Assembly: GCA_016206675.1 (NCBI GenBank)
Contig: JACQRD010000067.1
Coordinates: 1-49,614, forward strand
Direction of reading: 5' to 3'
DNA: 49,614 bases
Source: Candidatus Omnitrophota bacterium
GTDB taxonomy: Bacteria; Omnitrophota; Gorgyraeia; Aquiviventales; Aquiviventaceae
Shown here: piece by piece, positions 1 to 49,614 of the stretch
How the letters are laid out: the number at the start of each line of letters is the position of its first letter
Numbering within the stretch: position 1 is the first letter of the stretch
Notes under the pieces: generated by a model
The model's database searches: none
What the model saw: only the letters and a program-made list of their open reading frames with translations
What the model was told of the DNA's origin: nothing
Position numbers and translations under genes: made by a program

Positions 1-224
1 GCCGGCGCCAGCCGCAGCGCTCGCTTCGCCAGGCGATCCGGCTGCGCTGCCACGCGTGGCATCCGCATGTCAGCGTCTTGACGCGCGCCCGCGTGGCGGC
101 CGCCCAGGCCGCCGGTTTGCGCGTCAACGTCTGGACGGTCGATTCCCGCCGGTACGCCAAGCGCCTCATGGCCTGGGGCGTTGACGGCATCTTCACGAAT
201 CATCCGGCGCGCCTACGACAGTGA
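1..224 (+). CDS. glycerophosphodiester phosphodiesterase family protein, C-terminal fragment (5' end outside window)
   Basis: Frame ending at TGA 222-224 reads ...AAGLRVNVWTVDSRRYAKRLMAWGVDGIFTNHPARLRQ*, a typical GDPD-family C-terminus. Absent from the ORF track because no start lies in the window. Confidence 0.7.
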   Translation, partial: RRQPQRSLRQAIRLRCHAWHPHVSVLTRARVAAAQAAGLRVNVWTVDSRRYAKRLMAWGVDGIFTNHPARLRQ

Positions 225-2392
225 CTCCCATGACGAGTTACGAACCCGCCCGCCCCCAAGATAAGGTGTTGATGCTGCGGCGCGTGCCGGTCTTCGCGGC
301 CTGCACCGACGAGCAGCTGCAGCTGATCGCGGACCGCACGCGGCTGGTGGAATACAAGAAGGGCGAGCACATCTACAACCAGGGGGATCCGGCCGCCGCC
401 TTCTACATCGTCAGCTCGGGGCGCCTGCGCATCTTCACGAGCAACGGCGCCGGAGAGCGGACGATTGCCATCCTGCACAACGGCGACGCCTTCGGGGAAG
501 TCTCGCTGCTGACCGGCGAGATGCACTCCGCCACGGCCCAGGCCGTGAACGACACGCTCGTGCTGCAGCTCGAAAAGAAGGACTTCGACGACGTCATCAA
601 CCGCATCCCCTCGCTCGTGCTGTACCTCAGCCGCCTGCTCTCCAAGCGCCTGCGCACGAAAGAACACGGCATGGAGGAGTCGGAGGCGACGATCGTCGGC
701 ATCCACAGCGCCTCCCGAGGCGTTGGGCGCACCTGCTTCGCCATGGCGCTGGCGGCCAGCCTCACCCGAGAGACGGACCAGGCCGCGGTCATCGTGGACT
801 TCGCCACCCATCCCCAGGCCTCCCTGCCGGCCTCCTTCGCCGAGGCGCCGGAAGACGCCCTCAACACGATGATCGCCACGCACCCGCTGGGCTTCAGCGT
901 GCTGTGCGCGGAAGAGTTGATCAGCCACGCGCGCGGCGAGCAGCTCATCGCCCCGTTGCTCAATCTGCTGACGCGGCGCTTCCAGTATATCCTGCTGGAT
1001 TTGCCGCTGGAGATCAACCCGCCGGCGCTGAAGGCGCTGGTGCAATCCGATCTCATCTACCTGATGACCGATGCGGACCGCGAGCATGTGCTGCGCGCCA
1101 ACGCCCTCGTCCACCAGTTGGAAACCGTCATGAGCGGGGTGGAGCAGCGCATCAAGGTGGTGGTCAACCGCGCCGCCCGCGACTCTGAGAGCCTCTCCGA
1201 TGTGACGGAGCTGCTGGGCAAGCCGCCGGCCTTCACGCTGCCGTTTGTCGAGGCCTTCGCCGGCGGTTTGAATATGGAGGAGCTTGCGCGCGTGCTCGAT
1301 AACCGCCAGTCCGCCTATACGATGACCGTGCGGTACCTCGCCCGCGAGCTCGGGGGGCTGCTGGTGGGCTTGGCCCTTGGCTCCGGCGCAGCCCTCGGCC
1401 TGGCGCATATCGGCGTGCTAAAGGTGCTGGAGCGGGAAAAAATCCCGATCGATGTCGTGGCAGGCTCCAGCATCGGCGGGATGGTCGCCGGCCTGTGGGC
1501 ATCGGGCCGATCGGCCGATGAGCTGGAACAGATGGCGACGCGCTTCAGCAATAAGTGGGACGTTCGGATGCTCTTCTTGTTCGACATGGGGATTCCCTGG
1601 TTTGCGACGATCATCGGCGTGGGGGCGGGGTTATTGATGGGCTGGTGGGCGGGGCTGTGGGCCGGGCTGCTGTTCGGCTTTATGATCTGCCTGCTGCTCG
1701 GCATCGTGCTGGGGCCTCTCGTCGGCGGCCCGATCCAGGGCGCTCGGTTGATGGAACGGCTGCGGTCGGACTTCGCCGGCAAAACCTTCGCGGACACCTG
1801 GCTGCCGGTGAAAATCGTCGCGTCCAATCCCATGGCCCGCGAGGAGATCGTCTTTGAGTCCGGGTCGTTGGTGGACGCGGTGCGCGCCTCGGTGTCGATT
1901 CCCGGCATCTTCAAGCCGGTAACCTACAAGGGCAAGGTGTGTCTTGACGGCGGGGTCGTCAACCCGGTGCCGGTCAGCGTGCTGAAGAAGGCGGGCTGCC
2001 ATCACATCATCGCCGTGAACGTCTTTCCCACCACGCCGGAATTGACCGCGCACCTGCTGGCCCTGCAGCACCGCCGTGCGGAGCGGGACGCCCACTTTGC
2101 CTCGCGCAGCCTGCCGGTGCGGCTGTGGCTGCGCCTGCGGCAGGAACTGATCCGATCGATGTCCCCGCTGGTCTTTGACATCATCATGCGGTCCATGCAA
2201 TCGATGGAATACCAGATTTCCGAACTCTCCTGCCGGGAAGCGGACATCACCCTGCGGCCCACCGTCCCGGGATCGCACTGGCTGGAATTCGCCAGCCCGG
2301 CGAAGTTCATTCAGCGCGGCGAAGAAGTGGCGTTGCAGCAGTTGCCCGCGCTGAAACGCATCACCCGGATGCGGGGCGTTGACAAGGCATAA
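221..2392 (+). CDS. cyclic-nucleotide-binding / degenerate ParA-MinD-like / patatin-like phospholipase fusion protein
   Basis: 723-aa ORF. N-terminal Crp-type cNMP-binding fold (FGEVSLLTGEMHSATAQAV). Central P-loop-like segment with both Lys replaced (SASRGVGRT). C-terminal patatin motifs GSGAALG, GSSIGG (GxSxG) and LDGGVVNPVP, with a hydrophobic insert of about 55 aa between them. GTG 221 overlaps the upstream stop (GTGA); ATG 230 is an alternative start. Confidence 0.85.
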   Translation: MTPMTSYEPARPQDKVLMLRRVPVFAACTDEQLQLIADRTRLVEYKKGEHIYNQGDPAAAFYIVSSGRLRIFTSNGAGERTIAILHNGDAFGEVSLLTGEMHSATAQAVNDTLVLQLEKKDFDDVINRIPSLVLYLSRLLSKRLRTKEHGMEESEATIVGIHSASRGVGRTCFAMALAASLTRETDQAAVIVDFATHPQASLPASFAEAPEDALNTMIATHPLGFSVLCAEELISHARGEQLIAPLLNLLTRRFQYILLDLPLEINPPALKALVQSDLIYLMTDADREHVLRANALVHQLETVMSGVEQRIKVVVNRAARDSESLSDVTELLGKPPAFTLPFVEAFAGGLNMEELARVLDNRQSAYTMTVRYLARELGGLLVGLALGSGAALGLAHIGVLKVLEREKIPIDVVAGSSIGGMVAGLWASGRSADELEQMATRFSNKWDVRMLFLFDMGIPWFATIIGVGAGLLMGWWAGLWAGLLFGFMICLLLGIVLGPLVGGPIQGARLMERLRSDFAGKTFADTWLPVKIVASNPMAREEIVFESGSLVDAVRASVSIPGIFKPVTYKGKVCLDGGVVNPVPVSVLKKAGCHHIIAVNVFPTTPELTAHLLALQHRRAERDAHFASRSLPVRLWLRLRQELIRSMSPLVFDIIMRSMQSMEYQISELSCREADITLRPTVPGSHWLEFASPAKFIQRGEEVALQQLPALKRITRMRGVDKA

Positions 2393-2441
2393 CTCAGCCA
2401 GTACGATGACACTTTACTGTAACTGAATCGGAGCCAAATAG

Positions 2442-3635
2442 ATGGGACGTGAAGCGGTCATCGTGGACGGCGTGCGCACCCCCCAGGGCGTCTTCGGCGG
2501 GGCGCTGAAGCAGCTCACCGCGCAAGCCCTCGGTGAAGTCGCCCTGCGGGAGCTGCTCAAGCGGACGAACCTCAAAGGCGCCGATCTCGAAGAGGTGATC
2601 GTCGGCTGCGTGGGGCAGGGGTCGGACGCGCCGAATATCGCGCGCGTCATCGCGCTGAAGGCCGCCGTCCCGATCCAGACGCCGGCCTACACGGTGCAGC
2701 GCAACTGCGCCTCGGGATTGCAGTCGATCGTCAGCGCCACGCAGAACATTCTCTGCGGCGACCGGGACGTGCAGATCGCCGGCGGGGCCGAGTGCATGAG
2801 CGCGGCTCCCTATGTCAGCCGCGACTTGCGCTGGGGCAAGCGGCTGCGCCACTCGGAGATGATCGACTCGGTGTGGGAGGGGCTGACGGATCCCGTCTGC
2901 GGCCAGATCATGGGGCAGACCGCGGAGAACCTCGTCAAGGAATTCGGCATTAGCCGCGCCGACCAGGATCGATTCGCGCTGCTCTCGCACCAGCGGGCCT
3001 TCCGTGCGGCGCGGGAAAACCGGTTCAAGGACGAGCTCGTCCCGGTGCTAGTGCCGAAGCGGGCCATGGGCAAGGCGCTGCCGCCGGAGCCGTTTACGCA
3101 AGATGAAGGGATCAACCCCGGCCTGAATGAACAGCTGCTCAGCCAATATCCCGCGATCTTTCAGGAAGGCGGGTCGGTGACGTCGGGCAACGCCTGCTTC
3201 AACGCCGATGGGGCGGCGATGGTGCTGATCATGTCCCTCGACAAGGCCAAGGTGCTCGGCTACAAGCCGCTGGCCAAGGTCCGCGCCTATGCCGTCGCGG
3301 GCCTGGAGCCTGAGCGCATGGGTCTGGGCCCGACGCTGTCGGTGCCGCTGGCGCTGAAGAAGGCCGGCCTGACCCTCAAGGACATCCAGCTGATCGAGCT
3401 CAACGAAGCGTTTGCGGCGACGTTCCTCGCGTGCGAAAAGGTGCTCGGTTACAACCGGGAGATCACCAATGTCAATGGCGGCGCCATCGCGCTTGGGCAT
3501 CCGGTGGGTGCGACCGGCACGCGCCTGACAGTGACGCTGTTGCATGAAATGAAGCGGCGCAACCTCTCGCTCGGGCTGGCCACGGCCTGCATCGGCGGCG
3601 GCCAGGGCGCCACGATCATCTACGAGCGCGCCTGA
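2442..3635 (+). CDS. acetyl-CoA C-acyltransferase (thiolase)
   Basis: 397 aa. Thiolase signatures QRNCASGLQS (nucleophilic Cys), NGGAIALGHPVGATG and ACIGGGQGA near the C-terminus. Confidence 0.92.
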   Translation: MGREAVIVDGVRTPQGVFGGALKQLTAQALGEVALRELLKRTNLKGADLEEVIVGCVGQGSDAPNIARVIALKAAVPIQTPAYTVQRNCASGLQSIVSATQNILCGDRDVQIAGGAECMSAAPYVSRDLRWGKRLRHSEMIDSVWEGLTDPVCGQIMGQTAENLVKEFGISRADQDRFALLSHQRAFRAARENRFKDELVPVLVPKRAMGKALPPEPFTQDEGINPGLNEQLLSQYPAIFQEGGSVTSGNACFNADGAAMVLIMSLDKAKVLGYKPLAKVRAYAVAGLEPERMGLGPTLSVPLALKKAGLTLKDIQLIELNEAFAATFLACEKVLGYNREITNVNGGAIALGHPVGATGTRLTVTLLHEMKRRNLSLGLATACIGGGQGATIIYERA

Positions 3636-3638
3636 TCT

Positions 3639-4862
3639 ATGTACATCTACAAAACGGCGGTGATCGGGGCGGGGGCCATGGGAGCGGAGATCGCCCAGGT
3701 CATCAGCTTCAGCGGTATTCCCGTCCTCTTGAAGGACGTGGACCAGGCGCGAGTCGACCGCGGCCTGGACACCATCCGGAAGATCTACCAGCGGCGGGTC
3801 GACCGGGGCAAAATGACCCAAGATGAGATGGAGAAGAAGGTGCTGCTGGTTGCGGGGGTGACGAGCTATGACGCGATGAAGGACGTCGACCTGGCCATCG
3901 AAGCCGTGCCGGAGCAGCTGCCGCTGAAGCAGCAGATCTTCCGCGACTTGGATGGCGTCCTGCCGGAGTCGTCCGTCATTGCCTCGAATACCTCATCGCT
4001 GTCCATCTCCGCGCTGGGGGGTGCGACCAAGCGGCCGCACAAGGTCGTCGGGATGCACTTCTTCTATCCGGCCCACATCATGAAGCTGGTGGAGGTCATC
4101 CCCGGATTGGAAACCTCCGAGGACGTGGTGGGGGACATTCTCTCCTTTGCGGAAGGGTTGCGCAAGCTGCCGGTGCGCGTCAATGAATGCCCCGGGTTTC
4201 TCGTCAACCGCATCCTCATGCCGTACCTTAACGAAGCGGCCTTCTGCGTCCAGGAAGGCACAGCGACGACCCGACAGATTGATGAGGCCATGGTCGCCTT
4301 CGGATTTCCGATGGGACCGTTTACCCTCGTTGATAATTTGGGATTCGATGTCTGCCGCGAGGTGGTCAACGTCCTGCTTGATGCGTACGGCCCGCGGATG
4401 GAGCCGGCACCAATTTGGGAGCGGCTCTACGGGCTGAAGCGCCTGGGGGCGAAGGCCGGCGCCGGCTTCTATCTGTACGGGGAACGGGCCGGGCAGCCGG
4501 ATCCGGAGCTGGAGAAGATCCTTGCGGAGCTTCGTTCCAAGCCGCAGGGCGCGTCCGAATTCTCGGTCCATCGGCTGGTGCTACCGATGATCAACGAAGC
4601 GATCCGATGCTTGGAGGAGCGCGTCTGCACTGCCTCTGACGTGGATCTCTCAGTGATCGCGGGGCTGGGGTTCCCGCAAGCGAAGGGCGGCATTCTGCAC
4701 TATGCGGACGACGTGGGCCTTGAGGTAGTGCTCTCCGAGCTCAACGGACTCACCAAGCGCTACGGGGAGCGCTTTTGGCCCTCGCCGCTGCTGAAGCGGA
4801 TGGTCGCCGCCGGCCGGCTGGGCAAGAAGGCCAAGAAGGGCTTCTTCGAGTACACCGAATGA
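3639..4862 (+). CDS. 3-hydroxyacyl-CoA dehydrogenase
   Basis: 407 aa. Rossmann VIGAGAMGAEIAQV, HFFYPAHIMKLVEV and NECPGFLVNR motifs. Starts 4 nt after the thiolase stop. Confidence 0.9.
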   Translation: MYIYKTAVIGAGAMGAEIAQVISFSGIPVLLKDVDQARVDRGLDTIRKIYQRRVDRGKMTQDEMEKKVLLVAGVTSYDAMKDVDLAIEAVPEQLPLKQQIFRDLDGVLPESSVIASNTSSLSISALGGATKRPHKVVGMHFFYPAHIMKLVEVIPGLETSEDVVGDILSFAEGLRKLPVRVNECPGFLVNRILMPYLNEAAFCVQEGTATTRQIDEAMVAFGFPMGPFTLVDNLGFDVCREVVNVLLDAYGPRMEPAPIWERLYGLKRLGAKAGAGFYLYGERAGQPDPELEKILAELRSKPQGASEFSVHRLVLPMINEAIRCLEERVCTASDVDLSVIAGLGFPQAKGGILHYADDVGLEVVLSELNGLTKRYGERFWPSPLLKRMVAAGRLGKKAKKGFFEYTE

Positions 4863-4869
4863 ACCAGCA

Positions 4870-4980
4870 GGGGCGGATGGCCGCGGGAACGTTCCCGAGA
4901 GGGAGGCCCGGACACGCCATCGTCTCGTGGCGGGGAGAGGGAGGGTTCCCCGAGGGAACGACCCGCGGCCACAGCCGCCC
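4870..4980 (+). repeat. GC-rich palindromic intergenic element of about 111 nt, copy A
   Basis: Fills the gap between stop 4862 and start 4996. Terminal inverted repeats GGGCGGATGGCCGCGGG (4871-4887) / CCCGCGGCCACAGCCGCCC (4962-4980). Internal direct repeat GAGAGGGAGG x2 (4897-4906, 4935-4944). Hairpins CGCCA..TGGCG and GTTCCC-cga-GGGAAC. About 93% identical by hand alignment to the reverse complement of 22266-22378. Confidence 0.85.
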
Positions 4981-4995
4981 AGTTGTGGAGAAACG

Positions 4996-5787
4996 ATGGC
5001 GCTGACATCAAGGCAGAACGTCAAGGTCGCGGTCGAGGATCGCATCGCGGTGGTCACAATCGATCACCGGCCGGTCAACGCGCTGGACCGACAAACGCTG
5101 CAGGAGTTGGACCAGCTCTTCGACGCCATCCCGTCTGAATCCACCGTCAAAGTCGTCATCATCACCGGCGGCGGCTCCTTGGCGTTCGTGGCGGGGGCGG
5201 ACATTAAGGAGGTCAGCCAGTTCACCTCGATTGATGCCGCGAAGGAGATGACCACCCTGGGCCACTCGGTCTTCCTGAAAATGCAGCGCTGCCCGAAGCC
5301 GGTCATTGCCGCCATCAACGGGGTGTGCCTCGGCGGCGGATTGGAGTTGGCGATGTCGTGCCACCTGCGCATCAGCGGCGACCGGGCCCGGTTCGGCCAG
5401 CCCGAGGTCAACCTCGGCATCATGCCAGGCTGGGGGGGCACGCAGCGGCTGCCGCGGCTCATCGGCAAAGCCAAAGCGACGGAGTGGATCCTCACCGGCG
5501 ACGTGGTGATGGCGCAGGAAGCCCTGCGGTTGGGCCTGGTTAACCAGGTCGTCCCCCAGGATCAAGTGCTGAAAGCGGCGAAGGACCTGGCCCGCAAGAT
5601 CGCCGGCAAGGGCGCGGTCGCGGTGGCGCAGTCGCTGCGGGCCATCGAGGAAGGACTCGCTCTTCCGCTGGAGGAAGGCCTGAAACGCGAAGCCGAAGCC
5701 TTCGCAGCGGTGGCGGCCAGCGAAGACAGCAAGGAAGGCGTGAAAGCCTTTCTCGAAAAGCGCCAACCGCAATTTAAGGACCGATAA
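4996..5787 (+). CDS. enoyl-CoA hydratase (crotonase family)
   Basis: ATG 4996 gives MALTSRQNVKVAVEDRIAVVTIDHRPVNAL. Crotonase segments GGGSLAFVAGADI, GGGLELAMSCH, PEVNLGIMPGWGGTQRL. Track start 4927 would translate the repeat element and is rejected. Confidence 0.9.
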   Translation: MALTSRQNVKVAVEDRIAVVTIDHRPVNALDRQTLQELDQLFDAIPSESTVKVVIITGGGSLAFVAGADIKEVSQFTSIDAAKEMTTLGHSVFLKMQRCPKPVIAAINGVCLGGGLELAMSCHLRISGDRARFGQPEVNLGIMPGWGGTQRLPRLIGKAKATEWILTGDVVMAQEALRLGLVNQVVPQDQVLKAAKDLARKIAGKGAVAVAQSLRAIEEGLALPLEEGLKREAEAFAAVAASEDSKEGVKAFLEKRQPQFKDR

Positions 5788-5792
5788 ACCAT

Positions 5793-5843
5793 GGGGCTGG
5801 GGGTTCTGGGTTCTGGGCCAATCTTCAACCCTGAACCCTGAAC
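5793..5843 (+). repeat. heptamer-array hairpin (GGGTTCT units, then AACCCTG units)
   Basis: Hand pairing of 5803-5817 with 5829-5843 gives 3+6+4 bp interrupted by two T.T mismatches exactly 7 nt apart. Loop is 5818-5828. Sits between stop 5787 and start 5858. Confidence 0.8.
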
Positions 5844-5857
5844 GAGCCATTATTCTT

Positions 5858-6865
5858 ATGCGTGCGGTGTTTTTCGAGACGGCCCCCTGGGAGCGGCGGT
5901 ACCTGACGCGGGCGCTGGCCGCCTCGCGCGCCTCGGTAAAATACGTGACCAGCCCGTTAACGGAGGAAACGTGGCGCGCCGCCGCCACAGCACAGATCCT
6001 CTCGGTGTTCATCTACTCCACGCTCACCGCCGCCGTGCTGCGCCGGCTGCCAACACTGCGCTTGATCGCCACCCGCTCCACCGGCTTCGACCACATCCAC
6101 TTGGCCACCTGCAAGAAGCGGAAGATCACCGTCTGCAACGTCCCCTCCTACGGCGAAAATACGGTGGCGGAGCATACCTTTGCGCTGATCCTCGCGCTGT
6201 CGCGCAACATCCACAAAGCCTACGTCAAGACCACCAAAGGCGACTTCTCCCTCGAGGGGCTGCAAGGCTTCGATCTGAAAGGCAAGACGCTGGGTGTCAT
6301 CGGGGCAGGCCATATCGGCTTGCATGTCATCAAAATGGCCAAGGGTTTCGGCATGGACGTGCTGGTGCACGACGTGGTGAAAAACGTCTTTCTCAGTGAA
6401 GTGCTCGACTACCGGTACGTGCCGCTGGAAACGCTCCTGCGCTCCTCGGACATCGTCAGCCTCCATACGCCGTACCTGCCCTCCACGCACCATCTCATGA
6501 ACCGGAAGACCTTCGGGCTGATGAAGCGCGGCGCCTTGCTGATCAACACGGCGCGCGGTGGCTTGGTGGACACGGACGCCCTGGTCTGGGCGCTCGATGA
6601 GGGGCTCGTCGGCGGAGCCGGGCTGGATGTGCTGGAAGGGGAAGAGCTCGTGAAGGAGGAGCGACAGCTGCTCTCGAAGGACTTCTCAAAGGAGAAGCTG
6701 GCGACGGCCCTGCGCAACCACATCCTACTGCACCGGGAGAACGTCGTGATCACCCCGCACATCGCCTTCGACAGCCGAGAGGCGCTGCAGCGCATTGTGG
6801 AGACGACGGCAGGCAACATCACCGCTTTTCTGGCGGGAGCGCCGGCCAACGTGGTGGCGGCATGA
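5858..6865 (+). CDS. D-isomer-specific 2-hydroxyacid dehydrogenase family protein
   Basis: 335 aa. NAD-binding GVIGAGHIGLHVIKMAKGFGMDV, plus LINTARGGLVD and ITPHIAF motifs. Confidence 0.88.
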   Translation: MRAVFFETAPWERRYLTRALAASRASVKYVTSPLTEETWRAAATAQILSVFIYSTLTAAVLRRLPTLRLIATRSTGFDHIHLATCKKRKITVCNVPSYGENTVAEHTFALILALSRNIHKAYVKTTKGDFSLEGLQGFDLKGKTLGVIGAGHIGLHVIKMAKGFGMDVLVHDVVKNVFLSEVLDYRYVPLETLLRSSDIVSLHTPYLPSTHHLMNRKTFGLMKRGALLINTARGGLVDTDALVWALDEGLVGGAGLDVLEGEELVKEERQLLSKDFSKEKLATALRNHILLHRENVVITPHIAFDSREALQRIVETTAGNITAFLAGAPANVVAA

Positions 6866-6993
6866 TCCCACCACCTGCTGGGTTTCGCCACCCGATGTGC
6901 CAAGAACGACTGAAGGCGAAACGGTCGCTGCTTCTTAAGTCACTTCATGGTTGCAGCGACCGGCCTTCGGCCAGCCAGCAGGTGGTGGGATGA
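6862..6993 (+). repeat. palindromic junction element E1 (ATGA + 17-bp arm ... 17-bp arm + ATGA)
   Basis: Perfect 17-bp inverted repeat: 6865-6881 ATCCCACCACCTGCTGG and 6975-6991 CCAGCAGGTGGTGGGAT. The left arm starts in stop codon TGA 6863-6865; the right arm ends in start codon ATG 6990-6992. Three internal hairpins. Confidence 0.9.
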
Positions 6994-8849
6994 CGAGCGA
7001 CCCCCACGTGCTGCTGGAGAAGGGTGCCCCCGAAGCGCTCGAAGTGACGGAGGCCGCGCGCGAGGCGGAATGGCACCATCCCAGCTTTATCGGCGAGCTG
7101 TTCATGGGGCGGCTGCGCACCGACCTGATCATCCCGTACCCGGAACAGCCGGACGAGGACCGGCAGATCGGCGACGCCTTCCTCGCCACGCTGGAAGCCT
7201 TTCTCCGGAAGCGGATCGATCCGGATGAGATCGACCGCACCGGCGAAATCCCCGCCGAGGTGCTGCAGGGGCTGGCGAAGCTGGGCTGCTTCGGCATGAA
7301 GATCCCGAAGGCGTACGGCGGGCTGGGCCTTTCCCAAACCAACTATAACCGCGCCATCTGCCTCCTTGGGAGTTATTGCGGCTCCACCACCGTCTGGTTG
7401 AGCGCCCATCAGAGCATCGGGGCACCCCAGCCGCTGATGCTCTTCGGGACGGAGGAGCAGAAGCGCAAGTACCTGCCGCGGCTGGCGCAGGGGACCATCT
7501 CCGCCTTCGCGCTGACCGAGCCCGACGTCGGCTCGGATCCGGCGAACATGCTCACCATCGCCGCGCCGACCAAGGATGGGGCGGCCTACCTGCTCACCGG
7601 GGAGAAGCTCTGGTGCACGAATGGTCCCGTCGCCGAAGTCGTCGTCGTCATGGCGCGCACTCCCTCCGTGGCCGTCGGGGGCCGCGAGCGCAAGCAGATC
7701 ACGGCCTTCATTGTGGAAAAGTCCATGCCGGGATTTGAGGTTGTCCATCGCTGCGAGTTCATGGGGTTGAAGGGCATCCAGAACGGCGTGTTGCGCTTTA
7801 CGAACATCCGGGTGCCGAAGGAAAACATCCTGTGGGGCCCGGGCCTGGGATTGAAACTCGCCCTCGTCACGCTCAACGCCGGCCGCATCGCCATCCCGGC
7901 CGGCTGCGTGGGCACCGCCAAGCGCTGCCTGCAGAGTACGCGCGCGTGGGCCAAGGAGCGCAAGCAGTGGGGCGGGCCGATCGGCAAGCACGAAGCGGTG
8001 GCGGTCAAAATCGGCGACATGGCCGCGACAACCATCGCGATGGACGCCATGGTGTGGCTGGCCTCAGCGATGGTGGACCGCAAGACCACGGACATCCGGC
8101 TTGAAGCGGCGATGGCCAAGCTCTTCTGCTCGGAGGCCTGCTGGCGCATCGTCGATGACACCGTGCAGATCCGTGGCGGCCGCGGCTACGAGACGGCCCG
8201 GTCGCTGCGCGCGCGGGGCGAGGCCGCACTGCCGGTTGAGCGCATCATGCGGGACAGCCGGATCAACCTCATCATCGAAGGCACGAGCGACATCATGCGG
8301 CTGTTCATCGCCCGCGAGGCGCTCGATGCCCACATGCGCGCCGTCGCCGATCTGCTCAACCCCCGCACGCCGCCGCCAGCCAAAGCCAAGACCGCGCTGG
8401 CCGCCGCGCTGCGCTATGCCCTGTGGTATCCGCAGCAGTGGCTCTCCTGGAGCGGCTGGCCCAAACACCAGGCGCTGGGGCCCCGATTGGGAGGGCATCT
8501 GCGCTTCATTGAGCGCACCAGCCACCGCCTGGCCCTGGCACTCTTCCACGCCGCCATGCGGCATCAGATGCGGCTGGCCTACCGGCAGCAACTGCTGGGC
8601 CGACTGGTCGATATCGGCGGCGACCTCTTCGCGATGGCGGCGGCGTGCGCGAAGGCGCACGCCATGGTCCGGCTGCAACCCTCGGAGCAGAGTCCGGTAG
8701 AGCTGGCGGATTTGTTTTGCCGCCTGGCGAAACGGCGGATCGCGCTGGCATTTGCGCAGCTGCACCGCAACGATGACCGCACCTCTTACCGGATGGCGCA
8801 AGATGTGCTCAATGGCCGCATGGCATGGCTTGAAGAAGGGATCGTCTAG
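6990..8849 (+). CDS. acyl-CoA dehydrogenase family protein with long C-terminal extension
   Basis: ATG 6990 (MTSDPHVLLEKG) is preceded by AGGTGGTGGG. ACAD core (FALTEPDVGSDPANM, RFTNIRVPKENILWG, QIRGGRGYE) plus about 200 extra C-terminal residues. Track start 6951 lies inside element E1. Confidence 0.88.
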   Translation: MTSDPHVLLEKGAPEALEVTEAAREAEWHHPSFIGELFMGRLRTDLIIPYPEQPDEDRQIGDAFLATLEAFLRKRIDPDEIDRTGEIPAEVLQGLAKLGCFGMKIPKAYGGLGLSQTNYNRAICLLGSYCGSTTVWLSAHQSIGAPQPLMLFGTEEQKRKYLPRLAQGTISAFALTEPDVGSDPANMLTIAAPTKDGAAYLLTGEKLWCTNGPVAEVVVVMARTPSVAVGGRERKQITAFIVEKSMPGFEVVHRCEFMGLKGIQNGVLRFTNIRVPKENILWGPGLGLKLALVTLNAGRIAIPAGCVGTAKRCLQSTRAWAKERKQWGGPIGKHEAVAVKIGDMAATTIAMDAMVWLASAMVDRKTTDIRLEAAMAKLFCSEACWRIVDDTVQIRGGRGYETARSLRARGEAALPVERIMRDSRINLIIEGTSDIMRLFIAREALDAHMRAVADLLNPRTPPPAKAKTALAAALRYALWYPQQWLSWSGWPKHQALGPRLGGHLRFIERTSHRLALALFHAAMRHQMRLAYRQQLLGRLVDIGGDLFAMAAACAKAHAMVRLQPSEQSPVELADLFCRLAKRRIALAFAQLHRNDDRTSYRMAQDVLNGRMAWLEEGIV

Positions 8850-8853
8850 CCCG

Positions 8854-10646
<1,793 letters not shown>

Positions 10647-10650
<4 letters not shown>

Positions 10651-12692
10651 GCGATGTCATTGAAGGCGTGTGGGACGCGCCGTCGATCGGGCAGCGGATC
10701 AGCTACCGCCTGTGGAAGCCGCCGCAGGCGCGCAGCACGCTGGTCATCATCCACGGCTTCGGCGAACATGGCGGACGGTATGCCGACGTCGCAGACGCCC
10801 TGGCAGCGGAAGGGTTGTGCGTCGCCGCGCCGGATCTCTGCGGGCATGGCCGTTCCTCCGGCGCGCGGGGAGACATCGGGGACATCCCCTCGTGCGTGGA
10901 CGCGCTGGAAGCTCTGACGCGTCAGGTGCTTCTGCCGCAGACAGGACATCAGCAGTACGCCCTCTTCGGCCACAGCTTCGGCGGCTTGGCCGCCATCTGG
11001 TGGGCGATGAGCCAGCCGGCCGGCCTGCGCCGGCTGATCGTCCAGTCGCCCCTGCTGGAGACGGCCTTCACTATCCCCGCATGGAAGAAGCGGCTCTCGC
11101 GCCTGGTCATGGCGTGCTGGCCGGCCTTCGGCCTCTCCATGAATTTGGAGACGAGCGCGCTCAGCCATGACCCTGCCGTGGTGGACGCCTACCGCCAGGA
11201 TCCGCTGGTGCACAATACCATGAGTGCCCGATGTTATTGGTCGCTCATCCGAACCCGCGACGAAGCGCAGGCGCACCCGGAGCGGGTGCGCGTGCCGACG
11301 CTGCTGCTCTATGGCACGGCCGACCGGATCGTCTCCACCGCGGTGGCGCAACGGTGGTTCGATCAGCTGGCGTGCGACAAGCAATGCGTCGTCTTTCCGG
11401 ACGCGTACCACGAGCTCCATCACGAGCCGGTCCGTCCCGAGGTGCTGCGGCGCATCGCCGCCTGGTCGCTTGCGGCGGTGATGGCCCTTGCGCTGGCCTC
11501 TTCCGCGGTGGCCGAGCCGCCGCCGGCGACGGAAGAGACGGATTGGCCGACGGTGATCGCCCGCCTGCAACAGGAGGTGCAGCAACGCCCCGGCTTAGCG
11601 CACACCCGCCAGCAGCTGGCGATTGCGTACAACAACTACGGTGTGGTCCTCGGCAATGAGGGGCAGTGGGAGCAGGCCGTCCGGCAGCTTCAAGAAGCCG
11701 TGCAGCTTGATCCGGCCAACACGCAGGCGAAGGAGAATCTCAGCCGCATCTACCTCAACCGGGCGCATGAGGCCTACCAGCAGCGCAGGTTTCCGGATGC
11801 CCTGTCAGCCATCGAACTGGCCCTGCAGGCCAACCCGGAGCTGGCCCAGGCCTACGCCCTGCGGGGGGAGCTGGAGTACAACCAGCAGAAGCTCAAGGAA
11901 GCCAAGGCCTCCTGGGAGCAGGCGTTGAAGCTCGACCCCTCACAGCCCGAGATCGGCAAGCGGCTGGAACAGGTCACGCAGGAGCTGCCGGTCGAATCGG
12001 ACTTTGAGCGGGTATCGCAGGCCTCCTTTGACATCCGCTATCAAGAAGGGCTCGAAAGCGCCATCGGCTTCGATGTCCGCGATGTGCTGTTGCAGGCTCG
12101 GCGGGAAGTCGGCTCCGACTTCGCCTATTGGCCGAAGCACCGGCTGGTCGTCCTCGTTTACAGCGCGGAGAGCTTCAAGCAGCTGCGGCAGGAAACGCCG
12201 GAATGGCTCGCCGGACAGTTCGACGGCAAAATCCGCGTGCCGCTGCCCAGCAAGCAGCTGAATCCTCAGACGGTCAAAGCGATTCTGTTCCACGAGTACA
12301 CCCATGCGCTCATCTACGATTTGACCAATGGCACGTGCCCCATCTGGCTGAATGAGGGCCTGGCTGAATACGAAGGCCGGCGGCAGGCGCCTGGACCAAT
12401 GGCGCCATTGCGGCAGGCCCAGATGGACAGCCGGCTGACGCCGTGGAAGGACCTATCGGACGGCTTCTCGCCCGCGCTGACGGCTGAAGCGGTATCGTTA
12501 GCTTATCAGCAGTCGTACAGCATCGCCGCTTATCTAGTTGAGCGATACGGCTTTTGGCGCATTCGCCGCATCCTCAAGGTGATCGGAGAAGGCAAGGCGT
12601 GGGAAACCGCCCTGTCGGATGAGTTCCGCCTGAAGCTCAAGACGATCGAAGGCAACTGGCAGGCGTGGCTGCCGGAGTTTCTCCGCCGATGA
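10647..12692 (+). CDS. alpha/beta hydrolase (lysophospholipase-like) + hydrophobic segment + TPR repeats + HExxH peptidase-like domain, single ORF
   Basis: 681 aa. HGFGEHGGRY and GHSFGG nucleophile elbow. Hydrophobic AAWSLAAVMALALASSAVA (nt 11457-11510). TPR-like repeats. C-terminal FHEYTHAL...NEGLAEY. The ATG overlaps the upstream stop (ATGA). Confidence 0.75.
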
Positions 12693-12823
12693 TCCCCCCA
12701 CCTGCTGGAGGCGTTGCTCCAATAGACTTTCATGCTCAGCAACGCCTTAAATGTGCCAGAGGGATTACTGACATTGCCACATTCCGGTCCGCCGCTGGCG
12801 GACCCCGGCAGGTGGGGGGATGA
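12689..12823 (+). repeat. palindromic junction element E2
   Basis: Arms 12692-12708 ATCCCCCCACCTGCTGG and 12805-12821 CCGGCAGGTGGGGGGAT give 16 Watson-Crick pairs plus one T/G position. Left ATGA 12689-12692 holds the stop; right ATGA 12820-12823 holds the PolX start. Confidence 0.9.
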
Positions 12824-14550
12824 AGCAACACGAGATCGCCGCGCTGTTTGCCAAGATGGCGGATCTGCTGGAATTCCAGGGGGAAAACGTCTTCCGCATC
12901 CGGGCGTACCGCCGGGCGGCGCAGAACCTTGAGAGCTTCAGCGGGGATCTTGACCAGCTGGCCGCCGCCGGAACACTACAAGAACTCTCAGGCATCGGCG
13001 CTGACCTGGCAGCCAAAATCCAGGAGTACCTGACGACGGGACGGATTGCCGCCATTGAGCAGCTGACCCGCTCGATGCCAAAAGGCGCGCTGGAGATGAT
13101 GGAGATTCCCGGCGTCGGCCCTAAGACGGCCAAGCAGCTCTCTCAGCAGCGCCGCATTGCCTCGGTTGCCCAGCTGGAGGCGGCGGCCCGCGCCGGCCAG
13201 CTGAAAGGCCTACCGGGCTTTCAGCAGAAGAAGGAGCAGAACATCCTCAAGGGGATCGAGATCGTCAAGCGCGGCCAGGCCCGCATGCACTTAGGTCTAG
13301 CCTGGCCTCTGGCACAGGAGATTGCGCGCTTCCTCGAGAAGGTGCCGGGTGTTTCGCGCGTCTCGCCCGCCGGCAGCCTGCGCCGCATGAAGGAAACCAT
13401 CGGCGACCTGGATCTGCTGGCCGCCGCCGCCAAGCCGCTGAAGGTCATGGACGCCCTGCGCGCAGCACCCTTCTGCGCCAGGGTGCTCGTCTCGGGCGAG
13501 ACGAAAACCTCCATCATCACCACCGGCGGCATCCAGGTGGACGTGCGCGTGGTGAAGCCCGACAGTTTCGGGGCAGCGCTGCAGTATTTCACCGGCTCCA
13601 AGGAGCACAACGTCCGCCTGCGGGAGTTGGCTGCCAAGCAGGGCCTAAAAATCAACGAGTACGGCGTCTTCTCGCTCAAGACTGGACGAAAGATGACCGG
13701 CAGGGAAGAGGAGGACGTCTACAAGGCGGTGGGGCTGCGGTGGATGCCGCCTGAGCTGCGGGAGGACCGCGGCGAGCTCGACGCCGCACGCACGGACGCG
13801 CTGCCGCAGCTGGTGGAGGCCAATCACCTGCGGGGAGATTTCCACATCCACACGAACTGGTCCGACGGCAGCGATTCGCTGCCTGAGGTGGTCCGGGCCG
13901 GCGAACAGATGGGTTACGACTACATCGCCATCTGCGACCACTCCCAGTCGTTGAAGGTGGCCCATGGCATGACGGTTGAGCGCCTGCGGCAGCAGATGAA
14001 GGAGATCCGGCAGCTCAACGCCCGCAGTAGATCGTTTCGGGTGTTGATGGGCGCTGAGGTGGACATCCTCAACGAAGGCCGCATGGACTATCCCGATGAG
14101 GTGCTCGCCGAGCTGGATTTCGTCGTCGGCTCCATCCATTCGGGCTTTACGCAGAGCGAAGCGGCCCTCACGAAACGGATGATCACCGCCATGCGTAACC
14201 CCTACGTCACCTTGATCGCACACCCGACGGGCCGCTTGATGGGCCAGCGGGAGCCGTACGCGATCGACCTGGAAGCCGTCTTCCGCGCGGCGAAGGAGAC
14301 CGGCACCGCCATGGAGATCAACGCCTATCCTCAGCGGCTGGATCTCTGCGATACCGCAGCCCATCGGGCAGGGGAACTCGGCATCATGCTGGCGATTTCC
14401 ACCGATACCCATGGCCTCGACCAGTATCAGAACATCACCTACGGCCTGGGCGTAGCCCGCCGGGCCTGGCTGACCAAGCGGCAGTTGCTCAATTGCTTCT
14501 CTCTGAAAGAGCTGTTGTCCTGGATCGGCAAGAAACGCCGGCGGGCATGA
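12820..14550 (+). CDS. polX: DNA polymerase X family protein with C-terminal PHP domain
   Basis: 576 aa. HhH PolX N-terminus (FRIRAYRRAAQNL, IPGVGPKTAKQL), GSLRRMKETIGDLDLL, PHP motif DFHIHTNWSDG. Confidence 0.9.
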   Translation: MKQHEIAALFAKMADLLEFQGENVFRIRAYRRAAQNLESFSGDLDQLAAAGTLQELSGIGADLAAKIQEYLTTGRIAAIEQLTRSMPKGALEMMEIPGVGPKTAKQLSQQRRIASVAQLEAAARAGQLKGLPGFQQKKEQNILKGIEIVKRGQARMHLGLAWPLAQEIARFLEKVPGVSRVSPAGSLRRMKETIGDLDLLAAAAKPLKVMDALRAAPFCARVLVSGETKTSIITTGGIQVDVRVVKPDSFGAALQYFTGSKEHNVRLRELAAKQGLKINEYGVFSLKTGRKMTGREEEDVYKAVGLRWMPPELREDRGELDAARTDALPQLVEANHLRGDFHIHTNWSDGSDSLPEVVRAGEQMGYDYIAICDHSQSLKVAHGMTVERLRQQMKEIRQLNARSRSFRVLMGAEVDILNEGRMDYPDEVLAELDFVVGSIHSGFTQSEAALTKRMITAMRNPYVTLIAHPTGRLMGQREPYAIDLEAVFRAAKETGTAMEINAYPQRLDLCDTAAHRAGELGIMLAISTDTHGLDQYQNITYGLGVARRAWLTKRQLLNCFSLKELLSWIGKKRRRA

Positions 14551-14690
14551 TCCCACCACCTGCGCCGGCTTGCCTCCGGCAAGCCAGGAAGCCACGGCGA
14601 GCAGATTATATCCTTTGGGCCTGTGGCTTCCGCACGGCGCCTCAGGGCGCAAAACCCAGAGAACGCCGTAAGGCGCAGGTGGTGGGATGA
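14547..14690 (+). repeat. palindromic junction element E3 (interior apparently flipped relative to E1/E2)
   Basis: Perfect 17-bp arms 14550-14566 ATCCCACCACCTGCGCC and 14672-14688 GGCGCAGGTGGTGGGAT. Left ATGA 14547-14550 holds the PolX stop; right ATGA 14687-14690 holds the era start. Confidence 0.9.
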
Positions 14691-15613
14691 GCAGCGCCGC
14701 CCCGGCCGGCTTCCGCTGCGGCTATGTGAGCCTCATCGGGCGGCCCAACGTGGGCAAGTCGACCATCCTCAACGCGCTGCTGGGGGAGAAGGTGGCGATC
14801 ATCTCTCCGAAGCCACAGACGACCCGGCAGCGGATTCTCGGCGTGCTGACTCGTCCTGAGGCCCAGGTGATGTTTCTCGATACGCCGGGGCTGCACAAGC
14901 CGGAGCACACATTAGGCCGCTACATGGTCGAGGTGGCCAAGGCCGCCATTGAAGAAGCGGACGTGCTGGTCGTGATCATCGACGGGCGCGCGGGCATCAC
15001 GGCGGAGGATGAGCGGGTGTTCTCCTCCGTCAAGAACGCCCTGCGCGAGGATGGGCGCAAGCGGCCGGTCCTGCTGGCCATCAACAAGGTGGACATCGCC
15101 AGCAAACCGAAACTCCTGCCGCTGCTGGAGCGCTGTGCCAAGCTGGGCATCTTCGATGACTGCATTCCGATTTCGGCGACGACGGGCGACCAGCTCAAGA
15201 TTCTCCTGAAGGAGATCGTCGCGCGCCTGCCGGAGGGGCCCCGCTGGTATGAGCCGCAACAGCGCACCGACCAGACGCGCGAGCAGATGGTCTCGGAGCT
15301 CATCCGCGAGCAGGTGCTCGCCGCCACGCGGCAGGAGGTGCCCCATGCCGTCGCCGTGCTGATCGACGAGCTCGAAGACCGGGATAAGGTGACCTCCATC
15401 CGGGCCACGATCCTGGTTGAGCGCGATGGGCAGAAGGCCATTGTGATCGGCCGGGGCGGAATGATGCTCAAGCAGATCGGGCAGGAGGCGCGCCGGCAGC
15501 TGGAGCGGCTGCTGGGCCGCAAGGTCTTCTTGGGGCTCTGGGTGAAGGTCGCCGAAGGCTGGCGCAGTGATGAACGCATCCTGCGCCAGCTGGGCTACCT
15601 CTCCGGATCGTGA
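14687..15613 (+). CDS. era: GTPase Era
   Basis: 308 aa. G1 GRPNVGKST, G3 DTPG, G4 NKVD, C-terminal KH domain (VERDGQKAIVIGRGGMMLKQIG). Confidence 0.93.
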   Translation: MSSAAPAGFRCGYVSLIGRPNVGKSTILNALLGEKVAIISPKPQTTRQRILGVLTRPEAQVMFLDTPGLHKPEHTLGRYMVEVAKAAIEEADVLVVIIDGRAGITAEDERVFSSVKNALREDGRKRPVLLAINKVDIASKPKLLPLLERCAKLGIFDDCIPISATTGDQLKILLKEIVARLPEGPRWYEPQQRTDQTREQMVSELIREQVLAATRQEVPHAVAVLIDELEDRDKVTSIRATILVERDGQKAIVIGRGGMMLKQIGQEARRQLERLLGRKVFLGLWVKVAEGWRSDERILRQLGYLSGS

Positions 15614-15623
15614 GCGTGAGGCA

Positions 15624-16175
15624 ATGACCAAGATTCGCGTCAAAGATTCGACGGTGATCTATCAAGGCCGGGTGATCCGGTTGATCCGCGAAACGCTCGA
15701 GGTGCGCGGCCACCGCATCGTGCGGGAGACCATCCAGCACCCCGGCGCGGTCGTTGTCGTTCCGATGCTGGACCACTCGCGCATCGTCTTCGTGCGGCAG
15801 TACCGCCGGGCGGTCGGCCGCTTCCTCCTTGAGCTGCCAGCCGGCACCCTAGAGCTGGGGGAGCGGCGCGACCTCTGCGCCAAACGGGAGCTTGAGGAGG
15901 AAACCGGCTGGAAGGCCAAACATCTCACACGGCTGGGCCAGTTTTACGCCGCCCCGGGTTTTGTCTCCGAGCAGATGACCATCTTCCTCGCCACGGGGCT
16001 CACACCGGTGCCACCACGTCCTGAGCCTGATGAGATGGTCACTCCGGTCATCCTCTCCCTGCGCGAGGCGCTGCAGCGCATCCGGACCGGCTCCATCTGC
16101 GACGCCAAAACCATCATCGGCGTCCTCTTCACTGCCGCCCGAGGGAACGGCCCGCGGCCACAGCCGCCTACTTGA
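15624..16175 (+). CDS. NUDIX hydrolase (ADP-ribose pyrophosphatase-like)
   Basis: ATG 15624 gives MTKIRVKDSTVIYQG. Nudix box GTLELGERRDLCAKRELEEETG. The last ~12 codons are read from a partial copy of the 111-nt element. Confidence 0.85.
   Translation: MTKIRVKDSTVIYQGRVIRLIRETLEVRGHRIVRETIQHPGAVVVVPMLDHSRIVFVRQYRRAVGRFLLELPAGTLELGERRDLCAKRELEEETGWKAKHLTRLGQFYAAPGFVSEQMTIFLATGLTPVPPRPEPDEMVTPVILSLREALQRIRTGSICDAKTIIGVLFTAARGNGPRPQPPT
16138..16168 (+). repeat. partial copy C (3'-terminal 31 nt) of the 111-nt element
   Basis: CCCGAGGGAACGGCCCGCGGCCACAGCCGCC is identical to the 3' end of the minus-strand copy at 22266-22378 and differs at one position from 4950-4980. Confidence 0.8.
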
Positions 16176-16218
16176 AGCGCTCGGGTAAGTTGTGTAGACT
16201 GGTACCTTCGAAGAGTAA

Positions 16219-16662
16219 ATGCCGACACTGACTGATCGCATCGAGGACGATTATAAAACCGCCATGAAGGCCGGCGACCGTATCCGGATCGACACGCTGC
16301 GCCTGATCAAAGCCGGCATCCAGAAGGTCGCCATCGACAAGCGCAAGGACCGGCTCGATGACCCGGAAATCCTCCAGGTGCTCTCCCAGCAAGCCAAGCA
16401 GCGACGGGAAACCATCGAATCCGCCAAGCAGTCCAACCGGCAGGACATCCTCACGCAATCGGAGCAGGAGCTCGCTCTGCTCAACTCCTACCTGCCGCAG
16501 CAGCTCTCCGAAGAAGCCCTCCGCAAACTCATCGACGACGCCATTGCCACCGTCGGCAAGCAGCAAGGGCCGATCATGAAGGACGTCATGGCCAAGGCCT
16601 CCGGTGCGGCTGACGGCAAACTGGTCAGCCGCCTTGTCGCCGAGCGGCTCTCGAAAGGATAA
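16219..16662 (+). CDS. yqeY: GatB/YqeY domain protein
   Basis: 147 aa. The N-terminus LTDRIEDDYKTAMKAGDRIRIDTLRLIKAGIQ and overall length are typical of YqeY. Confidence 0.85.
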   Translation: MPTLTDRIEDDYKTAMKAGDRIRIDTLRLIKAGIQKVAIDKRKDRLDDPEILQVLSQQAKQRRETIESAKQSNRQDILTQSEQELALLNSYLPQQLSEEALRKLIDDAIATVGKQQGPIMKDVMAKASGAADGKLVSRLVAERLSKG

Positions 16663-16664
16663 GC

Positions 16665-16934
16665 ATGGCGGCTGCCGCGCCACAGCCCCGCAAGGGGCGC
16701 CCCAAAGCGATCATCAACCCTGACAGCTGCACCGGCTGCGAGGCTTGCATCGCCGTCTGCCCGGTGGACTGCATCGACAAGCTGCCAGGGCCTGAGCATC
16801 CCACGCTGCTGCCAACCTGCATCATCGACCAGCCCAAGTGCATCGGCTGCTGGCTCTGTGAAAAAATCTGCCCCTGGGACGCCATCACCATGGTGCCGCC
16901 CCAGGAAGCACCGCTCATTCCGGTGGCTGCATGA
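16665..16934 (+). CDS. 2x[4Fe-4S] ferredoxin
   Basis: Two CxxCxxCxxxCP motifs: CTGCEACIAVCP and CIGCWLCEKICP. Confidence 0.88.
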   Translation: MAAAAPQPRKGRPKAIINPDSCTGCEACIAVCPVDCIDKLPGPEHPTLLPTCIIDQPKCIGCWLCEKICPWDAITMVPPQEAPLIPVAA

Positions 16935-17335
16935 GCGACCCAGGGCAGGGGACTCCCCCACCAACTGTTCCGGCAACACCGCCGGCACCGGCCGTGCCGC
17001 CTGCCCCTGCACAGGCCTCAATTGAAGACTTCCAGAAGATCAGCCTGAAGACGGGCATCATCACCGCCGCGGCGGACCACCCGAAGGCCGACCGGCTGCT
17101 GGTGCTGACGGTGGATATCGGCGAAGGCAGCCCCCGACAGATCGTGGCCGGCATCAAAGGCTTCTACCAACCTTCTGAACTGGTCGGTAAGCAGGTGGTC
17201 GTTGTCGCCAACATGAAGCCGGCGATGCTGCGCGGCATCGAAAGCCAGGGCATGGTGCTGGCCGCCTCCAACGGCGGCACACTGGTCCTCGTCAGCCCTG
17301 AACGGCCGATGCCGGCCGGCAGTATGGTCAAATAA
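16931..17335 (+). CDS. tRNA-binding domain protein (CsaA/EMAP-II-like) with Pro/Ala-rich N-terminal extension
   Basis: DFQKISLKTGIITAAADHPKADRLLVLTVDIGEG...QIVAGI...LVGKQVVVVANMKPAMLRGIESQGMVLAA matches the tRNA-binding OB fold. ATGA overlap with the ferredoxin stop. Confidence 0.8.
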   Translation: MSDPGQGTPPPTVPATPPAPAVPPAPAQASIEDFQKISLKTGIITAAADHPKADRLLVLTVDIGEGSPRQIVAGIKGFYQPSELVGKQVVVVANMKPAMLRGIESQGMVLAASNGGTLVLVSPERPMPAGSMVK

Positions 17336-17341
17336 CTTGGT

Positions 17342-17428
17342 GATTACGCAGATCGTCACATCTGATTTCGCAGATTCTTCTTGGCATGATGTTTTATCTG
17401 CGTAATCCGATTTTCAATCTGTGAAATC
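17342..17428. repeat. four copies of a 12-nt motif GATTWCRCAGAT (two forward, two inverted) in an AT-richer spacer
   Basis: Forward copies: 17342-17353 GATTACGCAGAT and 17364-17375 GATTTCGCAGAT. Inverted copies: 17396-17407 ATCTGCGTAATC and 17417-17428 ATCTGTGAAATC. The last copy overlaps GTG 17421. Confidence 0.7.
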
Positions 17429-18308
17429 ATATCCTGTGATTGCCCTCGAAGTTCTCTTCCTCACGGTCTTCTGGCTGTGGGCGTTTTCCGCCGCCCTGTT
17501 TCTCCGCAATACCTGGCTGCCGCGGATGCCCATCACCATCAGCCCGGACGTCTTCGGGCTGCCTGCCGAAACCGTCCGGTTTTCCGCCACCGACGGCCTG
17601 CCGCTTGAGGGCTGGAAAATCGCCGCCGATCCGTCGCAGCCCTGGATCCTGGGCTGCCATGGGGTGGGATCGAACCGCGCCGACCTGCTGGAGATCGCCT
17701 CCGGCCTGCATCAGGCAGGCTTCAATCTTTTCCTGTTCGACTTCCGCGGCCACGGCGGCAGCGCCGGGCGCACCACCTCCTTTGGATTAACCGAGCAGCG
17801 CGATCTGGAAGGCGCGTTGGCCTTCCTGGGCCAGCAGCCGGAGATTCCCGCAACCCCGTATGGCATCTACGGCATTTCCATGGGGGGTGCGGTGGCCTTG
17901 ATGGTGGCGGGGAAGGATGAACGGTTAGGAGCTGTGGCGGTCGACAGCTCGTACACGGACCTGGACGCGTCGCTTGCCATCCACCAGGCGCTGCTCTATC
18001 CCTGGCTGCCACGCCAGCCGTTTCTGTGGTTTATCCGGCTGACCTACAAGCTGCGCTTCGGCATCTGGCCCGCAGCGCTCTCGCCCCAGCACAGTGCCGC
18101 GCGCCTGGGCCGGCGGCCGCTGCTGATCATCGGCGGTGCGGCCGATCCCCGCATGCCAGCCGAAGGCTTACGGCAGATCCAGCAGGCCAGCGGCGCGTCA
18201 GAGCTCTGGCTGATCGACGGCGCCGCCCACCTGGAGGGTTATAGCAGAAACCCCAAAGCCTATTTGAAGCGCCTTGGGGCGTTTTTCTCGGCTGCTTTGG
18301 CCGAATAA
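17421..18308 (+). CDS. alpha/beta hydrolase with N-terminal membrane anchor
   Basis: GTG 17421. Hydrophobic VIALEVLFLTVFWLWAFSAALFL, HGVGSNR, nucleophile elbow GISMGG, C-terminal DGAAH. Confidence 0.75.
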   Translation: MKSYPVIALEVLFLTVFWLWAFSAALFLRNTWLPRMPITISPDVFGLPAETVRFSATDGLPLEGWKIAADPSQPWILGCHGVGSNRADLLEIASGLHQAGFNLFLFDFRGHGGSAGRTTSFGLTEQRDLEGALAFLGQQPEIPATPYGIYGISMGGAVALMVAGKDERLGAVAVDSSYTDLDASLAIHQALLYPWLPRQPFLWFIRLTYKLRFGIWPAALSPQHSAARLGRRPLLIIGGAADPRMPAEGLRQIQQASGASELWLIDGAAHLEGYSRNPKAYLKRLGAFFSAALAE

Positions 18309-18328
18309 GTCTATTTTACAGAATAGAC
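18309..18328. terminator. AT-rich hairpin between convergent genes (possible terminator, mainly for the minus-strand gene)
   Basis: GTCTATT-ttacag-AATAGAC. On the minus strand it is followed by TTATTCGG. No clean U-tract on the plus strand. Confidence 0.35.
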
Positions 18329-18357
18329 CTTATCAGACATTTATTTCAGCCCAATCA

Positions 18358-19194
18358 TCAGTTCCGTAAGGCTGCTTCATCCAACACCGCGCTCATCACT
18401 CCCCATGGCGTGGTCGCCTGCACCAACAGCGGCAGCCGGCGCGCATCCGCCGTCAAATACGCCCAGAGGCGTCCCCGCTTGACCAGCAGCCCTTTGAACC
18501 TGGCCTTGGGTTCCACCACCAAGCATGGAAAGGTGCCGCGCTTGCGCAGCTCCAGGATGGTCGGTTTCAGGATCAGGAGGGTCGTCTCGAAGATCTTCTC
18601 GTCCGAATAGATATTGACGAGCAGCTGCCGGTTGGGCTCAACCGCTTGGGACCGGAACCAATATATCGCGCTGATCAGATCCTGGAACTGTTCCGGCAGC
18701 GGGATTTGTTTTCCCGACTTATTGAGCAAGGAGGTATAGTGGGCCGTCGACGTCTGATGGTTGAAGATGACCACTTCATCCGCGCGGTAGCGGCCCTCCC
18801 GCTGGTGCTTTTCGAACCGCAAGGGCCGAAGGGTTTCGGCGTCCAGGTAGGACTCTATGACGTCGTGGATCGGGTAGAAGGCCGAGAGCACCTCGTTGCT
18901 GTGCCCCTGGACTTCGATGTGGTAGGCTTGGCGGCCCTCGAACTCGATGACACCTTTGACTTCGATCCAGCCGTAACCGACCGGAATGCCGAACCATCGC
19001 CCGTGGAAGCCCAGCCGCTCGCCCACTCGCGGGTGGGCGAGCGGTGGCTCAAGAACAATCGAGCCTACCGTCTGGATGGTAGGCTCGTCAGCCGTGTTGC
19101 GTGCGTCCGCTTCCCCGCCGCCGGCCGCGAGCAGCAGAAGCAGGGCGGCGGCCGTGTTATTCCCACGCGTAATCCGGCATCTCCATCTGTTCAT
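18358..19194 (-). CDS. DUF3108-like secreted protein
   Basis: Signal-like NNTAAALLLLLAAGGGEA, then a beta-rich body (FHGRWFGIPVGYGWIEVKG...) that I recognise only loosely as DUF3108. Start is ATG 19194 or 19245; both overlap the upstream gene end (19157). Confidence 0.5.
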   Translation of the reverse strand: MNRWRCRITRGNNTAAALLLLLAAGGGEADARNTADEPTIQTVGSIVLEPPLAHPRVGERLGFHGRWFGIPVGYGWIEVKGVIEFEGRQAYHIEVQGHSNEVLSAFYPIHDVIESYLDAETLRPLRFEKHQREGRYRADEVVIFNHQTSTAHYTSLLNKSGKQIPLPEQFQDLISAIYWFRSQAVEPNRQLLVNIYSDEKIFETTLLILKPTILELRKRGTFPCLVVEPKARFKGLLVKRGRLWAYLTADARRLPLLVQATTPWGVMSAVLDEAALRN

Positions 19195-19498
19195 ACGGCG
19201 AAGCGAACTGCCTCGGGTACGGGATGGGAAAGGTCGCCGCTTCATAGGCGCCCACGCCCGCCCGCAACACCGTCAGTCCCAGCCCTTTGGCCAGCCCCAT
19301 GCCGACACCGACCACCGGATTGTCCTCTTGGCTGCCAAGATGCAGTTGCTTCGGCAGCTCAATCCATCCGGTGAGCACGTTGACAACCCCGCGGCCCATC
19401 TTATGAATGGGATCCTGGGCCCAAACGCATGGCGCGCCGGCCGCGCAGCAGCCGGCAGCCGCCAGCATGATGAGGATGAAGCGGCGTGCAACAGTCAT
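19157..19498 (-). CDS. small secreted protein, paralog 1 (resembles the exosortase-associated TIGR04073 family as I recall it)
   Basis: ATG 19498 is preceded by GGGAGGG. Signal peptide MTVARRFILIMLAAAGCCAAGAPCVWA. Shares KMGRGVVNV...ELP...G.G...R.G.GAYE..TF with the ORF at 19893-20264. Confidence 0.65.
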   Translation of the reverse strand: MTVARRFILIMLAAAGCCAAGAPCVWAQDPIHKMGRGVVNVLTGWIELPKQLHLGSQEDNPVVGVGMGLAKGLGLTVLRAGVGAYEAATFPIPYPRQFASPYEQMEMPDYAWE

Positions 19499-19540
19499 TG
19501 AGCGTTCCCTCCCGCGCATTCTATCGACTCGCTTCTCTCG

Positions 19541-19569
19541 GTGTCAATCCGCTCGGCATGGGGTATACT
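19541..19569 (+). promoter_or_regulatory. candidate sigma-70 promoter (GTGTCA - 17 nt - TATACT)
   Basis: -10 TATACT at 19564-19569 (5/6 to consensus) and -35 GTGTCA at 19541-19546 (4/6), lying upstream of AAGGAG 19583-19588 and ATG 19595. Confidence 0.35.
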
Positions 19570-19594
19570 AGGGAATCAGAACAAGGAGATGCCG

Positions 19595-19876
19595 ATGCCA
19601 CTGACCAAGAAGGATCGCAGCTTCCTCGAAGCCGTCGAGCGGATGAAAGTCTTGCTGCTGTTGCTGGCGGCCGCGGTCTTTCTCTACCTCCTGCTGACGC
19701 CCTCCAGCGAAATTCAGGCCGCCACCTCCGTCATCGGGCTTGCACTCTGCGGCGTCTTTTGGCTGACCCAGCGGCTGCTCTTCTTCGTCACCCAGTTGGA
19801 CCATGAACTGACCCGCATCGTCAACGCCCTGCGCCGCACGCTGCCCGACGAGCAGCAGCGGGAATTGCTGCGCTAA
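19595..19876 (+). CDS. small two-TM membrane protein, hypothetical
   Basis: ATG 19595 lies 6 nt after AAGGAG. Two hydrophobic stretches (VLLLLLAAAVFLYLLL, VIGLALCGVFWL). No recognisable family. Confidence 0.45.
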   Translation: MPLTKKDRSFLEAVERMKVLLLLLAAAVFLYLLLTPSSEIQAATSVIGLALCGVFWLTQRLLFFVTQLDHELTRIVNALRRTLPDEQQRELLR

Positions 19877-19877
19877 T

Positions 19878-19892
19878 CGCCTCGGCGAGGCG
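19878..19892. terminator. short GC hairpin filling the 16-nt gap between convergent stop codons
   Basis: CGCCTC-ggc-GAGGCG between TAA 19874-19876 and the minus-strand TAG at 19893-19895. No U-tract. Confidence 0.3.
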
Positions 19893-20264
19893 CTATTCCG
19901 CCCAGCTCCCCGACGCCCAGACGAATTCCGGTTTCACCAGCGGCTCAAAGCCCTTCGGAATTTCGGCGTAAAAGCTCGCCACCTCAAAGACGCCGGTCAC
20001 CCCGCGCACCAGCATCATCCACACCCCTTGCACGATCCCAACACTCAGCTCGGCGATCAGGCCATCCCGCCGGCCGACCAACAGTGGCGTGCGGACCAGC
20101 TCCGCCGGACACGTGGCGACATTCGCAATGCCGCGCCCCAGCTTCCTCAGCGACCCGCTGACGTAGGGAGCGTTGACCGGCTCACCAGCCCAGGCCGGCA
20201 CCACCGCCCCAAGTATGCCGAGCGCCGCGACACAGACAACAACCATCCCCCTACCCTTCAACAT
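19893..20264 (-). CDS. small secreted protein, paralog 2 of 19157-19498
   Basis: ATG 20264 is preceded by GGAG. Signal peptide MLKGRGMVVVCVAALGILGAVVPAWA. KLGRGIANV...AELV...G.V.G...RG.TGVFE..SF parallels paralog 1. Confidence 0.65.
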   Translation of the reverse strand: MLKGRGMVVVCVAALGILGAVVPAWAGEPVNAPYVSGSLRKLGRGIANVATCPAELVRTPLLVGRRDGLIAELSVGIVQGVWMMLVRGVTGVFEVASFYAEIPKGFEPLVKPEFVWASGSWAE

Positions 20265-21105
20265 GACGCGCTTCTCCTCTCTTGGACTTTGCGGTCCACC
20301 ACCAAATCACCATTCCGATTACCGCCAGGGCGATCCAGGCTGAGAGGCCGTTGACCAGCCGGCTGGTGCCCACTAACCACGACATCGACCCGTCAGAAAA
20401 CGCGATCACCAGCTTATTCACCCTCGCCCCATACGCCAGCGAGGCGTGCAGGCCGATGCCGAGCCACAGCTGCCCGGTCATCAGGTAGCTGACGGCGAGC
20501 ACACCGCCGAACAGAAACAATCCCGCCAGCTCCATCCAGCTCTCTGTGGTGAACGTCGTCTGCTTGAGGTGCACGAGGGCGTAGAGCGCGCTGCTGGCGG
20601 CGACCCCAAACCCCTTGGAAACCACCAGCAGATTCTGCAGGATCATGCCCCGGAAGACCATCTCTTCAATCACGCTGACGAGCAGCGCCGCTGGAATAAA
20701 GCCGATCAGCGTGCGCCACAGCTTCCCGGCGTCCGGATACACATCGACCTGGCACGCCCCGCTGAGCAGCCCTACCGCCAGCATGATTCCCAGGCCGATG
20801 AGCCCTAAAACCGCTCCGCCAGCCAGGTGTCCTCTGCCCTTTCCGACGTGCACCAGGCCGTAGGACGCCAGCGAACGCCGGTCAAACTTGCTCAGGCATA
20901 CCCAGAGGCTCAAGACCGCCGCAACGCAGACGCAGCGCCGGACGACCTGAAGCCAAGGCTGATGGATCAGCGGCGTGATCACGAGGCTCAGCAGGAGGCT
21001 GAGCAGCACGGTGCAGAGCCCAAATCGGAGGACCGATCCCCATGCCTGGGGCGCTCCTGCCCGCACGACCCGGCAGGAAGCAGCGTTCACTAACAGGGTG
21101 TCCAC
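20251..21105 (-). CDS. CPBP family intramembrane glutamic endopeptidase
   Basis: Multi-TM protein with EEMVFRG (EExxxR) and the downstream LYALVHL (FxxxH-type) motif. Confidence 0.8.
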   Translation of the reverse strand: MDTLLVNAASCRVVRAGAPQAWGSVLRFGLCTVLLSLLLSLVITPLIHQPWLQVVRRCVCVAAVLSLWVCLSKFDRRSLASYGLVHVGKGRGHLAGGAVLGLIGLGIMLAVGLLSGACQVDVYPDAGKLWRTLIGFIPAALLVSVIEEMVFRGMILQNLLVVSKGFGVAASSALYALVHLKQTTFTTESWMELAGLFLFGGVLAVSYLMTGQLWLGIGLHASLAYGARVNKLVIAFSDGSMSWLVGTSRLVNGLSAWIALAVIGMVIWWWTAKSKRGEARHVEG

Positions 21106-21111
21106 GGCGGA

Positions 21112-22218
21112 CTAACGGTCGCTGGTTCCGTCGATAAAGGCTTCAATGAGCTGGCGCGCTTGCTCATCCGGCATCGGCTTCGGGGGGTGTTTCATCGTCC
21201 AGGCCGAGATCGAGTACAGCGGCCCACGCAACCGCCGGTCCCTCGCCAGCCGCAGGCACCGGATGGCATCGATCGTCACCCCGGCGCTGTTCGGCGAGTC
21301 CTCAACGGAGAGCCGCGCCTCGATCTCAATCGGGCAGTCGCCGAAGCCGCGCCCCTCGATGCGCAAGAAACAGACCTTCCGGTCGCGCTGCCACGGCACG
21401 TAGTCGCTCGGGCCGATGTGGATCTCCGAGGTGTTCAGGGGCGTCTTCAACACCGTCTGCACCGCCTCAGTTTTCGAAATCTTCTTCATCTTCAGGCGGC
21501 TCTGGTTGAGCATATTGAGAAAATCCGTATTGCCGCCCACGTTGAGCTGGTAGGTGCGGTCGATGACGGCCCCGCGCTCCATGAACAGCCGGGCGAGCGT
21601 GCGGTGCAGGATCGTCGCCCCCACCTGCCCTTTGACGTCGTCTCCGACGACCGGAATGCCCCGCTTCGCGAAGCGAGCCACCCATACGGGGTTCGAGACG
21701 ATGAAGACCGGGATGCAGTTGATCAGGCTCACGCCGGCCTCGAGGCAGGCGTGGACGTACGCTTCAGTCGCCTTCTGGGAGCCCACCGGCAGGTAATTCA
21801 GCAGGATTTCTGTCCCGCTTTGCTTGAGGGCTTTGGCGAGATTGACGGGCTGCGCCCTGGCCACCACGAACGTGCGTTCGCTAGGGTAGCGGCGCATATG
21901 GGGGGCCACCCCATCGAGCACCGGGCCCATCTGGACGCGCACGCGATACGCGGGAAGGCGCTTCAAGAACTGCGTGGTGCAATTCGGCTCAGCGGCGCAG
22001 GCCGCTTCAAGCGACCGGCCCACTTTGCGGGCATCGACGTCGAAGGCCGCCACCACCTTGATGTCCGAGGGGTAGTAGCCGCCCACCACCGGATGGAGCA
22101 GCCCATCGGCGCCGTGCCCGTTGCGCCGCTGATGAAGCGGGCCGTAGTACTCCAATCCCTGCAACAAGGCGCTGGCACAATTGCCCACCCCGGCGATCGC
22201 AATACGGATCGGTGTCAT
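21112..22218 (-). CDS. inositol-3-phosphate synthase (myo-inositol-1-phosphate synthase, short prokaryotic type)
   Basis: 368 aa. N-terminal IRIAIAGVGNCASALLQGLEYY, LNVGGNTDFLN, and a length typical of the bacterial/archaeal enzyme. Confidence 0.82.
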   Translation of the reverse strand: MTPIRIAIAGVGNCASALLQGLEYYGPLHQRRNGHGADGLLHPVVGGYYPSDIKVVAAFDVDARKVGRSLEAACAAEPNCTTQFLKRLPAYRVRVQMGPVLDGVAPHMRRYPSERTFVVARAQPVNLAKALKQSGTEILLNYLPVGSQKATEAYVHACLEAGVSLINCIPVFIVSNPVWVARFAKRGIPVVGDDVKGQVGATILHRTLARLFMERGAVIDRTYQLNVGGNTDFLNMLNQSRLKMKKISKTEAVQTVLKTPLNTSEIHIGPSDYVPWQRDRKVCFLRIEGRGFGDCPIEIEARLSVEDSPNSAGVTIDAIRCLRLARDRRLRGPLYSISAWTMKHPPKPMPDEQARQLIEAFIDGTSDR

Positions 22219-22229
22219 CGTGATAGCTG

Positions 22230-22258
22230 ATTATACGGGCCTTCCGTCGGTAAATCAA
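22230..22258 (-). promoter_or_regulatory. candidate sigma-70 promoter TTGATT - 17 nt - TATAAT, 11 nt upstream of the ATG
   Basis: The minus strand reads cTTGATTtaccgacggaaggcccgTATAATcagctatcacgATG. Perfect -10, 4/6 -35, and no Shine-Dalgarno before ATG 22218. Confidence 0.45.
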
Positions 22259-22265
22259 GTCAGGA

Positions 22266-22378
22266 GGGCGGCTGTGGCCGCGGGCCGTTCCCTCGGGGAA
22301 CCCTCCCTCTCCCCGCCACGCAACGAGGGCGTCTCCGGGCCTCCCTCTCGGGAACGTCTCCGCGTCCATCCGCCCCCC
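22266..22378 (-). repeat. 111-nt GC-rich palindromic element, copy B
   Basis: The reverse complement aligns to 4870-4980 with about 8 differences. Lies between the GH57 stop (22392) and the ino1-like start (22218). Confidence 0.85.
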
Positions 22379-22391
22379 GAGGGATCGTCCG

Positions 22392-24518
22392 TCAGACCGG
22401 CCAGAGGCGGCTTTCCAGCTCCTGCAGGGAGGCCACAAGCGCAAAACTGCCCTGGGTCGGATACTGCTCCAACACCTCCCCGTGGCTGATCAGCCTCAGC
22501 GTAACGTGCAGCCATGCCTGCGCGGTCGGACGCAGCAGATGCAGCGGGGCTTGCAGCTCGATCACCCGGTCAAAGGCGCATGGGACTTCCGCCTCCCCCA
22601 GCCGGGCCGTGAGCCGTCCGCTCTCGTACGTCGCCTGCAGCCGCACGGCCGTGGAAAACTCGAACTCCAGCGTCCAGGAGGCCAGCTGCGTGCGCAACGA
22701 TGGATCAACATCCACGCGCAGATACAGGGCGTCAGCATTCAGCCCGTACAAGAGCCCCTGAAGATGTTGGGTGCCGCGGTGGATGGCGGCGTACTGCTGC
22801 CTGAGATCCACCCGCCCCGCGTAGAGCCACTCGTAGTAGGAGGTTTCCCGCCCGTCAATGACCGGCTCAATCGGACCGGTCGGCTCATACAGCGGCTGCA
22901 CCAGATAGCGGCGGATCGGCCGGCTCAGCTCCTCCGGCGGCTTCAGCCCTGCGAAATGATAGGCATTCTCCAGATGCGTCCTGAACAGCCGGTCGAACTC
23001 CTCCGCCTGGGCGGTGAAATGGGTATCGCCGAACCACCACATCCAATCGCTGCCCTCGGCGGCGCCGAAGCTATCCCACGCTTTGGCGTACGCCGAATCC
23101 TCCCTGCTCTTTGCCGCCAGCGCCTCTCGGACCGCCCCCAACTGCAGCCATGCCGCATTTTTCTCTTCATGGCCGACCCAGGTGGCGAAATTGCCGTCGA
23201 TCCATGAACCGCTGAAAAGCGGCGGCAGTGAGGGCTCACCCGCTGGAAACTGCTTAAGAAATTCGCTCACCGTGACGCAATGAAACCGCCCATCGGCGGC
23301 CAGCGCCTCATAGAGACGCGTGAGAAACTCGTGGCCGTCCTCCGCGTAGAACTCCCAGGCGTTCTCCCCGTCAAGAATGATGCTGACCAACCATGGCTGC
23401 TGGGCGTTGCGCGCCTGCTTATAAATTACCTCGAGGCGTTTCAGAAAATCAGCAACGGCCGAGGGAGCTTCCCATTGACTATAGACAAAGCCGATCAGAT
23501 CAGAGAGCTCCCGATCGCGAAACACGATGGAGAGATTGTCTGTCTGGCGCTTCAGGAGATGGGGGCGATACAGCAGTGACGCGTCTCGAGATGTCTTGAG
23601 AGTGCGCCAGAGGATCGCCTCATCGGTGGCGATCCAGCGCACCCCGGCCTCAATGGCGAGCCCGACCACCTCCTCGCTCACACTGCCTTCCGGCGGCCAC
23701 ATCCCGCGGGCCGTCCTGCCGAAAGCCTGCTCGTGGCGGCGCAACCCCTGCTGCAACTGCCAGCGCGCGTCCTCCGGATGCCGAAACGCCACCTCAGGCA
23801 GCGGCAGCGACGGCAGGGCCACCCGTCCCGCATTGGTGTCGCAGACCAGCGGCAGAATGGGATGGTAGTAGGGCGAGGTGGTGAGCTCGATCTGGCCGCG
23901 CTCTGCCGCCTGTCGATAGGCCGGGATCACCTGGCTCAGGAGAGCGAGGTGCGCGGCCAGCACCGCCTCCTTCTCCTCTTCGGTGAAGTGGGCGCCTTTG
24001 GCCTCCAGCTTGGCCAGCCCCGCGTCCTGGCGGCGCAGCCAGGGGTCGATCCAGGCCAGGTTGAACCACACCTGCAGATCGCGGAAGTCTGCCGGCTTAA
24101 AGCGCCTCAGCACCGCGGGCCACTCCCCTTCCCGCACCTGATGGCCCCGCTTGGCGAGCAGATCATGGTAGCGCGGGTAGGGGCGGATCATCCGCTCGTG
24201 ATGCGCCAGAAAAAACCACTGGAGGATGAACTTCTGCTCCTCAGCCGTCAACTCTTCAGCCTTCTTTCTGGAGAGCTCCAGGAAACGATCGCTGTGGTTC
24301 TTCGGCGGCAGGTACTCCTCGAGCTGATCCAACAGCGATGGTACGACGTTGAAGGTCTGATGGATGGCCGGGAAGCCTTCAAGGCGCTTGACCATGTCCA
24401 GATAGTCCTTCGTGGCGTGCAGCCGCGCCCAAGGCATGGAGCACTCGCCCGTGCGCAGATTGCGGTAATAGGGCTGGTGCATGTGCCAGATGAAAGATAC
24501 ATAGAGTGGATGAGGCAT
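22392..24518 (-). CDS. glycoside hydrolase family 57 protein (alpha-amylase / glucanotransferase-like)
   Basis: 708 aa. N-terminal LYVSFIWHMHQPYYRN, typical of GH57, and a large C-terminal region. Confidence 0.85.
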   Translation of the reverse strand: MPHPLYVSFIWHMHQPYYRNLRTGECSMPWARLHATKDYLDMVKRLEGFPAIHQTFNVVPSLLDQLEEYLPPKNHSDRFLELSRKKAEELTAEEQKFILQWFFLAHHERMIRPYPRYHDLLAKRGHQVREGEWPAVLRRFKPADFRDLQVWFNLAWIDPWLRRQDAGLAKLEAKGAHFTEEEKEAVLAAHLALLSQVIPAYRQAAERGQIELTTSPYYHPILPLVCDTNAGRVALPSLPLPEVAFRHPEDARWQLQQGLRRHEQAFGRTARGMWPPEGSVSEEVVGLAIEAGVRWIATDEAILWRTLKTSRDASLLYRPHLLKRQTDNLSIVFRDRELSDLIGFVYSQWEAPSAVADFLKRLEVIYKQARNAQQPWLVSIILDGENAWEFYAEDGHEFLTRLYEALAADGRFHCVTVSEFLKQFPAGEPSLPPLFSGSWIDGNFATWVGHEEKNAAWLQLGAVREALAAKSREDSAYAKAWDSFGAAEGSDWMWWFGDTHFTAQAEEFDRLFRTHLENAYHFAGLKPPEELSRPIRRYLVQPLYEPTGPIEPVIDGRETSYYEWLYAGRVDLRQQYAAIHRGTQHLQGLLYGLNADALYLRVDVDPSLRTQLASWTLEFEFSTAVRLQATYESGRLTARLGEAEVPCAFDRVIELQAPLHLLRPTAQAWLHVTLRLISHGEVLEQYPTQGSFALVASLQELESRLWPV

Positions 24519-24520
24519 TA

Positions 24521-24553
24521 GTGACAGGTGACAGGTGACATGTGTCAGGTCAA
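24521..24553. repeat. tandem heptamers GTGACAG x3 followed by degenerate or inverted units
   Basis: GTGACAG GTGACAG GTGACAT GTGTCAG GTCAA, ending 2 nt from the GH57 start codon. Confidence 0.7.
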
Positions 24554-24560
24554 GACATTA

Positions 24561-24598
24561 ACAAAACAGCCCCCTGGCTCTTGCGAACCAGGGGGCTG
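24561..24598 (-). terminator. rho-independent terminator of the porin-like gene
   Basis: The minus strand reads CAGCCCCCTGG-ttcgcaagag-CCAGGGGGCTG followed by TTTTGT, 19 nt after the stop at 24617. Confidence 0.75.
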
Positions 24599-24616
24599 GG
24601 AAATCACGAACCAAAC

Positions 24617-26062
24617 TTAGAACTTCACGCCAACCGTCGTGACAAGCTCCTGCGCCACGGCGTCATACGGCTTTCGGAACACATTCCCAGGGAAGAAGAC
24701 CCCGTGAATCACACCGAAGGTGACATCCGGCGTATAGTGGTAGGTCACGATCGTGTCCCACTCGGTTCCGAGGAAGCTCTTTCGCTTAGACTGGGTGGTT
24801 CCATCCAGCGCGCGCGGCCGTAAGCCGTCGTCCGCAATGAACCATGTCAAGCGCGGAGCCACCTCAAGATCTTCGGTCGGCTTGACGCTCCCGTACACGG
24901 ACAACTGGTGCTGGTTTGTGACCGATGGTGTACAGACGTTACCAGCACCTGTCGTACACGCCTGGTCGACCGGATAGAATGCCCCGGCTTGAAACTCACG
25001 CAGCGCGGTGGTGAAATAGCCGCGAGCGATCGGGTCCCACCCCGTGACCGCGCCATCGACATCTTTGCCGGTCCAGAAGATCCACTCGGCACCCAGCTTC
25101 GGCGTCATCGCCACGTCCTTGGCGGTGTACTCAACCCCAAAGTCACCTGCCCATGCTTGGTGGCGGTCGCCGGTCGCAAGGCCGGTGTAGTTTGTTCCAT
25201 CACGAGCGCGAACACCGAACTGGTAGGCCAGTTCTCCGTACAGATAGACTCCCTCAACCGGTGCGGCACTGCCACGAACGCCCAGCGTGCTGACATTGGC
25301 GTGCTGAACAGCCAAGTTAGCAGCCGGTGTATTGCTGCGGTCGCGCTTGTTCAAGAAATATGTTTCAATTTCAGCGTTGGCCGCATCAAACCGTGTACCG
25401 AGGTTGACACCGGTGAGGTCGTTGTCATCCGCAATTCCAACCGTATTTTCCTCTAGCTTGATATAGACGGCATCAACGGTCAATGGCAAGTCGACAGCCG
25501 CCGCGCCTTGGAAATCCAACGTCAATCGCGCGCCATCGAACGCCGTAAAATCAGTAAACTCATCAGCGGCGAGGGAACCCAACAGTTCACCGATGAGTCC
25601 GGCATGCGGAATTAATGAACTCCCCAGCACAAAGCCTCGGCCCCACACGATGGGTTGACGACCGAGGGTCACCGTCAAGGGAGAAAAGAACAAATCTTTC
25701 AGCTTCACCCAGGCTTGACTGACAGCAAAATCGTTGTTGTCACTATTGGTTTGGTAATCCCCAAGAACTAACTCGTTGGCCAGCCGAATGCCTGCCGACA
25801 CGTTGTCGGTCATATCCGCGTTGATGTTCAGACCTGTCGTCGTCTGAATAAACCGGTCGTGGTCATCCAGATCAGACGGCTGAGTATCACTGATGTCATT
25901 GCCATCCCGCAAGTCGAGGTTGCTCCGGATGAAGGCGCGGGTTGTGATGTCACCCCCCACCCGGACGTTCTGCGTCTCTGCAAAGCTGGGCATCGCTGTG
26001 GCCGCCATGCCCATGGCGAGCAATGCCAGAAGGACTGCGCTTCGGAGCGTAGCCTTCCCCAT
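24617..26062 (-). CDS. outer-membrane beta-barrel (porin-like) protein
   Basis: ATG 26062 lies 7 nt after AAGGAGG. Signal peptide MGKATLRSAVLLALLAMGMAATAMPSFA. Alternating beta-strand pattern, aromatic-rich, C-terminal ...TVGVKF. Confidence 0.6.
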   Translation of the reverse strand: MGKATLRSAVLLALLAMGMAATAMPSFAETQNVRVGGDITTRAFIRSNLDLRDGNDISDTQPSDLDDHDRFIQTTTGLNINADMTDNVSAGIRLANELVLGDYQTNSDNNDFAVSQAWVKLKDLFFSPLTVTLGRQPIVWGRGFVLGSSLIPHAGLIGELLGSLAADEFTDFTAFDGARLTLDFQGAAAVDLPLTVDAVYIKLEENTVGIADDNDLTGVNLGTRFDAANAEIETYFLNKRDRSNTPAANLAVQHANVSTLGVRGSAAPVEGVYLYGELAYQFGVRARDGTNYTGLATGDRHQAWAGDFGVEYTAKDVAMTPKLGAEWIFWTGKDVDGAVTGWDPIARGYFTTALREFQAGAFYPVDQACTTGAGNVCTPSVTNQHQLSVYGSVKPTEDLEVAPRLTWFIADDGLRPRALDGTTQSKRKSFLGTEWDTIVTYHYTPDVTFGVIHGVFFPGNVFRKPYDAVAQELVTTVGVKF

Positions 26063-26225
26063 CGACTGACCTCCTTGTTGTGCGTCCCCACCCTGCAACG
26101 TACACATCCGAACGCTTGGTGTCCCCAGACTTCAACGGTTAAGTGTCAAGGAATCCCACGTAACTGCTGTGTTGTTCCTCCCCTTTCCCGGGAGCCTGAG
26201 CACACCTCCCCTCAAGGTTTCGCTT

Positions 26226-26254
26226 ACTTTAAGAGCCACCGCAAGTTTTGTCAA
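26226..26254 (-). promoter_or_regulatory. candidate sigma-70 promoter TTGACA - 17 nt - TAAAGT with upstream A-tract
   Basis: The minus strand reads ataaaaaatgcTTGACAaaacttgcggtggctctTAAAGT. It would give a leader of about 160 nt for the porin-like gene. Confidence 0.45.
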
Positions 26255-26261
26255 GCATTTT

Positions 26262-26303
26262 TTATGTGGCGTTGACATTCGCTATGCAGGGTTATGTGGC
26301 GTT
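26262..26303. repeat. 12-nt direct repeat TTATGTGGCGTT x2, start-to-start spacing 30 nt
   Basis: 26262-26273 and 26292-26303 are identical. They lie just upstream (minus sense) of the candidate -35. Confidence 0.8.
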
Positions 26304-26330
26304 TAGTGGACTCTGCCGGACACGAAAAAG

Positions 26331-26404
26331 TGCCCCAGCGCCGATTCGAACGGCGGACACGCGGTTTAGGAAACCGCTGCTCTTCCATACTGAGCTACTG
26401 GGGC
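26331..26404 (-). tRNA. tRNA-Arg (anticodon CCU)
   Basis: The reverse complement folds as a 74-nt cloverleaf: acceptor GCCCCAG/CTGGGGC, D arm GCTC-AGTATGGAA-GAGC, anticodon arm GCGGT-TTCCTAA-ACCGC, variable GTGTC, T arm CGCCG-TTCGAAT-CGGCG, discriminator A. No encoded CCA. Followed by CTTTTT. Confidence 0.93.
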
Positions 26405-26405
26405 G

Positions 26406-27323
26406 TCAGCGTTTGGACTTTCCATTGCGCATCTTTCCATCGACCATCCGTCTTTTTTCGGCGCCCATCTTCTCTGCGGTACTCTTCCGCGCATCGTCTT
26501 TTATCTTCTGATCTGTTTCTTCTGTCGCGATGAGGGCGCGGAGCTTGCGCATGGCGGCCACCTCGATCTGGCGCACGCGCTCGCGCGTGATGCTGAAAAA
26601 TTTCGCGGTTTCGCCCAGGGTGCGGGAAATGCCGTCATCCAGCCCGTAGCGCAGCACCAGCACCCGCCGCTCGCGCTCGTTCATCTTCTGCAGCAGCGCG
26701 TCGATGCGCTCATGCTGGAGAAAGCGCGTGATCTCCTCCTGCGGGGAGTGGCCGCTCTCATCCTCCAGCAGGTCGATCATCTCGGTCTCCCCTTCCTCGC
26801 CCACCGGCGTTTCGAGGGAGGTGGTCTGCGCCGAGGTCACCAGCTCTTGCAGGCGCTCGATGCGCTCCACCGGCAGGCGCATCCGCCGGGCGAGTTCCAT
26901 GGCGCTCGGACGGCGGCCGAGCTTCTGCGACATCTCCTCGGTGATCCGCTTGAACTTGGAAATCAGCTCCGTCATGTAGACCGGAATGCGCACGGTTTTG
27001 CCCTGGTTGGCGATGGCGCGCGTGATGTACTGGCGGATCCACCAAGCACCGTAGGTGGAGAAGCGAAACCCTTTTCGGGGATTGTACTTGGTCACCGCCT
27101 TCATCAGGCCGAGGTTGCCTTCTTCGATCAGATCGAGCAGCGGCACGCCGAGGTGGGAGTAACGCTTGGCGATGTTGATGACCAGCCGCAGGTTGGAGAG
27201 CGTCATCTGCCGCTTGGCCACCCGGTCGCCCTTCCTGATCTTCCTGGCGAGCTCAATCTCCTGCTTGGCCGTCAGGAGCGGGATGGACTTGATATCCTTG
27301 AGATAGGAACGAATAGGATCCAT
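26406..27323 (-). CDS. RNA polymerase sigma factor, sigma-70 family (RpoD-like, no region 1.1, basic C-terminal tail)
   Basis: ATG 27323 gives MDPIRSYLKDIKSIPLLTAKQE. Region 2 DLIEEGNLGLMKAVTKYNP...FSTYGAWWIRQ. Region 4.2 TLGETAKFFSITRERVRQIEVAAMRKLR. Track start 27536 translates the heptamer repeat. Confidence 0.88.
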   Translation of the reverse strand: MDPIRSYLKDIKSIPLLTAKQEIELARKIRKGDRVAKRQMTLSNLRLVINIAKRYSHLGVPLLDLIEEGNLGLMKAVTKYNPRKGFRFSTYGAWWIRQYITRAIANQGKTVRIPVYMTELISKFKRITEEMSQKLGRRPSAMELARRMRLPVERIERLQELVTSAQTTSLETPVGEEGETEMIDLLEDESGHSPQEEITRFLQHERIDALLQKMNERERRVLVLRYGLDDGISRTLGETAKFFSITRERVRQIEVAAMRKLRALIATEETDQKIKDDARKSTAEKMGAEKRRMVDGKMRNGKSKR

Positions 27324-27328
27324 CGTTA

Positions 27329-27402
27329 GCACACAGCACACAGCACACAGCACACAGTGAAGACGCTCTTGCTGTCTGCTGTCCGCTGTCTGCTGTCTGC
27401 TG
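27329..27402 (-). repeat. heptamer-array hairpin (plus strand: CACACAG x4 ... CTGTCTG x4-5)
   Basis: Arms 27329-27357 and 27371-27402, loop 27358-27370. Each heptamer pairs 6/7; the seventh position is G opposite G in minus-sense RNA. Fills the ppdK stop to sigma start gap. Confidence 0.85.
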
Positions 27403-27405
27403 GCG

Positions 27406-30117
27406 TCATGTCCTTCTCTCGCGGACGACGGCTTGGGCAGCGGCCAGGCGGGCGATCGGCACGCGATACGGCGAGCAGGACACATAGTCCATGCCCACCC
27501 GGTGGCAGAACTCAATGGAGGAGGGCTCGCCGCCATGCTCGCCGCAGATGCCCACCTTCAGCCCCTTGCGCGCCTTGCGGCCCTTGGCGATGCCCAACTG
27601 GATCAGCTGGCCCACGCCCTCCTGATCGAGCTTGGCAAAGGGGTCGGCCGGCAGGATATCTTCCTTCAGGTAGTGCGGCAGGAACTTGCCGATGTCATCC
27701 CGTGAAAAACCGAAGGTCATCTGCGTCAGGTCGTTGGTGCCGAAGCTGAAGAATTCGGCTTCCTTGGCGATGACATCCGCCACCATGGCCGCGCGCGGCA
27801 CCTCGATCATGGTGCCGAGGAGGTATACCAGCTTCACCTTGTAGCGCTCAATCGTCTTCTTGGCGACCTCATCGATAACCTGCTTCGCCGCCCGGAATTC
27901 GTTCGGATGGCCGACCAGCGGGACCATCACTTCGGGCACGATCTTCACTCCGTCCCGCGCCAGCTCGCAGGCGGCCTCAAAGATGGCCTGTGCCTGCATG
28001 TCGTTGATCTCCGGGTAGGTCAGCCCTAAGCGGCAGCCGCGGTGGCCGAGCATCGGGTTGATCTCATGCAGGCTATTGATCGTCTGCCGCAGGACCTTGA
28101 GGTCGATCCCCAGCTGCTTGGAGAGCTTCTCCTGATCCTCTGGATCGTTCGGCAAGAACTCATGCAGGGGCGGATCCAGCAGCCGGATCGTCACCGGCAG
28201 CCCTTTCATCACTTCGAAGAGGCCCTTGAAGTCCTCCTTTTGGAAGGGCGGCAGCTTGGCCAGCGCCGCCTTGCGCGCCGCCACATCGCGCGCCAGGATC
28301 ATCTCGCGCACCACCGGCAGCCGCTCCTCGCCGAAGAACATGTGTTCGGTGCGGCAGAGCCCGATGCCCTCCGCGCCGAATTCGCGGGCCACCTTTGCAT
28401 CCTGCGGGGTGTCGGCGTTGGCCCGGATGCGCAGCCGGCGCACCTGATCGGCCCACTGCAGCAGCTGCTTGAAGCTGCCGGTCAGCTGCGGCTGAACCAC
28501 CGGCACCTCGCCCAGGATCACTTCCCCGGTTGAGCCATTGAGCGTGATGGCGTCCCCTTCCTTAATGACGCGGTCGCCCACCTTAAAGCACTTCGCGTCT
28601 TCTTCAACCGTAATGTCATTGCAGCCGACCACACAGCACTTGCCCATGCCTCGCCCTACAACTGCCGCATGGCTTGTCATCCCCCCGCGCGCGGTCAAAA
28701 TCCCTTGCGCGGCGGCCATGCCTTCGATGTCTTCGGGCGAGGTTTCCTCGCGCACGAGGATGACCTTCTCCGCGCCGTCCTCGCTGAACTCCACCGCCCG
28801 GTGCGCCGTGAAGACGGCCTTGCCCACGGCGGCACCCGGTGAGGCCGGCAGCCCCTTCGCGATGACCTGCGGCTTGGCCCTGGGATCGATCATCGGGTGC
28901 AGCAGTTGGTCGAACTGCGCGGCGTTGATGCGCAGCAAGGCCTCGCGCTGCGAAATCAGCTTCTCCTTCACGAAGTCCACGGCGAACTGCACCGAGGCGC
29001 GGGCGTTGGCTTTGCCGGCGCGGCACTGGAGCATGTAGAGGGCGCCTTCCTCAACCGTAAACTCGATGTCCTGCACCTGCTTGAAGTACCGCTCCAGCCG
29101 CTGGCAGACCTTCCAGAGCTGCTCGTAGAGCTTGGGGAGCTCGGTCTTCAGCTCGGCCACCGGCTTGGGCGTGCGGATGCCGGCGACCACATCCTCCCCT
29201 TGCGCGTTGACCAGGTACTCGCCGTAGAAGACGTTCTCGCCGGTGCCCGGGTCGCGGGTGAAGCAGACGCCGGTCAAGGAGGTCGAGCCCATGTTGCCGA
29301 AGACCATCGACTGGATGTTGACCGCCGTGCCCAGCGAGTGCGGGATGTTGTTGAGGCGGCGGTAGATGTTAGCCCGCTCGTTGTTCCAGGACGTGAAGAC
29401 GGCGTTGACGGCCAGCGTCAATTGTTCCATCACATCTTCCGGAAAGTCGCTGCCCTTCTTGGCGCGGACGAGCTGCTTGTATTCCCCCACCAGCTGCTTC
29501 AGGGCTTCCGCCGGAAGCTGCGCATCCGTCTTGGCATTGAACTTCGCCTTCTTCTTCTGCAGGATCTCCTCAAACTGCTTGTGGTCGATCTCCAGCACCA
29601 CGTTGCTGAACATCTGGATGAAGCGGCGGTAGGCGTCGTAGGCGAAGCGGGGATTCTCGGTCTTCTGGGCGAGGCCCTCCGCCGTGCGGGAGTTCAGGCC
29701 GAGGTTAAGGATGGTGTCCATCATGCCGGGCATGGACACGGCCGCTCCGGAGCGCACCGAAACCAACAGCGGATTCTTGGGATCGCCGAAGCCCTTTTGC
29801 GCCACGGCCTCCAGCCACTTCAGTTTCTGCCGGAGTTCCGCCTCGAGCCCCTGCGGCCAGCGCCCGCCCAGCTCGTAGAATTTCCGACACACCTCGGTGG
29901 TGAGGGTCAGCCCGGGCGGCACCGGCACGCCCAGGTTGGTCATCTCCGCCAGGTTCGCCCCCTTGCCGCCGAGCAGCTGCTTCATGTCGGCGCGGCCGTC
30001 CGCCTTGCCCGCCCCGAAGACATAGATGAAGCGCGGCTTGCTCGCGGAGAGCTGGCCTGCCCTGCGGCGGGTCGCGGGGAAGCGACGGCGGGCTGTGGCA
30101 ACGGACGTCCGGCTCAT
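27406..30117 (-). CDS. ppdK: pyruvate, phosphate dikinase
   Basis: 903 aa. GGKGANLAEM ATP-grasp N-terminus, phosphohistidine motif GGMTSHAAVVGRGMGK, PEP-utiliser C-terminus. ATGA overlap with the glyS stop. Confidence 0.93.
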   Translation of the reverse strand: MSRTSVATARRRFPATRRRAGQLSASKPRFIYVFGAGKADGRADMKQLLGGKGANLAEMTNLGVPVPPGLTLTTEVCRKFYELGGRWPQGLEAELRQKLKWLEAVAQKGFGDPKNPLLVSVRSGAAVSMPGMMDTILNLGLNSRTAEGLAQKTENPRFAYDAYRRFIQMFSNVVLEIDHKQFEEILQKKKAKFNAKTDAQLPAEALKQLVGEYKQLVRAKKGSDFPEDVMEQLTLAVNAVFTSWNNERANIYRRLNNIPHSLGTAVNIQSMVFGNMGSTSLTGVCFTRDPGTGENVFYGEYLVNAQGEDVVAGIRTPKPVAELKTELPKLYEQLWKVCQRLERYFKQVQDIEFTVEEGALYMLQCRAGKANARASVQFAVDFVKEKLISQREALLRINAAQFDQLLHPMIDPRAKPQVIAKGLPASPGAAVGKAVFTAHRAVEFSEDGAEKVILVREETSPEDIEGMAAAQGILTARGGMTSHAAVVGRGMGKCCVVGCNDITVEEDAKCFKVGDRVIKEGDAITLNGSTGEVILGEVPVVQPQLTGSFKQLLQWADQVRRLRIRANADTPQDAKVAREFGAEGIGLCRTEHMFFGEERLPVVREMILARDVAARKAALAKLPPFQKEDFKGLFEVMKGLPVTIRLLDPPLHEFLPNDPEDQEKLSKQLGIDLKVLRQTINSLHEINPMLGHRGCRLGLTYPEINDMQAQAIFEAACELARDGVKIVPEVMVPLVGHPNEFRAAKQVIDEVAKKTIERYKVKLVYLLGTMIEVPRAAMVADVIAKEAEFFSFGTNDLTQMTFGFSRDDIGKFLPHYLKEDILPADPFAKLDQEGVGQLIQLGIAKGRKARKGLKVGICGEHGGEPSSIEFCHRVGMDYVSCSPYRVPIARLAAAQAVVRERRT

Positions 30118-32258
30118 GAGGGCTCCTGTTGTAAGACGGTAAGTTTCGAGAGGTCGGCAACCCGGTCAGTATACAACGCATGGATTGCGCGCATCAAGGC
30201 GAGCCGGTTGCGTTGCAGCGCCTCGTCGGGCACGTTGACCAGCACCTTGTCGAAGAACGTGTGCAGCGGCTCATAGAAGAGCTCTCCGAATTCTAGCGTG
30301 GCTTTGTCGTACAGGCGGTCGGTGATGAGCTTCGCGACCCGCTCCTTATGCTGATCGTACAACCGCCACAGTGCCTGCTCCGGCGGCTCCTTCAGCAGTT
30401 GCGGCTGCACCTGGCCGTCCGCACGCTTGGCCCCTTTGAGGATGTTGCGCGTGCGCTCGATGACCTTCGCGGCCTTCAGCAGCCCGGCCTGGCCGCTCAT
30501 CCGCTGGAGGGTGCGGATGCGGTCCATGGCATCGATCATATCTTCCCATGGACAGGCCAGCACAGCGTCAATACAGTCCGATGAAGGGGCCGGGGATGGC
30601 CAGTTGAAGGTGTAGAGTCTTTCTGCAAGGTAGCTGCGAACACGCTGTTGTACCTTCGCATCAGGTGGCTTTCCAGCAGCCGCCGACCATGCGTTGAACA
30701 GATTCTCAAACAACAGCGGTCGATGCGCAGCCCATGCCACTTCTATGATTCCTTGCGCGGCACGCCGAAGACCAAAAGGATCCTGATCTCCTGTCGGTTC
30801 GATGCCGATGCTAAAGTAACTCGCGAAGGTATCAAATTTGTCCAGGCTAGCTAGTGCAGAACCAATGAGGGTCTTGGGCATCTTACCAGCAAGTGGCAGG
30901 TAGTGCTCCTCGATTGCTTGACACACGGCGTCAGATTCACGATGGATTCTGGCGTAGTATTTCCCCATCACACCCTGCAAAGTCGGAAACTCCCTGACCA
31001 TAACGCTACCAAGGTCAGCCTTGGCAAGCTGGCTGGCCCGTTCAAGCTCTTTGGACTCTTGATTCGTCAGGTTCCACATCTTGCTAAGGTTTCTGCTCAT
31101 CTGGCAGAGGCGGTTGACCTTGTCCTGCACAGAGCCCAACTTTTCGTGGAAGGTGATTCCGGCAGCCTTGACGGCAAGCACGTTTAGTTGCTGTTTAGTG
31201 TCCTGCTCCCAGAACAACAAGCTATCCGCCAGGCGGGCGTTGAGGATACGCTCCACCACCGTGCGCACCTCCGACGGCTTGCCGGGCTTGCCGTCCAGGA
31301 TGGCGACGCAGCGCGGCAGCAGCTTCCCGTTGGCCTCAATGGCGAAAACGCGCTGGTGCTTGGCCATGCTGGCCAGCAGCACTTCGCGCGGCAGGACCAG
31401 ATAGCGCTTATCGAATTCGCCGACCAACGGCACCGGCTCTTCCGTCAAGAAGGTCACTTCCTCCAGCAGGCCGTGGCTGATCATCTCCGCCGCCGTGGTG
31501 CCGCGGAAGGCCTTGGCGGTTTTGGCCACCAGGCTGTCAATGACGGCGCGCCGCTGGCTTGGATCGAGGATCACCCCGACGCGCTTCAGCAGCTTGAAGT
31601 AGGATTCAATGGAGGAAACCGTCGCCCAGCGCAACTGCTGCGGCCGTCCCACGCGTGTCTTAGATTGGCCGGCGATCAAACCGAAGCGGCACGAAACCGC
31701 CTGCGCGCCATAGCGGGCCAGCAGCCAACGGATGGGCCGGGCGAAGCGCACGCCGCTGGCCTCCCAGCGCATACTCTTCGGCGCGCGCAGCTTTGTGATA
31801 AGCTGCGGCAGCAGGGCCGGCAGCAGCTTGACGGTCGGGGTGGTCGTGGGCGGCTTCATGAGGTAGACGTAGTCGCCCTTCGGCGTTGAGACGACTTTGG
31901 TGTGGCGGATGTCTCCGCCTTGCGACTTGAGGAAACCGAGCAGGGCCGGCGTGGGCTTGCCGGAGGCGTCGTAGGAGGCCTGCTTCGAGGGGCCGCGCAC
32001 CTCCTCGCCGGGCTGCTGTTGCACCGCGGAGAGCCCGCGCACGTGTAGCACCAACCGGCGCGGCGTGCCGTACGTCGCTGCCGAGTGGAACGCCAGGTGG
32101 TTGGCTTCACACAGCGTCTTGGCTTCCCGGTCGAGCTGTTCAATCAGCCCAGGCAGGTACGCCGCCGGCAGCTCCTCCGTCCCGATTTCAAAGAGAAGAT
32201 CAGCTGACCGCGAAGCTGGAGGTTGGAGGCTGGAGGCGGGAATGGATTTCTTTTTCAT
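30114..32258 (-). CDS. glyS: glycine--tRNA ligase beta subunit
   Basis: 714 aa. [12 protein letters not shown] near the N-terminus. The first ~20 codons ([18 protein letters not shown]) are read from a heptamer repeat arm. Confidence 0.9.
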
Positions 32259-32287
32259 CCAACTTCCAGCTGCTTGCTTCCAGCTTC
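32212..32287 (-). repeat. heptamer-array hairpin, GAAGCTG family, copy 1, spanning the glyQ stop / glyS start
   Basis: Plus strand: GAAGCTG GAGGTTG GAGGCTG GAGGCGG ... CCAACTT CCAGCTG CTTGCTT CCAGCTTC. Best hand register is 32212-32226 with 32259-32273 (15 nt, 2 mismatches). ATGA 32255-32258 lies at the loop edge. Confidence 0.8.
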
Positions 32288-33127
32288 AGGGCATCGTTTG
32301 AGGTACATCTCCGCGCAGCGCTTGGCCAACCCGCGGATGCGCAGCACGAAGCGCGGCCGGTCGGACTGGCTGATGGCGCCGCGCGCATCCAGCAGGTTGA
32401 AGGTGTGGCTGCATTTGAGCAGCTGTTCGTACGCCGGCAGCAGCATCTGGGCCTCGAGCAGCCGCTTGGCATCCGCCTCGAACTTCGCGAAGAGCTCCTG
32501 ATGTAGTGCCACGTCCGCCTGCTCGAAGTTATACGCGGAGCACTCCCGCTCATTCGCCAGGTGCAATGCGCCGTAGGTGACCCCTGGGCCGTAGGCGAGC
32601 GCGTAGACATCCGGCGTGCCCTGCAGGTACGTGGCGATGCGCTCAAGGCCGTAGGTGATTTCGCAGGAAACCGGCTCAAGGTCCAGCCCCCCCACCTGCT
32701 GGAAATAGGTAAACTGCGTCACTTCGAGGCTGTCCATCCACACTTCCCAGCCCAGCCCCCAGGCGCCGAGCGTCGGCGATTCCCAGTCATCCTGCACGAA
32801 GCGAACGTCGTGATCCTCCAGCTTCAGCCCACAGGCGCGCAGGCTCTCGAGATAGCGCTGCTGCACGTTCTCCGGCGAGGGCTTCAGGATCACCTGATAT
32901 TGGTAGTAGCGCTGCATCCGCAGCGGGTTGTCGCCGTAGCGGCCGTCCGTAGGCCGGCGGGAGGGCTGTACATAGGCCGCGCGGGTCGGCGCCGGACCCA
33001 GCGCCCCAAAGAACGTGGCGGGGTGGAACGTCCCCGCCCCCATCTCCATGTCGTAGGGCTGGAGAATCGCGCAGCCTTCGCGCTCCCAAAACGTATCCAG
33101 CGTTCGAATGAGTCGTTGAAGGTCCAT
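32255..33127 (-). CDS. glyQ: glycine--tRNA ligase alpha subunit
   Basis: ATG 33127 gives [39 protein letters not shown], a classic GlyQ N-terminus. Track start 33190 translates the repeat. Confidence 0.92.
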
Positions 33128-33132
33128 AGGCA

Positions 33133-33909
33133 CTAGACCCGAGACCCGTGACTCGCGACCCGAGTCTCGGGTCTCGAGTCTCGAGTCCACCCAGCTAATG
33201 TCTTTAGCGGTCTATCCAGGCGCCAACGCAGGAACTCATCCAGCCGGCGGCGCAATCCTGGCAGCGCGTGAGCATCCAGGGCGATGGGCTGATCGCTCTC
33301 CGAGAGCCGCTCCAAGGTTTCCAACGTGCTGTGCAGCACCGGTTCGGCCTTCGGATCCTCGTGCAGACAGTTGGCGCACAGCAATCCGCCCTGCTGCGCG
33401 CTCCAGTAGCCGGCGTGATGCACCATCGCGCCACACCCGGTGCACTCATCCACCTGCGGCTGAAAGCCGGCCAGCCGCAGAAACCGCACGATGAAATGGG
33501 TCCGGATCATCGCGGGGTCGGATCCGGCCACGGCCAGATGCTCCAGCGCCGACTTCAGCAGCCGGTAGACCGCCGGCTGCGGCTCATTCAGCGGGACGAC
33601 CGTATCCACCAGATCGACGCACAGCGCAGCGCTGCGGGCGACCTCCAGTTCCTGCTGCAGTGCCGCCAGCGGAGCCAGCAGCTCGCATTGGCTGATGAGA
33701 TGGAGCTGGCTGGTGTGCGTGTCGTAGAAGACGATGCGGTTGACCGTCATCGGCTCCATGGCGCTGCGATGGCGGTTCGGCAGCTGGCGCAACCCCTTGA
33801 TGAGCCCTTTCAGCTTGCCGTAGCGGTCCGTCAGGCAGCTGACTACGACGCTGGTTTCACGGTAGAAATACCGGCGCAGGACGATGGCATCTGCTGCATG
33901 AATGCCCAT
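33133..33909 (-). CDS. recO: DNA repair protein RecO
   Basis: ATG 33909 gives [27 protein letters not shown]. Cys cluster CTGCG...CANC. The C-terminal ~17 residues are encoded by a repeat. Confidence 0.85.
33135..33188 (-). repeat. heptamer-array hairpin, GACCCGA/GTCTCGA family, copy 1
   Basis: AGACCCGAGACCCGTGACTCGCGACCCGAGTCTCGGGTCTCGAGTCTCGAGTCC with a perfect central hairpin GACCCGA-gtc-TCGGGTC. About 95% identical to 33914-33967. Confidence 0.85.
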
Positions 33910-33911
33910 TG

Positions 33912-34427
33912 TTAGACCCGAGACCCGTGACTCGTGACCCGAGTCCCGAGTCTCGAGTCTCGAGTCCAACGCTTGGTATCTTCCGAACAGTTCGCCAATA
34001 GTCTATCTTCCAACTTTCGCATTTCTCGTTGCTGGGTGAGCGTGCGGTCGTCATGGCCGAGCCAGTGCAAAATGCCATGGACGACGTAGCGCGAGAGCTC
34101 CTGCGCGTACGACACGCCGTGGGCCTGGGCGTAGCGCTGCGCTTCCTTGGGTGCGACGAGCACCTCGCCGACAACCTGCCTGCGCCGTAGCGGCGCAGGC
34201 CAGCAGGTCGGCTCTCCCTCATACCGGAAACTGAGCACGTCGGTGGAGCGGTCGTGGCGCGTAAACCGGCGGTTGAGGCGGCGCATGCGCCCGGTGTCAA
34301 TGAAGGTGATGGCCAGCTCCCCGCCGCCACGGATCTTCAGCCGCCGCACCGCGGCGCGCGCCAGCTGTCGCATCCGGGCGGCGCTGACCGGGGCTTGCCG
34401 CTGGGCGTTGGTCACCCGCACCCGCAT
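33912..34427 (-). CDS. ybeY: rRNA maturation RNase YbeY
   Basis: HGILHWLGHDD zinc motif. The C-terminal tail TRDSRLGTRVTSHGSRV is encoded by a repeat. 1-nt TGATG overlap with phoH. Confidence 0.88.
   Translation of the reverse strand: MRVRVTNAQRQAPVSAARMRQLARAAVRRLKIRGGGELAITFIDTGRMRRLNRRFTRHDRSTDVLSFRYEGEPTCWPAPLRRRQVVGEVLVAPKEAQRYAQAHGVSYAQELSRYVVHGILHWLGHDDRTLTQQREMRKLEDRLLANCSEDTKRWTRDSRLGTRVTSHGSRV
33914..33967 (-). repeat. heptamer-array hairpin, GACCCGA/GTCTCGA family, copy 2
   Basis: AGACCCGAGACCCGTGACTCGTGACCCGAGTCCCGAGTCTCGAGTCTCGAGTCC, lying between the ybeY stop and the recO start. Confidence 0.85.
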
Positions 34428-35386
34428 CAGTGATGGTTGTGATTGATTTTGTCATAGGCGCTGATGATCGCCTGCACCAGCTCATGGCGTACCACGTCCT
34501 GCCCGCTGAAGAGCGCGAAGGCGATGCCGGGAATCTCCGCCAGGAGCGTCTGCACCTGGATCAGGCCGGAGGACTTCTCTGGCGGCAAGTCGATCTGCGT
34601 GACGTCGCCGGTCACCACGGCCTTCGAATCGAACCCGAGCCGGGTGAGGAACATTTTCATTTGCTCCGGGGTGGTGTTCTGTGCCTCATCCAGGACGATA
34701 AAGGAGTCGTTCAAGGTGCGGCCGCGCATGAAGGCCAGCGGGGCGACCTCGATGATGCCGCGGTCGAGATACCGCTGCACCATGTCCATCTCCATCATCT
34801 CGTAGAGCGCGTCATAGAGCGGGCGCAGGTACGGGTTGATCTTCTCGGCCATGTCGCCCGGCAGATAGCCGAGCCGCTCCCCCGCCTCCACCGCCGGCCT
34901 CGCGAGGATGATGCGGGAGACCTCTCCCTTCGTGAGGCTCTCCACCGCCATGGCCATTGCTAAGAAACTCTTCCCTGTACCAGCGGGCCCGATAGCGAAG
35001 ACAATGTCGTGCTTGCGCATGGCGTCCACGTAGGCCTTTTGCCCCGGCGTGCGCGGAATCACGAACCGCCGCTTGGAGGGCACCTCGATGCGCTCCTGGT
35101 ACATCTGGCGCAGCTGGACGAGCTTCGAGTCCTGCAGCGCTCGCAGCGCGTAGTCGACGTCTTCCCGGCGCAGCGGAGCACCCGAGCGCACAATGACCAG
35201 CAGATCGTCAAAGAGCCGCGCGGCCTTCGCGATGACCTCCGGCTGGCCGGCGATCTTCATCTCCTCGGCGCGCATGACGACCGAGACGCCGAGCACCTGC
35301 TCGATGCGCCGCAGATGCTGGTCGTGCTTGCCGAAGAGCGCTTGCGCTTCCTGCGCGCCGCGCAGCGTCACCGATTGCTCAGCCAT
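34427..35386 (-). CDS. phoH: PhoH-like ATPase
   Basis: 319 aa. Walker A GPAGTGKSFLAMAMAV, VLDEAQNTT, conserved PhoH C-terminus. Confidence 0.9.
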   Translation of the reverse strand: MAEQSVTLRGAQEAQALFGKHDQHLRRIEQVLGVSVVMRAEEMKIAGQPEVIAKAARLFDDLLVIVRSGAPLRREDVDYALRALQDSKLVQLRQMYQERIEVPSKRRFVIPRTPGQKAYVDAMRKHDIVFAIGPAGTGKSFLAMAMAVESLTKGEVSRIILARPAVEAGERLGYLPGDMAEKINPYLRPLYDALYEMMEMDMVQRYLDRGIIEVAPLAFMRGRTLNDSFIVLDEAQNTTPEQMKMFLTRLGFDSKAVVTGDVTQIDLPPEKSSGLIQVQTLLAEIPGIAFALFSGQDVVRHELVQAIISAYDKINHNHH

Positions 35387-35395
35387 CGCAATACG

Positions 35396-35472
35396 GAAGC
35401 TGGACGTTGGAAGCTAGAAGCTGGAACAAGCCATGCGTTCTTTCCAGCTTCCAGCCTCCTGCTTCCAGCTTC
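35396..35472 (-). repeat. heptamer-array hairpin, GAAGCTG family, copy 2
   Basis: GGAAGCT GGACGTT GGAAGCT AGAAGCT GGAAC ... TTCCAGC TTCCAGC CTCCTGC TTCCAGC TTC. Both ends are homologous to 32212-32287. Confidence 0.8.
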
Positions 35473-35480
35473 ATGAGTGA

Positions 35481-36041
35481 TTACTTCTGAAATACCGTGC
35501 CGCCATCCTCATCCGATGAGCCGCGCGAAACCTTGCCGCGGGGAATGGTGATGGTCATGCCCGCCCGCAGCCGGTTGGGATCGCCCTTCAGCAGCTCGCG
35601 GTTGGCCTCCAGCAGCCGAGGCCACTGGGTCGCCTTGCCGTAGACTTCCGGCTTGGCCGCGATCGACCAGAGCGACTCCCCCTTCTGGACGACGTAACTC
35701 TCCACAGGGCCGGCGGCCTCTTCGGCATCCTGCGACGGTGGTGCTCCCACGCGCACGGCGGAAGACTGGCGGGCGGATGGCGCAAGCGCGCCCGCGCCTG
35801 CAGACTTTTTCGGCTTGTAGAAGCTCGGGAGTTCAATGTCAGTTTCAATGATTTGGCGCGTGGTGCGCGTCTCGCCGGCCTCCGGCGGCGTGCCCAGCAA
35901 ATAGCCCCGGTTGCCGCCGGTCAGCTCCAGATCGACGCGCGGTACGTCGGTGACCCGTGTGGCTACGCGCGTCGGCGCCTTACACCCTGCAATTATGAAC
36001 ACGCCTGTCGCACTCAGAACTACAGCAGCCGCCCGATGCAT
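35481..36041 (-). CDS. LysM-domain lipoprotein
   Basis: ATG 36041 lies 5 nt after AAGGAGG. Lipobox FIIAGC. C-terminal LysM YVVQKGESLWSIAAK...RLRAGMTITIP. Confidence 0.75.
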   Translation of the reverse strand: MHRAAAVVLSATGVFIIAGCKAPTRVATRVTDVPRVDLELTGGNRGYLLGTPPEAGETRTTRQIIETDIELPSFYKPKKSAGAGALAPSARQSSAVRVGAPPSQDAEEAAGPVESYVVQKGESLWSIAAKPEVYGKATQWPRLLEANRELLKGDPNRLRAGMTITIPRGKVSRGSSDEDGGTVFQK

Positions 36042-36078
36042 CTCATCCTCCTTGTTCGAAAGCCCCAAATCCTAAACG

Positions 36079-36116
36079 GTTTGGTCTTGGTGCTTGGAAT
36101 TTGGTCATTGGTCATT
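36079..36116. repeat. tandem heptamers of the TTGGTCA type
   Basis: GG TTTGGTC TTGGTGC TTGGAAT TTGGTCA TTGGTCA T. The last unit overlaps the aspS stop codon (36112-36114). Partially complementary CCAAATCCTAAAC lies just upstream at 36065-36077. Confidence 0.7.
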
Positions 36117-37503
36117 TCACTGGGGTCAAGAGGGCGATGTTGAGTTCCTTGAGCTGTGCTTGGGTCACCGGCGATGGCGCATCGGTGACCAAATCGGCGG
36201 CCTTCGACGTTTTCGGAAAGGCGATCACGTCCCGGATCGACGGCGCGCTGGTGAGCAGCGCGACGAAGCGGTCCAGCCCGATGGCGAAGCCGCCATGCGG
36301 GGGGGCGCCGTACGAAAACGCCTTGAGCAGAAAACCGAACCGCTCCTGGATCACCTGCTCGCTTAAGCCCAGCACCTCAAAGACCTGATGCTGCAGATCC
36401 GACTGATGGATTCTGATGCTGCCGGAGCCCAGCTCGGTGCCGTTGAGCACCAGGTCATACGCCCGCGCCCTGACCTTCCCCGTGTCGCTGCGCAGCCGCC
36501 CCGCGTCGTCGGGATGCGGCGCGGTAAACGGGTGGTGCTCGGCATCCCAGCGCTTCGCGTCGGCATCCCAGCGAAAGAGCGGAAACTCCGTGATCCAGCA
36601 GAAGGCCCAGGGCTGCTGCGGGGTGCGCAAATCAGGCTTGTCGGTCTGATGCGTGGCCATCGCCTCCTGATGCGTCAGGCGCGGAAAGGGCGCAGCCAGC
36701 GGCACCTTCAAGACCTCCTCAAAGACCCGGCGAATCGCCCGCTCGACCACCCCGTAGATGTCCTCCTCATCCACAAAGGACATTTCCAGATCCAACTGCG
36801 TGAACTCCGGCTGCCGGTCGGCGCGCAAATCCTCATCGCGGAAGCAGCGCGCCACCTGCATGTACCGCTCAAGGCCTGACACCATTAGCAGCTGCTTGAA
36901 GAGCTGCGGCGACTGCGGCAGTGCGAAAAATCGGCCCGGGTTCAACCGCGAGGGCACCAAGTAGTCGCGCGCCCCCTCAGGGGTGGACTTCGTCAGGATC
37001 GGCGTTTCGATCTCGAGGAACCCCTCTTCATGCAAAGCCTGGCGCAGGCGGTGGATGACTTGATGGCGCAGGATCAGCTTTTGCTGCATCGCGGGCCGGC
37101 GCAAGTCGATGTAGCGCCACTGCATGCGGACGTCCTCCGAGGCTTCGAGCTGGTCGTCCACCTCGAAGGGCGGCGGCTGCGCCGGGTTGAGTACCTCAAC
37201 GGCCGTGGCCGACACCTCCACCATGCCGGAGGGGATCTTGGGATTTTCGGTGCCTTTCGGCCGCGCGCCGACCATGCCCGTGATTTTCAAGACGTACTCC
37301 GGGCCGAACGATTTCGCCTGCTGATGGAGGCCGGCGTCTTTCTTGGCGTTGAAAACCACCTGCGCGAGGCCGGAGCGGTCGCGCAGATCGACGAAGCTTA
37401 AGCCGCCGTGGTCGCGCCGGCGGTGCAGCCAGCCGCAGAGCGTCACCGAGGAGCCGATGTGCGACTCCTTCAGCTCGCCGCAGCCGTGGCTCCTCAATGA
37501 CAT
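36112..37503 (-). CDS. aspS: aspartate--tRNA ligase, bacterial-type sequence but lacking the GAD insertion domain
   Basis: 463 aa. [80 protein letters not shown] joins directly the two segments that flank the GAD domain in 590-aa enzymes. Confidence 0.88.
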
Positions 37504-38771
37504 GCGTGGCCCGTGCGCTTGCCGACCGATTCGGCAAATTTCTCAACGGCGACCGTTTCTTGCGATTGCGCGTCCAAATCCTTCAAGGTGATCGCACCCT
37601 GCTCCAGCTCTTTCTCGCCAAGAATCGCCACGAATTTGCAGCCGGCCTTATCCGCCTCGCGCAGCTGCGCCTTGAGGCTTTTGCCGTCGTAATCCATGAG
37701 CACCTGCACGCCCTGGGCGCGCAGCTGCGTCACCTGCTGGAAGGCCCGCCCGATGAGCGCGGGCTGTGCCACGGCAAGATACACGCCGTGGCGCTTCGGG
37801 CGTTCAACCGGTGCTGGCACAGCGCCCTGCGCCATCAGGATCCGCTCGATGCCGGCGGCAAAACCCACCGCGCCCAGCGCCGGCCCGCCAAGGTCCTCCA
37901 CCAGGTGATTGTACCGCCCGCCGGCGGCCACCGCATCCTGCGCGCCGAGGCCTTTGGCGCGGACTTCAAACACCGTCTGCGTGTAGTAGTCCAGGCCGCG
38001 GGCGAAGACCTGCGTATCATCGAACGCCACGCCGTTCTGCCCCAACCCCTGCCGCACCGCCGTGAAGTGCGCTTCGCAGTTGCCGCACAAGAGAAACGGA
38101 GACCCCGTGATCGCGCCCCACGCAATGCCGTGGCAGGAGGGGTTCTGGCAGTCAAGCACCCGGAAGACGTTCTTGTCGAATCGCTTCTGGCACTCCTGGC
38201 AGAGCTTCGCCCGCTGGGAGGCGAGTCGCTCGCGCAGCTGGGCGGCGGAGCGCTGCTGATCCTCCCGGCAGCCCATGCTGGAGAGCCACACGGTCGTCTC
38301 CGTCACGCCGCAGGCGTTCAGGATGTCCAGGCACAAGAGGATCACCTCGACATCGATCCAGGGGCTGTAGGAGCCGATGGCTTCGACCCCGTATTGATGA
38401 AACTGGCGCAGCCGCCCGGCCTGCGGGCGCTCCGCCCGGAACATCGGCCCGAGGTAGAAGAGCTTGGCGAAGCCGATCGTCTTGTGGAGGTTGTGCTCCA
38501 GGTAGGCCCGCACCACCGAGGCGGTGCCTTCCGGCCGCAGCACGATGTCATGCCCGCCCCGGTCCTCGAACCGGAACATTTCCTTCTGCACGATGTCGGT
38601 GGTTTCGCCGAGGGTGCGCAGAAAGAGCGCGGCATCCTCGATGACGGGCGTGCGGATTTCGCCGTAGCCGTGCGCGCGGCAGAGCCGCTTGACATGGTGC
38701 TCAACGGCCGCCCAGCGCCGGGCGTCGTCACCGAAGAGGTCGGTTGTGCCCCGTAAGGCCTGAATTGCCAT
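37494..38771 (-). CDS. hisS: histidine--tRNA ligase
   Basis: 425 aa. [29 protein letters not shown], anticodon-binding C-terminus. Cys-rich insertion (CQECQ...CQNPSC...CGNC). Confidence 0.92.
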
Positions 38772-38790
38772 CGGCTAACACCCCGTGATC

Positions 38791-38866
38791 ATTGCGGATT
38801 GCGGAATGCGGATTGCGGATTTGGAAAGCCGAAAATCCGAACTCCGCAATCCGAAATCCGCAATTA
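38791..38866 (-). repeat. heptamer-array hairpin (ATTGCGG units ... TCCGCAA units)
   Basis: ATTGCGG ATTGCGG AATGCGG ATTGCGG ATTTGGA aagccgaaaa TCCGAAC TCCGCAA TCCGAAA TCCGCAA TT, lying between the HU stop and the hisS start. Confidence 0.85.
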
Positions 38867-38908
38867 GGCGGGCTATAACGCAGGCTCTCTGAACGTCCGT
38901 TAAGAGAA

Positions 38909-39187
38909 CTACTTGATGTCCTGGCGCATGAGCAGGCCAGGTTTGAACACCACGACGCGCTTGGACGGCACGGGCACCTCTTGGCCGGTCTTGGGGTTGC
39001 GGCCGCGGCGCGGAGCCCGTTGCCGAACCTTGAAAACGCCGAAGTTGCGCAACTCCACGGTATGCCCGTCCTTCAAGCCCTGGATGAGGTGGTCTAAGGT
39101 CTTCTGGATCACCCGCTTGGCGTCCACCTGGGTAATGCCGGTTTCCTTGGAGACCGTTAGCACTAAGTCCTTCTTAGTCAGCGCCAT
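38909..39187 (-). CDS. HU/IHF family DNA-binding protein
   Basis: ATG 39187 gives MALTKKDLVLTVSKETGITQVDAKRVI...RNFGVFKVRQRAPRRGRNPKTGQEVPVPSKRVVVFKPG. Confidence 0.88.
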   Translation of the reverse strand: MALTKKDLVLTVSKETGITQVDAKRVIQKTLDHLIQGLKDGHTVELRNFGVFKVRQRAPRRGRNPKTGQEVPVPSKRVVVFKPGLLMRQDIK

Positions 39188-39222
39188 AGGAAGGGCTAGC
39201 GTAGCATCGGCAGCTAGGCTTG

Positions 39223-42200
39223 TCAAGCGTCATCCTCACTGAAGTTGCCGACACCGCTCAGACGCGGCCTGGCAAAGCCGCCCGGTGGCTTCGGCGGCAG
39301 TCGCTTGATGGTAATGGCCGACTCCCCGAGCAGGCGGATGAGCTCATCCAGCAAATCAGGCGTGGGATCCACCTGAAACTCTTCGGAGAGTTTCAGTTGC
39401 ATCGGCGCCTGGCCGGGCATTTCCACCCGCAGATAGACCGGCACCGCTCCTGGAAACCGGGCCAGCAGCTCCTTCAGCTGCTCCAACTTCTGCTTCTCTG
39501 CGCCCTGGACGAGAAATTCGATTGATTGTGCCAGCTTCCCCGTCCCTTGCGCCATCGGCACGATCTGCTGGGCGATCAGCCGCGGCTGGTCATCGCGCAT
39601 CGCCACGCGCCCCTCCACCAGCACCACCGCGTTGGGAATCAGCTGCCCGGCCAGCTGCTGGTAGCTGCCGGGGAAGATGAGCGTTTCCACTTCTCCCTCA
39701 AGATCTTCCAGCACGCACACCGCCATCTGCTCGTTGGTCTTCTTGGTCGTGGTGCGCTTGATTTTCGTTAGCATGCCGCCCACCGTCACCACGCTGCCCT
39801 CCGCGGTATGGAGCAACTGCCTCGACGTGGCGCTCGCCAGCAGCCGCATCGACTGGGCGTAGCGCGCCAACGGATGGCCGGAGACGTAGAAACCGAGCAG
39901 CTCCTTTTCAAACGCGAGCTTCTGGCTCTCCGGCCAGTCGCGCGCATGGCCGGTGGCCGCTTCCGGCTCCTGGCCGGCCTGCGGGGTTTCGCCGGCGAGC
40001 ATATCGAAGAAGGTCAGTTGCCCCTTGGCGAGGTCTTTCTGCTCGCTGGTGGCTTCCTCCATCGCCTGATCGAGCGCGGCCAGCAGCGCAGCACGCGGCA
40101 GGCCCATGCTGTCGCAGGCACCCGCTTTGATGAGGCTCTCGCACACCTTCCGGTTGGCCAGGCGCAAGTCGATATGGCGGCACAGCTGCGCCATCGTCTG
40201 GAAGCGGCCTGCCTGCGCCGAAGCGGCTTCGGCAGGCGGGCTGGCCTGGCGCGCCTGGAGGATCGATTCGATCGCGCCCATCCCGACGTTCTTGATGACG
40301 CCGAGGCCGCAGCGGATCGTCCGCGCGTCCACGGCGGTGAAGGCCGCCTGGCTCTCATTGACATCCGGCGGCAGGATGGTCAGCCCCATGCGCTTGGCTT
40401 CATCCAGATACACGACCAGCTTGTCGGTGTTGCCCATTTCACTGGTGAGCAGCGCCGTCATGAACTCCACCGGATAGCGCGCCTTCAGGTACGCCGTCCG
40501 GAAGGAGATCATCGCGTACGCCGCCGAATGAGAATTGTGGACGGCGATGCCATTCGCCACGAAATTGTGCGTCCCATCAATCGTCAGATCGTACGTCTCC
40601 GCCGTGCCGCAAGGCTCAATAGACCGGATGCGGTCCCAATAGACATCGGACGTCGCATAGCGAAGCAGTTCCGGTGATTCGAAATACTCGGCAAGCCGCT
40701 GGATGGTGGAGCGGCGAAATCCGCGCTTGGTGGGGTGGGCTCCACCCACAAACTCTTTCATCGACACGCCGGACCGTCGCTCAAGCTCGGGCCAGGTCGT
40801 GCCCGCCTGCTGCTTGGCCTCGCGAACAATGGTTTTGATGCTCGCGGGAATCACGTCCTTGCTCGTTTGATCATCGCGAACACATTCGTAGTGGCGCCGA
40901 AGCCCCCGGAGGGCCGCCTGCCGGCCCATCAGATGCGGACACACGCGATCGATAAACCGAAGCACCTGCTCCTTCCCGGAGGTATACACAGCATACCCTG
41001 GCCGGATCCCGCCACGATAGCGGAACCGTTTTGACTTCAGCGAACTCACAATGCCTAACCGCCGCAGCAATTGCTGCACCTGTGCGGCCAACTGCCGTGA
41101 GGAGGTGGCATAGAATGGGAGAGGCGTCCCTGTTGCGCCCCAGAGATACCCATCGCCGCTCCATAAGCGGCCCAGAAACAACGCCAGATGCTCTTCGGAC
41201 TGTTCGAACATGACCGCCGGCACGAACTTCTCGGTGGATGCGACCCAGGCCAGCCCCAGCGATTCGATCCACTGCCTGATGCCTGACCGCGCCACCGGCG
41301 AGCTCACGTCGTGAGTGCCGGCGCGCCGGTAGCCGGAGCGCCCCTTATTCCAAGGCGCGTGCCCCTTCACAAAGACCGTTGAGAGTCCTGTGCCAGTGTA
41401 GACTTCAAATAGCTTCCCGCGCTGGGTGACACGCGGCACCGTGCTCGGAAACCGCTGCGCGGCTGCGACAAAGTCGTCAATAAACTCCCGGTCATTGTTA
41501 TAGACATAGACGCCGCTCGGATGGCAGGTGTTGCCTTCTGAAAGGATGGCTGCGAGCGCGATGATCTCATGCGGCTCCAAGGCATGCTTCGTTCGGGCAG
41601 TGACCGTCTTCAGATGCCTGGGAACGGCGACAAAGCTGCCGGCGCGAAGGTCTCGCAGCTCCTTCCACCCCTCCACGGTCAAAAAGGGGTGATTGTCCGT
41701 CACGGTGATCTCGTGTCCCAAATGGGTCGTCACGCGGAAGACCGGTTTGCGGCCATTCGACACCACGTCAACCACATCGCGCTTCACAAGCCGCAGTTGC
41801 TCATCAACTGAGAGCGTCCGCAGCGGACGCCGGGCGCGATGCAACGATTCAACCGTCACCACCGCACCCGTATCGGCATCAAGAATCTCCGTCTCGCCCA
41901 CAACGCACTTGTTGAAGCCGTAGCCCGCGAAGTGCTCCATCAGGTCGAAGGTGCGGCTAGCCACCCGCTCGGTCACCCCGTTCTTGCGGCAGCCCTCGAC
42001 GAACGCCTTGCGCTGGGCCTCCATCACATCGGCGATCTTCTTGCCCATCGCCCGCCGCAGCAGGTCGGCTTGCGCCATGCTGAAACCACCCAAGTCACTC
42101 GCAATCCGCATAACTTGTTCCTGATACACCACAATGCCGTAGGTTGCTTTCAAAATGGGCTCAAGTCTTGGATGTTCATATTTGACAGAGATCTGGCCGT

Positions 42201-44148
42201 GCTTGCGCTTCATGAATTCGTCGAGCATGCCGGAGCCGATCGGGCCGGGCCGAAAGAGCGCGATGACGGAGATGATGTCCTCAAACTGGGTGGGGCGTAT
42301 CTTCTTGAGCAGATCGCGCATCCCCGAGCTTTCCAGCTGGAAGACTCCCATCGTCTCGGCCCGAGCGAGCAGCTGATAGGTGGGCGCGTCATCCAGCGGC
42401 AGCGTCTCGAGGTCGATGGGTGCCGCCCCGCGCTGCTCGGCGAGCTTGACCGCCTCGTCGATGACCGTCAGCGTGCGCAGCCCGAGCATGTCCATCTTGA
42501 GGATGCCGATGTGCTCCAGCGACTTCATGTCGAAGCCGGTGGTGATCTGGCTGTCGTTGCTCTTAAAGAGCGGCGTGTATTCGCTCAGCGGCTTATCGGC
42601 GATGGTAATGCCGGCGGCGTGCGTGGAGGCATGCCGGGTCAGCCCCTCCAGCACGAGGGCGGTATCCATCAGCTGCCGCACCTGCTCATTGGTGCGGTAG
42701 AGGTGGGTCAGCTCCGCCACTTCGGCCAGCGCGCGGGTGAGCGTGATGTCCAGCTCGTTCGGGATCAGCTTCGCCAGGCGGTCCGCCTCGGCGTAGGACA
42801 TCTTCATCACCCGCGCGACGTCCCGCACCACGGCCTTGGCCTGCATGGTGCCAAAGGTGATGATCTGGGCGACGTTCGTCTTGCCGTATTTCTGGATGAC
42901 GTAGTCGATCACTTCGCCGCGGCGCTCATAGCAGAAGTCGATGTCGATGTCCGGCTGGGTGACGCGCTGGGGATTGAGGAAGCGCTCAAAGAGCAGGTCG
43001 TACTTCAGCGGATCGATGTCGGTGATCCCCAGGCAGTAACTGACGAGGCTGCCCGCCGCCGAGCCGCGGCCCGGCCCGACGGGAATGCCGCGTTCCTTGG
43101 CGAAGCGGACGAAGTCCCACACGATCAAGAAGTAGCTGGTGTAGCCGGCTGGCCCGATGACGTCCAGCTCGTGCTTCAACCGCTGCGCAAGCTCCGGCGT
43201 GACGGCGGCGTAGCGGCCCTTCAGCCCCCGCTCGCAGAGCTCCTCGAGATACTGCCCTTGCGTCCGGCCCTGCGGCGGCTCGTAGTGCGGCAGGTGGATC
43301 TTGCCGAACTCCAGCTCCACGTTGCAGCGCTCGGCGATCTCGAGCGTGGCGGAGAGTGCCTGCGGATCCTCGGCAAAGAGCGCTTTCATCTGCTCGGCAG
43401 ATTTCAGATAGAACTCCGGCCGCTCGTAGCGCAGCCGGTTCGGGTCATCCAGCGTGGTCTGCGTCTGGATGGCCATCAACGCGTCGTGCGCCTGCGCATG
43501 GGAGGACTCGATGTAATGGACGTCGTTGGTGGCCACGCACTTCACCCCCGCGTCGGCGGCCAGCTGCCGCAGCAGCGGGCGCACTTTCTCCTCCAGCACC
43601 AAGCCGTGGTTCTGCAGCTCGATGTAGACGTGCTCCTTGCCGAGGATCTGGATGAAATCGTCCAGCTCCTTGCGGGCCAGCTCGAGTTGCTCCTGCGCGA
43701 GGTGGACGTTGAGCACCCCCTTCAGGCAGCTCGTCAGCATGATGAGGCCGTTCTTATGCTGGGCCAGGCTCTCCTTGTCGATGCGCGGCTTGTAGTAGAA
43801 GCCTTCCAGGTAGCTGAGGCTCACCAGCCGCATCAGGTTGGCGTAGCCCTCCTCATCCTTGGCGAGGATCACCAGGTGCGCGTTGGAGTCGCGGATGCCC
43901 GTGCCGGTCTTGTCGAAACGGCTCTTGGGCGCGATGTAGGCCTCGCAGCCGATGATCGGCTTGATCCCATGCTTCATGCAGGCTTCGTAGAATTCGATCG
44001 CGCCGAAGAGGTTGCCGTGGTCGGTCATGGCCAGCGCAGGAAACTTCATGTCCACGGCCCGCTTGATGAGCGGATCGATGCGGCAGGCGCCGTCTAGGAG
44101 GGAGTAGTTGGTGTGCAGGTGCAAGTGGACGAAATCCGCGTGGAGCAT
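39223..44148 (-). CDS. dnaE: DNA polymerase III alpha subunit, interrupted in frame by an intein
   Basis: 1641 aa against about 1160-1180 expected. PHP HLHLHTNYSLLDGA, GPGRGSAAGSLVSYCLGITDIDP, C-terminal OB fold. The conserved FAGYGFNK|SHSAAYA is split by 458 aa. Confidence 0.93.
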   Translation of the reverse strand: MLHADFVHLHLHTNYSLLDGACRIDPLIKRAVDMKFPALAMTDHGNLFGAIEFYEACMKHGIKPIIGCEAYIAPKSRFDKTGTGIRDSNAHLVILAKDEEGYANLMRLVSLSYLEGFYYKPRIDKESLAQHKNGLIMLTSCLKGVLNVHLAQEQLELARKELDDFIQILGKEHVYIELQNHGLVLEEKVRPLLRQLAADAGVKCVATNDVHYIESSHAQAHDALMAIQTQTTLDDPNRLRYERPEFYLKSAEQMKALFAEDPQALSATLEIAERCNVELEFGKIHLPHYEPPQGRTQGQYLEELCERGLKGRYAAVTPELAQRLKHELDVIGPAGYTSYFLIVWDFVRFAKERGIPVGPGRGSAAGSLVSYCLGITDIDPLKYDLLFERFLNPQRVTQPDIDIDFCYERRGEVIDYVIQKYGKTNVAQIITFGTMQAKAVVRDVARVMKMSYAEADRLAKLIPNELDITLTRALAEVAELTHLYRTNEQVRQLMDTALVLEGLTRHASTHAAGITIADKPLSEYTPLFKSNDSQITTGFDMKSLEHIGILKMDMLGLRTLTVIDEAVKLAEQRGAAPIDLETLPLDDAPTYQLLARAETMGVFQLESSGMRDLLKKIRPTQFEDIISVIALFRPGPIGSGMLDEFMKRKHGQISVKYEHPRLEPILKATYGIVVYQEQVMRIASDLGGFSMAQADLLRRAMGKKIADVMEAQRKAFVEGCRKNGVTERVASRTFDLMEHFAGYGFNKCVVGETEILDADTGAVVTVESLHRARRPLRTLSVDEQLRLVKRDVVDVVSNGRKPVFRVTTHLGHEITVTDNHPFLTVEGWKELRDLRAGSFVAVPRHLKTVTARTKHALEPHEIIALAAILSEGNTCHPSGVYVYNNDREFIDDFVAAAQRFPSTVPRVTQRGKLFEVYTGTGLSTVFVKGHAPWNKGRSGYRRAGTHDVSSPVARSGIRQWIESLGLAWVASTEKFVPAVMFEQSEEHLALFLGRLWSGDGYLWGATGTPLPFYATSSRQLAAQVQQLLRRLGIVSSLKSKRFRYRGGIRPGYAVYTSGKEQVLRFIDRVCPHLMGRQAALRGLRRHYECVRDDQTSKDVIPASIKTIVREAKQQAGTTWPELERRSGVSMKEFVGGAHPTKRGFRRSTIQRLAEYFESPELLRYATSDVYWDRIRSIEPCGTAETYDLTIDGTHNFVANGIAVHNSHSAAYAMISFRTAYLKARYPVEFMTALLTSEMGNTDKLVVYLDEAKRMGLTILPPDVNESQAAFTAVDARTIRCGLGVIKNVGMGAIESILQARQASPPAEAASAQAGRFQTMAQLCRHIDLRLANRKVCESLIKAGACDSMGLPRAALLAALDQAMEEATSEQKDLAKGQLTFFDMLAGETPQAGQEPEAATGHARDWPESQKLAFEKELLGFYVSGHPLARYAQSMRLLASATSRQLLHTAEGSVVTVGGMLTKIKRTTTKKTNEQMAVCVLEDLEGEVETLIFPGSYQQLAGQLIPNAVVLVEGRVAMRDDQPRLIAQQIVPMAQGTGKLAQSIEFLVQGAEKQKLEQLKELLARFPGAVPVYLRVEMPGQAPMQLKLSEEFQVDPTPDLLDELIRLLGESAITIKRLPPKPPGGFARPRLSGVGNFSEDDA
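40534..41907 (-). mobile_element. DnaE intein (458 aa) with LAGLIDADG-type homing endonuclease domain
   Basis: Residues 748-1205. Cys1 (CVVGETEIL), block B TVTDNHPF, C-terminal FVANGIAVHN followed by Ser+1. Two LAGLIDADG-like motifs: ALAAILSEGN and ALFLGRLWSGDGY. Boundary codons checked in the DNA (TGC at 41905-41907, AAT at 40534-40536). Confidence 0.85.
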
Positions 44149-44164
44149 GAAATCAGTGTAGCAA

Positions 44165-44283
44165 GGGTTACAAGTGGTTACTAGAAGTTACTAAAAGTTA
44201 CCAGCGGTTACCGGTAACCGATAGCAACATCATGCCACTTCACCATAGTCGTAACCGATGGTAACTGTTTGTAACCGTTACAA
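44165..44283. repeat. 10-nt-phased GGTTAC / GTAACC repeat array with central palindrome
   Basis: GTTAC starts at 44167, 44177, 44187, 44197 and 44207. Palindrome GGTTACCGGTAACC at 44206-44219. GTAAC starts at 44251, 44261 and 44271. 44187-44211 is complementary to 44251-44275 with 3 mismatches. Confidence 0.85.
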
Positions 44284-45321
44284 GCGGTTGATGCGATGAA
44301 TGAGCTGGATCAGGCGCCCGAAATCCTTGCGGTTGAACTTCAAGATCAGCCGCGGCAACTGTGCGAGCTGCGGCTCATCCGCTTCCTCCGCCAGCGCGTT
44401 GCCCTGACGGATGGGGCCGACGGTGAGGATGTCGCTGAACTCTTCCGACAGCCGCCCAAGCGCCGCGTCGGGAATGCGCTGCTGCAGCCGCATGACGAGC
44501 TTCTCCCCCACGTAGCGGATGGAGTGGTAGACGCGGTAGAACTGCACGATTTGCCGCGCCGCGTCCTCCGCGGAGCGCGCCGCCTGGTAGATGGACCGGT
44601 CGCTCGAAGAGATCATGCCGCGCTGCACCAGCCGCTCCTCGAAGAACTTGAGCATCGGCCGCCAGAACGTCCCCCGGGGGCTATCGACGAACACAATCGG
44701 TCGCGGGTCGGACTTGCCGGTCTGCACCAGCGTCAGCGACTCGAAGCCCTCATCGAGCGTGCCGAAGCCGCCGGGAAACAGCGCGGTGGCGTGCGACTCC
44801 TTGATGAAGAGCAGCTTGCGCGTGAAGAAATACTTGCAGGTGATGAGCTTCTGGTCTTGCGCGATGACCGGGTTGGCCCCCTGCTCAAACGGCAGGCGGA
44901 TGTTCAGCCCCACACTGGCCTCGCGTCCGGCGCCCTCATGCCCCGCCCCCATGATGCCGCTGGCCGCCCCCGTGATCACCATCCACTTCGCCTGGGCCAT
45001 GCGGCTTCCGAACTCCTTGCCCATGGCGTAGGCCGGATGCTGCCGGTGCAGGCGGGCTGAGCCGAACATCGCCACCTTGCGGATGGTGCGGTAGGGCCGC
45101 AGGATCTTGAAGGCGTAGCGCAGCTCCTTGATCGCGGCGTTGATGAGCTTCAGATCGCCGGTGGAGGCCCGATCCTGCCCCAGACGGTAGGCCGACACCA
45201 CCAGCTCGCTTAAGAGCCGCCGGTCGAACTCATCCGGAAAGCCGGCCATCAGCGCGGCGATCTGGGCGTCAACGGCGGCGTTGTGCGTCGTGTACAGCCG
45301 CGGCTCGGGGGGCTGCGGCAT
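44278..45321 (-). CDS. LOG / TIGR00730 family protein (nucleotide 5'-monophosphate nucleosidase-like) with extensions
   Basis: ATG 45321 (MPQPPEPRLY), 1-nt TGATG overlap with the upstream stop. VAMFGSARL and PGGFGTLDE motifs. Confidence 0.78.
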   Translation of the reverse strand: MPQPPEPRLYTTHNAAVDAQIAALMAGFPDEFDRRLLSELVVSAYRLGQDRASTGDLKLINAAIKELRYAFKILRPYRTIRKVAMFGSARLHRQHPAYAMGKEFGSRMAQAKWMVITGAASGIMGAGHEGAGREASVGLNIRLPFEQGANPVIAQDQKLITCKYFFTRKLLFIKESHATALFPGGFGTLDEGFESLTLVQTGKSDPRPIVFVDSPRGTFWRPMLKFFEERLVQRGMISSSDRSIYQAARSAEDAARQIVQFYRVYHSIRYVGEKLVMRLQQRIPDAALGRLSEEFSDILTVGPIRQGNALAEEADEPQLAQLPRLILKFNRKDFGRLIQLIHRINRL

Positions 45322-46463
45322 CAGAAGCGCGCCACCCACCAATTCAGGAGCAGCCCCACCGCCAAGACCATCGGGATCGTCACCGCCAGCAGCCACACCA
45401 CCGTCCGGCGGCCGATGTTCAGCCACAGCGCCCCGAGCTCGGTATAGTCGGTCACGACGCCGGCCATCAGGAAGGCGAAGCTGTTGCCGAAGGCGCCAGT
45501 TTGCCGGTACAACTCGAAGGCCAGCGGTGCGGTTCCTTCGGAGCAGACTTCAATGATGGCCGCCAGCAGCAGCGTGAGCAGCAACCCCCCGACCGAGGGA
45601 CCGAGCCACTGGCTGGAGACATGGTGCGGGATGAACGCGCCGGAGAGCGCGCTCAGCACCAATCCCAGCTGCACCCAGCCGAGCACCATCCGCCCCAGCG
45701 GAATCATGCCCTCCAGCACGCCGTGCGCGTCATCGGCCATCCGCCCCGCCGACCAGCGGTAGGCCTTCCACCGGCGGCGCATGTCCTTGCGGATCGAAAA
45801 GTGTTCCGGGACGACCGACGTGTTCCGGTTCGACTCGATCAACCCCTTGGCCGCGAGCCGCTGGAAGATCAACCCAGTCAAAAACGCGATGAGCAGCGCC
45901 GCCGCCATGATGATGAAGCCCTTGACACCGAAGAGGCTCAGGAGAATGAGCGTCAGCGACATGCTCGCCCAGGGGCTGGCGAGCAAGAAGCTGACCACCG
46001 CCGGCACCGAGGCGCCTTTGCGGAAGAGCTCCAGCGACAGCGCCAGGCATCCGTGGCTGCAGCTCGAAGCGAGAAACCCCAGGAGGGTGGCGCGGGCGAT
46101 CACCCGCTTGCGCGCGCCGGTGAGCATCTTCACAATATACTCCTTCGGAATAAAGCGATCCACCACGCCGCCGATGAGCAGCCCCAGCAGCATCGGCCCG
46201 GCCACGGTCTTCAGATAGCCGGCGTAGATGGCGCTGACGCGTTCGGTCGCCGGCAGCCACGCCCCCAGGGTGGCCATGAGCACGCCTGAGAGCGGCACCC
46301 AGATCCATGGATCGCACCACCATGCCATTCTCCCCATCTGGACGACCGCGATGGTCGTCTGGGCCGCGCGCTGGTCGAAGACCTTGATGCAGCGCTGGCT
46401 GCAAAACCAGTGGCCGGCGTGCTCGATCGTGCCGGTCATCCCACAAATTGGATCTTTCCTCAT
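45321..46463 (-). CDS. YHS/TRASH-like metal-binding domain fused to a multi-TM permease (DUF318/ArsP-like)
   Basis: N-terminal DPICGMTGTIEHAGHWFCSQRC, then about 8 hydrophobic helices including ASSCSHGC. Confidence 0.62.
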   Translation of the reverse strand: MRKDPICGMTGTIEHAGHWFCSQRCIKVFDQRAAQTTIAVVQMGRMAWWCDPWIWVPLSGVLMATLGAWLPATERVSAIYAGYLKTVAGPMLLGLLIGGVVDRFIPKEYIVKMLTGARKRVIARATLLGFLASSCSHGCLALSLELFRKGASVPAVVSFLLASPWASMSLTLILLSLFGVKGFIIMAAALLIAFLTGLIFQRLAAKGLIESNRNTSVVPEHFSIRKDMRRRWKAYRWSAGRMADDAHGVLEGMIPLGRMVLGWVQLGLVLSALSGAFIPHHVSSQWLGPSVGGLLLTLLLAAIIEVCSEGTAPLAFELYRQTGAFGNSFAFLMAGVVTDYTELGALWLNIGRRTVVWLLAVTIPMVLAVGLLLNWWVARF

Positions 46464-46470
46464 GTCCGTC

Positions 46471-46575
46471 TATCGTCGTTCGTTTGTCGGTAACGTAGCC
46501 CGTATCGTTGTTCGGTGACGTCTCACGTAACCGATAACCGAAACGGGCAACGTCACCGATGACCGAACACCGTCA
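46471..46575 (-). repeat. imperfect hairpin of about 105 nt built from short repeats (CGGTRAC / GTYACCG)
   Basis: Left arm 46471-46521, loop 46522-46524, right arm 46525-46575. About three quarters of positions are complementary by hand alignment. The right arm ends in the pyk stop codon; the left arm ends 8 nt from the permease ATG. Confidence 0.75.
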
Positions 46576-47610
46576 CCGCGTTCTACGAACGCCGCGGTAG
46601 GGGGCGTGCCGCTCGATATGCTCGATGATCAGGCGCATCATCCGCACCGTTTCCACCGGATACCGGCCGGTGGCGGTCTCGCCGGAGAGCATGACGAAAT
46701 CCGAGCCGTCGATGACGGCGTTGGCCACGTCGCTGACCTCGGCGCGCGTCGGCTGGCGGTGGTCGATCATGTGCTCCAGCATCTGCGTGGCGGTGATGGC
46801 GGGCTTCTTGTGGTGGTTGCAGGCGGCGATCATCCACTTCTGCAGGATCGGAATCTCGTAGATCGGCACCGAGATGCCCAGATCGCCGCGCGCGACCATG
46901 ATGCCGTCGCAGGCGCGCAGAATCGCCGCGAAGTTCCGGATGCCCTCGCGGTTTTCGATCTTTGCGAGCACCTTGCAGTGCGGCAGGCGCGCGCGCAGCC
47001 GGCGCTTGACCGCCTCCACATCCGCCGCGTTGCGCACGAAGGACTGTGCGACGTAGTCGATCTTGTGGTTGATGGCGAAGTCCAGATCCTGGATGTCCTT
47101 CGTGCTGATCGGCGGAAACTCCAGAGGAGCACCGGGGATGTTCACGCCCTTGCGCTCCCCCAGCCGCCCCTCCTGAATGACGATCGTATCCAAGCGGTCG
47201 TGGGAGCTGCGCAGGATCTTCAAGTGGATATTGCCGTCCTCAATGAAGATCAGCTGCCCGGACCGGATCTGCTTGAAAGAGCCGGGGTAATCCATCGAGA
47301 CGCCCCGGCGCGAGCCCGGCACCAGCACCCGGTAGAGCGCAAACTGCTGCCCGGTCTGCAGCATCACGGGACGTCCGCCGGCCAGATGCCCCGTGCGGAT
47401 GCGATGGCCGGCCAAATCCTGCAGGATGCCGATGTGGCGGCCTACGCGCTGCTGCACCTTGCGGACGCGCTCCAGCATCCGCTCATGGCTCTCCATGGTG
47501 CCGTGGGAGAAGTTGAAGCGGAAGATGCACACGCCCTCTTTCACCAGCGCCGCCAGGACGTGCGGCCGGGCGCAGGCCGGCCCGATCGTGGCGATGATGC
47601 GCGTTCTCAT
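46573..47610 (-). CDS. pyk: pyruvate kinase, A+B domains only (no C-terminal domain)
   Basis: ATG 47610 ([12 protein letters not shown]) in an ATGA overlap with the upstream stop. [30 protein letters not shown] present. The protein ends at 345 aa. Confidence 0.85.
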
Positions 47611-48221
47611 GGAGTCCGGGCAGGCCCGAAGCGATCGGCGTCGGGTGTTCGCTGCGGCGGCTCGGCCCGGATCGGAAGCGAGGCGCTCAATTCGGCCGAT
47701 CCTGGAATGCACACGTCATGGCAGGCCAACCATTCGACCTTGGCCTGCAGCGGCAGCGGGTTATCTACGCGCTCCTTCCCTGTGACATGCAGCCGGCTGG
47801 AGAGCAGCACCTCGCCGCGATACCCGCGCGTGTGGATCTCTCCGGGGTCGACAAACTCCTCGGCCGGCGGCCACTCGAGGGGGCCGAAGATCTCTCCGCC
47901 GGCCCGCCGCCACGTCACTTTCGTCGGCATGCCGGCATCACCCGGCTCTTGCGCATAGATGTGCCAGCCGTCCTTGATTGTGAACAGCACGCCGACTCTG
48001 GTATCGCCCGGCAGCTGAACCGAGGCGTGCTCTGTCATCAGCTCAGCCGTCACTGGCTGCTCCTTCGGCGCAGCAAACTGCACATTCGGCCGTTGTTGTT
48101 CCGCCTGGCTGGGTTTCGCTCCGCACCCCAGCATCGCCGTAATCGCCACCGCTCCGATAAAGAGGTGCGCTCTCCGGCCTTTGCTGTCTGCTGTTTGCTG
48201 TCTGCTGTTTGCTAAAGTCAT
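47607..48221 (-). CDS. lipoprotein with DsbD N-terminal-like (DsbC/PF11412-like) domain
   Basis: ATG 48221 in an ATGA overlap with the guaA stop. Lipobox [27 protein letters not shown]...[11 protein letters not shown] resembles the thiol:disulfide interchange DsbD-N fold. Confidence 0.55.
48181..48213 (-). repeat. tandem heptamers (plus strand: TTGCTGT CTGCTGT x2.5) inside the first 14 codons of the lipoprotein gene
   Basis: Minus sense reads AGCAAAC AGCAGAC AGCAAAC AGCAGAC AGCAA, the same unit family as one arm of the 27329-27402 hairpin. No complementary arm nearby. Confidence 0.8.
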
Positions 48222-49614
48222 TCCCACTCAATTGTCGCTGGGGGCTTTGAGGAAATATCGTACACCACACGATTCACGCCTTTGACTTCATTGATGATGC
48301 GATTTGAGATGCGCCCCAGCAGCTCCGGCGGCAGCTTGGCCCAGTCGGCGGTCATCGCGTCCTGGCTGGTGACGGCGCGGATGGCGATGACGTGCTCGTA
48401 GGTGCGCTCATCTCCCATCACCCCCACGGTTTTCACCGGCAGCAGCACCGCGAAGGCCTGCCAGAGCTTGCGGTAGAGGCCGGCGCGGCGGATCTCCTTC
48501 ACGATGCGCTCATCCGCCTCGCGCACCATCCGTAGCCGCTCGGGAGTGACCTCCCCAAGAATGCGCACCGCCATCCCTGGCCCTGGGAACGGATGGCGCA
48601 GCAGGACCTCTTCGGAGAGGCCGAGCAGCCGGCCCAATTCCCTCACTTCATCCTTGAACAGGTCGCGCAGCGGCTCTACGAGCTTCAAGTGCATCCGCTT
48701 GGGCAGCCCGCCGACGTTGTGGTGGGTCTTGATGGTGGCGGAGGGCCCGCCCCAGGCCGAGACGCTTTCGATCACGTCCGGATAGAGCGTGCCTTGGGCC
48801 AGAAACCGCACGCCGGAAATCTTCTTGGCCTCCGCCTCGAAGACGGCGATAAACTCCCGTCCGATGATCTTGCGCTTCTGCTCCGGGTCGGTGACCCCTT
48901 TCAGCCGGCCGAGAAAGCGCGCGGAGGCGTTGACGACCTTGAGGTTGAGATGGAAGTGGCGCCCGAACATGTCCTCCACCTGCCCGCGCTCGCCGCTGCG
49001 CAGCAGGCCGTTGTCCACGAAGAGGCAGGTCAGCTGCCGGCCGATGGCCCGGTGCAGCAGCAGGGCGGCCACCGAGGAGTCGACCCCGCCGCTTAAGCCC
49101 AGCACCACCCGCCCGCGCCCCACCTTCTGCCGGATGCGCGCCTCGGCTTCCTTGATGAAGGAGCGCATCGTCCACTCCCCGCGGCAGCCGCAGATGCGAA
49201 AGAGGAAGTTCTTCAGGATCGCCGTGCCCTGCTCGGTGTGGGCCACCTCGGGATGGAACTGCAGGCCGTAGAGCCGGCGCTTGGGATCGGCCATGGCGGC
49301 CGCTTCGGTATTGTCAGTGCGAGCGCTGACCGCGAAACCCGCAGGCACGCGGGCGACCAAGTCGCCGTGGCTCATCCAGGAGACGAACGACCGCCGCATG
49401 CCGTTGAAGAGGCCATCCGGCTTGCCGACGGTCAACACCGCCTTGCCGTACTCGCGCTTGGGCGAGCGCTCCACCCGCCCGCCGAGCCGGTAGGCCATGG
49501 CCTGCATGCCGTAGCAGATGCCGAGGGTGGGGATGCCCGCCTTGAAGATGTCGCGCGAGGGCAGCGGCGCGTGGGGCTGGTAGACGCTGTTGGGGCCGCC
49601 GGAGAGGATCAACC
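48218..49614 (-). CDS. guaA: GMP synthase (glutamine-hydrolysing), N-terminus outside window
   Basis: GATase remnant [10 protein letters not shown]...GICYGMQ, PP-loop [16 protein letters not shown]-terminal ...[14 protein letters not shown]. Confidence 0.92.

Follow-up and report, generated by a model that had tools for sequence, protein, structure and literature searches.

The 111-nt element that lies between the genes for 3-hydroxyacyl-CoA dehydrogenase (hbd) and enoyl-CoA hydratase (ech) is most probably a non-autonomous mobile hairpin repeat, that is, an interspersed DNA repeat that is MITE-like in kind and most like a REPIN. The window analyzed, 49,614 nt in length, is contig C51 of the MAG of an uncultured Omnitrophota (G000; 1.10 Mb in 97 contigs, 65% GC, 78% complete). 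The first-pass annotation had offered two readings of the element, a REP/MITE-like repeat or a structured RNA module, and the former is favored by approximately 20 dispersed copies, the insertion seen relative to orthologous loci, the occurrence in both orientations and the lack of a matching Rfam family.

The hbd ORF occupies positions 3639-4862, with the stop codon TGA at 4860-4862, and contains the 3HCDH_N and 3HCDH domains. The ech gene starts with the ATG at 4996-4998, and the protein translated from 4996 has an ECH_1 domain (E = 1e-68). The spacer between the two genes is 133 nt long, of which the element (GGGGCGG...GCCGCCC, + strand, 4870-4980) takes up 111, leaving 7 nt on the left and 15 nt on the right. 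The description of the gap in the fad operon as one GC-rich element of 111 nt was therefore borne out. The Shine-Dalgarno sequence of ech, GGAG at 4987-4990, lies outside the element, within the 15 nt on its 3′ side, and AGGAG-type sites are found at the same place in relatives.

The internal features that had been read from the sequence were recovered at the level of single bases. The imperfectly inverted termini form an outer stem, in which the 5′ arm GGGGCGGATGGCCGCGGGAAC (4870-4890) pairs with the 3′ arm GACCCGCGGCCACAGCCGCCC (4960-4980). The mirrored hexamers are GGGAAC at 4885-4890 followed by GTTCCC at 4891-4896, and GTTCCC at 4945-4950 followed by GGGAAC at 4954-4959. The purine box GAGAGGGAGG occurs at 4897-4906 and again at 4935-4944. 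GTTCCC and box 1 together (4891-4906) form the left part of a nearly invariant inner core, which pairs with 4940-4959 in the long hairpin; the 23 core-left columns hold only four minority bases among 13 G000 copies. As judged from its sequence, the same segment can alternatively fold into a small local hairpin, UUCCC-GAGA-GGGAG. Box 2 and the adjoining GTTCCC-CGA-GGGAAC (4935-4959) form the right part of this core and are invariant. Between the two parts stands an apical hairpin (4915-4932) composed of CGCCA (4915-4919), the loop tcgtctcg (4920-4927) and TGGCG (4928-4932); its tip is hypervariable, and it is deleted in short forms of the element.

The predicted RNA fold of the + strand has an energy of −73.7 kcal/mol (z = −5.8), and none of 200 shuffled sequences was as stable; the fold of the − strand reaches −69.0 kcal/mol (z = −5.0). 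In an alignment of 23 sequences (A1), the long hairpin consists of 32 pairs, and 97% of the cells are paired. Both partners have changed at four of these pairs, namely columns 3/120 (GC/UA/CG), 16/105 (CG to GC), 22/100 (CG to UA) and 45/74 (CG to GC). The covariation score and the paired fraction were reached by none of 500 shuffles, and the paired fraction fell to 45-60% in controls in which the pairing was slid. This pattern in the aligned copies shows that the hairpin is maintained by compensatory substitutions. The outer stem varies by subfamily and genus with such changes (columns 3/120 and 16/105), and the termini, GGGGCGG.TGG.CGCGG pairing with CCGCGGCCA...CCGCCCC, differ among subfamilies and stay complementary.

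The variation is distributed unevenly along the element. Hardly any change is seen in approximately 54 inner columns, which comprise both GAGAGGGAGG boxes and the GTTCCC/GGGAAC pairs, while the apical loop and the termini vary. Among the 13 full-length G000 copies, 32 minority bases fall in 25 apical-loop columns, as against 8 in 54 core columns. Half of these eight core changes are in a single copy (C43:2544-2655), in which box 2 and the adjacent hairpin loop have undergone four A-to-T changes, GAGAGGGAGG to GTGTGGGTGG and CGAGGG to CGTGGG, with the rest unchanged. In the G013 lineage the apical stem is swapped for GGCGC/GCGCC. Seven columns of the stem have G.T or T.G in place of Watson-Crick pairs, and a single cell has A.C; this wobble asymmetry means that the hairpin is better formed on the strand that carries the purine boxes. 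In all 24 copies compared, the purine-box strand is also the one with the more stable fold, by a mean of 7.6 kcal/mol, although this difference is weak evidence because G-rich strands fold better in general. A G-quadruplex was considered and rejected: the 3′ half of the G000 copies has four G-tracts, the G013 copies have only three, and the feature is not conserved.

Searches with blastn and nhmmer gave 19-21 matches on more than 15 contigs of G000, that is, about 20 dispersed copies, a number and spread that fit the REP/MITE-like reading. Several copies are cut by contig ends, as would be expected of repeats at which assemblies break. The element is 109-114 nt long, or 141 nt in one subfamily, and contains no transposase gene. 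The copy in the hbd-ech spacer belongs to subfamily A and scores 120 bits with the covariance model described below. A second full-length copy of subfamily A was found on the − strand at 22266-22376 (92.8% identity, E = 2e-42), in agreement with the roughly 93% noted earlier; it lies between the stop codon of a GH57 gene (22392) and a promoter-like site of the inositol-1-phosphate synthase gene. The 3′-terminal fragment at 16138-16168 (+ strand) was likewise confirmed, as a 37-nt match of 92% identity.

The alignment gives a common core, CGTTCCC-GAGAGGGAGG-CCCGGACACGCC-loop-GGCGGG-GAGAGGGAGG-GTTCCCCGAGGGAACG, which is shared by three subfamilies with different but self-complementary termini. 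Subfamily A, with eight full copies, has the termini GGGGCGGATGGACGCGG and CCGCGGCCACAGCCGCCCC; subfamily B, with two copies, has GTGGCGGGTGACGCGG and CCGCGGCAGGACCCGCCAC; and the three 141-nt copies of subfamily C lie within a further palindrome, GCGGGTTCCGG...CCGGAACCCGC. The copy at C86:324-397 and the one on C39 lack the DNA between the boxes, which, from their sequences, looks like deletion between direct repeats. Of the C59 copy, no more than the 3′ two-thirds are left.

A BLAST search of the family's 35 genomes gave 20 matches in G000, 9 in G013 and 2 partial matches at one short-form locus in G016. A covariance model (R1), built from 23 copies and run on 37 genomes of the order with E-values that are rough, added six divergent short forms of about 83 nt in G044 and one in G000 (C53, with subfamily-B termini); the G044 short forms are probably related to the family. 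The family is thus present in 4 of the 37 genomes of the order, and relatives of the element outside G000 in 3 of 36. Among the four genera with the highest ECH identity, G045, G002 and G010 have no match and G044 has weak short forms only, so the distribution is patchy. In a genome contig database, the exact core 28-mer has no match. Elsewhere, a core 21-mer, GAGGGAGGGTTCCCCGAGGGA, was found only in 'Candidatus Omnitrophica bacterium CG11_big_fil_rev_8_21_14_0_20_63_9' and in one archaeal match. The loci of the former do not differ from those of G013, a member of the same family as G000. The archaeal match was rejected as a copy, being chance or convergent: it lies inside a KaiC/RadA-like ATPase gene, where it encodes EGGFPEG (L031, archaeal MAG contig CAYRIP010000063.1; L053, Ga0315534_1074330). 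Metagenome contigs contributed a third lineage (Ga0247727) and short forms without the apical hairpin, and the plasmids, phages and viral contigs searched gave no match.

At gathering thresholds, the only Rfam match in the window is a tRNA, and the best matches by E-value at the element score 14-16 bits against cut-offs of 72-92, so no known family claims it, as the REP/MITE-like reading allows. The element also has no similarity to the ATGA-junction and heptamer repeat families of the same window; it contains no tandem heptamers, rebuilds no ATGA overlaps and has no bridging mini-ORF.

The evidence for mobility comes from comparisons between genera. No contig above approximately 85% identity, which could have provided filled and empty alleles of close strains, was found in the metagenome contigs searched. 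The orthologous hbd-ech junction was recovered from 13 other genera. It is only about 11-30 nt long in 9 of the 13, typically a stop codon, AGGAG and a start codon; in G045, one of the two closest genera by ECH identity, it reads TAGACAGGAGATCACATG. The junction of G013 is also empty, with a length of 15 nt, even though the family is present elsewhere in that genome. This comparison of the fad operon across relatives, which had been proposed as a check on the element, shows that the element entered the hbd-ech spacer secondarily. In the reverse direction, at the one site inspected, the G000 site (C27) orthologous to an element-occupied locus of another lineage (L045) is without the element. 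The family was amplified within each lineage.

The hbd-ech junctions of the other four genera (L020, L021, L025 and L027) hold unrelated repeats, which are GGTTACC/GGTTACT heptamer arrays, GTGACAT-type arrays and other palindromes. Hairpin repeats of different families have thus settled in this spacer again and again.

At the locus of the 3′ fragment, the NUDIX orthologues of G013 and G045 end in ...LFA(E/H)R(L/I)(L/F)A*, followed by GCTTGAAGC. The G000 protein reads through the fragment (...TAARGNGPRPQPPT*) into the same CTTGAAGCG. The identical right flank and the element-derived tail indicate that the fragment replaced the last codons of the NUDIX gene. In the resulting ORF (15567-16175, of which 16138-16175 is the altered part), the tail RGNGPRPQPPT stands in place of (E/H)R(L/I)(L/F)A, and the ancestral TGA is reused. 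A subfamily-B copy of exactly 111 nt is found in the gene for apolipoprotein N-acyltransferase (lnt; contig C2:2500-2610, locus L077, within the ORF C2:1921-3666), where it is read in frame on the opposite strand and adds 37 codons, AGPAAERSLGEPSLSPPRSNGVSGPPSRERLRVTRHP. These approximately 37 residues are missing in nine orthologues and lie in a variable loop between conserved blocks.

Yet another repeat may be the source of two peptides in the same Lnt protein, TRDPSHESRVSS and TRDPSLESRVSS, which are almost identical. In the G013 lineage (L038/L057), a 437-aa GC3-supported ORF reads through the copy at L038:1994-2097 near its 3′ end, and to judge from the reading frame this copy may be part of a protein tail.

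The location of the copies was assessed against gene calls from a GC3-based ORF filter, by which 86% of G000 lies in GC3-supported ORFs. All but two G000 loci are intergenic; apparent ORF overlaps at C29, C43, C39 and C51a were dismissed as artefacts of upstream alternative start codons. The orientation agrees with the direction of the neighboring gene in 11 of 19 copies and with the GC skew in 9 of 19, which is no bias, and mixed orientations are also seen in the G013 and Ga0247727 lineages. No replication-strand bias was detected with GC skew, itself a weak proxy. Random placement with respect to genes and strand had been named as an outcome that would refute the first-pass inference; the orientation is indeed unbiased relative to genes and GC skew, and the location is almost always intergenic.

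No consistent direct repeat that could be a target-site duplication was found at about 15 copies, including the empty-site comparisons at hbd-ech, NUDIX and lnt, and no conserved target motif could be defined. The right flank has T as its first base in 11 of 15 copies and opens with TTG in 5 of 15. The CTTGAAGC at the NUDIX site is ancestral and so belongs outside the element. Beyond that first base, the right flanks of the copies show no enrichment in T and no U-tract. A terminator scan gave no terminator-like site at either full-length copy in the window, each being a GC-rich hairpin without a T/U run.

A near-consensus sigma-70-like site, TTGATT-17-TATAAT (22230-22258, − strand; one site against 0.0 expected), follows copy 2 at a distance of 7 nt and immediately precedes the inositol-1-phosphate synthase gene. 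It belongs to the flank and not to the element. By eye, TTGAGG-17-TAGAAT and TTGAAA-18-CGTAAT abut the copies on C39 and C1.

The duplicated purine boxes, which had been singled out as unusual for a plain REP, proved to vary less from genus to genus than any other part of the element. This conservation is real, because the search pattern had no part in selecting box 1 or the copies of G013 and G016. A host-selected cis-acting RNA module, which would act in mRNA stability or processing or would hold ribosomes through its GGAGG boxes (standby or anti-SD), could account for boxes that are invariant across genera, for the very stable hairpin, for wobble positions and folding energies that favor the purine-box strand and for the position of box 2 in or near the apical loop in short forms. 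The boxes themselves, however, do not behave as translation signals. In the stretch read (4700-5150), the 15 nt that follow each box contain no ATG, GTG or TTG, and neither GGAGG has a start codon at the 5-10 nt of a Shine-Dalgarno sequence, since ech uses its own GGAG outside the element; the boxes are not ribosome-binding sites of any ORF, and the ribosome-standby idea is left unsupported. They are also mostly base-paired in the predicted long hairpin. Copies are antisense to the flanking genes as often as sense, so that about half of them offer the C-rich complement to the local mRNA; copy 2 precedes a promoter-like site instead of lying within a transcription unit, and the lnt copy is translated on the C-rich strand. 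The full-length element is, furthermore, missing in most relatives, including all four of highest ECH identity, and the strand difference in folding carries little weight for the reason given above. The structured-RNA reading of the first-pass annotation is thus considered unlikely.

Indifference to orientation would be natural for a function in double-stranded DNA, and the nearly invariant boxes are direct repeats on one strand, approximately 38 bp apart, which could make the GAGAGGGAGG pair the recognition sites of a dispersed host DNA-binding protein, as in REP/BIME with gyrase or IHF. Such a site would hardly be expected to have its hairpin kept up by compensatory changes, and the short forms alter the spacing of the boxes or delete one of them; moreover, the family is limited to 4 of the 37 genomes of the order, and its sites are not common to the lineages. 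This explanation is quite improbable, more so than the RNA module. The strand-specific wobble pairs and the lack of target-site duplications would also suit a retro-mobile, SINE-like element with an RNA intermediate, which would explain both the strand asymmetry and the retention of the 3′ end in the truncated copies (C59, L049 and the window fragment at 16138). Against this, only three truncated copies are of this kind, one 5′ fragment occurs as well (C87), evidence of an internal promoter is lacking, and RVT_1 is absent from G000, G013, G016 and G044, which makes a retro-mobile origin very improbable.

The element that results from this weighing, a non-autonomous mobile hairpin repeat, can be compared with several known systems. 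REPINs, which are REP doublets known from Pseudomonas, E. coli and others with RAYT transposases, have conserved regions, a variable spacer and compensatory changes, and they form clusters when they insert into other repeats or beside them (Bertels & Rainey 2011, PMC3116915). The present element resembles them in its length of about 100 nt, its non-coding, intergenic and multi-copy nature, its long hairpin with compensatory changes, its clustering with other repeats and its lack of a classical target-site duplication. Its two conserved regions, read from the sequence, each appear to contain a small palindrome (TTCCC-GAGA-GGGAG and TTCCC-CGA-GGGAA), and the two form a roughly inverted pair. RAYT-like Y1 genes are, in addition, common in this bacterial family. 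It differs from REPINs in that no RAYT gene is next to any copy and none is present in the G000 assembly, that the core has an extra direct purine box, which gives strand asymmetry, and that there are about 20 copies here instead of hundreds. No single copies corresponding to REP singlets were observed. The GTAG or CGTC tag of REP sequences sits at the head of the REP. GTAG is absent from the element, and CGTC is found only in the variable loop of some copies; this tetranucleotide tag is described as conserved (PMC3733652).

With MITEs, the element shares its small size (below about 400 bp), multiple copies and terminal inverted repeats; it has no target-site duplication, and no parent IS or matching transposase was found for it. 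In classical MITEs the terminal inverted repeats are bound by the transposase, whereas here the opposite holds and the termini are the least conserved part. ERIC (~127 bp) and the Neisseria Correia/NEMIS elements are, like the present one, imperfect palindromes of 100-150 bp that are intergenic or co-transcribed, occur in either orientation and fold in the mRNA (PMC3184786), and ERIC also has no dedicated transposase known. Target duplications of the TA type and conserved terminal inverted repeats are typical of ERIC-type and Correia elements (PMC3184786), whereas the present element shows no target-site duplication and is least conserved at its termini; there is also no sequence similarity between them. 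The Rickettsia palindromic elements (RPE; Ogata et al. 2000, in PMC3184786) are palindromes of ~105-146 bp that lie in frame in genes or extend protein ends, which recalls the copies in the Lnt loop and the NUDIX tail. However, only one or two of the approximately 20 copies are in coding DNA, so the present family is mainly intergenic, and sequence similarity to RPE is again lacking. The element behaves like a REPIN or an ERIC-type MITE. As it has strict membership in neither the MITEs nor the REPINs and its sequence has no match in the collections searched, it represents a new family of a known kind of selfish repeat. The literature searched holds no link between Omnitrophota and such repeats.

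Of eight transposase and reverse-transcriptase families tested, Y1_Tnp was the only one present in the carrier genomes; IS110, TnpB, DDE_Tnp_1, rve, DDE_3, Mutator and RVT_1 were absent from these incomplete assemblies. The carriers that have it are G013, G016 and G044, and within the family as a whole it is present in 25 of 35 genomes. The model closest to the G013 and G016 proteins is that of REP-associated tyrosine transposases, NF047646, which they match with 64-74 bits, below its cut-off of 80. No Y1 gene was found in the 78% of G000 that is assembled, no element or palindrome lies within approximately 1.5 kb of the Y1 genes of G013 and G016, and no longer element with matching ends that could be a parent IS was found.

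Under the mobile-repeat reading, the core in its hairpin context would be what a copying enzyme, acting in trans, recognizes. Because only intact copies would give rise to new ones, the positions essential for copying would be preserved, and copies with a damaged core would leave no descendants, so that the uneven variation could arise without any host function. Alternatively, the core may be invariant because each copy is under selection for some host function. Recognition probably takes place on one DNA strand, since nearly all stem positions that are not Watson-Crick pairs are G.T on the purine-box strand. This wobble asymmetry, together with the missing target-site duplication, would fit the single-strand chemistry of HUH (Y1) enzymes. 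The only candidate enzyme found is a RAYT-like Y1 (HUH) tyrosine transposase, no gene for which is adjacent to a copy, and mobilization by such an enzyme in particular is possible but rather doubtful.

The core is nearly invariant in every copy of the four genera, while its surroundings change. The strand-asymmetric core, with its two GAGGGAGG boxes and two TTCCC/GGGAR hairpins, might have a function of its own and travel with the repeat as a module, such as a site for a single-strand-specific protein or an anti-SD site (16S 3′ end), used by the host or by the element. A related version would be REPIN-like, with the recognition element in the middle instead of at the ends and an unlinked RAYT-like enzyme. 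These readings, taken together, amount to a slim prospect.

In the fad operon, the element would be co-transcribed as a strong hairpin (about −72 kcal/mol) that has no terminator tail and leaves the Shine-Dalgarno sequence of ech free, and this copy is probably a near-neutral, tolerated passenger. The 133-nt gap in the operon would then be explained by a passenger insertion and not by a regulatory RNA. With its consensus, subfamilies and the covariance model R1, one more defined family joins the many hairpin repeats that crowd small Omnitrophota genomes, and the Lnt loop and the NUDIX hydrolase tail illustrate how repeats remodel proteins here. Which bases are probably needed for copying can be read from the pattern, in which the core is invariant, the stem is compensated and the loop is free to vary. 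The element also offers a concrete substrate for the question of whether the widespread orphan RAYT-like Y1 enzymes of the phylum mobilize hairpins.

A second, unrelated palindromic repeat of about 180 nt was observed in G000, with the arms GTGCCGCCGGCACCC..GGCGAGCGAATATGCGGGTC and at least 17 copies of 79-94% identity; it has no Rfam match. Its copies include C86:108-287 (L058), C94:5725-5903, C70:8281-8477, C87:5482-5666, C24:14155-14261, C46:3918-3976 and approximately ten more. At six or more loci it lies 0-60 nt from the element, which far exceeds the random expectation for about 900 intergenic gaps, and on C86 a copy of the element stands on either side of it, the two being in direct orientation.

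Follow-up and report, generated by a model that had tools for sequence, protein, structure and literature searches.

A new family of ~125-bp mobile elements in Omnitrophota that insert at start codons and carry an open bridging frame

Omnitrophota genomes harbour a new family of mobile elements of ~125 bp that insert exactly at start codons, in the sequence ATGA, and the bridging frame, ribosome-binding site and replacement start codon of the element should keep the downstream gene translated. Three copies, here called E1, E2 and E3, lie in the window studied, a contig of 49,614 nucleotides (49.6 kb) to which all coordinates refer. We consider it probable that these are non-autonomous elements of the MITE type residing at start codons, having a mini-ORF that relays translation across the insertion. 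Features shared with MITEs were a size below about 300 bp without a transposase gene, terminal inverted repeats, a target duplication, and dispersed copies with presence or absence at orthologous loci. The original prediction, made for E1 from the letters of the window, had offered two options, (a) a miniature inverted-repeat element at ATGA junctions and (b) an RNA helix that hides the Shine–Dalgarno (SD) sequence and AUG of the distal gene. Empty sites, the positions of copies at start and stop codons and the covariation of the arms all supported option (a), although with three refinements as to the unit of duplication, the insertion site and the nature of the inserted segment.

Using a copy search that left the flanks unconstrained, we found 92 copies, to which the tallies below refer. 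They occurred at 72 loci in about 22 MAGs, all of them Omnitrophota and none elsewhere, with a single MAG (SBAZ01) having copies at at least 16 loci. In the window, the end motif gave six matches against 0.01 expected. The copies typically measured 113–144 bp, with rare ones of 27–226 bp, the 27-nt one in L155 being reduced to its arms, and had terminal inverted repeats of 13 nt, TCCCMCCACCTGC … GCAGGTGGKGGGA, the ends reading TCCCMCC…GGKGGGA. Direct repeats of 3 bp flanked 78 of the 92 copies and were TGA in 74 cases, TAA in two, and CGA and ACA in one each; the duplicated flank that had been foreseen was thus real, but its unit was the 3-bp TGA and not ATGA. The tetranucleotide at the left end was ATGA in 65 copies, GTGA in seven, TTGA in six and CTGA in three, with an A, G or T preceding TGA, and thereby giving a start codon, in 78/92. 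Because the right-hand ATGA still had its A when the left flank was GTGA, TTGA or CTGA, this A must be the last base of the element itself.

It was also clear how the insertions were placed with regard to genes. A long downstream ORF began at the rebuilt ATG, composed of the last A of the element and the following TG, in 70 of the 74 TGA-flanked copies, and the left TGA was the stop codon of a long upstream ORF in 61 of them. In the other 13 the left TGA was not an upstream stop, the element there coming after an intergenic spacer or a promoter. As anticipated, copies elsewhere were located at stop and start codons, and the commonest site was the 4-nt stop/start overlap between two operon genes; the ATGA overlap proposed as the insertion site hence applied to most copies, but the common denominator was the downstream start codon. 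Most copies were single, with tandem pairs sharing one TGA at only three loci (L008, L068/L154 and L061). Relative to the gene, related copies were oriented alike in 74 pairs and oppositely in three. One family was found in both orientations, the copy at L004 being inverted relative to those at L024 and L042, and orientation is therefore not mechanistically fixed, though mostly uniform within sub-families.

Table 1. Positions of E1 with its parts, and of E2 and E3, in the 49.6-kb contig
Feature	Position	Strand	Description
E1, whole element	6862..6993	+	43-codon mini-ORF, MIPPPAGFRHPMCQERLKAKRSLLLKSLHGCSDRPSASQQVVG followed by stop
E1, left target duplication TGA	6863..6865	+	Terminates the 2-hydroxyacid dehydrogenase gene (5858..6865)
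E1, left terminal inverted repeat TCCCACCACCTGC	6866..6878	+	Pairing continues to 6881
E1, hairpin 1	6882..6922	+	8-bp stem that is conserved in the 125-nt sub-family; freely varying 25-nt loop
E1, hairpin 2	6923..6961	+	9-bp stem, compensatory changes among relatives; loop variable
E1, hairpin 3 (GGCC TTC GGCC)	6962..6972	+	
E1, right terminal inverted repeat GCAGGTGGTGGGA	6978..6990	+	SD-like AGGTGG 5 nt 5' of the start
E1, right target duplication TGA	6991..6993	+	Stop codon of the mini-ORF
E2	12689..12823	+	Same design; arm variant TCCCCCCACCTGC/GCAGGTGGGGGGA; 44-codon mini-ORF
E3	14547..14690	+	Same design; 47-codon mini-ORF

The anatomy of E1 (Table 1) agreed well with what had been noticed originally. 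The perfect 17-bp inverted repeat (6865-6881 and 6975-6991) was found in the sequence, ATGA stood at both ends of the element, the ATG at 6990-6992 shared its frame with the ORF ending at 8849, and the three hairpins drawn inside the closing stem (6882-6889/6915-6922, 6923-6931/6953-6961 and 6962-6965/6969-6972) were exactly those of the minimum-free-energy fold, having -75.5 kcal/mol and z = -6.8 against shuffles. At the right end, the arm closes with A6990, which doubles as the first base of the rebuilt ATG; T6991 and G6992 supply the other two, and the acyl-CoA dehydrogenase gene (6990..8849) begins there. E1 had been regarded as a spacer, and it does lie between two genes, but it is an open mini-ORF that starts with an ATG overlapping the upstream stop and ends with a TGA overlapping the downstream start. 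Its left arm codes for I-P-P-P-A and includes CACCU, which we take to match the 16S rRNA anti-SD core exactly. Recurrence of the design in E2 (fold z = -7.4) and E3 (z = -8.7) was also borne out, with E2 situated between an ORF at 10647..12692 and the PolX gene (12820..14550), and E3 between the PolX stop (14548-14550) and the start of era (14687). All three share the layout ATGA-TCCCMCCACCTGC…GCAGGTGGKGGGA-TGA and a fold composed of a closing helix and three hairpins. Plain ATGA/TCAT overlaps are likewise present in the window, at 10647, 16931, 30114, 32255, 47607 and 48218.

That these are mobile elements was evident from relatives at ~75% nucleotide identity, which had the same gene order (2-Hacid_dh/ACAD … PolX/Era) without the element. 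As predicted for syntenic relatives, the empty orthologous junctions, seen in L073, L074, L153, L154 and L155, read ATGA at the E1 site (ATGACGCC in L154) and at the E2 site (ATGAAGCA in six of six loci), and the E3 site read GTGA (in L154 and L073). A filled site equalled the empty site plus the element plus TGA. Conversely, a copy in L156 was 92% identical to E1, loops included, and yet was located between unrelated genes (HTH_17 and a histidine kinase), with the homology beginning and stopping exactly at the ATGAs. Relatives without the element, together with this copy between unrelated genes, therefore identify a mobile, MITE-like element; one MAG also had several similar copies. Within ~1.3 Mb of loci we found no transposase or autonomous element having these ends. 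A search of the same loci for arm pairs at most 4 kb apart, allowing at most five mismatches, gave only short derivatives and tandem copies, with no gene-enclosing arm pairs and no unexplained solo arms, and carriage by phages was rejected, as the viral contigs searched gave 0 matches.

The lengths and reading frames of the copies were strongly constrained. Length was 2 mod 3 in 66 of the 92 copies (26/31 at the cluster level, p = 1e-8), and in 61 of these 66 the left ATG opened a frame that ran unbroken to the right TGA (25/26 clusters, p = 3e-8 against a 45% baseline). In an inversion control, 25/55 elements had the frame open if inverted, compared to 54/55 as found. The product would be a peptide of 39–49 codons, MIPPPA…QV(V/G)G, with its start overlapping the upstream stop and its stop overlapping the downstream start. 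These frame statistics suggest that the mini-ORF is translated and relays ribosomes. Upon insertion, the left TGA still terminates the upstream gene, the downstream ATG is restored from the last A of the element and the duplicated TG, and the right arm provides the SD-like AGGTGG 5 nt 5' of that ATG. The original start codon now begins the 39–49-codon mini-ORF (M-I-P-P-P-A … Q-V-V/G-G), which spans the whole element and terminates at the right TGA, a stop that shares bases with the rebuilt ATG. Ribosomes ending the upstream gene, or initiating at the old ribosome-binding site, could then re-initiate on the mini-ORF and, while translating it, open the closing helix together with its three hairpins; having terminated at the right ATGA, they would start again at the downstream gene or expose its start. 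Through such a relay the downstream gene would still be translated, and still be coupled to the upstream gene, after the insertion. With its replacement start codon, SD sequence and bridging frame that is open, the element should leave translation almost undisturbed. Coupling, if it exists, most likely runs via translation of the mini-ORF and not via the terminating ribosome alone. In 26 of the 92 copies there was no relay frame, the mini-ORF ending inside the element or fusing to the gene (four of six 0-mod-3 copies were open and shared the frame of the downstream gene). Such copies persist nonetheless, and the relay is therefore not indispensable; the SD sequence of the right arm may suffice. 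Conservation of the stems, too, could be due to palindrome correction at the DNA level and not to selection.

The fold of the element could also be read according to option (b), as a domesticated riboregulator, which we regard as rather unlikely. The anti-SD-like left arm, with its CCACCU, would then pair with the downstream SD and AUG in a closing helix of 16–17 bp, the distal gene would be translated only once a ribosome from the upstream gene opens this helix, and the host would retain the element for this purpose; the PPP motif may contribute an EF-P-sensitive pause. The helix is real and gives this option a plausible physical basis. Together with the three hairpins it is very stable, and the compensatory change between arms that had been anticipated was indeed found: a left-arm A>C in E2 was matched by a right-arm T>G, arm position 5 was A/T in 63 and C/G in 17 of the 83 distinct copies, hence in agreement in 80 and discordant in three, and the inner stems showed compensatory pairs. 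Pairwise identity was 0.97–1.00 for arms, 0.86–0.94 for inner stems and 0.37 for loops; stems changed at least 10 times slower than loops, and did so also in the recent pair E1 and L156. The left arm moreover begins 1 nt past the stop codon, and a terminating ribosome would cover it, judging from ribosome footprints. The near-exclusive location at start codons also exceeds what tolerance alone predicts. At most four of the 74 copies were located at harmless TGAs that are not starts, with a crude gene count giving 27 harmless ATGA stops versus 81 ATGA-overlap sites in the same loci. This near-absence, which counts against the relay reading as well, is not explained by tolerance alone, and the scarcity implies either an extra targeting step or that unconstrained copies are no longer detectable. 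However, the folds of the sense and antisense strands were equally stable (mean -84.5 and -85.7 kcal/mol, respectively), G-U pairs were not enriched on the sense strand (136 versus 178 on the antisense strand), and the loops, mostly of 3 nt, had no excess of UNCG or GNRA with CGAAG as common as CTTCG, so that none of the sense-strand RNA signatures sought (G-U excess, energy gap between strands, UNCG/GNRA tetraloops) was found. Covarying arm variants such as TCCCACGCCCTGC lose the PPP motif. The closest relatives, finally, run the same three junctions with plain ATGA or GTGA overlaps, and the element is accordingly not needed for coupling. A more far-reaching version, which we judge unlikely, would be a relay cassette that homes to start codons and on which Omnitrophota depend, combining a helix that locks the SD and AUG, an EF-P-dependent pause at Ile-Pro-Pro-Pro, obligate and tunable coupling, and active targeting by an enzyme; if that dependence were true, each genome would have dozens to hundreds of operon junctions whose translational coupling is obligate and tunable, and the near-exclusive placement at start codons would be due to such targeting.

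The strand symmetry that weakens the riboregulator explanation is also what a site-specific recombination module would display. The flanking TGA would in that case serve a recombinase as its crossover core, as for integron attC sites, IS110/IS1111 or Xer-dependent elements, instead of the target duplication of a DDE-transposon MITE, and the hairpins would be a folded single-strand substrate. We find this quite unlikely, even though the target is nearly invariant (74 of the 78 duplications are TGA), the elements are near-perfect DNA palindromes of about attC size in which the ends are conserved and the centre varies, related copies nearly always share one orientation with respect to the gene, and the ~1.3 Mb of loci yielded no DDE transposase whose ends match. 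Duplications of the TAA/TAA and CGA/CGA kinds are more readily explained by a staggered cut than by a fixed core, and TGA fits the 3-bp TNA duplication typical of the IS1031 group of IS5 (PMC12016507). The family seen in both orientations (L004 versus L024 and L042) also speaks against such a module, the ends are unlike the attC core GTTRRRY, and the neighbours are syntenic housekeeping genes and not cassettes. As for the strongly kept open frame, sometimes predicted by gene callers, it could alternatively denote a genuine small-protein gene family (MIPPPA…QVVG) placed between operon genes, with the peptide as the functional product. This is highly improbable, since conservation was limited to the arm-encoded termini, with interior peptides unrelated across sub-families and a nucleotide identity of 37% in the loops. 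None of the three mini-ORF peptides had a match in Pfam, and the E1 peptide had only two relatives among 5.8 billion proteins, one of them being a useful transposed copy. Between E1 and L156, furthermore, 11 nucleotide changes gave five amino-acid changes, with no sign of constraint at the protein level.

With a start-codon MITE carrying a relay frame as the preferred reading, we compared the family to known systems. At gathering thresholds, Rfam returned only a tRNA (26331-26404) for the whole window, and for the region 6800-7060 no match with E <= 1. A literature search on the arm sequence and on repeat elements of Omnitrophota found nothing relevant. A terminator or promoter role was discarded, as a consensus scan revealed no consensus sites within the elements on the + strand. 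The idea of a 'guide loop' was likewise rejected, because the longest matches of the hypervariable loops to nearby sequence were 8–11 nt, the same as for control loci.

MIRUs are 46–101-bp direct tandem repeats (VNTR loci) of Mycobacterium, for which, to our knowledge, neither a four-way-junction fold, a duplication of 3 bp (TGA) nor long inverted repeats at the termini have been described. According to PMC12548453, which summarises Supply et al. 1997, MIRUs insert at start codons and have an internal ORF coupled at -4 nt. They are described there as short mobile repeats at operon gene junctions, where the 4-nt overlap of the internal ORF limits damage to expression. The Omnitrophota element shares with that definition (PMC12548453) the insertion at start codons and an internal ORF overlapping the flanking stop and start, and tandem copies are found in both (at L008, L068 and L061 in Omnitrophota). 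In contrast to MIRUs, the direct tandem repeat (VNTR) organisation is lacking, with Omnitrophota elements being mostly single, having covarying 13-nt terminal inverted repeats and contributing their own SD sequence and start-codon base. The element cannot be classed as a MIRU, a separation made by host and description.

The family further resembles bacterial MITEs such as the Correia elements of Neisseria, ERIC/IRU and RUP in size (~100–150 bp), terminal inverted repeats, short target duplication, many dispersed copies and lack of a transposase gene; those elements are also often co-transcribed with their neighbours and fold into long hairpins. Correia elements duplicate TA, have terminal inverted repeats of ~26 bp and act via promoters, IHF sites and RNase III processing. 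We know of no Correia, ERIC/IRU or RUP element that targets or rebuilds start codons, nor of any having a 2-mod-3 length constraint with an open bridging frame. Rickettsia palindromic elements (RPE) are palindromic and mobile, and persist in compact genomes by staying translatable. They lie within protein-coding genes and join the protein, whereas the Omnitrophota elements form a separate, coupled mini-ORF between genes, with an RPE-like in-frame fusion to the downstream gene in only four of the six 0-mod-3 copies. Integron attC sites are similar in size, inversely repeated conserved ends, variable centre, palindromic fold and location between genes. Unlike these, the Omnitrophota elements have no R''/R' core (RYYYAAC … GTTRRRY), no integrase and no cassette array, their neighbours are syntenic core genes, and the same junctions in relatives are without a spacer. 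With regard to a transposase source, the IS1031 group of the IS5 family gives exclusively 3-bp direct repeats at 5'-TNA-3', TGA included (PMC12016507). The 74 TGA and two TAA duplications conform to this pattern, with the one CGA and one ACA seen in addition. The one reference terminal inverted repeat compared, GAACCTGTCTAGTATCT of ISLrh (PMC12016507), was however unlike TCCCACCACCTGC, and no IS1031-group transposase was located near any copy. The group is only a lead as a possible source.

The family shows how mobile DNA can settle in compact genomes, and since the structurally unrelated MIRUs follow the same logic, a 'relay ORF' strategy may be general. The more than 90 copies, with their constraints on frame, length and stems, make up a natural set for studying termination-reinitiation across structured RNA. 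Should the helix or the PPP motif gate translation, a genome-wide layer of post-transcriptional control would exist in an uncultured phylum. For annotation, gene callers predict the frames now and then, so that mini-ORFs are sporadically called as hypothetical proteins of 38–49 aa, and the long inverted repeats can misdirect start-site prediction in Omnitrophota MAGs. Some of the copy-bearing Omnitrophota MAGs carry the label Planctomycetales.

The spacer E1 and its two counterparts in the window, E2 and E3, all lie between co-directional + strand genes and share the same ends and the same fold, with interiors that have no sequence relation to one another, and the end motif was found six times in the window versus 0.01 matches expected. 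The 17-bp inverted repeat at E1 was indeed perfect, its design recurred at both other sites, and the computed fold reproduced exactly the hairpins of the original prediction. Each copy folds into a closing helix with three hairpins, at −75.5, −78.0 and −94.8 kcal/mol for E1, E2 and E3, respectively (z of −6.8, −7.4 and −8.7 versus dinucleotide shuffles). The frames downstream of E2 (PolX, starting MKQHEIAALF) and E3 (Era, with GRPNVGKS in its N-terminus) align with the starts in relatives.

Junction elements and related features in the window and in other fetched loci (L handles)
Feature	Position	Strand	Description	Mini-ORF peptide	Orthologous site
E1	6862-6993	+	ATGA-TCCCACCACCTGCTGG … CCAGCAGGTGGTGGGA-TGA; spacer between ORF 5858..6865 and ORF ending 8849	MIPPPAGFRHPMCQERLKAKRSLLLKSLHGCSDRPSASQQVVG	filled, ggcggcATGA[element]TGAcgagc; empty in L154, cgcgcATGAcgcc; L153, 4-nt spacer; L155, 8-nt overlap
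E2	12689-12823	+	ends as E1	MIPPPAGGVAPIDFHAQQRLKCARGITDIATFRSAAGGPRQVGG	empty, ATGAAGCA(A/G)CA in L153, L154, L155, L073, L074, L075
E3	14547-14690	+	ends as E1	MIPPPAPACLRQARKPRRADYILWACGFRTAPQGAKPRERRKAQVVG	empty, GTGA overlap in L154, L073
Tandem copies, L008	5599-5884		share one TGA		
Tandem copies, L068	467-711		share one TGA; same as L154 2268-2512		
Tandem copies, L061	7803-8000		share one TGA		
Arms-only derivative, L155	14695-14728		ATGA-TCCCCCCACCTG-ACG-CAGGTGGGGGGA-TGA; element 27 nt (14699-14725)		
TAA copy, L009	5032-5199		TAA/TAA duplication at TAATG stop/start junction; arm variant …CCTGT/ACAGG…		
Short version, L039	2682-2750		69 nt, two hairpins only, TCA/TCA flanks		
Left-arm-like match	32683-32703		CCAGCCCCCCCACCTGCTGGA within - strand coding region, no partner arm		
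Junction hairpin	35396-35472	-	behind TAA, starts ATGAAGCTGG		
Junction hairpin	32212-32287	-	same kind as 35396-35472		
Palindrome	38791-38864		intergenic, between - strand genes		
Palindrome	33128-33181		intergenic, between - strand genes		
tRNA gene	26331-26404	-	sole Rfam match of the window		

Relatives at about 75% nucleotide identity share the gene order thiolase–3HCDH–ECH–2-Hacid_dh–ACAD–AMP-binding … PolX–Era, and those examined carried the element at none of the three junctions, the filled site being equal to the empty site plus the element plus TGA. The ATGA predicted for empty junctions was present at the E2 site and, in one relative but not in two others, at the E1 site; at the E3 site the element was absent and an overlap present, as GTGA. 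At E2 the TGA of the empty site doubles as the upstream stop in all relatives but L075. Furthermore, another contig retrieved with the E1 peptide (L156) holds, with an HTH_17 gene on one side and a histidine kinase gene on the other, a copy 92% identical to E1 over the full element including the loops, with the similarity bounded exactly by the two ATGAs. Together with sub-families of several similar copies within single MAGs, the empty sites and this transposed copy indicate mobile DNA with terminal inverted repeats and a target duplication, thus MITE-like, as one of the two options originally proposed had it. By rebuilding ATGA at both ends, the element restores a target for itself, and from this one would expect tandem copies with a common TGA, as found at three loci, where each pair has its own covarying arms. 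The arms-only derivative, flanked by an AMP-binding gene and a hydrolase gene and in frame with the gene downstream of it, may be an excision footprint or the result of internal deletion.

Among 92 copies, collected by allowing up to 2 mismatches in the arms, 78 had identical trinucleotides at both flanks (TGA in 74, TAA in 2, CGA and ACA in 1 each). When oriented by TGA, the left tetranucleotide was ATGA in 65, GTGA in 7, TTGA in 6 and CTGA in 3, while the right junction was …GGGA|TGA in every case, so that the element itself provides the A of the right ATGA and the target that was duplicated is TGA; the proposed target duplication thereby stands, with a 3-bp unit instead of ATGA. Of the 74 TGA copies, 70 have a long ORF that begins at the ATG formed by the element's last A and TG, and in 61 the left TGA serves as the stop for a long ORF upstream; in the other 13 the upstream gene ends some way ahead of the element, or a promoter-like region or tRNA gene precedes it (examples are found in L004, L007, L010, L018, L052, L054, L066 and L071). 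What all copies share is a downstream gene's start codon with an A behind it, and not the stop/start overlap itself. The TAA/TAA copy in L009, followed by a gene that begins MPRIVGVDVPKGKR (rpsM-like), shows that TAA stop codons serve as targets too.

At most 4 of the 74 copies lie at harmless TGAs that are not starts. By a rough tally of genes, the same loci have 27 ATGA stops with no gene behind them versus 81 ATGA-overlap sites, plus 79 further such TGA stops preceded by G/T (52) or A (27). Three explanations for the start-codon bias remain, namely that insertion targets start contexts, that copies at starts are selectively retained, or that unconstrained copies have decayed past recognition.

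The original prediction overlooked that the element is a reading frame. Its length (TCCC…GGGA) modulo 3 was 2 in 66 of the 92 copies, 0 in 14 and 1 in 12, with the common lengths forming a 3-nt ladder (113, 116, 119, 122, 125, 128, 131, 134, 137, 140 and 143). At a 2-mod-3 length the frame from the left (A/G/T)TG closes exactly on the right TGA, and this mini-ORF was free of stops in 61/66 such copies; for strict-arm copies the frame was open in 54/55 as found versus 25/55 if the elements were inverted. Counted by sequence cluster, the length was 2 mod 3 in 26/31 (p = 1e-8) and the frame open in 25 of those 26 (p = 3e-8 vs 0.45). The product reads M-I-P-P-P-A … Q-V-(V/G)-G over 39-49 codons, with conservation confined to the arm-encoded ends and interiors unrelated between sub-families; it is the frame that counts, not the peptide. 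Four of six examined 0-mod-3 copies open into the downstream gene as an N-terminal extension, and most 1-mod-3 copies have a stop within the element. Related copies nearly always agree in orientation relative to the gene (74 forward pairs versus 3 reverse), with one family present in both orientations; stop codons in the inverted frame account for this bias in some families, not in the 134-nt family.

The compensatory changes expected between the arms were found at arm position 5, with 63 A/T, 17 C/G and 3 discordant in a search permitting all four combinations, and there were also rarer double changes such as TCCCACGCCCTGC/GCAGGGCGTGGGA. Pairing usually reaches 3 bp past the 13-nt arm, and the inner stems are conserved within sub-families (two alignments of 8 sequences show 5 and 3 compensatory pairs). 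In the large hairpin loops the length is retained and the sequence is near random, the pairwise identity falling from 0.97-1.00 in the arms through 0.86-0.94 in the inner stems to 0.37 in the loops. E1 and L156, both recent copies, have 11 differences, and 10 of these fall in loops, which had no match when compared with nearby sequence. The structure is strand-symmetric, with mean fold energies of −84.5 (sense) and −85.7 kcal/mol (antisense), 136 and 178 G-U pairs, respectively, and mostly 3-nt terminal loops having CGAAG and CTTCG equally often and no UNCG/GNRA excess. The stems are thus protected, but with no sign that the protection acts on the sense RNA; it could act on the DNA palindrome, through template-switch correction or the needs of a mobilising enzyme.

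In sum, the element is mobile, occupies start codons, leaves a TGA duplication and restores the start codon, and it is under constraint to keep a frame open from the old start to the new. A ribosome ending the upstream gene, or coming from the old RBS, might then initiate the mini-ORF at the ATGA overlap, unwind the helix and hairpins while translating it, terminate at the right TGA and re-initiate at the overlapping ATG, presumably aided by the right-arm AGGTGG 5 nt upstream of the rebuilt ATG. The left arm includes CACCU, the anti-SD core of the 16S 3' end. The predicted mRNA fold places the distal gene's SD and AUG in paired positions, from which translation of the mini-ORF would also release them. 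The second option originally proposed, a long-range helix gating the distal start, is kept only as a speculative component of this relay, and the regulatory reading of the element is likewise speculative.

With regard to the mobilising enzyme, no full-length partner or transposase with the element's ends was seen in the fetched loci (≈1.3 Mb). Within the IS5 family, the IS1031 group typically makes 3-bp TNA duplications (PMC12016507); the TIR quoted there does not resemble those of the element. A recombinase-type mechanism using TGA as the crossover core appears improbable to us.

Structurally, the element is closest to bacterial MITEs of the Correia/ERIC type and shows every MITE property testable here, an autonomous partner lying outside those; an attC site was ruled out as its identity. 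Functionally closest are the MIRUs, whose internal ORF couples at −4 nt and which are described as inserting at start codons (PMC12548453); the relay logic is the same, the host and organisation differ. That the element is real is well supported, and we class it as a MITE family of an uncultured phylum, with start codons as its target and a proposed translational relay carried within. For work on termination-reinitiation it provides a clean natural system, and a specialist should be moderately surprised by it. Scans of viral contigs, Rfam (element) and Pfam (mini-ORF peptides) gave no match, and the literature search returned nothing. Scanning one genome per species for TCCCMCCACCTGC-N88-118-GCAGGTGGKGGGA with the flanks left free gave 72 loci, all within about 22 Omnitrophota MAGs with GC contents of about 46 to 67%. 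Some carriers are labelled Planctomycetales or Planctomycetia (L001, L003, L004, L008-L010, L068/L154 and others, from assemblies CAYJWN, CAYJWO, CAYJTP, CAYJQR, CAZKXY and SBAZ01), probably wrongly; CAYJWN010000004.1, about 75% identical in nucleotides, is syntenic with the window, a 49,614-bp contig of a Candidatus Omnitrophica MAG.

The left-arm-like sequence in the window is most likely a chance match. The second kind of junction hairpin has arms of short GAAGCTGGA-like tandem motifs, and its copy at 35396-35472 has a 31-codon open frame with the final TGA overlapping the start of the next gene (34427..35386) as ATGGCTGA; this copy might represent a further mini-ORF element of the bridging type. 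The two further palindromes consist of short repeats of the ATTGCGG and GAGACCCGAGAC types.

Follow-up and report, generated by a model that had tools for sequence, protein, structure and literature searches.

The palindromic unit E2 is located between a hydrolase-TPR-peptidase gene and the gene for DNA polymerase X (PolX) in a 49,614-nucleotide stretch of DNA from a Candidatus Omnitrophota bacterium (hereafter the window). It is likely a non-autonomous, MITE-like foldback element which sits at ATGA stop/start overlaps and persists through a mini-ORF that hands the ribosome over to the next gene. Comparison with syntenic loci showed E2 to be, on sequence evidence, an insertion into the 4-nt ATGA overlap between the peptidase gene and polX. 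Comparison of its copies showed that the predicted frame opening at the left ATG is kept open and ends at the right TGA or is fused to the next gene. Each copy is probably a mini-ORF that restores an ATGA overlap on both sides and relays translational coupling.

Structure of E2 and its flanking genes

The arms of E2 described in the first-pass annotation (Table 1) were confirmed in position and complementarity. They are 17 nt each, 94% complementary and separated by 96 nt, and T12706 opposite G12807, reported there as a wobble, was found to be their only non-Watson-Crick position. The sister copy E1 has arms at 6865-6881 and 6975-6991 with 100% complementarity, and the paired difference between the two copies (A to C in the left arm and T to G in the right arm of E2) was present as described. 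All three inner hairpins were recovered in the MFE fold of E2, which had an energy of -75.9 kcal/mol (z -7.2) and was equalled by 0 of 200 shuffles. The ATGA on each side, with the stop of the peptidase gene on the left and the PolX start on the right, also held. No intrinsic terminator (G+C hairpin then T run) or promoter (-35/-10 hexamers) was found within E2. Eight occurrences of the 14-nt arm motif (6 exact) were counted in the window, where 1.17 were expected, and 0 of 100 shuffles reached 8. The frame from ATG12689 to TGA12823 is open over 45 codons including the stop and encodes the peptide MIPPPAGG...RQVGG. This open frame was absent from the first-pass annotation.

Table 1. Coordinates of E2, its parts, the neighbouring genes and the sister copies in the window
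Feature	Position	Strand	Remarks
E1, sister copy	6862..6993	+	43-codon mini-ORF; the 2-Hacid_dh gene precedes it and the acyl-CoA dehydrogenase gene follows
Upstream gene (Hydrolase_4 + TPR + Peptidase_MA_2), 681 aa	10647..12692	+	Domain matches
E2 with both flanking ATGA	12689..12823	+	Also the mini-ORF, 44 codons plus stop, MIPPPAGGVAPIDFHAQQRLKCARGITDIATFRSAAGGPRQVGG*; 135 nt (3n), no internal stop
Left ATGA	12689..12692	+	TGA is the stop of the hydrolase-TPR-peptidase gene; ATG is the start of the mini-ORF
Left arm of closing stem	12692..12708	+	ATCCCCCCACCTGCTGG; first 13 nt are the family-invariant terminus; encodes I-P-P-P-A-G
Inner hairpin 1	12709..12747	+	10 bp (12709-12718/12738-12747), 19-nt loop; in MFE fold
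Inner hairpin 2	12750..12783	+	Weak; AATGTG/CACATT (12750-12755/12778-12783); in MFE fold
Inner hairpin 3	12786..12804	+	8 bp (12786-12793/12797-12804), G+C-rich, GCT triloop; in MFE fold
Right arm of closing stem	12805..12821	+	CCGGCAGGTGGGGGGAT; last two letters (A, T) open the PolX ATG
Right ATGA	12820..12823	+	ATG is the PolX start; TGA is the mini-ORF stop
Downstream gene, DNA polymerase X (PolX), 576 aa	12820..14550	+	
E3, sister copy	14547..14690	+	47-codon mini-ORF; the PolX gene precedes it and the Era GTPase gene follows

Occupied and empty junctions

The junction between the upstream gene and polX has a single ATGA in the syntenic loci L119, L120 and L121, against ATGA-E2-ATGA in the window, and is also empty in L177 and L179. 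Plain 4-nt overlaps join polX and era in L119 (ATGA) and L120 (GTGA), and a plain ATGA overlap joins the 2-Hacid_dh and acyl-CoA dehydrogenase genes in L120; for the latter pair, L119 and L121 have their upstream stop a few nt 5' of an ATGA start. The genes that flank the elements are syntenic housekeeping genes. At the polX junction of L178, an E1-type element stands where the window has E2, which indicates independent insertions. L178 was the only one with an element among 80 PolX-anchored metagenome loci, most of which were too distant.

Compared with the empty sites, TGA/ATGA is repeated at both ends of the element as a target-site duplication. In the intergenic copy both flanks read ACGA, which shows that the flanking letters are duplicated from the target site and do not belong to the element. 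The duplicated target is probably TGA (3 bp) with the final A supplied by the element, and a duplication of 4 bp is hard to tell apart from this. As read from these junctions, the left ATG of E2 is the original PolX start codon.

Family of copies

A total of 36 curated copies were collected from more than 20 Omnitrophota-type MAGs or contigs. The sample is biased, since a locus was found only if 16 nt of one arm matched exactly next to a required TGA. In it, the copies share invariant 13-nt inverted termini, TCCCACCACCTG...CAGGTGGTGGGA, with a further ~4 paired nt that are variable. The interior is variable with 1-4 hairpins, and element size ranges from 60 to 165 nt. When ATGA...ATGA with complementary arms was used as the search pattern, 38 matches were obtained in 277 kb of element-bearing loci and 4 in 2.1 Mb of other DNA. 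Three copies are present in the window and at least five in MAG JACQRE01, and the nearest relative of a copy was often found in the same MAG. The G+C content of the interior correlated with that of the host (rho 0.68, p=4e-6), but the termini remained constant in sequence across hosts of 45-70% G+C.

All junction copies lie within co-oriented gene chains. Copies were also found in one intergenic spacer and inside uvrA, where the copy is an in-frame insertion of ~31 aa. Within one subfamily, copies point either way relative to the host gene, as L007 resembles the reverse complement of L100 and E1 that of L082:3191. On viral contigs, 55 single-arm matches included no pair less than 400 bp apart and no true element. 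The element was found neither in Rfam nor in the papers searched (arm strings, MITE with translational coupling, Omnitroph inverted repeats); at gathering score, a single tRNA was the sole Rfam match in the window, and 6800-14800 had none at E<=1.

Reading frame of the copies

The length from the left ATG to the right TGA was 3n in 32 of the 36 copies, 3n+1 in four and 3n+2 in none (chi-square p=1e-11). Over 1353 codons, frame 0 contained 2 stops; the remaining sense frames had 28 and 38 (Fisher p=8e-10) and the antisense frames 23-36. Internal stops were seen in two 3n copies, L088 (9 nt before its end) and L009:2469. The 3n+1 copies all run in frame into the next gene (...AGGGM) and have no stop. 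Further copies outside the 36 comprised five of 3n length and a single 3n+2 copy, which is the intergenic one. The left start codon was ATG, GTG (3) or TTG (1) and the right one was always ATG, with SD-like runs upstream of the left ATG. The mini-ORFs range from 19 to 54 codons and were not called by gene callers, and 0 of 6 tested peptides were present in a 15-billion-protein collection.

Open frames, 3n lengths and conserved N- and C-terminal residues would also be shown by small protein genes (an MIPPP...QVVG peptide family) that are coupled to their neighbours and in which palindromy is incidental. This explanation is highly improbable, as the interior has no amino-acid conservation, arm variants include non-synonymous changes (P>S, P>L, I>T), one unit encodes unrelated peptides in its two orientations and the element is absent at orthologous junctions. 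In addition, the conserved ends are mutually reverse complementary, and the conservation therefore lies in the nucleic acid.

Pairing and strand symmetry

The closing stem (18 pairs, 36 copies) was paired in 92.4% of cases, and double-sided changes were found at 8 pairs (70 cells). Its covariation score was 0.259 against 0.087 for shuffled data, with 0 of 500 shuffles reaching 0.259, and the covariation was lost once the pairing partner was slid. In the E1 subfamily, 10 of 37 pairs of the inner hairpins were compensatory. The first-pass annotation had proposed that sequence drifts while pairing is kept, which the covariation of the stem and of the E1-subfamily hairpins bears out. It had further placed the selection on the sense transcript rather than on DNA palindromy, and this part was not supported. 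The two are inseparable from one G.U and one compensatory pair but can be separated in the copy population.

A wobble that fits the sense strand only had been one argument for the transcript, with equal frequencies on both strands named among the findings that would speak against it; near-equal frequencies and equal folds were found. In sense orientation, the closing stem of the 36 copies carried 8 G.U cells and 11 A.C cells, and G.U pairs in the MFE folds numbered 69 in sense and 74 in antisense. The sense-minus-antisense energy had a mean of 0.01 kcal/mol, with 20 copies favouring sense and 16 antisense (Wilcoxon p=0.99); the values for E2 were -75.9 and -75.4 kcal/mol, respectively. GNRA/UNCG loops showed no enrichment (1 vs 1 of 19), and reverse-complement pairs were seen among the triloops. 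Across the copies, the paired position at which E1 and E2 differ (A>C/T>G) exists in two states (AU 29, CG 6); the polymorphism is thus not private to the window, and it is synonymous in the mini-ORF (CCA>CCC). Arm changes in L058 and L060 were single-sided in sense orientation (C.A and U.G). The copy population points to DNA palindromy over RNA-level selection, and the selection that can be demonstrated falls on the reading frame and not on wobble pairs.

Besides this strand symmetry, several observations bear on a host regulatory RNA, whose selected pairing in the sense transcript would join the upstream stop and the downstream start, or mask the start, and enforce coupling. A single subfamily in both orientations, patchily occupied orthologous junctions with one junction hosting different subfamilies, the copies in the intergenic spacer and within uvrA, and termini whose invariance across hosts is unexplained by pure structure all make it unlikely, even though the fold of E2 is very stable, its closing stem covaries, the right arm and the polX AUG are hidden in the stem, junction copies are restricted to co-oriented gene chains and E2 has no terminator or promoter. 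A self-cleaving ribozyme, a tRNA-like cloverleaf, translational bypass and a terminator were also considered and rejected, with no conserved unpaired nt, no Rfam match and no T run.

Comparison with known palindromic elements

The family shows the characters of MITEs, namely terminal inverted repeats, target duplication against the empty site, small size, no transposase gene and several related copies per genome. Like the Neisseria Correia and enterobacterial ERIC elements, its members are short (~60-165 bp) and, in the ordinary sense of the word, non-coding, with terminal inverted repeats, a short target duplication and many copies per genome. However, the termini are unrelated to those of Correia and ERIC, the duplication is TGA/ATGA rather than TA and nearly all copies are located at stop/start overlaps or start codons. 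Although unconserved, the interior always forms hairpins, and length and frame are constrained like those of a coding sequence. Co-transcribed bacterial MITEs lie inside transcription units and have predicted long-hairpin folds (PMC10969869), as in the E2 family; the same review links no MITE to start codons or stop codons, and neither term occurs in it. Rickettsia palindromic elements (RPE) are palindromic, translated and tolerated inside ORFs by keeping the frame, with a conserved peptide (PMC10969869). By description, the in-frame uvrA copy and the 3n+1 copies, which are in-frame N-terminal extensions, resemble RPE. In contrast, most E2-family copies are a separate mini-ORF between two genes with an ATGA overlap on either side, their peptide is unconserved and the host phylum is different.

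Movement as a single-stranded DNA hairpin was also weighed, either by an HUH enzyme (IS200/IS605 or REP-RAYT type) or as an attC-like site, with ATGA as the cleavage or crossover tetranucleotide. The entire element folds as ssDNA (z -7.9), pairing is kept along its whole length beyond the tips, loops are mainly 3 nt and strand-symmetric, and an identical tetranucleotide is found at both stem feet. This route is nevertheless distinctly unlikely from comparison with each of the three systems. REP/BIME/REPIN sequences (RAYT-mobilised) are likewise intergenic palindromic repeats in operons with structure conserved more than sequence; REP units have a conserved GTAG head and REPINs are doublets of inverted REPs. 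The arms of the E2 family start with TCCCACC, have no GTAG head and are not palindromic themselves, and the family has a target duplication and both orientations. No RAYT gene was seen in a non-exhaustive look. IS200/IS605-derived elements lack terminal inverted repeats, have subterminal hairpins and insert strand-specifically 3' of a fixed tetranucleotide without duplication, whereas the E2 family has long perfect terminal inverted repeats without subterminal hairpins, is found in both orientations and carries copied non-ATGA target flanks (the ACGA of the intergenic copy). Integron attC sites have RYYYAAC ... GTTRRRY cores and, when the strand is folded, extrahelical bases; the E2-family ends are ATCCCMCC/GGKGGGAT without such cores or extrahelical bases, and most copies have a perfect closing stem.

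Proposed mechanism

In the preferred reading of E2 as a MITE-like element with a translational relay, a putative transposase would bind the conserved termini and move the element, duplicating 3 bp (TGA) of the target, and the ATG would be rebuilt by the last A of the element. Once the element is in place, its mini-ORF of 19-54 codons would be driven by the original start codon with the ribosome-binding site that belongs to this codon. Ribosomes from the upstream gene would re-initiate at the left AUGA on the mini-ORF, melt the structure of ~-76 kcal/mol during translation and, after termination at the right AUGA, pass to polX by a second re-initiation. With termination-reinitiation at both AUGA, coupling would thus be relayed over 131 inserted bases. 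The 17-bp stem would hide the polX start when no ribosome passes, and polX translation would therefore be strictly upstream-dependent. Junction copies would be 3n or 3n+1 and stop-free because copies that break the relay are presumably removed by selection. Termination-reinitiation coupling is reported to require that genes overlap or lie a very short distance apart (PMC10666635, PMC6728339). The empty sites show the classic ATGA overlap, and the occupied site rebuilds two such overlaps in series. A relay via an inserted, highly structured mini-ORF, here deduced from sequence, was not described in the papers found.

No autonomous IS or transposase with the element termini was found in the 2.4 Mb searched, and no transposase was found among the 30 ORFs scanned in the window, where all family matches were housekeeping genes. 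The only arm-like pair at longer range, 2651 bp apart (L127/L136), was inside a phage tail-fibre-like ORF and was judged a chance match. The conservation of perfect inner hairpins is unexplained by a simple terminal-repeat/transposase model.

It is quite improbable that the copies are not just tolerated parasites but portable translational gates, in which the 17-bp stem blocks independent initiation on the following gene, passage through the M-I-P-P-P start of the mini-ORF needs elongation factor P and an unknown enzyme that recognises TGA/start overlaps moves the family; in that case, expression of the following gene would depend on both upstream translation and EF-P status. The arm segment GCAGGTGG is 7/8 identical to E. 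coli Chi, and the arms could possibly double as recombination signals. As a speculation, the right arm might act as a Shine-Dalgarno sequence and the left arm as an anti-SD mimic (AGGUGGUG vs AGGAGGUG), a pairing that is weak because of a central U.U mismatch.

Implications of the element family

If the relay is right, the family represents a mobile element that survives by translational transparency. It would land on an operon stop/start overlap and rebuild both signals, and ribosome hand-over would continue because the element carries an open frame. The dozens of independent insertions, limited in length to 3n or 3n+1, would then be a natural replicated experiment which informs on the bacterial dependence on ATGA termination-reinitiation, otherwise mostly tested with reporters. 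For annotation, these units of 60-165 nt are unannotated in Omnitrophota MAGs, alter apparent intergenic distances and create N-terminal extensions and in-frame insertions (uvrA). The elements can also cause foldback assembly artefacts. L040, with apparently symmetric flanks (ATGA...TCAT), was rejected as such an artefact and excluded because its flanks mirror each other at a contig end.

Structure of E2 and of the element family

E2, one of three copies (E1, E2, E3) of a palindromic element at gene junctions of the window, is probably a non-autonomous, MITE-like foldback element inserted in an ATGA stop/start overlap with the reading frame kept open. The MFE structure of 12689-12823 had an energy of -75.9 kcal/mol (z -7.2) and consisted of a 17-bp closing stem and three inner hairpins, which reproduced the hairpins described by the first-pass annotation at the same coordinates. 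Its near-perfect arms, the double change of one pair between E1 and E2, the wobble position (T12706 opposite G12807) and the roles given to both flanking ATGAs were also recovered. The arm motif occurred 8 times in the window compared to 1.2 expected. The right arms contained GCAGGTGG (12805-12815, 6975-6985 and 14672-14682), 7/8 identical to E. coli Chi GCTGGTGG, and this Chi-like sequence was present on both strands because the arms are inverted repeats.

Features of the palindromic element, its junctions and other repeats (L-numbers, loci from other genomes or metagenomes; mini-ORF, left ATG to right TGA)
Feature	Position	Description
E1 arms	6865-6881 / 6975-6991	E2 arm pair with A/T where E2 has C/G
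E1 mini-ORF		MIPPPAGF...QQVVG*, 132 nt
E2 arms	12692-12708 / 12805-12821	17 nt, 16/17 complementary, 96 nt between
E2 left ATGA		Ends ORF 10647-12692 (Hydrolase_4/TPR/Peptidase_MA_2)
E2 right ATGA		PolX start
E2 mini-ORF		MIPPPAGG...RQVGG*, 135 nt
E3	14547-14690	Third copy, polX-era junction
E3 mini-ORF		MIPPPAPA...AQVVG*, 144 nt
2-Hacid_dh / ACAD junction		Occupied: window (E1); empty: L120 (ATGA overlap)
Upstream gene / polX junction		Occupied: window (E2), L178 (E1 subfamily); empty, single ATGA: L119, L120, L121, L177, L179
polX / era junction		Occupied: window (E3); empty: L119 (ATGA), L120 (GTGA), L178 (GTGA)
MFS transporter gene	L120 8811-10004; L121 8805-10004	Between peptidase gene and polX
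uvrA copy	L090 (JACQRE010000070.1), about 3464-3552, minus strand	In-frame insertion
Tandem arrays	L066 3826-4107; L047 1790-1930; L009 4609-4859	Shared ATGA
Orphan left arm	L094 1313-1440	No right arm
Mirrored flanks	L040 2600-2798	End of short contig
Heptamer hairpins	38791-38864; 35396-35472; 32212-32287; 33135-33181	Tandem-heptamer arms (ATTGCGG, GAAGCTG, GAGACCC units)
tRNA gene	26331-26404, minus strand	61 bits

Scanning by exact pattern, with each species represented by a single genome, located arm pairs at about 30 loci. The curated set comprised 36 copies of 60-165 nt, several from the same MAGs; as an exact 16-nt arm match including TGA was required, it is biased to conserved arms and TGA flanks, with the A before the left TGA, length class, frame openness and orientation left free. 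A search independent of arm sequence (NTGA...ATGA spaced 40-260 nt with at least 11/13 complementary bases inside) produced 38 matches in 277 kb of element-bearing loci; 2.1 Mb of other DNA yielded 4, including a true copy in L178. Across the 36 copies each arm had 13 nearly invariant outer nt, followed by 4 pairs that were free in sequence with complementarity kept. The interior could not be aligned across subfamilies and held 1-4 hairpins (three in 21/36 copies); its G+C of 36-84% followed host G+C of 45-70% (rho 0.68) with the termini unchanged.

The window is a 49,614-bp contig of a Candidatus Omnitrophica MAG, and the source MAGs were mostly labelled Omnitrophota, with some Planctomycetales, Elusimicrobia and unclassified. 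MAG CAYJWN01 (L120, L006, L059), labelled uncultured Planctomycetales, shared more than 20 kb of synteny with the window and a 72% identical PolX, which makes such labels doubtful. Its label looks wrong, and those of other element-carrying ERP125453/binchicken MAGs are probably wrong too.

Empty sites and target duplication

Comparison of occupied and empty junctions shows that the element is an insertion. Most empty sites came from three related genomes with the gene order of the window and a PolX about 72% identical, and the flanks on both sides of the element aligned between the window and these relatives. L119 and L121 were also empty at 2-Hacid_dh / ACAD, with the stop of the upstream gene a few nt 5' of an ATGA start. 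L178 held an E1-subfamily element at the junction where the window holds E2, which means that insertions at this site were independent. CAYJWN01 carried elements in L006 and L059 and none at its polX junctions, and at least three ATGA overlaps in the window were without an element.

ACGA stood on either side of the intergenic copy in L090, which shows that the flank stems from duplication of the target and does not belong to the element. The left flank was GTGA in three copies and TTGA in one, all with ATGA still on the right. This fits a 3-bp duplication of TGA with an element ending in A (TCCC...GGGA); alternatively, a 4-bp duplication may have been followed by mutation.

The 681-aa ORF upstream of E2 corresponded to two genes in L119 and L121 overlapping by 4 nt and 8 nt, for which reason the window may carry a Hydrolase_4/TPR-Peptidase_MA_2 fusion at a former overlap junction. 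The MFS transporter gene was absent from the window and L119; thus, the upstream neighbour of polX varies among genomes with the ATGA overlap kept.

Reading-frame constraint

The mini-ORFs of all three window copies were open. Among the 36 copies, 32 were 3n in length, four 3n+1 and none 3n+2 (p=1e-11). Frame 0 had 2 internal stops in 1353 codons compared to 28 and 38 in the other two sense frames (Fisher p=8e-10) and 23-36 in the antisense frames. The 3n+1 copies read as ...A-G-G-G-M into the downstream gene without a stop. Five more copies were also 3n, including very short tandem-array remnants of 30 and 45 nt that still formed mini-ORFs, and a 3-nt deletion in one arm preserved the frame. 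The sole 3n+2 copy was that in the intergenic position, at which a constraint would not be expected. Apart from residues imposed by the termini, the peptide was not conserved, and variants in the arms were often non-synonymous. Overall, the pattern is that of selection on the frame and not on the protein. Where the stop of the upstream gene lies a few bases further 5', the left ATG had an SD-like run ahead of it (e.g. gaggagctcgATGA, acaggagtcccATGA), which marks the left ATG as the downstream gene's original start codon.

Pairing and strand symmetry

The first-pass annotation had proposed that pairing of the sense transcript is under selection. Maintenance of pairing was upheld: the closing stem was 92.4% paired with double-sided changes in 8/18 pairs, and its covariation score on the 36 copies was 0.259 compared to 0.087 in shuffles (0/500 as high) and 0.04-0.12 with the partner slid. 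The E1 subfamily showed compensatory changes in 10/37 pairs, and the A-U/C-G difference between E1 and E2 was a two-state polymorphism across the family (29 vs 6 copies).

The preference for the sense strand was not borne out by the test that the first-pass annotation had itself set for it. G.U and A.C positions were balanced in the closing stem (8 vs 11 cells in sense orientation), as were G.U pairs in MFE structures (69 sense, 74 antisense), and the sense-minus-antisense energy averaged 0.01 kcal/mol (20 vs 16 copies, p=0.99). For E2 the sense and antisense energies were -75.9 and -75.4 kcal/mol, and the ssDNA fold reached -42.6 (z -7.9). Loops were chiefly triloops in reverse-complement pairs (GAA/TTC, GCA/TGC), with no GNRA/UNCG enrichment among element loops. 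Both orientations relative to host genes occurred within one subfamily: L007 matched the reverse complement of L100 from the same MAG, and E1 matched the reverse complement of L082:3191.

Proposed translational relay

Every statement on translation here is a statistical inference from sequence. Insertion would displace neither the upstream stop nor the original start; the two would now open a mini-ORF, and the far-end ATGA would be rebuilt from the last base of the element and the duplicated TGA. A ribosome ending the upstream gene could then re-initiate at the left AUGA, translate through the structure, terminate at the right AUGA and re-initiate on the real gene. Published work has found that coupling by termination-reinitiation depends on an overlap or a very short gap (PMC6728339, PMC10666635); therefore, coupling should be lost across 131 nt of strongly folded, untranslated spacer and would be kept by a relay ORF. 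If not translated, the stem should bury the downstream start and make the gene strictly dependent on upstream translation. The function suggested in the first-pass annotation may be a real consequence of this burial; the selection evident from the sequence statistics is not on this trait. EF-P dependence could be added by the M-I-P-P-P start, whose PPP results from the conserved nucleotides.

Mobilisation and known systems

Termini that stay constant while host G+C varies widely speak for an enzyme with sequence specificity. The occurrence of both orientations, together with a duplicated target, favours a DDE-type transposase over a single-strand mechanism of IS200/IS605 type. Folding may play a part in propagation, to judge from the perfect inner hairpins. 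Neither a transposase in the window nor, in the DNA examined, a long unit bounded by the termini of the element (a cognate IS) was found; the other features of a MITE that could be checked were all present.

With Correia and ERIC elements the element shares co-transcription and folding; its retention of the reading frame recalls Rickettsia palindromic elements (PMC10969869). Identity with REP/REPIN, attC or IS200/IS605-derived elements was rejected as the defining features of each were lacking. No Rfam family matched the element, and the literature searched, with incomplete coverage, described no family of repeats associated with ATGA overlaps or under such a frame constraint.

Unusual copies and other features

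The uvrA copy added about 31 residues (LIPPPAAQPKGLRSLRERAATGGATGGGTVT) between positions 3 residues apart in UvrA structures 9ga5 and 3zqj. The orphan arm in L094 formed an N-terminal extension (MIPPPVASGATRDEQPM...) of an apparent ribosomal protein S17 and probably represents a degenerate copy that became fused to the gene. In L040 the element flanks were mirror images over more than 30 nt, most likely because the palindrome gave rise to a foldback artefact in assembly.

The tRNA gene was the sole Rfam match in the window. The heptamer hairpins were of a different type; two lay between co-oriented minus-strand genes, one across the glyQ/glyS ATGA junction and one inside the recO/glyQ ORF overlap.

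Follow-up and report, generated by a model that had tools for sequence, protein, structure and literature searches.

Prokaryotic MITEs, such as the Correia/NEMIS elements of Neisseria and the ERIC sequences of enterobacteria, are reviewed in passages of PMC3184786 and PMC10969869, and the passage of the former on REP2 of Neisseria adds that this repeat also has a promoter. That genes overlapping by ATGA can be translationally coupled is established, according to sections of PMC6728339 and PMC10666635. The window analysed here, i.e., the whole stretch of 49,614 nucleotides from a Candidatus Omnitrophota bacterium (contig JACQRD010000067.1), contains three elements, E1, E2 and E3, located at such overlaps. 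We consider it likely that E1–E3 are copies of a non-autonomous DNA transposon (MITE) that preserves the reading frame at ATGA junctions. The family is widespread in Omnitrophota and in some other uncultured bacteria.

E3 with both of its ATGA junctions occupies positions 14547–14690 (all coordinates refer to the + strand). Its arms, ATCCCACCACCTGCGCC at 14550–14566 and GGCGCAGGTGGTGGGAT at 14672–14688, are perfectly complementary over 17 nt, as had been claimed in a sequence-only reading of the locus, and form the closing stem of the RNAfold MFE structure (−93.1 kcal/mol, z = −9.6). This structure agrees with the fold drawn by hand in that reading and reproduces all three interior hairpins proposed there. 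The left TIR (14551–14566) consists of TCCCACCACCTGC and the variable triplet GCC, codes for I-P-P-P-A of the mini-ORF described below and includes CACCT, a match to the standard bacterial 16S anti-SD sequence. It is followed by a tight hairpin (14567–14585, GGCTTGCC-TCC-GGCAAGCC), in which 14567–14574 pairs with 14578–14585 around a 3-nt loop in the MFE fold; this hairpin is the hallmark of the E3 subfamily and is kept with covariation in its 10 members. The middle hairpin (14587–14631, MFE pairs 14587–14597/14620–14631) differs from copy to copy and cannot be aligned across the subfamily. The third hairpin (14634–14669, CACGGCG...CGCCGT, MFE pairs 14634–14639/14664–14669) is the local version of the subfamily-conserved CACGGCGGC...GCCGCCGTG hairpin. 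An SD-like AGGTG (14677–14681) is found in the right TIR (14672–14687), 5 nt 5′ of an ATG, and the last base of this TIR, A14687, is the first base of the start codon of era.

The left TGA target-site copy at E3 (14548–14550) is the stop codon of polX and constitutes, with A14547, the original ATGA overlap, while the right copy (14688–14690) ends the mini-ORF and shares bases with the ATG that starts era (14687–14689). The polX gene (12820–14550), encoding a family X DNA polymerase with a PHP domain, starts in the right ATGA of E2 and stops in the left ATGA of E3, and era (14687–15613), encoding a GTPase with a KH domain, starts in the right ATGA of E3. The two ATGA motifs of E3 had therefore been assigned correctly to the polX stop and the era start, and polX is indeed bracketed by two elements. 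E2 (12689–12823; 44-aa mini-ORF) lies between a hydrolase/TPR/peptidase gene and polX, and E1 (6862–6993; 43-aa mini-ORF) between the genes for a 2-hydroxyacid dehydrogenase and an acyl-CoA dehydrogenase. E3 itself is a 47-codon mini-ORF, MIPPPAPACLRQARKPRRADYILWACGFRTAPQGAKPRERRKAQVVG, open from the ATG at 14547 to the TGA at 14688–14690; the mini-ORFs of all three elements are open. The arms of E1, like those of E3, are perfect over 17 nt, and the three distal pairs that change from TGG/CCA in E1 to GCC/GGC in E3 are compensated throughout, again in line with the original claim. The arms of E2 carry an extra compensated A>C/T>G change (C/G variant), and a single mismatch occurs in its distal stem (94% complementarity over 17 nt). 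The 14-mer GCAGGTGGTGGGAT matches the window six times at ≤2 mismatches, as three inward-facing pairs; shuffled windows yielded 0.51 matches, and six were reached in none of 100 shuffles. Programmed bypassing or a PolX–Era fusion was also considered and rejected, the polX frame ending at TGA 14548–14550 and the two genes being in different frames.

The evidence for insertion comes from syntenic Omnitrophica relatives found via PolX homologues, with ~70–73% PolX identity and the gene order of the window. These are different species, not isogenic strains, and at each of the E1–E3 junctions they have just an ATGA or GTGA overlap (at the E3 site, the overlap is empty in L121–L125); no arm-like sequences occur in their 21-kb loci. 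E1–E3 are therefore insertions, and the earlier proposal of a mobile or once-mobile element found its support here. Their layout, that of a MITE, comprises a 16-nt TIR, a duplicated 3-bp target (TGA) and an element-derived A that remakes the ATG. Since elements flank polX precisely on both sides, and conserved ends enclosing a variable, structured interior of 60–150 nt are attC-like, E2 and E3 might instead be taken for the ends of a composite or cassette unit carrying polX, comparable to an integron attC cassette or a composite transposon. The relatives leave this with next to no probability: four element-free relatives have polX between the same neighbours, the neighbours are syntenic housekeeping genes, the ends (TCCCACC/GGTGGGA) are devoid of the GTTRRRY/RYYYAAC core, and elements at ~100 other junctions flank unrelated genes. 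A polX composite transposon or cassette is ruled out by synteny. As to whether polX might be missing or differently flanked in relatives, which the sequence-only reading had raised, the gene sits in the same place without elements and hence is not cargo.

A metagenome scan provided ~160 further copies, and the paired-arm elements number 163 in 117 loci. TGA...TGA direct flanks are present in 138 of the 163 and TAA...TAA flanks in six. Before the left TGA stands A in 84% of cases and G in 9%. On the right, the flank is invariably element-A plus TGA, also in copies whose left flank reads GTGA, CTGA or TTGA; tandem copies have a single TGA in common. These flanks show that the target is TGA, which in most cases belongs to an ATGA stop/start overlap or an ATG-A gene start and which becomes duplicated. 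They also show that the last A of the element and the duplicated TG remake the downstream ATG, with AGGTG supplied 5 nt upstream by the right arm. A long ORF begins at the right ATG of 109 of 138 elements and finishes at the left TGA of 80, with only 11 having neither. The inverted repeat is perfect over 16 nt in 81 of 121 elements, the invariance of the arms being partly a product of exact-match scans, and TIR positions 14–16 vary in sequence with complementarity kept. Simple copies, extending from TCCCACCACCTGC to GCAGGTGGTGGGA, measure 58–176 nt and hold a 20–60-aa non-conserved peptide as their sole ORF. Besides the three copies in the window, up to four were seen per 12–14-kb locus, and the flanking genes vary. 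A genome scan with GATCCCMCCACCTGC returned mostly chance single-arm matches, with paired elements in only 5 of 120 loci; viral contigs gave no paired elements and 16 single-arm matches attributable to chance. An apparent pair of 2651 bp in L238/L239 was discarded for want of a matching right terminus. The interiors of the subfamilies are unrelated in sequence to one another, which is unusual for a MITE family and counts against this assignment.

The orientation of the copies was another point raised by the sequence-only reading, in which E3 was regarded as a flipped version of E1 and E2. In the MFE folds the triloop hairpin indeed adjoins the right arm in E1 and E2 and the left arm in E3. Both orientations also exist at the family level, since the E1 family (27 members, mostly 125-nt elements) comprises 21 forward and six reversed copies, the latter including a tight subclade of four 125-nt copies. 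E3, however, is not a flipped E1 or E2 and belongs to a distinct subfamily of 137–152 nt, whose 10 members each occupy a gene junction of their own; in 10 out of 10 the tight hairpin lies upstream (L029 is alike by inspection). A single orientation shared by all other copies and tied to transcription had been named beforehand as evidence against a flip. At the family level, tight hairpins abut the right arm only in 50, the left arm only in 29 and both arms in 28. Given the uniform E3 subfamily and the four-copy subclade among the reversed E1 copies, orientation is largely a subfamily trait, which comes close to that evidence against a flip. The idea that the palindromic ends carry the junction function found support, as either orientation yields a stop-ATGA on the left and the SD AGGTG plus ATGA on the right. 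Of 18 open forward E1-family copies, eight stay open when flipped, so the orientation bias is larger than frame openness predicts, and such a bias within subfamilies is unexpected for a symmetric inverted-repeat element.

This strong bias, together with perfect subterminal hairpins whose structure is kept over sequence and a short specific target, would suit an element of the IS200/IS605 or REP/RAYT type, in which hairpin-recognised single-stranded DNA inserts in one orientation beside ATGA. In IS200/IS605 and REP/RAYT elements neither TIR nor target duplication is expected, whereas a perfect 16–17-nt TIR and a clean 3-bp direct duplication are both present here. Such elements have similar subterminal hairpins at both ends, whereas here the left hairpin differs from the right one. 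The E1 family occurs in both orientations, and no Y1 transposase was seen in an unsystematic look through the loci. We regard this origin as decidedly unlikely and favour the frame-preserving MITE.

Judged from their sequences, surviving copies are nearly always of length 3n+2 and stop-free in one frame. The length is 2 mod 3 in 102 of 121 unique elements (51 of 61 by interior cluster, binomial p = 8e-16), the rule being broken by 19, and 99 of the 102 are free of stops between the left ATG and the right TGA, compared with 39 for shuffled interiors and 50 for flipped elements. Within the E3 subfamily only 6 of 10 frames are open. Because of the 3n+2 length and the open frame, the original left ATG opens a mini-ORF that ends at the right TGA: MIPPPA...QVVG followed by a stop, 20–60 codons, with an ATGA overlap with each neighbour. 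This mini-ORF would be translated. The mini-ORF and the length constraint were overlooked in the sequence-only reading. In-frame N-terminal extensions are found in only six of 121 elements.

With 99 of the 102 elements open, a fixed N- and C-terminus and a good start context, the unit could also be conceived as a mobile small-protein gene whose MIPPPA...QVVG peptide of 40–50 aa is functional, the palindromes being secondary. The substitutions, though, are without codon-position bias (entropies of 0.81, 0.84 and 0.84 at positions 1, 2 and 3), and conservation resides in stems, not in residues. The peptides of different subfamilies are unrelated, and reversed copies code for a different one. Gene finders almost never call these ORFs: a profile search against 5.8 billion proteins matched, weakly, only five called proteins, and exact look-up of the E1, E2 and E3 mini-ORFs in the protein collection found none. 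A functional peptide is thus very unlikely, and by this substitution pattern the mini-ORF peptide appears not to be under selection.

The folds themselves are very stable (z = −7 to −10.5), with 8–9 covarying pairs per subfamily and variable loops, and the SD and AUG of the downstream gene lie within the closing stem (14672–14688 paired with 14550–14566 in E3). These features, as well as the stem triplet 14–16, variable and always paired, would be expected of a structured RNA in the operon transcript, selected by the host and having the four-way-junction fold as its functional unit, e.g., an RNase III/RNase E processing site, a stabiliser or a structure-gated coupler, in which the open frame is incidental. 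Yet sense and antisense folding energies do not differ (mean 0.65 kcal/mol, p = 0.23), and G-T mismatches in the closing stem are not favoured over A-C (12 vs 9). Rfam 15 gave a tRNA elsewhere in the window as its only gathering-score match, and up to E = 10 nothing on E1–E3 apart from a chance-level P33 match, whose only overlap is with the E3 left arm. Moreover, subfamily interiors are unrelated and occur in both orientations, orthologous junctions in relatives do without the element, and the 3n+2 rule and the absence of stops are left unexplained. The structured RNA is accordingly an unlikely explanation. Since the conserved structures show no sense-RNA specificity, the hairpins probably function in the life of the element as DNA.

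For the frame-preserving MITE, the following course of events can be envisaged. Insertion would convert one ATGA coupling point into two in series. Ribosomes finishing the upstream gene, or starting at the old ribosome-binding site, would read through the element and melt its fold of −75 to −98 kcal/mol, in whose 17-bp closing stem the SD and AUG would otherwise be hidden; they would then terminate atop the downstream start codon and reinitiate there. Insertion inside operons would thus be near neutral, and losing a copy imprecisely would do harm. The accumulation of copies at gene junctions would be accounted for in this way. Rather unlikely in our view is the further step that the family is more than a tolerated parasite, namely a mobile translational bridge with ends shaped by the ribosome. 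The left arm codes for Met-Ile-Pro-Pro-Pro, a polyproline pause motif, and a ribosome paused there would cover the whole left arm and hold the 17-bp stem open, exposing the SD and AUG of the right arm. Downstream expression would then strictly require upstream translation and possibly EF-P.

Related to this unlikely reading is the possibility that the autonomous parent of the MITEs is an IS whose transposase ORF runs from the left to the right ATGA, the MITEs being in-frame deletion derivatives; such a transposase would owe its expression to the translational coupling of the host operon, which it hijacks. Neither the 252 fetched loci (~1.6 Mb) nor viral contigs yielded an autonomous element or a transposase with these termini, which counts against the MITE reading, and searches for arms 400–5000 bp apart or for long MIPPP ORFs gave only mismatched chance pairs, alternative-frame ORFs and in-frame fusions.

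Understood as a MITE, the family would be a mobile element filtered by translation, which inserts into the four bases of an operon that are under the greatest constraint and persists because it restores the junction signal twice, around a frame-preserving, stop-free body. It would account for unannotated spacers of ~130 nt that interrupt otherwise conserved ATGA overlaps in genomes of Omnitrophota and in related ones, where annotation pipelines overlook both the element and its mini-ORF. More than 100 natural variants are at hand for testing termination–reinitiation and the unwinding of very stable structures by ribosomes. The family is also a candidate case of the entrenchment of a selfish insertion, because after insertion an essential gene such as era has its start codon and SD within the element.

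A literature search with the arm sequences returned only chance primer matches, and the searchable bacterial mobile-element literature gave no match for a MITE located where a stop and a start codon overlap, or for one that couples translation. As far as the passages of the above reviews go, E-elements resemble Correia/NEMIS and ERIC in their size of ~60–150 bp, TIRs, short target duplication, many copies, co-transcription with flanking genes and strong folding. They differ in that the target is TGA in stop/start overlaps instead of TA, the ends code for the start and stop of a mini-ORF, the length is 3n+2, subfamily interiors are unrelated, and the last three stem pairs vary yet stay paired. 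REP2 of Neisseria and the upstream repeats of Borrelia were compared as nearby systems from passages of PMC3184786, and the passage on REP2 makes no mention of an inverted-repeat/duplication layout, a stop-codon junction or a bridging ORF. The Rickettsia palindromic elements (RPEs, PMC10969869) are likewise selfish palindromic mobile DNA tolerated through translatability and frame compatibility. RPEs are intragenic in-frame fusions with a conserved peptide, whereas E-elements lie between genes with a coupled mini-ORF and a non-conserved peptide; the RPE-type combination of in-frame intragenic position and conserved peptide was not found in these junctional elements.

Insertion sequences of the IS5 family (IS1031/ISL2-type) and PIF/Harbinger elements produce 3-bp TNA target duplications. 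The duplications of E-elements are of this form (TGA/TCA in 138 copies, TAA/TTA in six), while their termini, TCCC...GGGA, appear unlike the G-starting ends of IS5-family and Harbinger elements; as no transposase was found, the link is only a lead. With termination–reinitiation coupling, E-elements share the ATGA junction, which they keep and double. In the parts of PMC6728339 and PMC10666635 that deal with it, this coupling belongs to the native arrangement of genes, whereas here it is remade by a mobile insertion.

RNAfold reproduced the hand fold that the sequence-only reading had given for E3 (14547–14690), one of three palindromic junction elements together with E1 (6862–6993) and E2 (12689–12823): a closing stem of 17 bp encloses three hairpins, the tight triloop one (14567–14585) lying against the left arm. 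In E1 and E2, RNAfold put the triloop hairpin against the right arm. The arms of E3, 14550–14566 and 14672–14688, are fully complementary as claimed, and fold z-scores of E1–E3 range from −6.9 to −10.5 on either strand. Allowing up to 2 mismatches, the window contains six matches to the 14-mer GCAGGTGGTGGGAT, compared with 0.51 in shuffles, and these form three inward-facing pairs (E1 6865/6978, E2 12692/12808, E3 14550/14675). ORF and Pfam analysis confirmed that polX (12820–14550) is bracketed, starting in the right ATGA of E2 and stopping in the left ATGA of E3, and that era (14687–15613) starts within the right ATGA of E3, ATGA being the overlap of an upstream stop TGA with a downstream start ATG. 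E1 is flanked by a 2-hydroxyacid dehydrogenase gene on one side and an acyl-CoA dehydrogenase gene on the other. Some other ATGA overlaps of the window, which covers 49.6 kb of the source genome, are still free of elements, e.g., at 10647 and 16931.

A second, unrelated hairpin class was observed in the window, by gene ends where the sequence was read, at 5801–5843, 27328–27402, 32215–32287, 33135–33188, 33914–33967, 35395–35472 and 38791–38864, with possible single arms at 24521–24550 and 48180–48213. Each arm consists of about four tandem 7-mers and the opposite arm is its complement; the 7-mer differs from site to site (GGGTTCT, AGCACAC, GCTGGAG, AGACCCG, GAAGCTG, ATTGCGG). One of these hairpins lies within the operon of E1.

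Empty sites were provided by relatives, which are different species. Four contigs from relatives (PolX ~70–73% identical) share the window's gene order, starting at thiolase and continuing past era. The polX/era junction is ATGA in the syntenic loci L121, L122, L124 and L125 and GTGA in L123, the junction of polX with its upstream gene is ATGA in all relatives having an overlap there, and the dehydrogenase/acyl-CoA dehydrogenase junction is ATGA in L123. Wherever present, these overlaps are a bare 4 nt; the flanks are alignable across the junction (window CGATGA[element]TGAAGCAACACGAGATCGCC vs. L123 CGATGAAGCAACACGAGATTGCC) and no arm-like sequence was found in the relatives' 21-kb loci. Taken together, these comparisons indicate that E1–E3 are lineage-specific insertions. 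PolX as cargo of E2 and E3 was ruled out by the same gene order in relatives without elements. The gene upstream of polX in the window (10647–12692) encodes a single 681-aa Hydrolase_4, TPR and Peptidase_MA_2 protein, the counterpart of which is two overlapping genes in relatives (L121 7762–10004, L124 6661–8794); an MFS transporter gene lies between this counterpart and polX in L123 and L124 and is missing from the window.

A genome scan returned chiefly noise, yet paired elements were found in five MAGs titled Omnitrophota, Elusimicrobia, Planctomycetales and, twice, "uncultured bacterium", these taxon labels being record titles. A paired-arm scan of metagenome contigs gave 111 loci. In total, 163 elements were extracted from all loci, the invariance of their arms being partly imposed by exact-match scans. 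In 81 of 121 elements the inverted repeat runs for 16 nt without mismatch, or 17 nt once the duplication-derived A and T are counted. The flanks are TGA...TGA (TCA...TCA on the other strand) in 138 of the 163, TAA...TAA in six and irregular in a few. When elements were oriented by TGA, A preceded the left TGA in 116 of them, G in 13, C in six and T in three, and the right junction is invariably the element's A followed by TGA. This variable left base and constant right A argue that the target duplication is TGA and that the element (TCCC...GGGA) gives the A of the new ATG; at the level of sequence, insertion with TGA duplication is thus established. Beyond that A and a mild upstream G-richness, there is no flank consensus. 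Of 138 elements, 109 have a long ORF starting from the right ATG, 80 have one that terminates on the left TGA, and only 11 have neither. Host loci span 43–70% GC, and interior GC follows host GC (r = 0.83).

Tandem copies with one common TGA occur in L103 (~1840–1925 plus adjoining sequence), L140 (1346–1614), L151 (688–973), L161, L221 and L235; they form chains of mini-ORFs linked by ATGA, as expected if a new copy enters the duplicated TGA of a resident one. In L079 (2645–2737) and L142 (629–754) a left ATGA is paired with a right TCAT. Such inverted rather than direct flanks are not explained by the simple TGA-duplication model; a site with convergent genes, or recombination of copies lying in inverted orientation, may be behind them. 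The copy at L202 (6130–6219) has TTGA on both sides (right GGGA-TTGA), an exception to TGA duplication with an element-supplied A; here 4 bp would have been duplicated, giving TTG as start codon. Two copies in L027 (48% GC) have internal hairpins resembling bidirectional intrinsic terminators (A-tract, stem, T-tract), and their arms are identical to those in hosts of 64–68% GC.

Lengths modulo 3 of the 121 unique simple elements are 2 in 102, 0 in 10 and 1 in 9, and the rule holds by interior-sequence cluster (51/61, p = 8e-16). A length of 2 mod 3 lets the frame of the left ATG reach the right TGA, and this mini-ORF is stop-free in 99 of 102 elements, compared with 39 for shuffled interiors, 50 for flipped elements and 48 for another frame. 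Its product (43, 44 and 47 aa in E1, E2 and E3) always starts MIPPPA and ends QVVG, both arm-encoded; six of the ten 0 mod 3 elements instead extend the downstream ORF in frame at its N-terminus. E1-family variability is flat over codon positions 1, 2 and 3 (0.81, 0.84 and 0.84 bits) and changes cluster in hairpin loops. None of the three E1–E3 peptides was found in the protein collection, and a profile of 42 mini-ORFs matched only five of 5.8 billion proteins. A constraint on frame and length is evident from these sequences, and the open frames, the lack of codon-position bias and the near-absence of proteins suggest selection on translatability rather than on the peptide; the mini-ORF is probably translated. 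The TAA...TAA copies (TTA...TTA on the other strand; L157, L165, L181, L162/L183, L228) recreate no ATG, and the six lengths listed (84, 58, 118, 107, 107 and 77) do not all follow the 2 mod 3 pattern, a hint that the frame constraint is looser away from ATGA junctions.

The three compensatory pairs noted in E3 extend to the whole family: the last three repeat positions vary between subfamilies and stay complementary. Alignment folding gave 8 pairs with double compensatory changes in the E3 subfamily (10 sequences) and 9 in the E1 family (14 sequences); no Rfam family matched. Sense and antisense folding are equal (mean difference 0.65 kcal/mol, p = 0.23) and closing-stem G-T and A-C mismatches are equally rare (12 vs. 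9), so that nothing in the predicted folds appears to mark the structure as sense-RNA-specific.

E3 had been taken as a possibly flipped E1 or E2. This was not sustained, as E3 falls outside the E1 family in a separate subfamily with a common left hairpin GGCyyGCC-NNN-GGCrrGCC and right hairpin CACGGCGGC...GCCGCCGTG. Closest to E3 are nine 140–152-nt elements at nine different junctions, all with its orientation; L029 has the E3-type layout by inspection. Across the family, a tight hairpin adjoins the right arm only in 50, the left only in 29, both in 28 and neither in 14, and therefore both arrangements are common. The expectation that junctions are recreated in either orientation was upheld. 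Both orientations do occur, the E1 family (27 members, mostly 125 nt) having 21 forward and 6 reversed copies relative to flanking genes, but orientation is largely subfamily-fixed; the reversed copies occupy about four independent sites, and a tight subclade of 125-nt copies accounts for four of them. If flipped, E3 would still be open, whereas E1 and E2 would not. Frame openness can only partly account for the bias: on the one hand, just 2 of 10 E3-type copies would be open if flipped; on the other, 8 of the 18 forward E1-type copies that are open would be so in either orientation. It is possible that the bias arises from the asymmetric target (ATGA) and a complex telling the two subterminal regions apart.

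The element provides the A of ATG, with AGGTG 5 nt upstream, and since its left arm contains the anti-SD sequence CACCT, the closing stem in RNAfold covers the SD plus the AU of AUG. We propose that a ribosome stopping at the left TGA, at the end of the upstream gene, would already cover most of the left arm, that the old ATG would open the mini-ORF and that its translation would unwind the fold. Termination would then take place on the right ATGA and be followed by reinitiation there, starting the downstream gene. Translational coupling at overlaps of this type has been documented (PMC6728339, PMC10666635). The build-up at gene junctions, as opposed to ordinary intergenic sequence, may stem from a preference for ATGA as target, but is best explained by retention: imprecise deletion would be lethal as soon as the SD and start codon of a gene lie in the element.

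By layout the element can be classed as a MITE, with five defining features present. No autonomous partner or transposase was found in the fetched loci and viral contigs; the TNA duplication may point to IS5/Harbinger-type transposases. The closest idea is that of the Rickettsia palindromic elements, which survive as in-frame insertions (PMC10969869). An element targeting stop/start overlaps and bridging them by a coupled, frame-constrained mini-ORF is not described in the MITE reviews or the limited literature searched.

Follow-up and report, generated by a model that had tools for sequence, protein, structure and literature searches.

What do the repeat hairpins between the housekeeping genes of this Candidatus Omnitrophota locus do, and why do some junctions carry them while others are bare start/stop overlaps? 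The window, a stretch of 49,614 nucleotides, holds a long co-directional array that runs from guaA down to a tRNA-Arg gene, and an earlier note on it had proposed that the hairpins may punctuate very long polycistronic transcripts as processing or stability determinants. All genes of the array lie on the minus strand, as that note had it. Its count of 19 genes has to be amended to 18 (17 protein genes plus tRNA-Arg), which are separated by 17 junctions.

In the direction of transcription the array comprises guaA (48218–49612, truncated by the contig end), a DsbD_N-domain lipoprotein gene (47607–48221, Pfam), a pyruvate kinase gene without the C-terminal domain (46573–47610, 345 aa), a permease gene of the SO_0444/SaoE-like efflux family (45321–46463), a LOG/TIGR00730 family gene (44278–45321), dnaE (39223–44148, 1641 aa, Pfam), a gene for an HU/IHF family protein (38909–39187), hisS (37494–38771), aspS (36112–37503, 463 aa), a LysM-domain protein gene (35481–36041), phoH (34427–35386), ybeY (33912–34427, TIGR00043), recO (33133–33909, TIGR00613), glyQ and glyS for the alpha and beta subunits of glycine-tRNA ligase (32255–33127 and 30114–32258), ppdK for pyruvate, phosphate dikinase (27406–30117, TIGR01828, 1379 bits), a gene for an RpoD-like sigma-70 family factor of 305 aa (26406–27323, NCBIfam and translation) and tRNA-Arg(CCT) (26330–26404, from ARAGORN, Rfam at 61 bits and the sequence). 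Roughly residues 745–1210 of the dnaE product form an intein that includes a LAGLIDADG domain (Pfam). Seven start/stop overlaps and two short gaps, read directly from the sequence, agree with the earlier description: ATGA joins guaA/lipoprotein, lipoprotein/pyk, glyQ/glyS and glyS/ppdK, TGATG joins permease/LOG and phoH/ybeY, hisS and aspS overlap by 10 nt, and 35 nt separate dnaE from the HU gene. The tRNA begins 1 nt past the sigma stop codon and is followed by TTTTT, a configuration that likely marks the end of a transcription unit; the same-strand run itself extends past the tRNA, downstream to about 19.9 kb, and has 22 protein genes. Same-strand runs of this kind are nothing unusual in the genome, which is compact and of groundwater origin: 860 of 949 junctions (91%) are co-directional and the longest runs have 29 genes, by gene calls from our own codon-bias caller, whose predicted starts are therefore approximate.

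At the remaining junctions, sequence reading together with repeat and hairpin scans bore out the repeat structures reported before, with hairpins at most of them. All lie in minus-strand context, and five are strong heptamer hairpins. The ppdK/sigma hairpin (27328–27401) consists of (CAGCAGA)x4, a 14-nt loop and (GTGTGCT)x4, with 25 of 30 positions paired and each unit carrying a single C.C or G.G mismatch; its family is, with 21 copies, the largest of the genome, and the hairpin occupies the whole gap except for 4 nt on either side, the sigma ATG following 4 nt downstream. The LysM/phoH hairpin (35396–35472, GAAGCTG units) pairs 26 of 31 positions around a 15-nt loop, and the HU/hisS hairpin (38791–38864, ATTGCGG units) 28 of 32 around a 10-nt loop. 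The other two, at 33135–33181 and 33911–33970, are found at the 3′ ends of recO and ybeY. There, an in-frame element of 57 nt with GACTCGA/GACCCGA units (33133–33189) is read as an 18-residue RecO tail and supplies its own stop codon 5 nt ahead of the glyQ ATG, and its 95% identical sister (33912–33968) is read as the YbeY tail WTRDSRLGTRVTSHGSRV, with its own stop 2 nt ahead of the recO ATG. A further, split hairpin of the GAAGCTG/CCTCCAG family (32212–32287) holds the glyQ/glyS ATGA overlap (32255–32258) in its loop, its arms encoding the GlyQ tail and the GlyS head, so that the first ~17–20 GlyS residues are coded by the 3′ arm.

Less regular structures complete the inventory. The aspS/LysM gap contains a degenerate half element (36042–36111), a single (TGACCAA)x2.3 arm with CCAA-rich remnants that folds weakly (-18 kcal/mol), and the pyk/permease gap a long hairpin (46478–46568; 34 of 44 positions paired, 3-nt loop) with a degenerate 7-nt periodicity (0.51). 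A single-arm array, (TGCTGTC)x4.6 or (CAGCAGA)x4.6 on the minus strand (48180–48213), is translated within the lipoprotein N-terminus, at the 5′ coding end. Upstream of dnaE, the LOG/dnaE gap carries a GTAAC/GGTTAC array (44162–44279) with a long-loop inverted repeat at 44187–44275; its period is 10, and it is not a heptamer element.

The hairpins of the array are copies of a genome-wide class in which about four tandem heptamers, a loop and four complementary heptamers follow one another. A total of 306 hairpins were found in the genome versus 17 in shuffled sequence, and 196 arrays with period 7 versus 0–9 at most other periods tested (5, 6 and 8–15). Four to five units are present in 166 of 240 arrays regardless of unit sequence, arm length is uniform at ~28–30 bp and the predicted stems are very stable (median -40 kcal/mol). 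Sequence diversity is nevertheless large, with 83 distinct unit pairs across 162 hairpins, and a strict four-unit architecture across unrelated units points to a structural constraint. Three families comprise 21, 14 and 6 near-identical copies with varying loops; members of the first face either way, 12 of 18 sharing one orientation. Arms are almost identical while loops differ, which simple copy-and-paste does not explain unless gene conversion has occurred or the arms are under selection. The fixed per-unit mismatches are mostly C.C or G.G, and mismatched pairs in the sense RNA display no wobble excess (110 G.U versus 134 A.C).

The hairpins begin a median of 12 nt past the stop codon, in which respect the analogy with REP/BIME elements drawn in the earlier note holds, and their density per kb drops six-fold in divergent gaps, and only there. 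Counted per junction, convergent sites carry hairpins as frequently as co-directional ones. Where hairpins are absent, 30% of co-directional junctions overlap and the median gap is 14 nt; at occupied junctions the leftover free space has a median of 29 nt. Genome-wide, 25 of 118 hairpins lie ≤15 nt from both a stop and a start codon and therefore leave no space for a promoter. With the ppdK/sigma gap filled and two hairpins translated, transcription very probably runs through the hairpins from one gene to the next, as had been supposed.

Relatives were compared at the same junctions. The dnaE-to-sigma gene order is kept in 16 related genera, across which hairpins come and go at the same junction, three genera having none in the array. 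In the nearest relative, whose RecO is 82% identical, both junctions that bear the 57-nt elements here are plain TGATG overlaps; the RecO and YbeY tails are additions relative to 16 relatives, and recO is flanked by no hairpin in 9 of 13 further metagenome loci. Occupancy across genera ranges from 7/17 at glyQ/glyS, the junction most often occupied, and 5/13 at ppdK/sigma to 0/12–16 at five junctions, and some junctions have been occupied repeatedly in different genera by different units. Units are shared by 35% of comparisons between different junctions of the same genome, by 23% of those between the same junction in different genomes and by 11% in the background; the heptamer unit thus tracks the genome more than the junction. 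The ATTGCGG unit, for instance, occurs at HU/hisS in this genome, and another genus has it at three other junctions.

The reading we favour, with a probability of about 0.68, is that the hairpins are proliferating palindromic repeats that inserted into compact stop/start junctions and are carried along as co-transcribed passengers. Overlap junctions and hairpin junctions would be the same sort of site before and after the gain of a repeat: ancestrally empty, with a start/stop overlap (ATGA, TGATG) or only a few bases between the genes, and later occupied by a copy of the genome-wide repeat, with ~four tandem heptamers per arm, near-identical within a family and often with one fixed mismatch per unit, and a variable loop. 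Judged by sequence comparison, the repeats evidently multiply or are homogenised within the genome, survive chiefly just past stop codons and turn over between genera, and they are presumably transcribed within long mRNAs. In a tight junction a copy would persist if the reading frame stays open and a stop is supplied beside the next ATG, as in the RecO and YbeY tails, or if the ATGA is kept in the loop, as at glyQ/glyS; we infer that this retention acts as a selection filter. Should the hairpins affect the mRNA, for instance by stopping 3′ exonucleases, that effect would have arisen secondarily, as a by-product or through later co-option, and would not be the cause of their presence.

Alternatively, the hairpins could be selected RNA elements of polycistronic mRNAs that act as barriers to 3′-to-5′ exonucleases (PNPase) and set differing cistron stabilities, as is the case for REP elements in the malEFG operon of E. 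coli. Their position just past stop codons, their avoidance of divergent gaps, their stable stems, the repeated occupancy of some junctions and the presence of genes for PNPase, RNase E/G, RNase Y and Rho are all compatible with such a function, and since canonical terminators are rare genome-wide, some other signal for mRNA ends could be needed. We nevertheless regard it as rather unlikely. The elements are not conserved per junction between genera, whole arrays do without them, and the nearest relative lacks them at both recO junctions; the sense strand has no G.U excess, ribosomes would melt those hairpins that are translated, a search of 26 genomes of the family found no RNase III, and the top-occupied junction lies between cistrons whose products are subunits of the same enzyme, a place where differing stabilities would be least anticipated. 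The earlier proposal is not supported in so far as it makes the hairpins punctuation that serves this array.

It is very unlikely that the hairpins are terminators without U-tracts, or aids to Rho-dependent termination, that divide the array into many short transcription units. The near absence of U-tract hairpins from the genome, the presence of Rho, the position just past stop codons, the rarity in divergent gaps and the equal frequency at convergent and co-directional junctions would fit, but only 2 of the 118 hairpins are followed by a U-run, promoter space is lacking (at ppdK/sigma and the two translated copies, for example), the genes downstream are essential housekeeping genes (sigma, glyQ, glyS, recO), and relatives with the same gene order do without hairpins. 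No credible intrinsic terminator was found in the array, in line with the earlier note: 12 terminator-like sites, all weak and intragenic, compare with ~16 expected from shuffles. Yet more improbable is a role exerted by the DNA itself, in which the hairpins would form cruciforms or bind proteins for nucleoid organisation, supercoiling or replication. BIME elements bind IHF and gyrase, and strand-symmetric mismatches, uniform and conserved arms and freely varying loops could be accommodated; however, the diversity of unit pairs rules out a single sequence-specific binding protein, occupancy among relatives is patchy, and the tie to stop codons with depletion in divergent gaps indicates gene boundaries, not chromosome position.

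Phage T7 RNase III sites and mitochondrial tRNA punctuation are conserved elements cut by a dedicated enzyme. The Omnitrophota hairpins resemble them as structured elements exactly between cistrons of long transcripts, and differ in their lack of conservation per junction and in that no RNase III was found in the 26 genomes. Rickettsia palindromic elements and bacterial MITEs (Neisseria Correia) are small, non-autonomous, co-transcribed palindromes that can enter ORFs. The absorption of repeats at the ends of RecO, YbeY, GlyQ and GlyS is similar, whereas no target-site duplication is evident at the repeat copies, no internal sequence is conserved, the arms are microsatellite-like and the loops vary; frame-tolerated palindromic insertions and MITEs have been reviewed (PMC3184786). 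REP/BIME elements and the REPINs with RAYT transposases of E. coli and Pseudomonas (PMC3733652, PMC3184786) are likewise short imperfect palindromes in high copy number and genome-specific families, extragenic, within operons and downstream of stop codons. They are built on a unique palindrome of 20–40 bp instead of tandem heptamers, and the three largest repeat families of this genome lack the GTAG or CGTC end tag. Neither the Y1 transposase family of REP-associated (RAYT) enzymes nor a DDE transposase family was found in this 78%-complete genome, Y1 genes across the family do not follow hairpin presence, and no mobilising enzyme was identified among the Y1/RAYT and DDE families.

The closest published relatives are heptameric simple-sequence repeats described by Rehm et al. 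2015 (PMC4692102), with the unit GGGAATC in Xanthomonas and GGGGAYT in Nostoc, the latter being the cyanobacterial STRR repeats. These are enriched between aligned ORFs and ≤50 bp from stop codons, are scarcer than expected within coding DNA and where ORFs diverge, and are mostly transcribed; Xanthomonas has 70–75 convergent (inverted) pairs per genome that are capable of forming stem-loops (PMC4692102). Compared on sequence alone, the repeats of this genome share all of the sequence-level features. In the published systems one G-rich unit dominates and the four-unit rule is attributed to G-quadruplex formation (PMC4692102), whereas here the rule still holds although the units number in the dozens, are unrelated to one another and are for the most part not G-rich (AGCACAC, GCTCAAG, ATTGCGA and others). 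Nearly all copies in this genome are, moreover, hairpins; in many of them every unit has a fixed mismatch, and some have become part of reading frames.

Overall, the dnaE-to-sigma core order is inherited family-wide in groundwater Candidatus Omnitrophota, and the hairpins set into it appear to be lineage-specific, not conserved operon punctuation. Their non-random occupancy and their depletion between divergent genes could point to a role at the 3′ ends of genes and not just to tolerance there.

The window is the entire contig C51 of an assembly of 1.10 Mb in 97 contigs, with 65% G+C and 78% completeness. All genes of the array at 26330-49612 lie on the minus strand, as the earlier note had described; their number, given there as 19, comes to 18 (17 protein-coding genes and one tRNA gene). 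In the direction of transcription the order is guaA, a lipoprotein gene with a DsbD_N domain, pyruvate kinase, a permease, a LOG-family protein, dnaE with an intein, HU/IHF, hisS, aspS, a LysM protein, phoH, ybeY, recO, glyQ, glyS, ppdK, a sigma-70 factor and tRNA-Arg(CCT). A base-by-base reading bore out the description of the junctions: seven are start/stop overlaps (four ATGA, two TGATG and one of 10 nt), two are short gaps of 35 nt and 1 nt, and the remaining ones carry repeat structures. The characteristic element is a heptamer hairpin, consisting of about four tandem 7-nt units, a loop and about four complementary units; a single arm is one such array without its partner. The 129-nt gap 5′ of dnaE (44162-44279) is unlike these elements and contains GTAAC/GGTTAC motifs every ~10 nt; since this spacing corresponds to one helical turn, the motifs may be an array of regulator binding sites. 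The pyruvate kinase (46573-47610) has 345 amino acids and matches only positions 2-339 of a 476-position model, and therefore lacks the C-terminal domain.

The view that the array contains no convincing rho-independent terminator also stands, with 12 terminator-like sites, all weak and intragenic, against ~16 in shuffled sequence, and Rfam matches to known RNA families in the array are confined to the tRNA. TTTTT directly follows tRNA-Arg (26320-26330), and ~70 nt beyond this T5 run the best sigma-70-like match of the region, TTGACA-17-TAAAGT at 26254-26226, precedes a gene for an Alginate_exp-family outer-membrane protein. The end of tRNA-Arg is plausibly the sole spot in the array where one transcription unit is predicted to end and the next to start.

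The same-strand array is not special in this genome. Among 1046 genes predicted with our own codon-bias caller with start trimming, from an incomplete genome and with approximate starts, co-directional pairs account for 860 of 949 junctions; same-strand runs, often cut by contig ends, extend to 29 genes, and runs of at least 18 genes hold one quarter of all genes. Repeat-extended ORFs overlap their neighbours, and longest-ORF calling loses the sigma, permease and lipoprotein genes. The run to which the array belongs comprises 22 protein genes and extends beyond the tRNA, and the order dnaE-HU-hisS-aspS-LysM-phoH-ybeY-recO-glyQ-glyS-ppdK-sigma, together with the next two genes, is kept in loci of 16 other genera of the family. 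Shine-Dalgarno-like motifs precede 24% of predicted starts, compared with 13% in a control window, and overlaps make up 30% of the hairpin-free co-directional junctions; translation in this genome may depend heavily on coupling. Elsewhere in the window, at 16000-18400, plus-strand genes give way to minus-strand genes, with a convergent pair lying at 18308/18358; because the cumulative GC skew reaches its maximum nearby, at ~16 kb, this change of strand may correspond to a replication terminus or leading-strand boundary.

Heptamer repeats are abundant throughout the genome. Period-7 arrays of at least three units number 196, while each of the periods 5, 6 and 8-15 yields 0-9 and shuffled sequence none. 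A search with 6-mer seeds, adopted because 7-mer seeds miss stems with one mismatch per heptamer, found 306 strong hairpins, compared with 17 in shuffled sequence, and in 143 of the 306 the arms have a clear 7-nt periodicity; the split hairpin at glyQ/glyS escapes ungapped detection and was identified by eye. Median values are 70 nt for element length, 12 nt for the loop and -40 kcal/mol for the predicted RNA fold. The number of units is strikingly constant, with four to five in 166 of 240 arrays (median 4.3), independently of unit sequence and also outside the largest families. In 60 of 162 hairpins every unit carries one mismatch at a fixed unit position, mostly C·C or G·G. There are 83 distinct unit pairs, led by AGCACAC/TGCTGTC, GCTCAAG/CCTTCAG and ATTGCGA/AATCCGC. 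The three largest families have 21, 14 and 6 copies with near-identical arms and loops that vary in length and sequence, and only two pairs of copies share an identical loop.

Eighteen heptamer elements, of which 13 are hairpins and 5 single arms, are located at contig ends, and the assembly is therefore probably broken by the repeats themselves. That the repeats are an assembly artefact was rejected, the same class being present in independent MAGs and metagenomes from different projects. Two other kinds of repeat occur in the window. Copies of a non-heptamer family of ~111 nt, 92-93% alike, lie at gene junctions in both orientations (4870-4980, 16138-16175 and 22260-22376), and elements of ~125-140 nt with terminal inverted repeats of 14-17 bp, at junctions of plus-strand genes (6864-6990, 12691-12820 and 14549-14687), are a putative second class of junction insertion.

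Of the heptamer elements, 166 lie at junctions and 32 inside genes. Junction occupancy is 17% for co-directional, 21% for convergent and 10% for divergent pairs, with no significant difference per junction; in the non-coding DNA that remains, the densities are 2.5, 3.4 and 0.39 elements per kb, respectively (chi-square p = 7e-5). The association with co-directional gaps expected from the earlier note thus gives way to one with gene 3′ ends. Hairpins start at a median of 12 nt past the stop codon and end at a median of 24 nt ahead of the next start, and in long gaps they mostly lie close to the upstream stop. Twenty-five of 118 hairpins at co-directional junctions are within 15 nt of both stop and start (at ppdK/sigma, 4 nt on each side); a promoter would not fit there, and transcription of the downstream gene must therefore run through the hairpin. 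Canonical terminators were rejected as an explanation, as a U-run (at least 6 T in 10 nt) follows only 2 of the 118 hairpins and the consensus scan gave fewer sites than shuffled sequence. Selection on the sense RNA, as judged from an excess of G·U, was not detected in these heptamer hairpins, which contain 110 G·U against 134 A·C; other hairpins have a modest sense bias (87 versus 56).

Among 17 genomes that share this gene order, related to each other and hence not independent samples, occupancy is patchy, and in G007, G008 and G011, genomes from the same groundwater Omnitrophota family, the array is hairpin-free, with gaps of 6-98 nt. The nearest relative (RecO 82% identical) has TGATG overlaps at both ybeY/recO and recO/glyQ; at each of these junctions the window has an element of 57 nt (19 codons) that carries a stop codon of its own, followed by the next ATG after 2-5 nt, and the resulting RecO and YbeY tails, WTRDSR...GSRV, occur in none of 16 relatives. 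Nine of 13 further metagenome loci lack a hairpin on either side of recO. An exact-protein look-up returned no identical HU protein, and a single metagenome scan no strain of the same species, its best match being 82% identical in RecO. Where a junction is occupied in several genera the units differ: at LysM/phoH the window has GAAGCTG, and other genera have GGAATGC, GGATCGT or ATTGCGG. In one genome a single unit recurs at several junctions, and unit sharing is more frequent between different junctions of the same genome (35% of pairs) than between the same junction in different genomes (23%) or other pairs (11%). Across the family the density of heptamer arrays is likewise patchy, at 0-3.8 per 10 kb, and in other families of the same class the repeats are nearly absent (1 array in 138 kb).

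Within this family, inteins seem to be mobile among housekeeping genes. DnaE of the window (39223-44148) contains one with a LAGLIDADG domain at residues ~745-1210, while dnaE of relatives is ~3.5 kb long and intein-free. In two relatives' loci, L013 and L014, phoH measures 2.2-3.2 kb, with a stretch of the L013 gene 24% identical to the DnaE intein, and ppdK of a third locus, L027, is 1.2 kb longer than that of the window.

No description of this hairpin class in Omnitrophota was found in searches of the literature on STRR/heptanucleotide repeats and on Omnitrophota repeats. The closest published description is that of the heptameric repeats of Xanthomonas and Nostoc, which prefer four units, form inverted pairs, sit close to stop codons between aligned ORFs and are depleted from divergent gaps (Rehm 2015, PMC4692102). 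The elements studied here resemble them in the dominance of period 7 (196 arrays against 0-9), in the four-unit preference (166 of 240 arrays with four to five units) and in their position near stops between aligned ORFs, with few in coding DNA and divergent gaps. Unlike the G-rich, G-quadruplex-capable GGGNATC-type repeats, their units are many and not G-rich, and an explanation of the four units by G-quadruplexes therefore cannot apply. REP/REPIN palindromes end in a GTAG or CGTC tetranucleotide (PMC3733652), whereas the three largest families begin with AGCACAC, GCTCAAG and ATTGCGA and show no such end. A cognate Y1 transposase tracking the repeats was not detected either: PF01797 was not found in this genome (78% complete), and of the 18 of 26 family genomes that encode it none is hairpin-rich G015 or G018, while G007, G008 and G011, with their hairpin-free array, are included; a linkage of the REP-RAYT type was rejected on these grounds. 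DDE_Tnp_1 was not found in the genome, and a DDE transposase was dismissed as mobiliser. MITEs combine terminal inverted repeats with a target-site duplication and a conserved interior; here the arms act like inverted repeats, no consistent flanking direct repeat was seen, and loops differ save in the two identical-loop pairs. REP/BIME elements and MITEs are functional and evolutionary analogues, the heptamer elements lacking the REP/REPIN features looked for.

The earlier note had proposed that the hairpins punctuate long polycistronic transcripts. Their patchy occupancy in relatives, the empty sites in the nearest relative, the lack of a G·U excess and the failure to find RNase III speak against this. 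The genome encodes Rho, PNPase, RNase E/G and RNase Y; two models for RNase III (TIGR02191 and PF14622) gave no match in 26 family genomes (G000-G024 and G041), nine of them at least 90% complete, and processing of the hairpins by this enzyme was accordingly discarded. A lack of RNase III is unusual for bacteria and could be a condition that permits 30-bp stems in mRNAs. Most likely the hairpins are co-transcribed passengers: overlaps would represent the empty state, and hairpins the occupied state, of one kind of compact stop/start junction. The hairpins are copies of repeats that multiply or become homogenised within genomes.

A co-opted role is kept alive by several observations. Occupancy is uneven between junctions (glyQ/glyS 7/17, ppdK/sigma 5/13, LysM/phoH 4/14 and five junctions 0/12-16; chi-square p ~0.001, uncorrected for relatedness), the glyQ/glyS ATGA sits in the hairpin loop in several genera with differing arms, and the four-unit design is strict across unrelated unit sequences; all of this would be explained equally well by junction-specific tolerance and inheritance among sister genera. 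It is conceivable, if rather improbable, that 4x7-nt hairpins have been recruited as a general cistron 3′-end signal that blocks 3′ exonucleases and sets the segment-wise stability of very long mRNAs, and that, where a hairpin is near both codons, its folding joins stop and start so that coupling survives an 80-nt insertion. The setting for such a signal would be a family seemingly without RNase III, with few Shine-Dalgarno sites and almost no canonical terminators.

With the hairpins read as passengers, the switching between overlaps and hairpins does not amount to a designed punctuation code, and a tempting reading is corrected. The heptamer repeats known from Xanthomonas and cyanobacteria, themselves poorly understood, gain a counterpart in an uncultured phylum, and the four-unit rule, holding for dozens of non-G-rich units, argues against G-quadruplexes and points toward a mechanism governed by structure or by copying. 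The junctions also provide natural examples of essential coupled genes that tolerate palindromes of 60-80 nt, either by turning the insertion into an in-frame tail that supplies its own stop or by keeping the ATGA in the loop, and the seeming absence of RNase III throughout the family suggests a condition under which long perfect stems may be permitted inside mRNAs.

Follow-up and report, generated by a model that had tools for sequence, protein, structure and literature searches.

The hairpin between ppdK and a sigma factor gene in a Candidatus Omnitrophota genome is probably one copy of a dispersed palindromic repeat, tolerated because translational coupling between the two genes has been kept, and not a regulator specific to the sigma gene. 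This genome-level account replaces the single-gene story of a hairpin gating a sigma factor. In a streamlined genome, where 853 of 941 adjacent gene pairs (91%) are co-directional, repeat hairpins invade the junctions between stop and start codons, and the retained copies tend to carry a frame along which ribosomes could pass.

The hairpin and its operon

The window analysed here is a stretch of 49,614 nucleotides from a groundwater Candidatus Omnitrophota MAG (G000: 1.1 Mb, 97 contigs, 78% complete). Its minus strand carries an operon-like array in the order glyQ-glyS-ppdK-sigma-tRNA-Arg. The ppdK gene (27406..30117, minus strand) encodes a pyruvate phosphate dikinase of 903 aa (Pfam PPDK_N, PEP-utilizers, and PEP-utilizers_C, E 1e-83), and ends in a TGA stop codon at 27406-27408; the identity of GlyS, encoded upstream, was confirmed with Pfam. 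The sigma-70 family gene (26406..27323, minus strand) encodes a Group-2-like protein of 305 aa that lacks region 1.1 and matches the Pfam Sigma70 models r1.2, r2, r3, and r4. Pfam places the beginning of region 1.2 at residue 2, the ATG lies at 27323-27321, and orthologues share the MDPI start. By NCBIfam, the protein is RpoD/RpoS-like, below the equivalog cut-offs. The final member of the co-directional array is a gene for tRNA-Arg(CCU) (26330..26404, minus strand; ARAGORN), 1 nt past the sigma stop codon.

An intergenic gap of 82 nt separates the ppdK stop from the sigma start. In mRNA sense, the 5' arm of the hairpin (27370..27402, minus strand) contains 4.7 units of AGCAGAC, one of them the variant AGCGGAC (Tandem Repeats Finder, period 7, 92% matches); the loop region (27358..27369, minus strand) folds into a small inner stem, AAGA/UCUU; and the 3' arm (27328..27357, minus strand) contains 4.3 units of CUGUGUG and ends in GCUA (period 7, 100% matches). 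On the plus strand, Tandem Repeats Finder gives the units as AGCACAC (27328-27357) and TGCTGTC (27370-27402). A separate repeat search delimits arms of 30 nt each, 83% complementary, with about 12-14 nt between them. The arrays leave 3 nt after the ppdK TGA and 4-5 nt ahead of the sigma ATG.

The minus-strand RNA has a predicted folding energy of -53.2 kcal/mol, compared with -34.4 +/- 3.5 for shuffled sequences (z -5.4; none of 200 shuffles folded as well). Blocks of six pairs are parted by four 1x1 G.G loops, and the variant unit contributes one G.U pair. The original prediction had described the paired (AGCAGAC)n and (CUGUGUG)n arms, a G opposite G in each unit, and a hairpin that fills the gap; repeat finding, sequence, and fold bear out all three. 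The plus strand folds nearly as well (-51.5 kcal/mol, z -5.8). As for an intrinsic terminator, the hairpin has no U tract (its tail is CUAACGAUGG) and a terminator scan was negative. An Rfam search with the hairpin gave no match at threshold; the best scored 23 bits against 90 (generic miRNA-hairpin models).

Throughout the phylum, ppdK and the sigma gene stay neighbours, and their stop and start codons often abut or overlap; promoter and terminator scans of the gap revealed no promoter-like or terminator-like site. These observations support the earlier suggestion that sigma expression must pass through the element; almost certainly, it has to traverse the hairpin sequence. The same suggestion had pointed to the absence of an SD sequence. 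There is indeed none in the cuaacgAUG between the hairpin and the start codon, but this carries little weight as evidence, because SD cores are found at only about 21% of predicted starts in G000 (11% background) and because the ppdK-sigma gaps of hairpin-free orthologues, at 0-10 nt, have no room for an intergenic SD. (A split SD, in which AAGGA of the ppdK tail would be folded near the AUG, was considered and rejected; it is not conserved in the relative L135 or in others.)

Heptamer hairpins in the genome and at the orthologous junction

The ppdK-sigma hairpin fits a class defined as two inverted arrays of three to six tandem 7-nt units with a short loop. G000 contains 266 period-7 arrays, compared with 3-33 for periods 5, 6, 8, and 9. 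A slightly looser cut yields 321 period-7 arrays, 100 inverted pairs, and about 50 unit-pair families. At least six more heptamer hairpins, from other unit families, lie in the window (5801-5843, 32215-32287, 33135-33188, 33914-33967, 35395-35472, and 38791-38864); five of these are at junctions of the same 24-kb minus-strand gene array, including the glyQ-glyS junction.

The AGCAGAC/CTGTGTG family has about 26 copies in G000. The copies share the termini [T/C]AGCAGAC...GTGTGCTA, often extended by CGT/ACG, and have loops that differ in sequence and length (about 10 to 45 nt). The family occurs in both orientations with respect to transcription: the mismatch reads C.C in the mRNA of 10 copies and G.G in that of 6. 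In the related genus represented by G016, an AGCACAC/CTGTGTG hairpin has complementary consensus units; these sequences suggest a master copy as the source of the G.G that the G000 family carries.

The hairpins show one free column per heptamer, a 6+1 rule. Counted by copies, the number of mismatches per unit is zero in 2, one in 62, and two in 22; counted by families, the corresponding numbers are 2, 22, and 16. Among units within an arm, the mismatch column varies in 10.0% and the pairing columns in 1.7% (odds ratio 6.5, p = 4e-26), in a test that is partly circular because variable columns are likelier to differ between arms. On the mRNA strand, 10 mismatches are G.U and 13 are A.C; this lack of asymmetry gives no sign of pairing selected specifically in sense RNA.

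With genes called by a self-trained codon score (crude, especially for starts), 57 hairpins lie between co-directional genes, 5 between convergent genes, 3 between divergent genes, 13 inside called ORFs, and 8 at contig ends. Median distances are 10 nt from the upstream stop to the array and 14 nt from the array to the downstream start, and the median span is 69 nt. Hairpin-free junctions have a median gap of 32 nt, with a quarter overlapping. Several contigs of G000 start or finish in such repeats. Strict heptamer hairpins are missing from 288 co-directional gaps of 40-200 nt, yet 141 of those gaps have strong folds; many of these contain other palindromic families, such as CCCACCACCTG...CAGGTGGTGGG and GTGACGT/ACGTAACC-type repeats.

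T-rich tails are present at only 2 of the 57 co-directional hairpins, and a textbook intrinsic terminator exists nearby: CCCAGCCCCCTGG...CCAGGGGGCTG followed by TTTTGTT, past an alginate-export-like gene (24555-24605, minus strand). The heptamer hairpins are therefore not this organism's terminators. Beyond that terminator are a TTGACC box and three TGTCACC units that form a solo heptamer array (24521-24550), which reaches the start of a GH57 gene.

At the orthologous ppdK-sigma junction, about 140 distinct sequences were compared. The junction is short in 57 (-25 to 34 nt, some with ATGA or TGATG overlaps), and in the other 84 it is occupied by 40-190 nt. The occupants are many unrelated periodic-arm hairpins, plus some plain hairpins and half-elements. 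Period-7 families include GATTTTG, GAGACAT, AGTTTCG, GTCCATA, AGTGATC, and GGTTCAA; period-8 families include GCTCGTCA and, in low-GC lineages, GGTCACAA. Gap lengths of the occupied junctions show no clear preference modulo 3 (22/18/9, p = 0.07). Genera differ in whether a given junction has a hairpin.

The two closest relatives, each with 92% sigma identity, differ from each other. L206 has an empty site, with 9 nt between TAA and ATG. L135 has the same insertion within the same flanks (ATGACG... and ...GCTAACGATGGATCC), 21 nt shorter, with decayed arms that are 60-72% identical to the family consensus, compared with 94-100% in the G000 copy. Third codon positions of its flanking genes are 69% identical, and its stem has collapsed (-22 kcal/mol, z -1.8). 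By this comparison, the insertion probably predates the split between G000 and L135, and the G000 copy may have been held at consensus by either concerted evolution or re-invasion. The pattern of empty, decayed, and intact sites is unlike that of a conserved sigma-specific regulator. The proposal that sigma has its own gate, processing site, or barrier to coupling here is not supported: the element is multi-copy, and its junction is empty, decayed, or otherwise occupied in relatives.

Units of 8 nt (GGTCACAA, GCTCGTCA, and GGTTAGCG-like) in a paired-array architecture were seen at L049/L207, L065, L089, L042/L169/L191, and in G121 (L219-L220). Half-elements, with one arm only or degenerate, were seen at L172, L175, L003, and in the window itself, where a solo arm of the AGCAGAC/CTGTGTG family (48180..48213, plus strand; Tandem Repeats Finder) has 4.6 units of TGCTGTC/TGCTGTT, ends in GCTAA, and has no partner; such half-elements indicate that hairpins decay via arm loss. 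Finally, a recurrent short motif, CGAGCGAAGCGAGGCG(TG), which contains a GCGAAGC mini-hairpin core, separates the downstream ATG from several heptamer hairpins that are unrelated to one another: just ahead of the sigma ATG at L040, L176, L030, L181, and L146, and in G000 at C27:1244-1370.

Among the sampled relatives, array density lies between 0 and about 10 per 100 kb; in G000 it reaches about 29, a pattern that resembles a burst specific to this lineage. The flanks of the AGCAGAC/CTGTGTG copies show no target-site duplication. A Y1 transposase (PF01797) was not found in G000 at its 78% completeness. Y1 genes (IS200/RAYT-like) are present in 24 of 31 genomes searched, with 1-5 matches each in open frames of 200-270 aa. 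A link to RAYT was rejected: 14 Y1 loci of relatives have no heptamer array within 1.5 kb, and no such locus was found in G000. A literature search on Omnitrophota repeats and heptamer hairpins turned up no account of this hairpin class.

A bridging frame and its competing explanations

The gap contains a relay mini-ORF of 27 codons, MTPADSRQRTADSKSVFTVCCVLCAVC (27326..27409, minus strand; identified from translation, ORF listing, and a frame check). Its ATG (27409-27407) overlaps the ppdK TGA as ATGA; its TAA (27328-27326) is 2 nt ahead of the sigma ATG (TAA-cg-ATG); and the frame between them crosses both arms. The GCUA end of the 3' arm provides the UA of the stop codon; the sense frames of the 82-nt gap contain no other stop. 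L135 keeps the frame, at 20 codons, with the same start and stop; this retention taken alone could be chance, an outcome on the unlikely side.

Bridging frames were scored by a common rule: the start had to fall between -10 and +12 nt relative to the ppdK stop, and the in-frame stop between -15 and +4 nt relative to the sigma start. High-GC family junctions were those with sigma identity of at least 75%, and the control was the reverse-complemented spacer between the same flanks. Bridging frames are present at 30 of 49 occupied high-GC family junctions, compared with 4 of 49 in the control (Fisher p = 3e-8) and 4.4 +/- 1.9 (maximum 12) in shuffled junctions. Under a strict rule (ATG only, tighter spacing), the numbers are 19 of 49 and 1 of 49 (p = 6e-6), with 1.4 +/- 1.1 in shuffles. 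The 30 positive junctions represent at least 15 unrelated unit families, so they do not reflect a single inherited event. Low-GC relatives have no relay frame at any of 35 occupied junctions (control, 3 of 35; shuffles, 1.2 +/- 1.1).

Genome-wide, G000 has bridging frames at 12 of 57 hairpins, compared with 2 of 57 in the antisense mirror (p = 0.008), or 14 of 50 compared with 3 of 50 after refinement; these counts are limited by crude gene calls and start predictions. Thus, about one quarter of the co-directional hairpins in G000 carry the frame, a proportion that counts against the relay. Among co-directional copies of the AGCAGAC family, only 4 of 16 do so (C9, C51, C76, and C87).

Coupling and reinitiation peak in efficiency at spacings between -4 and +3 nt, and coupling falls 3- to 10-fold as spacing grows to about +40 nt (PMC12548453). 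Both spacings at the locus, -4 and +2, are within the efficient window. An 82-nt insertion alone would break ppdK-sigma coupling, and the mini-ORF would restore it as two efficient junctions. From the arrangement of codons we infer the following use: a ribosome ending at the ppdK UGA would restart on the overlapping AUG (AUGA, spacing -4); translate the stop-free 27-codon frame across both arms, melting the stem; terminate at the UAA 2 nt ahead of the sigma AUG; and reinitiate there. The folded stem may additionally shield the 82-nt spacer from Rho loading and nucleases. A stem of about -50 kcal/mol that begins 4 nt past the ppdK stop could just as well stall the terminating ribosome instead.

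The bridging mini-ORF links the ppdK stop to the sigma start, and such a design is enriched at occupied junctions. Both features run counter to the original prediction of an uncoupling barrier; the sequence evidence points to coupling preserved. The best reading, then, is that of a selfish or tolerated palindromic repeat that would persist through coupling, in the manner of a MIRU.

Conceivably, though this is the more doubtful reading, heptamer hairpins are frame-tunable relay cassettes whose 6+1 pattern comes from a dedicated recognition or spreading mechanism. Because seven is not divisible by three, a one-unit slippage would reset the reading frame. With stop-free arms and a terminal GCUA(A/G) stop, any copy could evolve a bridging ORF. 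Along that ORF, ribosomes leaving the upstream stop would reach the next start through a spacer that folds on itself and is proof against Rho, and the tight gene junctions of a streamlined genome would thereby be open to massive colonisation.

It is unlikely that the hairpin class as a whole is instead beneficial to its host, as a REP-like stabiliser of mRNA within operons, through selective RNA processing and stabilisation, or a shield against Rho, with the mini-ORF secondary. Such a role would suit hairpins that lie 1-30 nt past stop codons within long co-directional arrays and whose paired columns are conserved (1.7% variation, compared with 10.0% in the free column). It would also suit genomes with Rho, which is present in 12 of 13 searched. 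An RNase III domain (PF14622/PF00636) was not found in 19 of 19 family genomes and 14 of 16 high-quality class genomes searched, nor, counted over the class, in 29 of 31 genomes searched, G000 included; long stems would therefore escape cleavage. A Clostridium operon in which intergenic stem-loops set subunit ratios (PMC4423207) also counts in favor. However, occupancy of co-directional junctions is no higher than that of others (58 of 853 compared with 7 of 88, p = 0.66), a result that rejects operon specificity; occupancy of a given junction is not conserved between genera; both orientations are found; and density differs at least tenfold between related genomes, as expected of bursts of selfish repeats.

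RNase III loss would be unusual among bacteria; across the phylum sample the domain is present in 72 of 121, split cleanly by family. Such loss was considered as an enabler of the hairpins and rejected: the densities of long hairpins are 2.9 per 100 kb in samples with RNase III and 6.6 per 100 kb in those without (Mann-Whitney p = 0.19), and the RNase III-positive genome G121 carries period-8 hairpins.

Less probable again is a neutral repeat, generated and homogenised at the DNA level by replication slippage and gene conversion, whose hairpin and mini-ORF are without consequence and merely reflect stop-poor, GC-rich sequence. Concerted evolution of this kind fits the near-consensus arms of the G000 copy alongside decay of L135 at an approximately neutral rate; solo arms and half-elements exist; and no orientation or strand-specific RNA signal was found. 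However, the composition-matched controls and shuffles fail to reproduce the 30 of 49 bridging frames. Moreover, arm pairs with perfect complementarity are nearly absent (2 of 100), and units vary in a single column only; both observations argue for some constraint.

Weakest is the idea of a dedicated cis-regulator of sigma, a processing or stability site or a barrier that separates sigma expression from the glyQS-ppdK transcript, which is very improbable: the stem is very stable and flush with both codons, the ATG has no SD, and a sigma factor plausibly is needed far below the level of PPDK, but about 26 copies of the same family stand at unrelated junctions in both orientations, close relatives have this junction empty or filled with unrelated or decayed hairpins, enriched bridging ORFs argue for coupling, and G.U and A.C mismatches show no RNA-sense asymmetry.

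If the relay through a tolerated repeat is true, these junctions amount to an experiment that nature has repeated on the reach of translational coupling and the means of extending it. The relay would also explain how selfish DNA lives within essential operons. Finally, it would alert annotators to this repeat class as the source, in Omnitrophota MAGs, of many "intergenic regulators," odd protein termini, and contig breaks.

Known systems compared

MIRUs (Supply et al. 1997, as reviewed by Brown & Wade 2025, PMC12548453) are short repeats scattered within operons. In the review's account, they are tolerated because each brings its own ORF, coupled at -4 spacing to the host gene, so that insertion has little effect on expression. 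The Omnitrophota element likewise has an internal ORF that abuts or overlaps the flanking stop and start. The likeness is one of architecture. To our knowledge, MIRUs are made neither of tandem heptamers nor of long hairpins. MIRUs are fixed in orientation with respect to translation, whereas the AGCAGAC family is found both ways (10 and 6 copies), and the relay frame is present in only about 25-60% of Omnitrophota copies.

The Xanthomonas GGGAATC or (GGGANTN)n arrays form 70-75 convergent inverted pairs per genome (Rehm et al. 2015, PMC4692102). Most have four heptamers, lie on average 28 nt from the upstream ORF, and stand between co-directional genes; the same genes are not occupied across species, and some unit positions are variable (PMC4692102). 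Inverted intergenic arrays of about four heptamers near the upstream ORF are also what the Omnitrophota locus presents. However, Xanthomonas has one G-rich unit with quadruplex potential; Omnitrophota has about 50 unit-pair families that are not G-rich, and the AGCAGAC/CTGTGTG units contain no G tracts. Regular 6+1 pairing, the filling of whole stop-to-start gaps, and the frequent bridging ORF further distinguish the Omnitrophota hairpins.

The REP, BIME, and REPIN elements of Enterobacteria and Pseudomonas share several properties with the Omnitrophota hairpins: hundreds of imperfect intergenic palindromes, in operons, in either orientation, that fold in mRNA. REP elements can stabilise the upstream message. 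Their arms contain no tandem repeats, and the one or few sequence families of each genome are tied to a REP-flanked RAYT gene. In contrast, no Y1 gene was found in G000, and those of its relatives have no adjoining heptamer arrays.

Co-transcribed MITEs (Neisseria Correia/NEMIS, ERIC, and RUP) also are small, palindromic, non-autonomous insertions at gene boundaries, and orthologous sites differ in whether they have one. A MITE ends in defined inverted repeats, duplicates its target site, and has a conserved interior. The Omnitrophota arm, in contrast, is a heptamer array throughout, its loop is the least conserved part, and no duplication was seen.

Finally, the STRR heptanucleotides of cyanobacteria and the TAACTGA repeat of Beggiatoaceae are abundant intergenic tandem heptamers (PMC4679880). 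Those are mainly direct arrays, whereas the Omnitrophota arrays are paired, inverted, and hairpin-forming. Moreover, the TAACTGA repeat places stop codons in every frame; the Omnitrophota units are largely stop-free.
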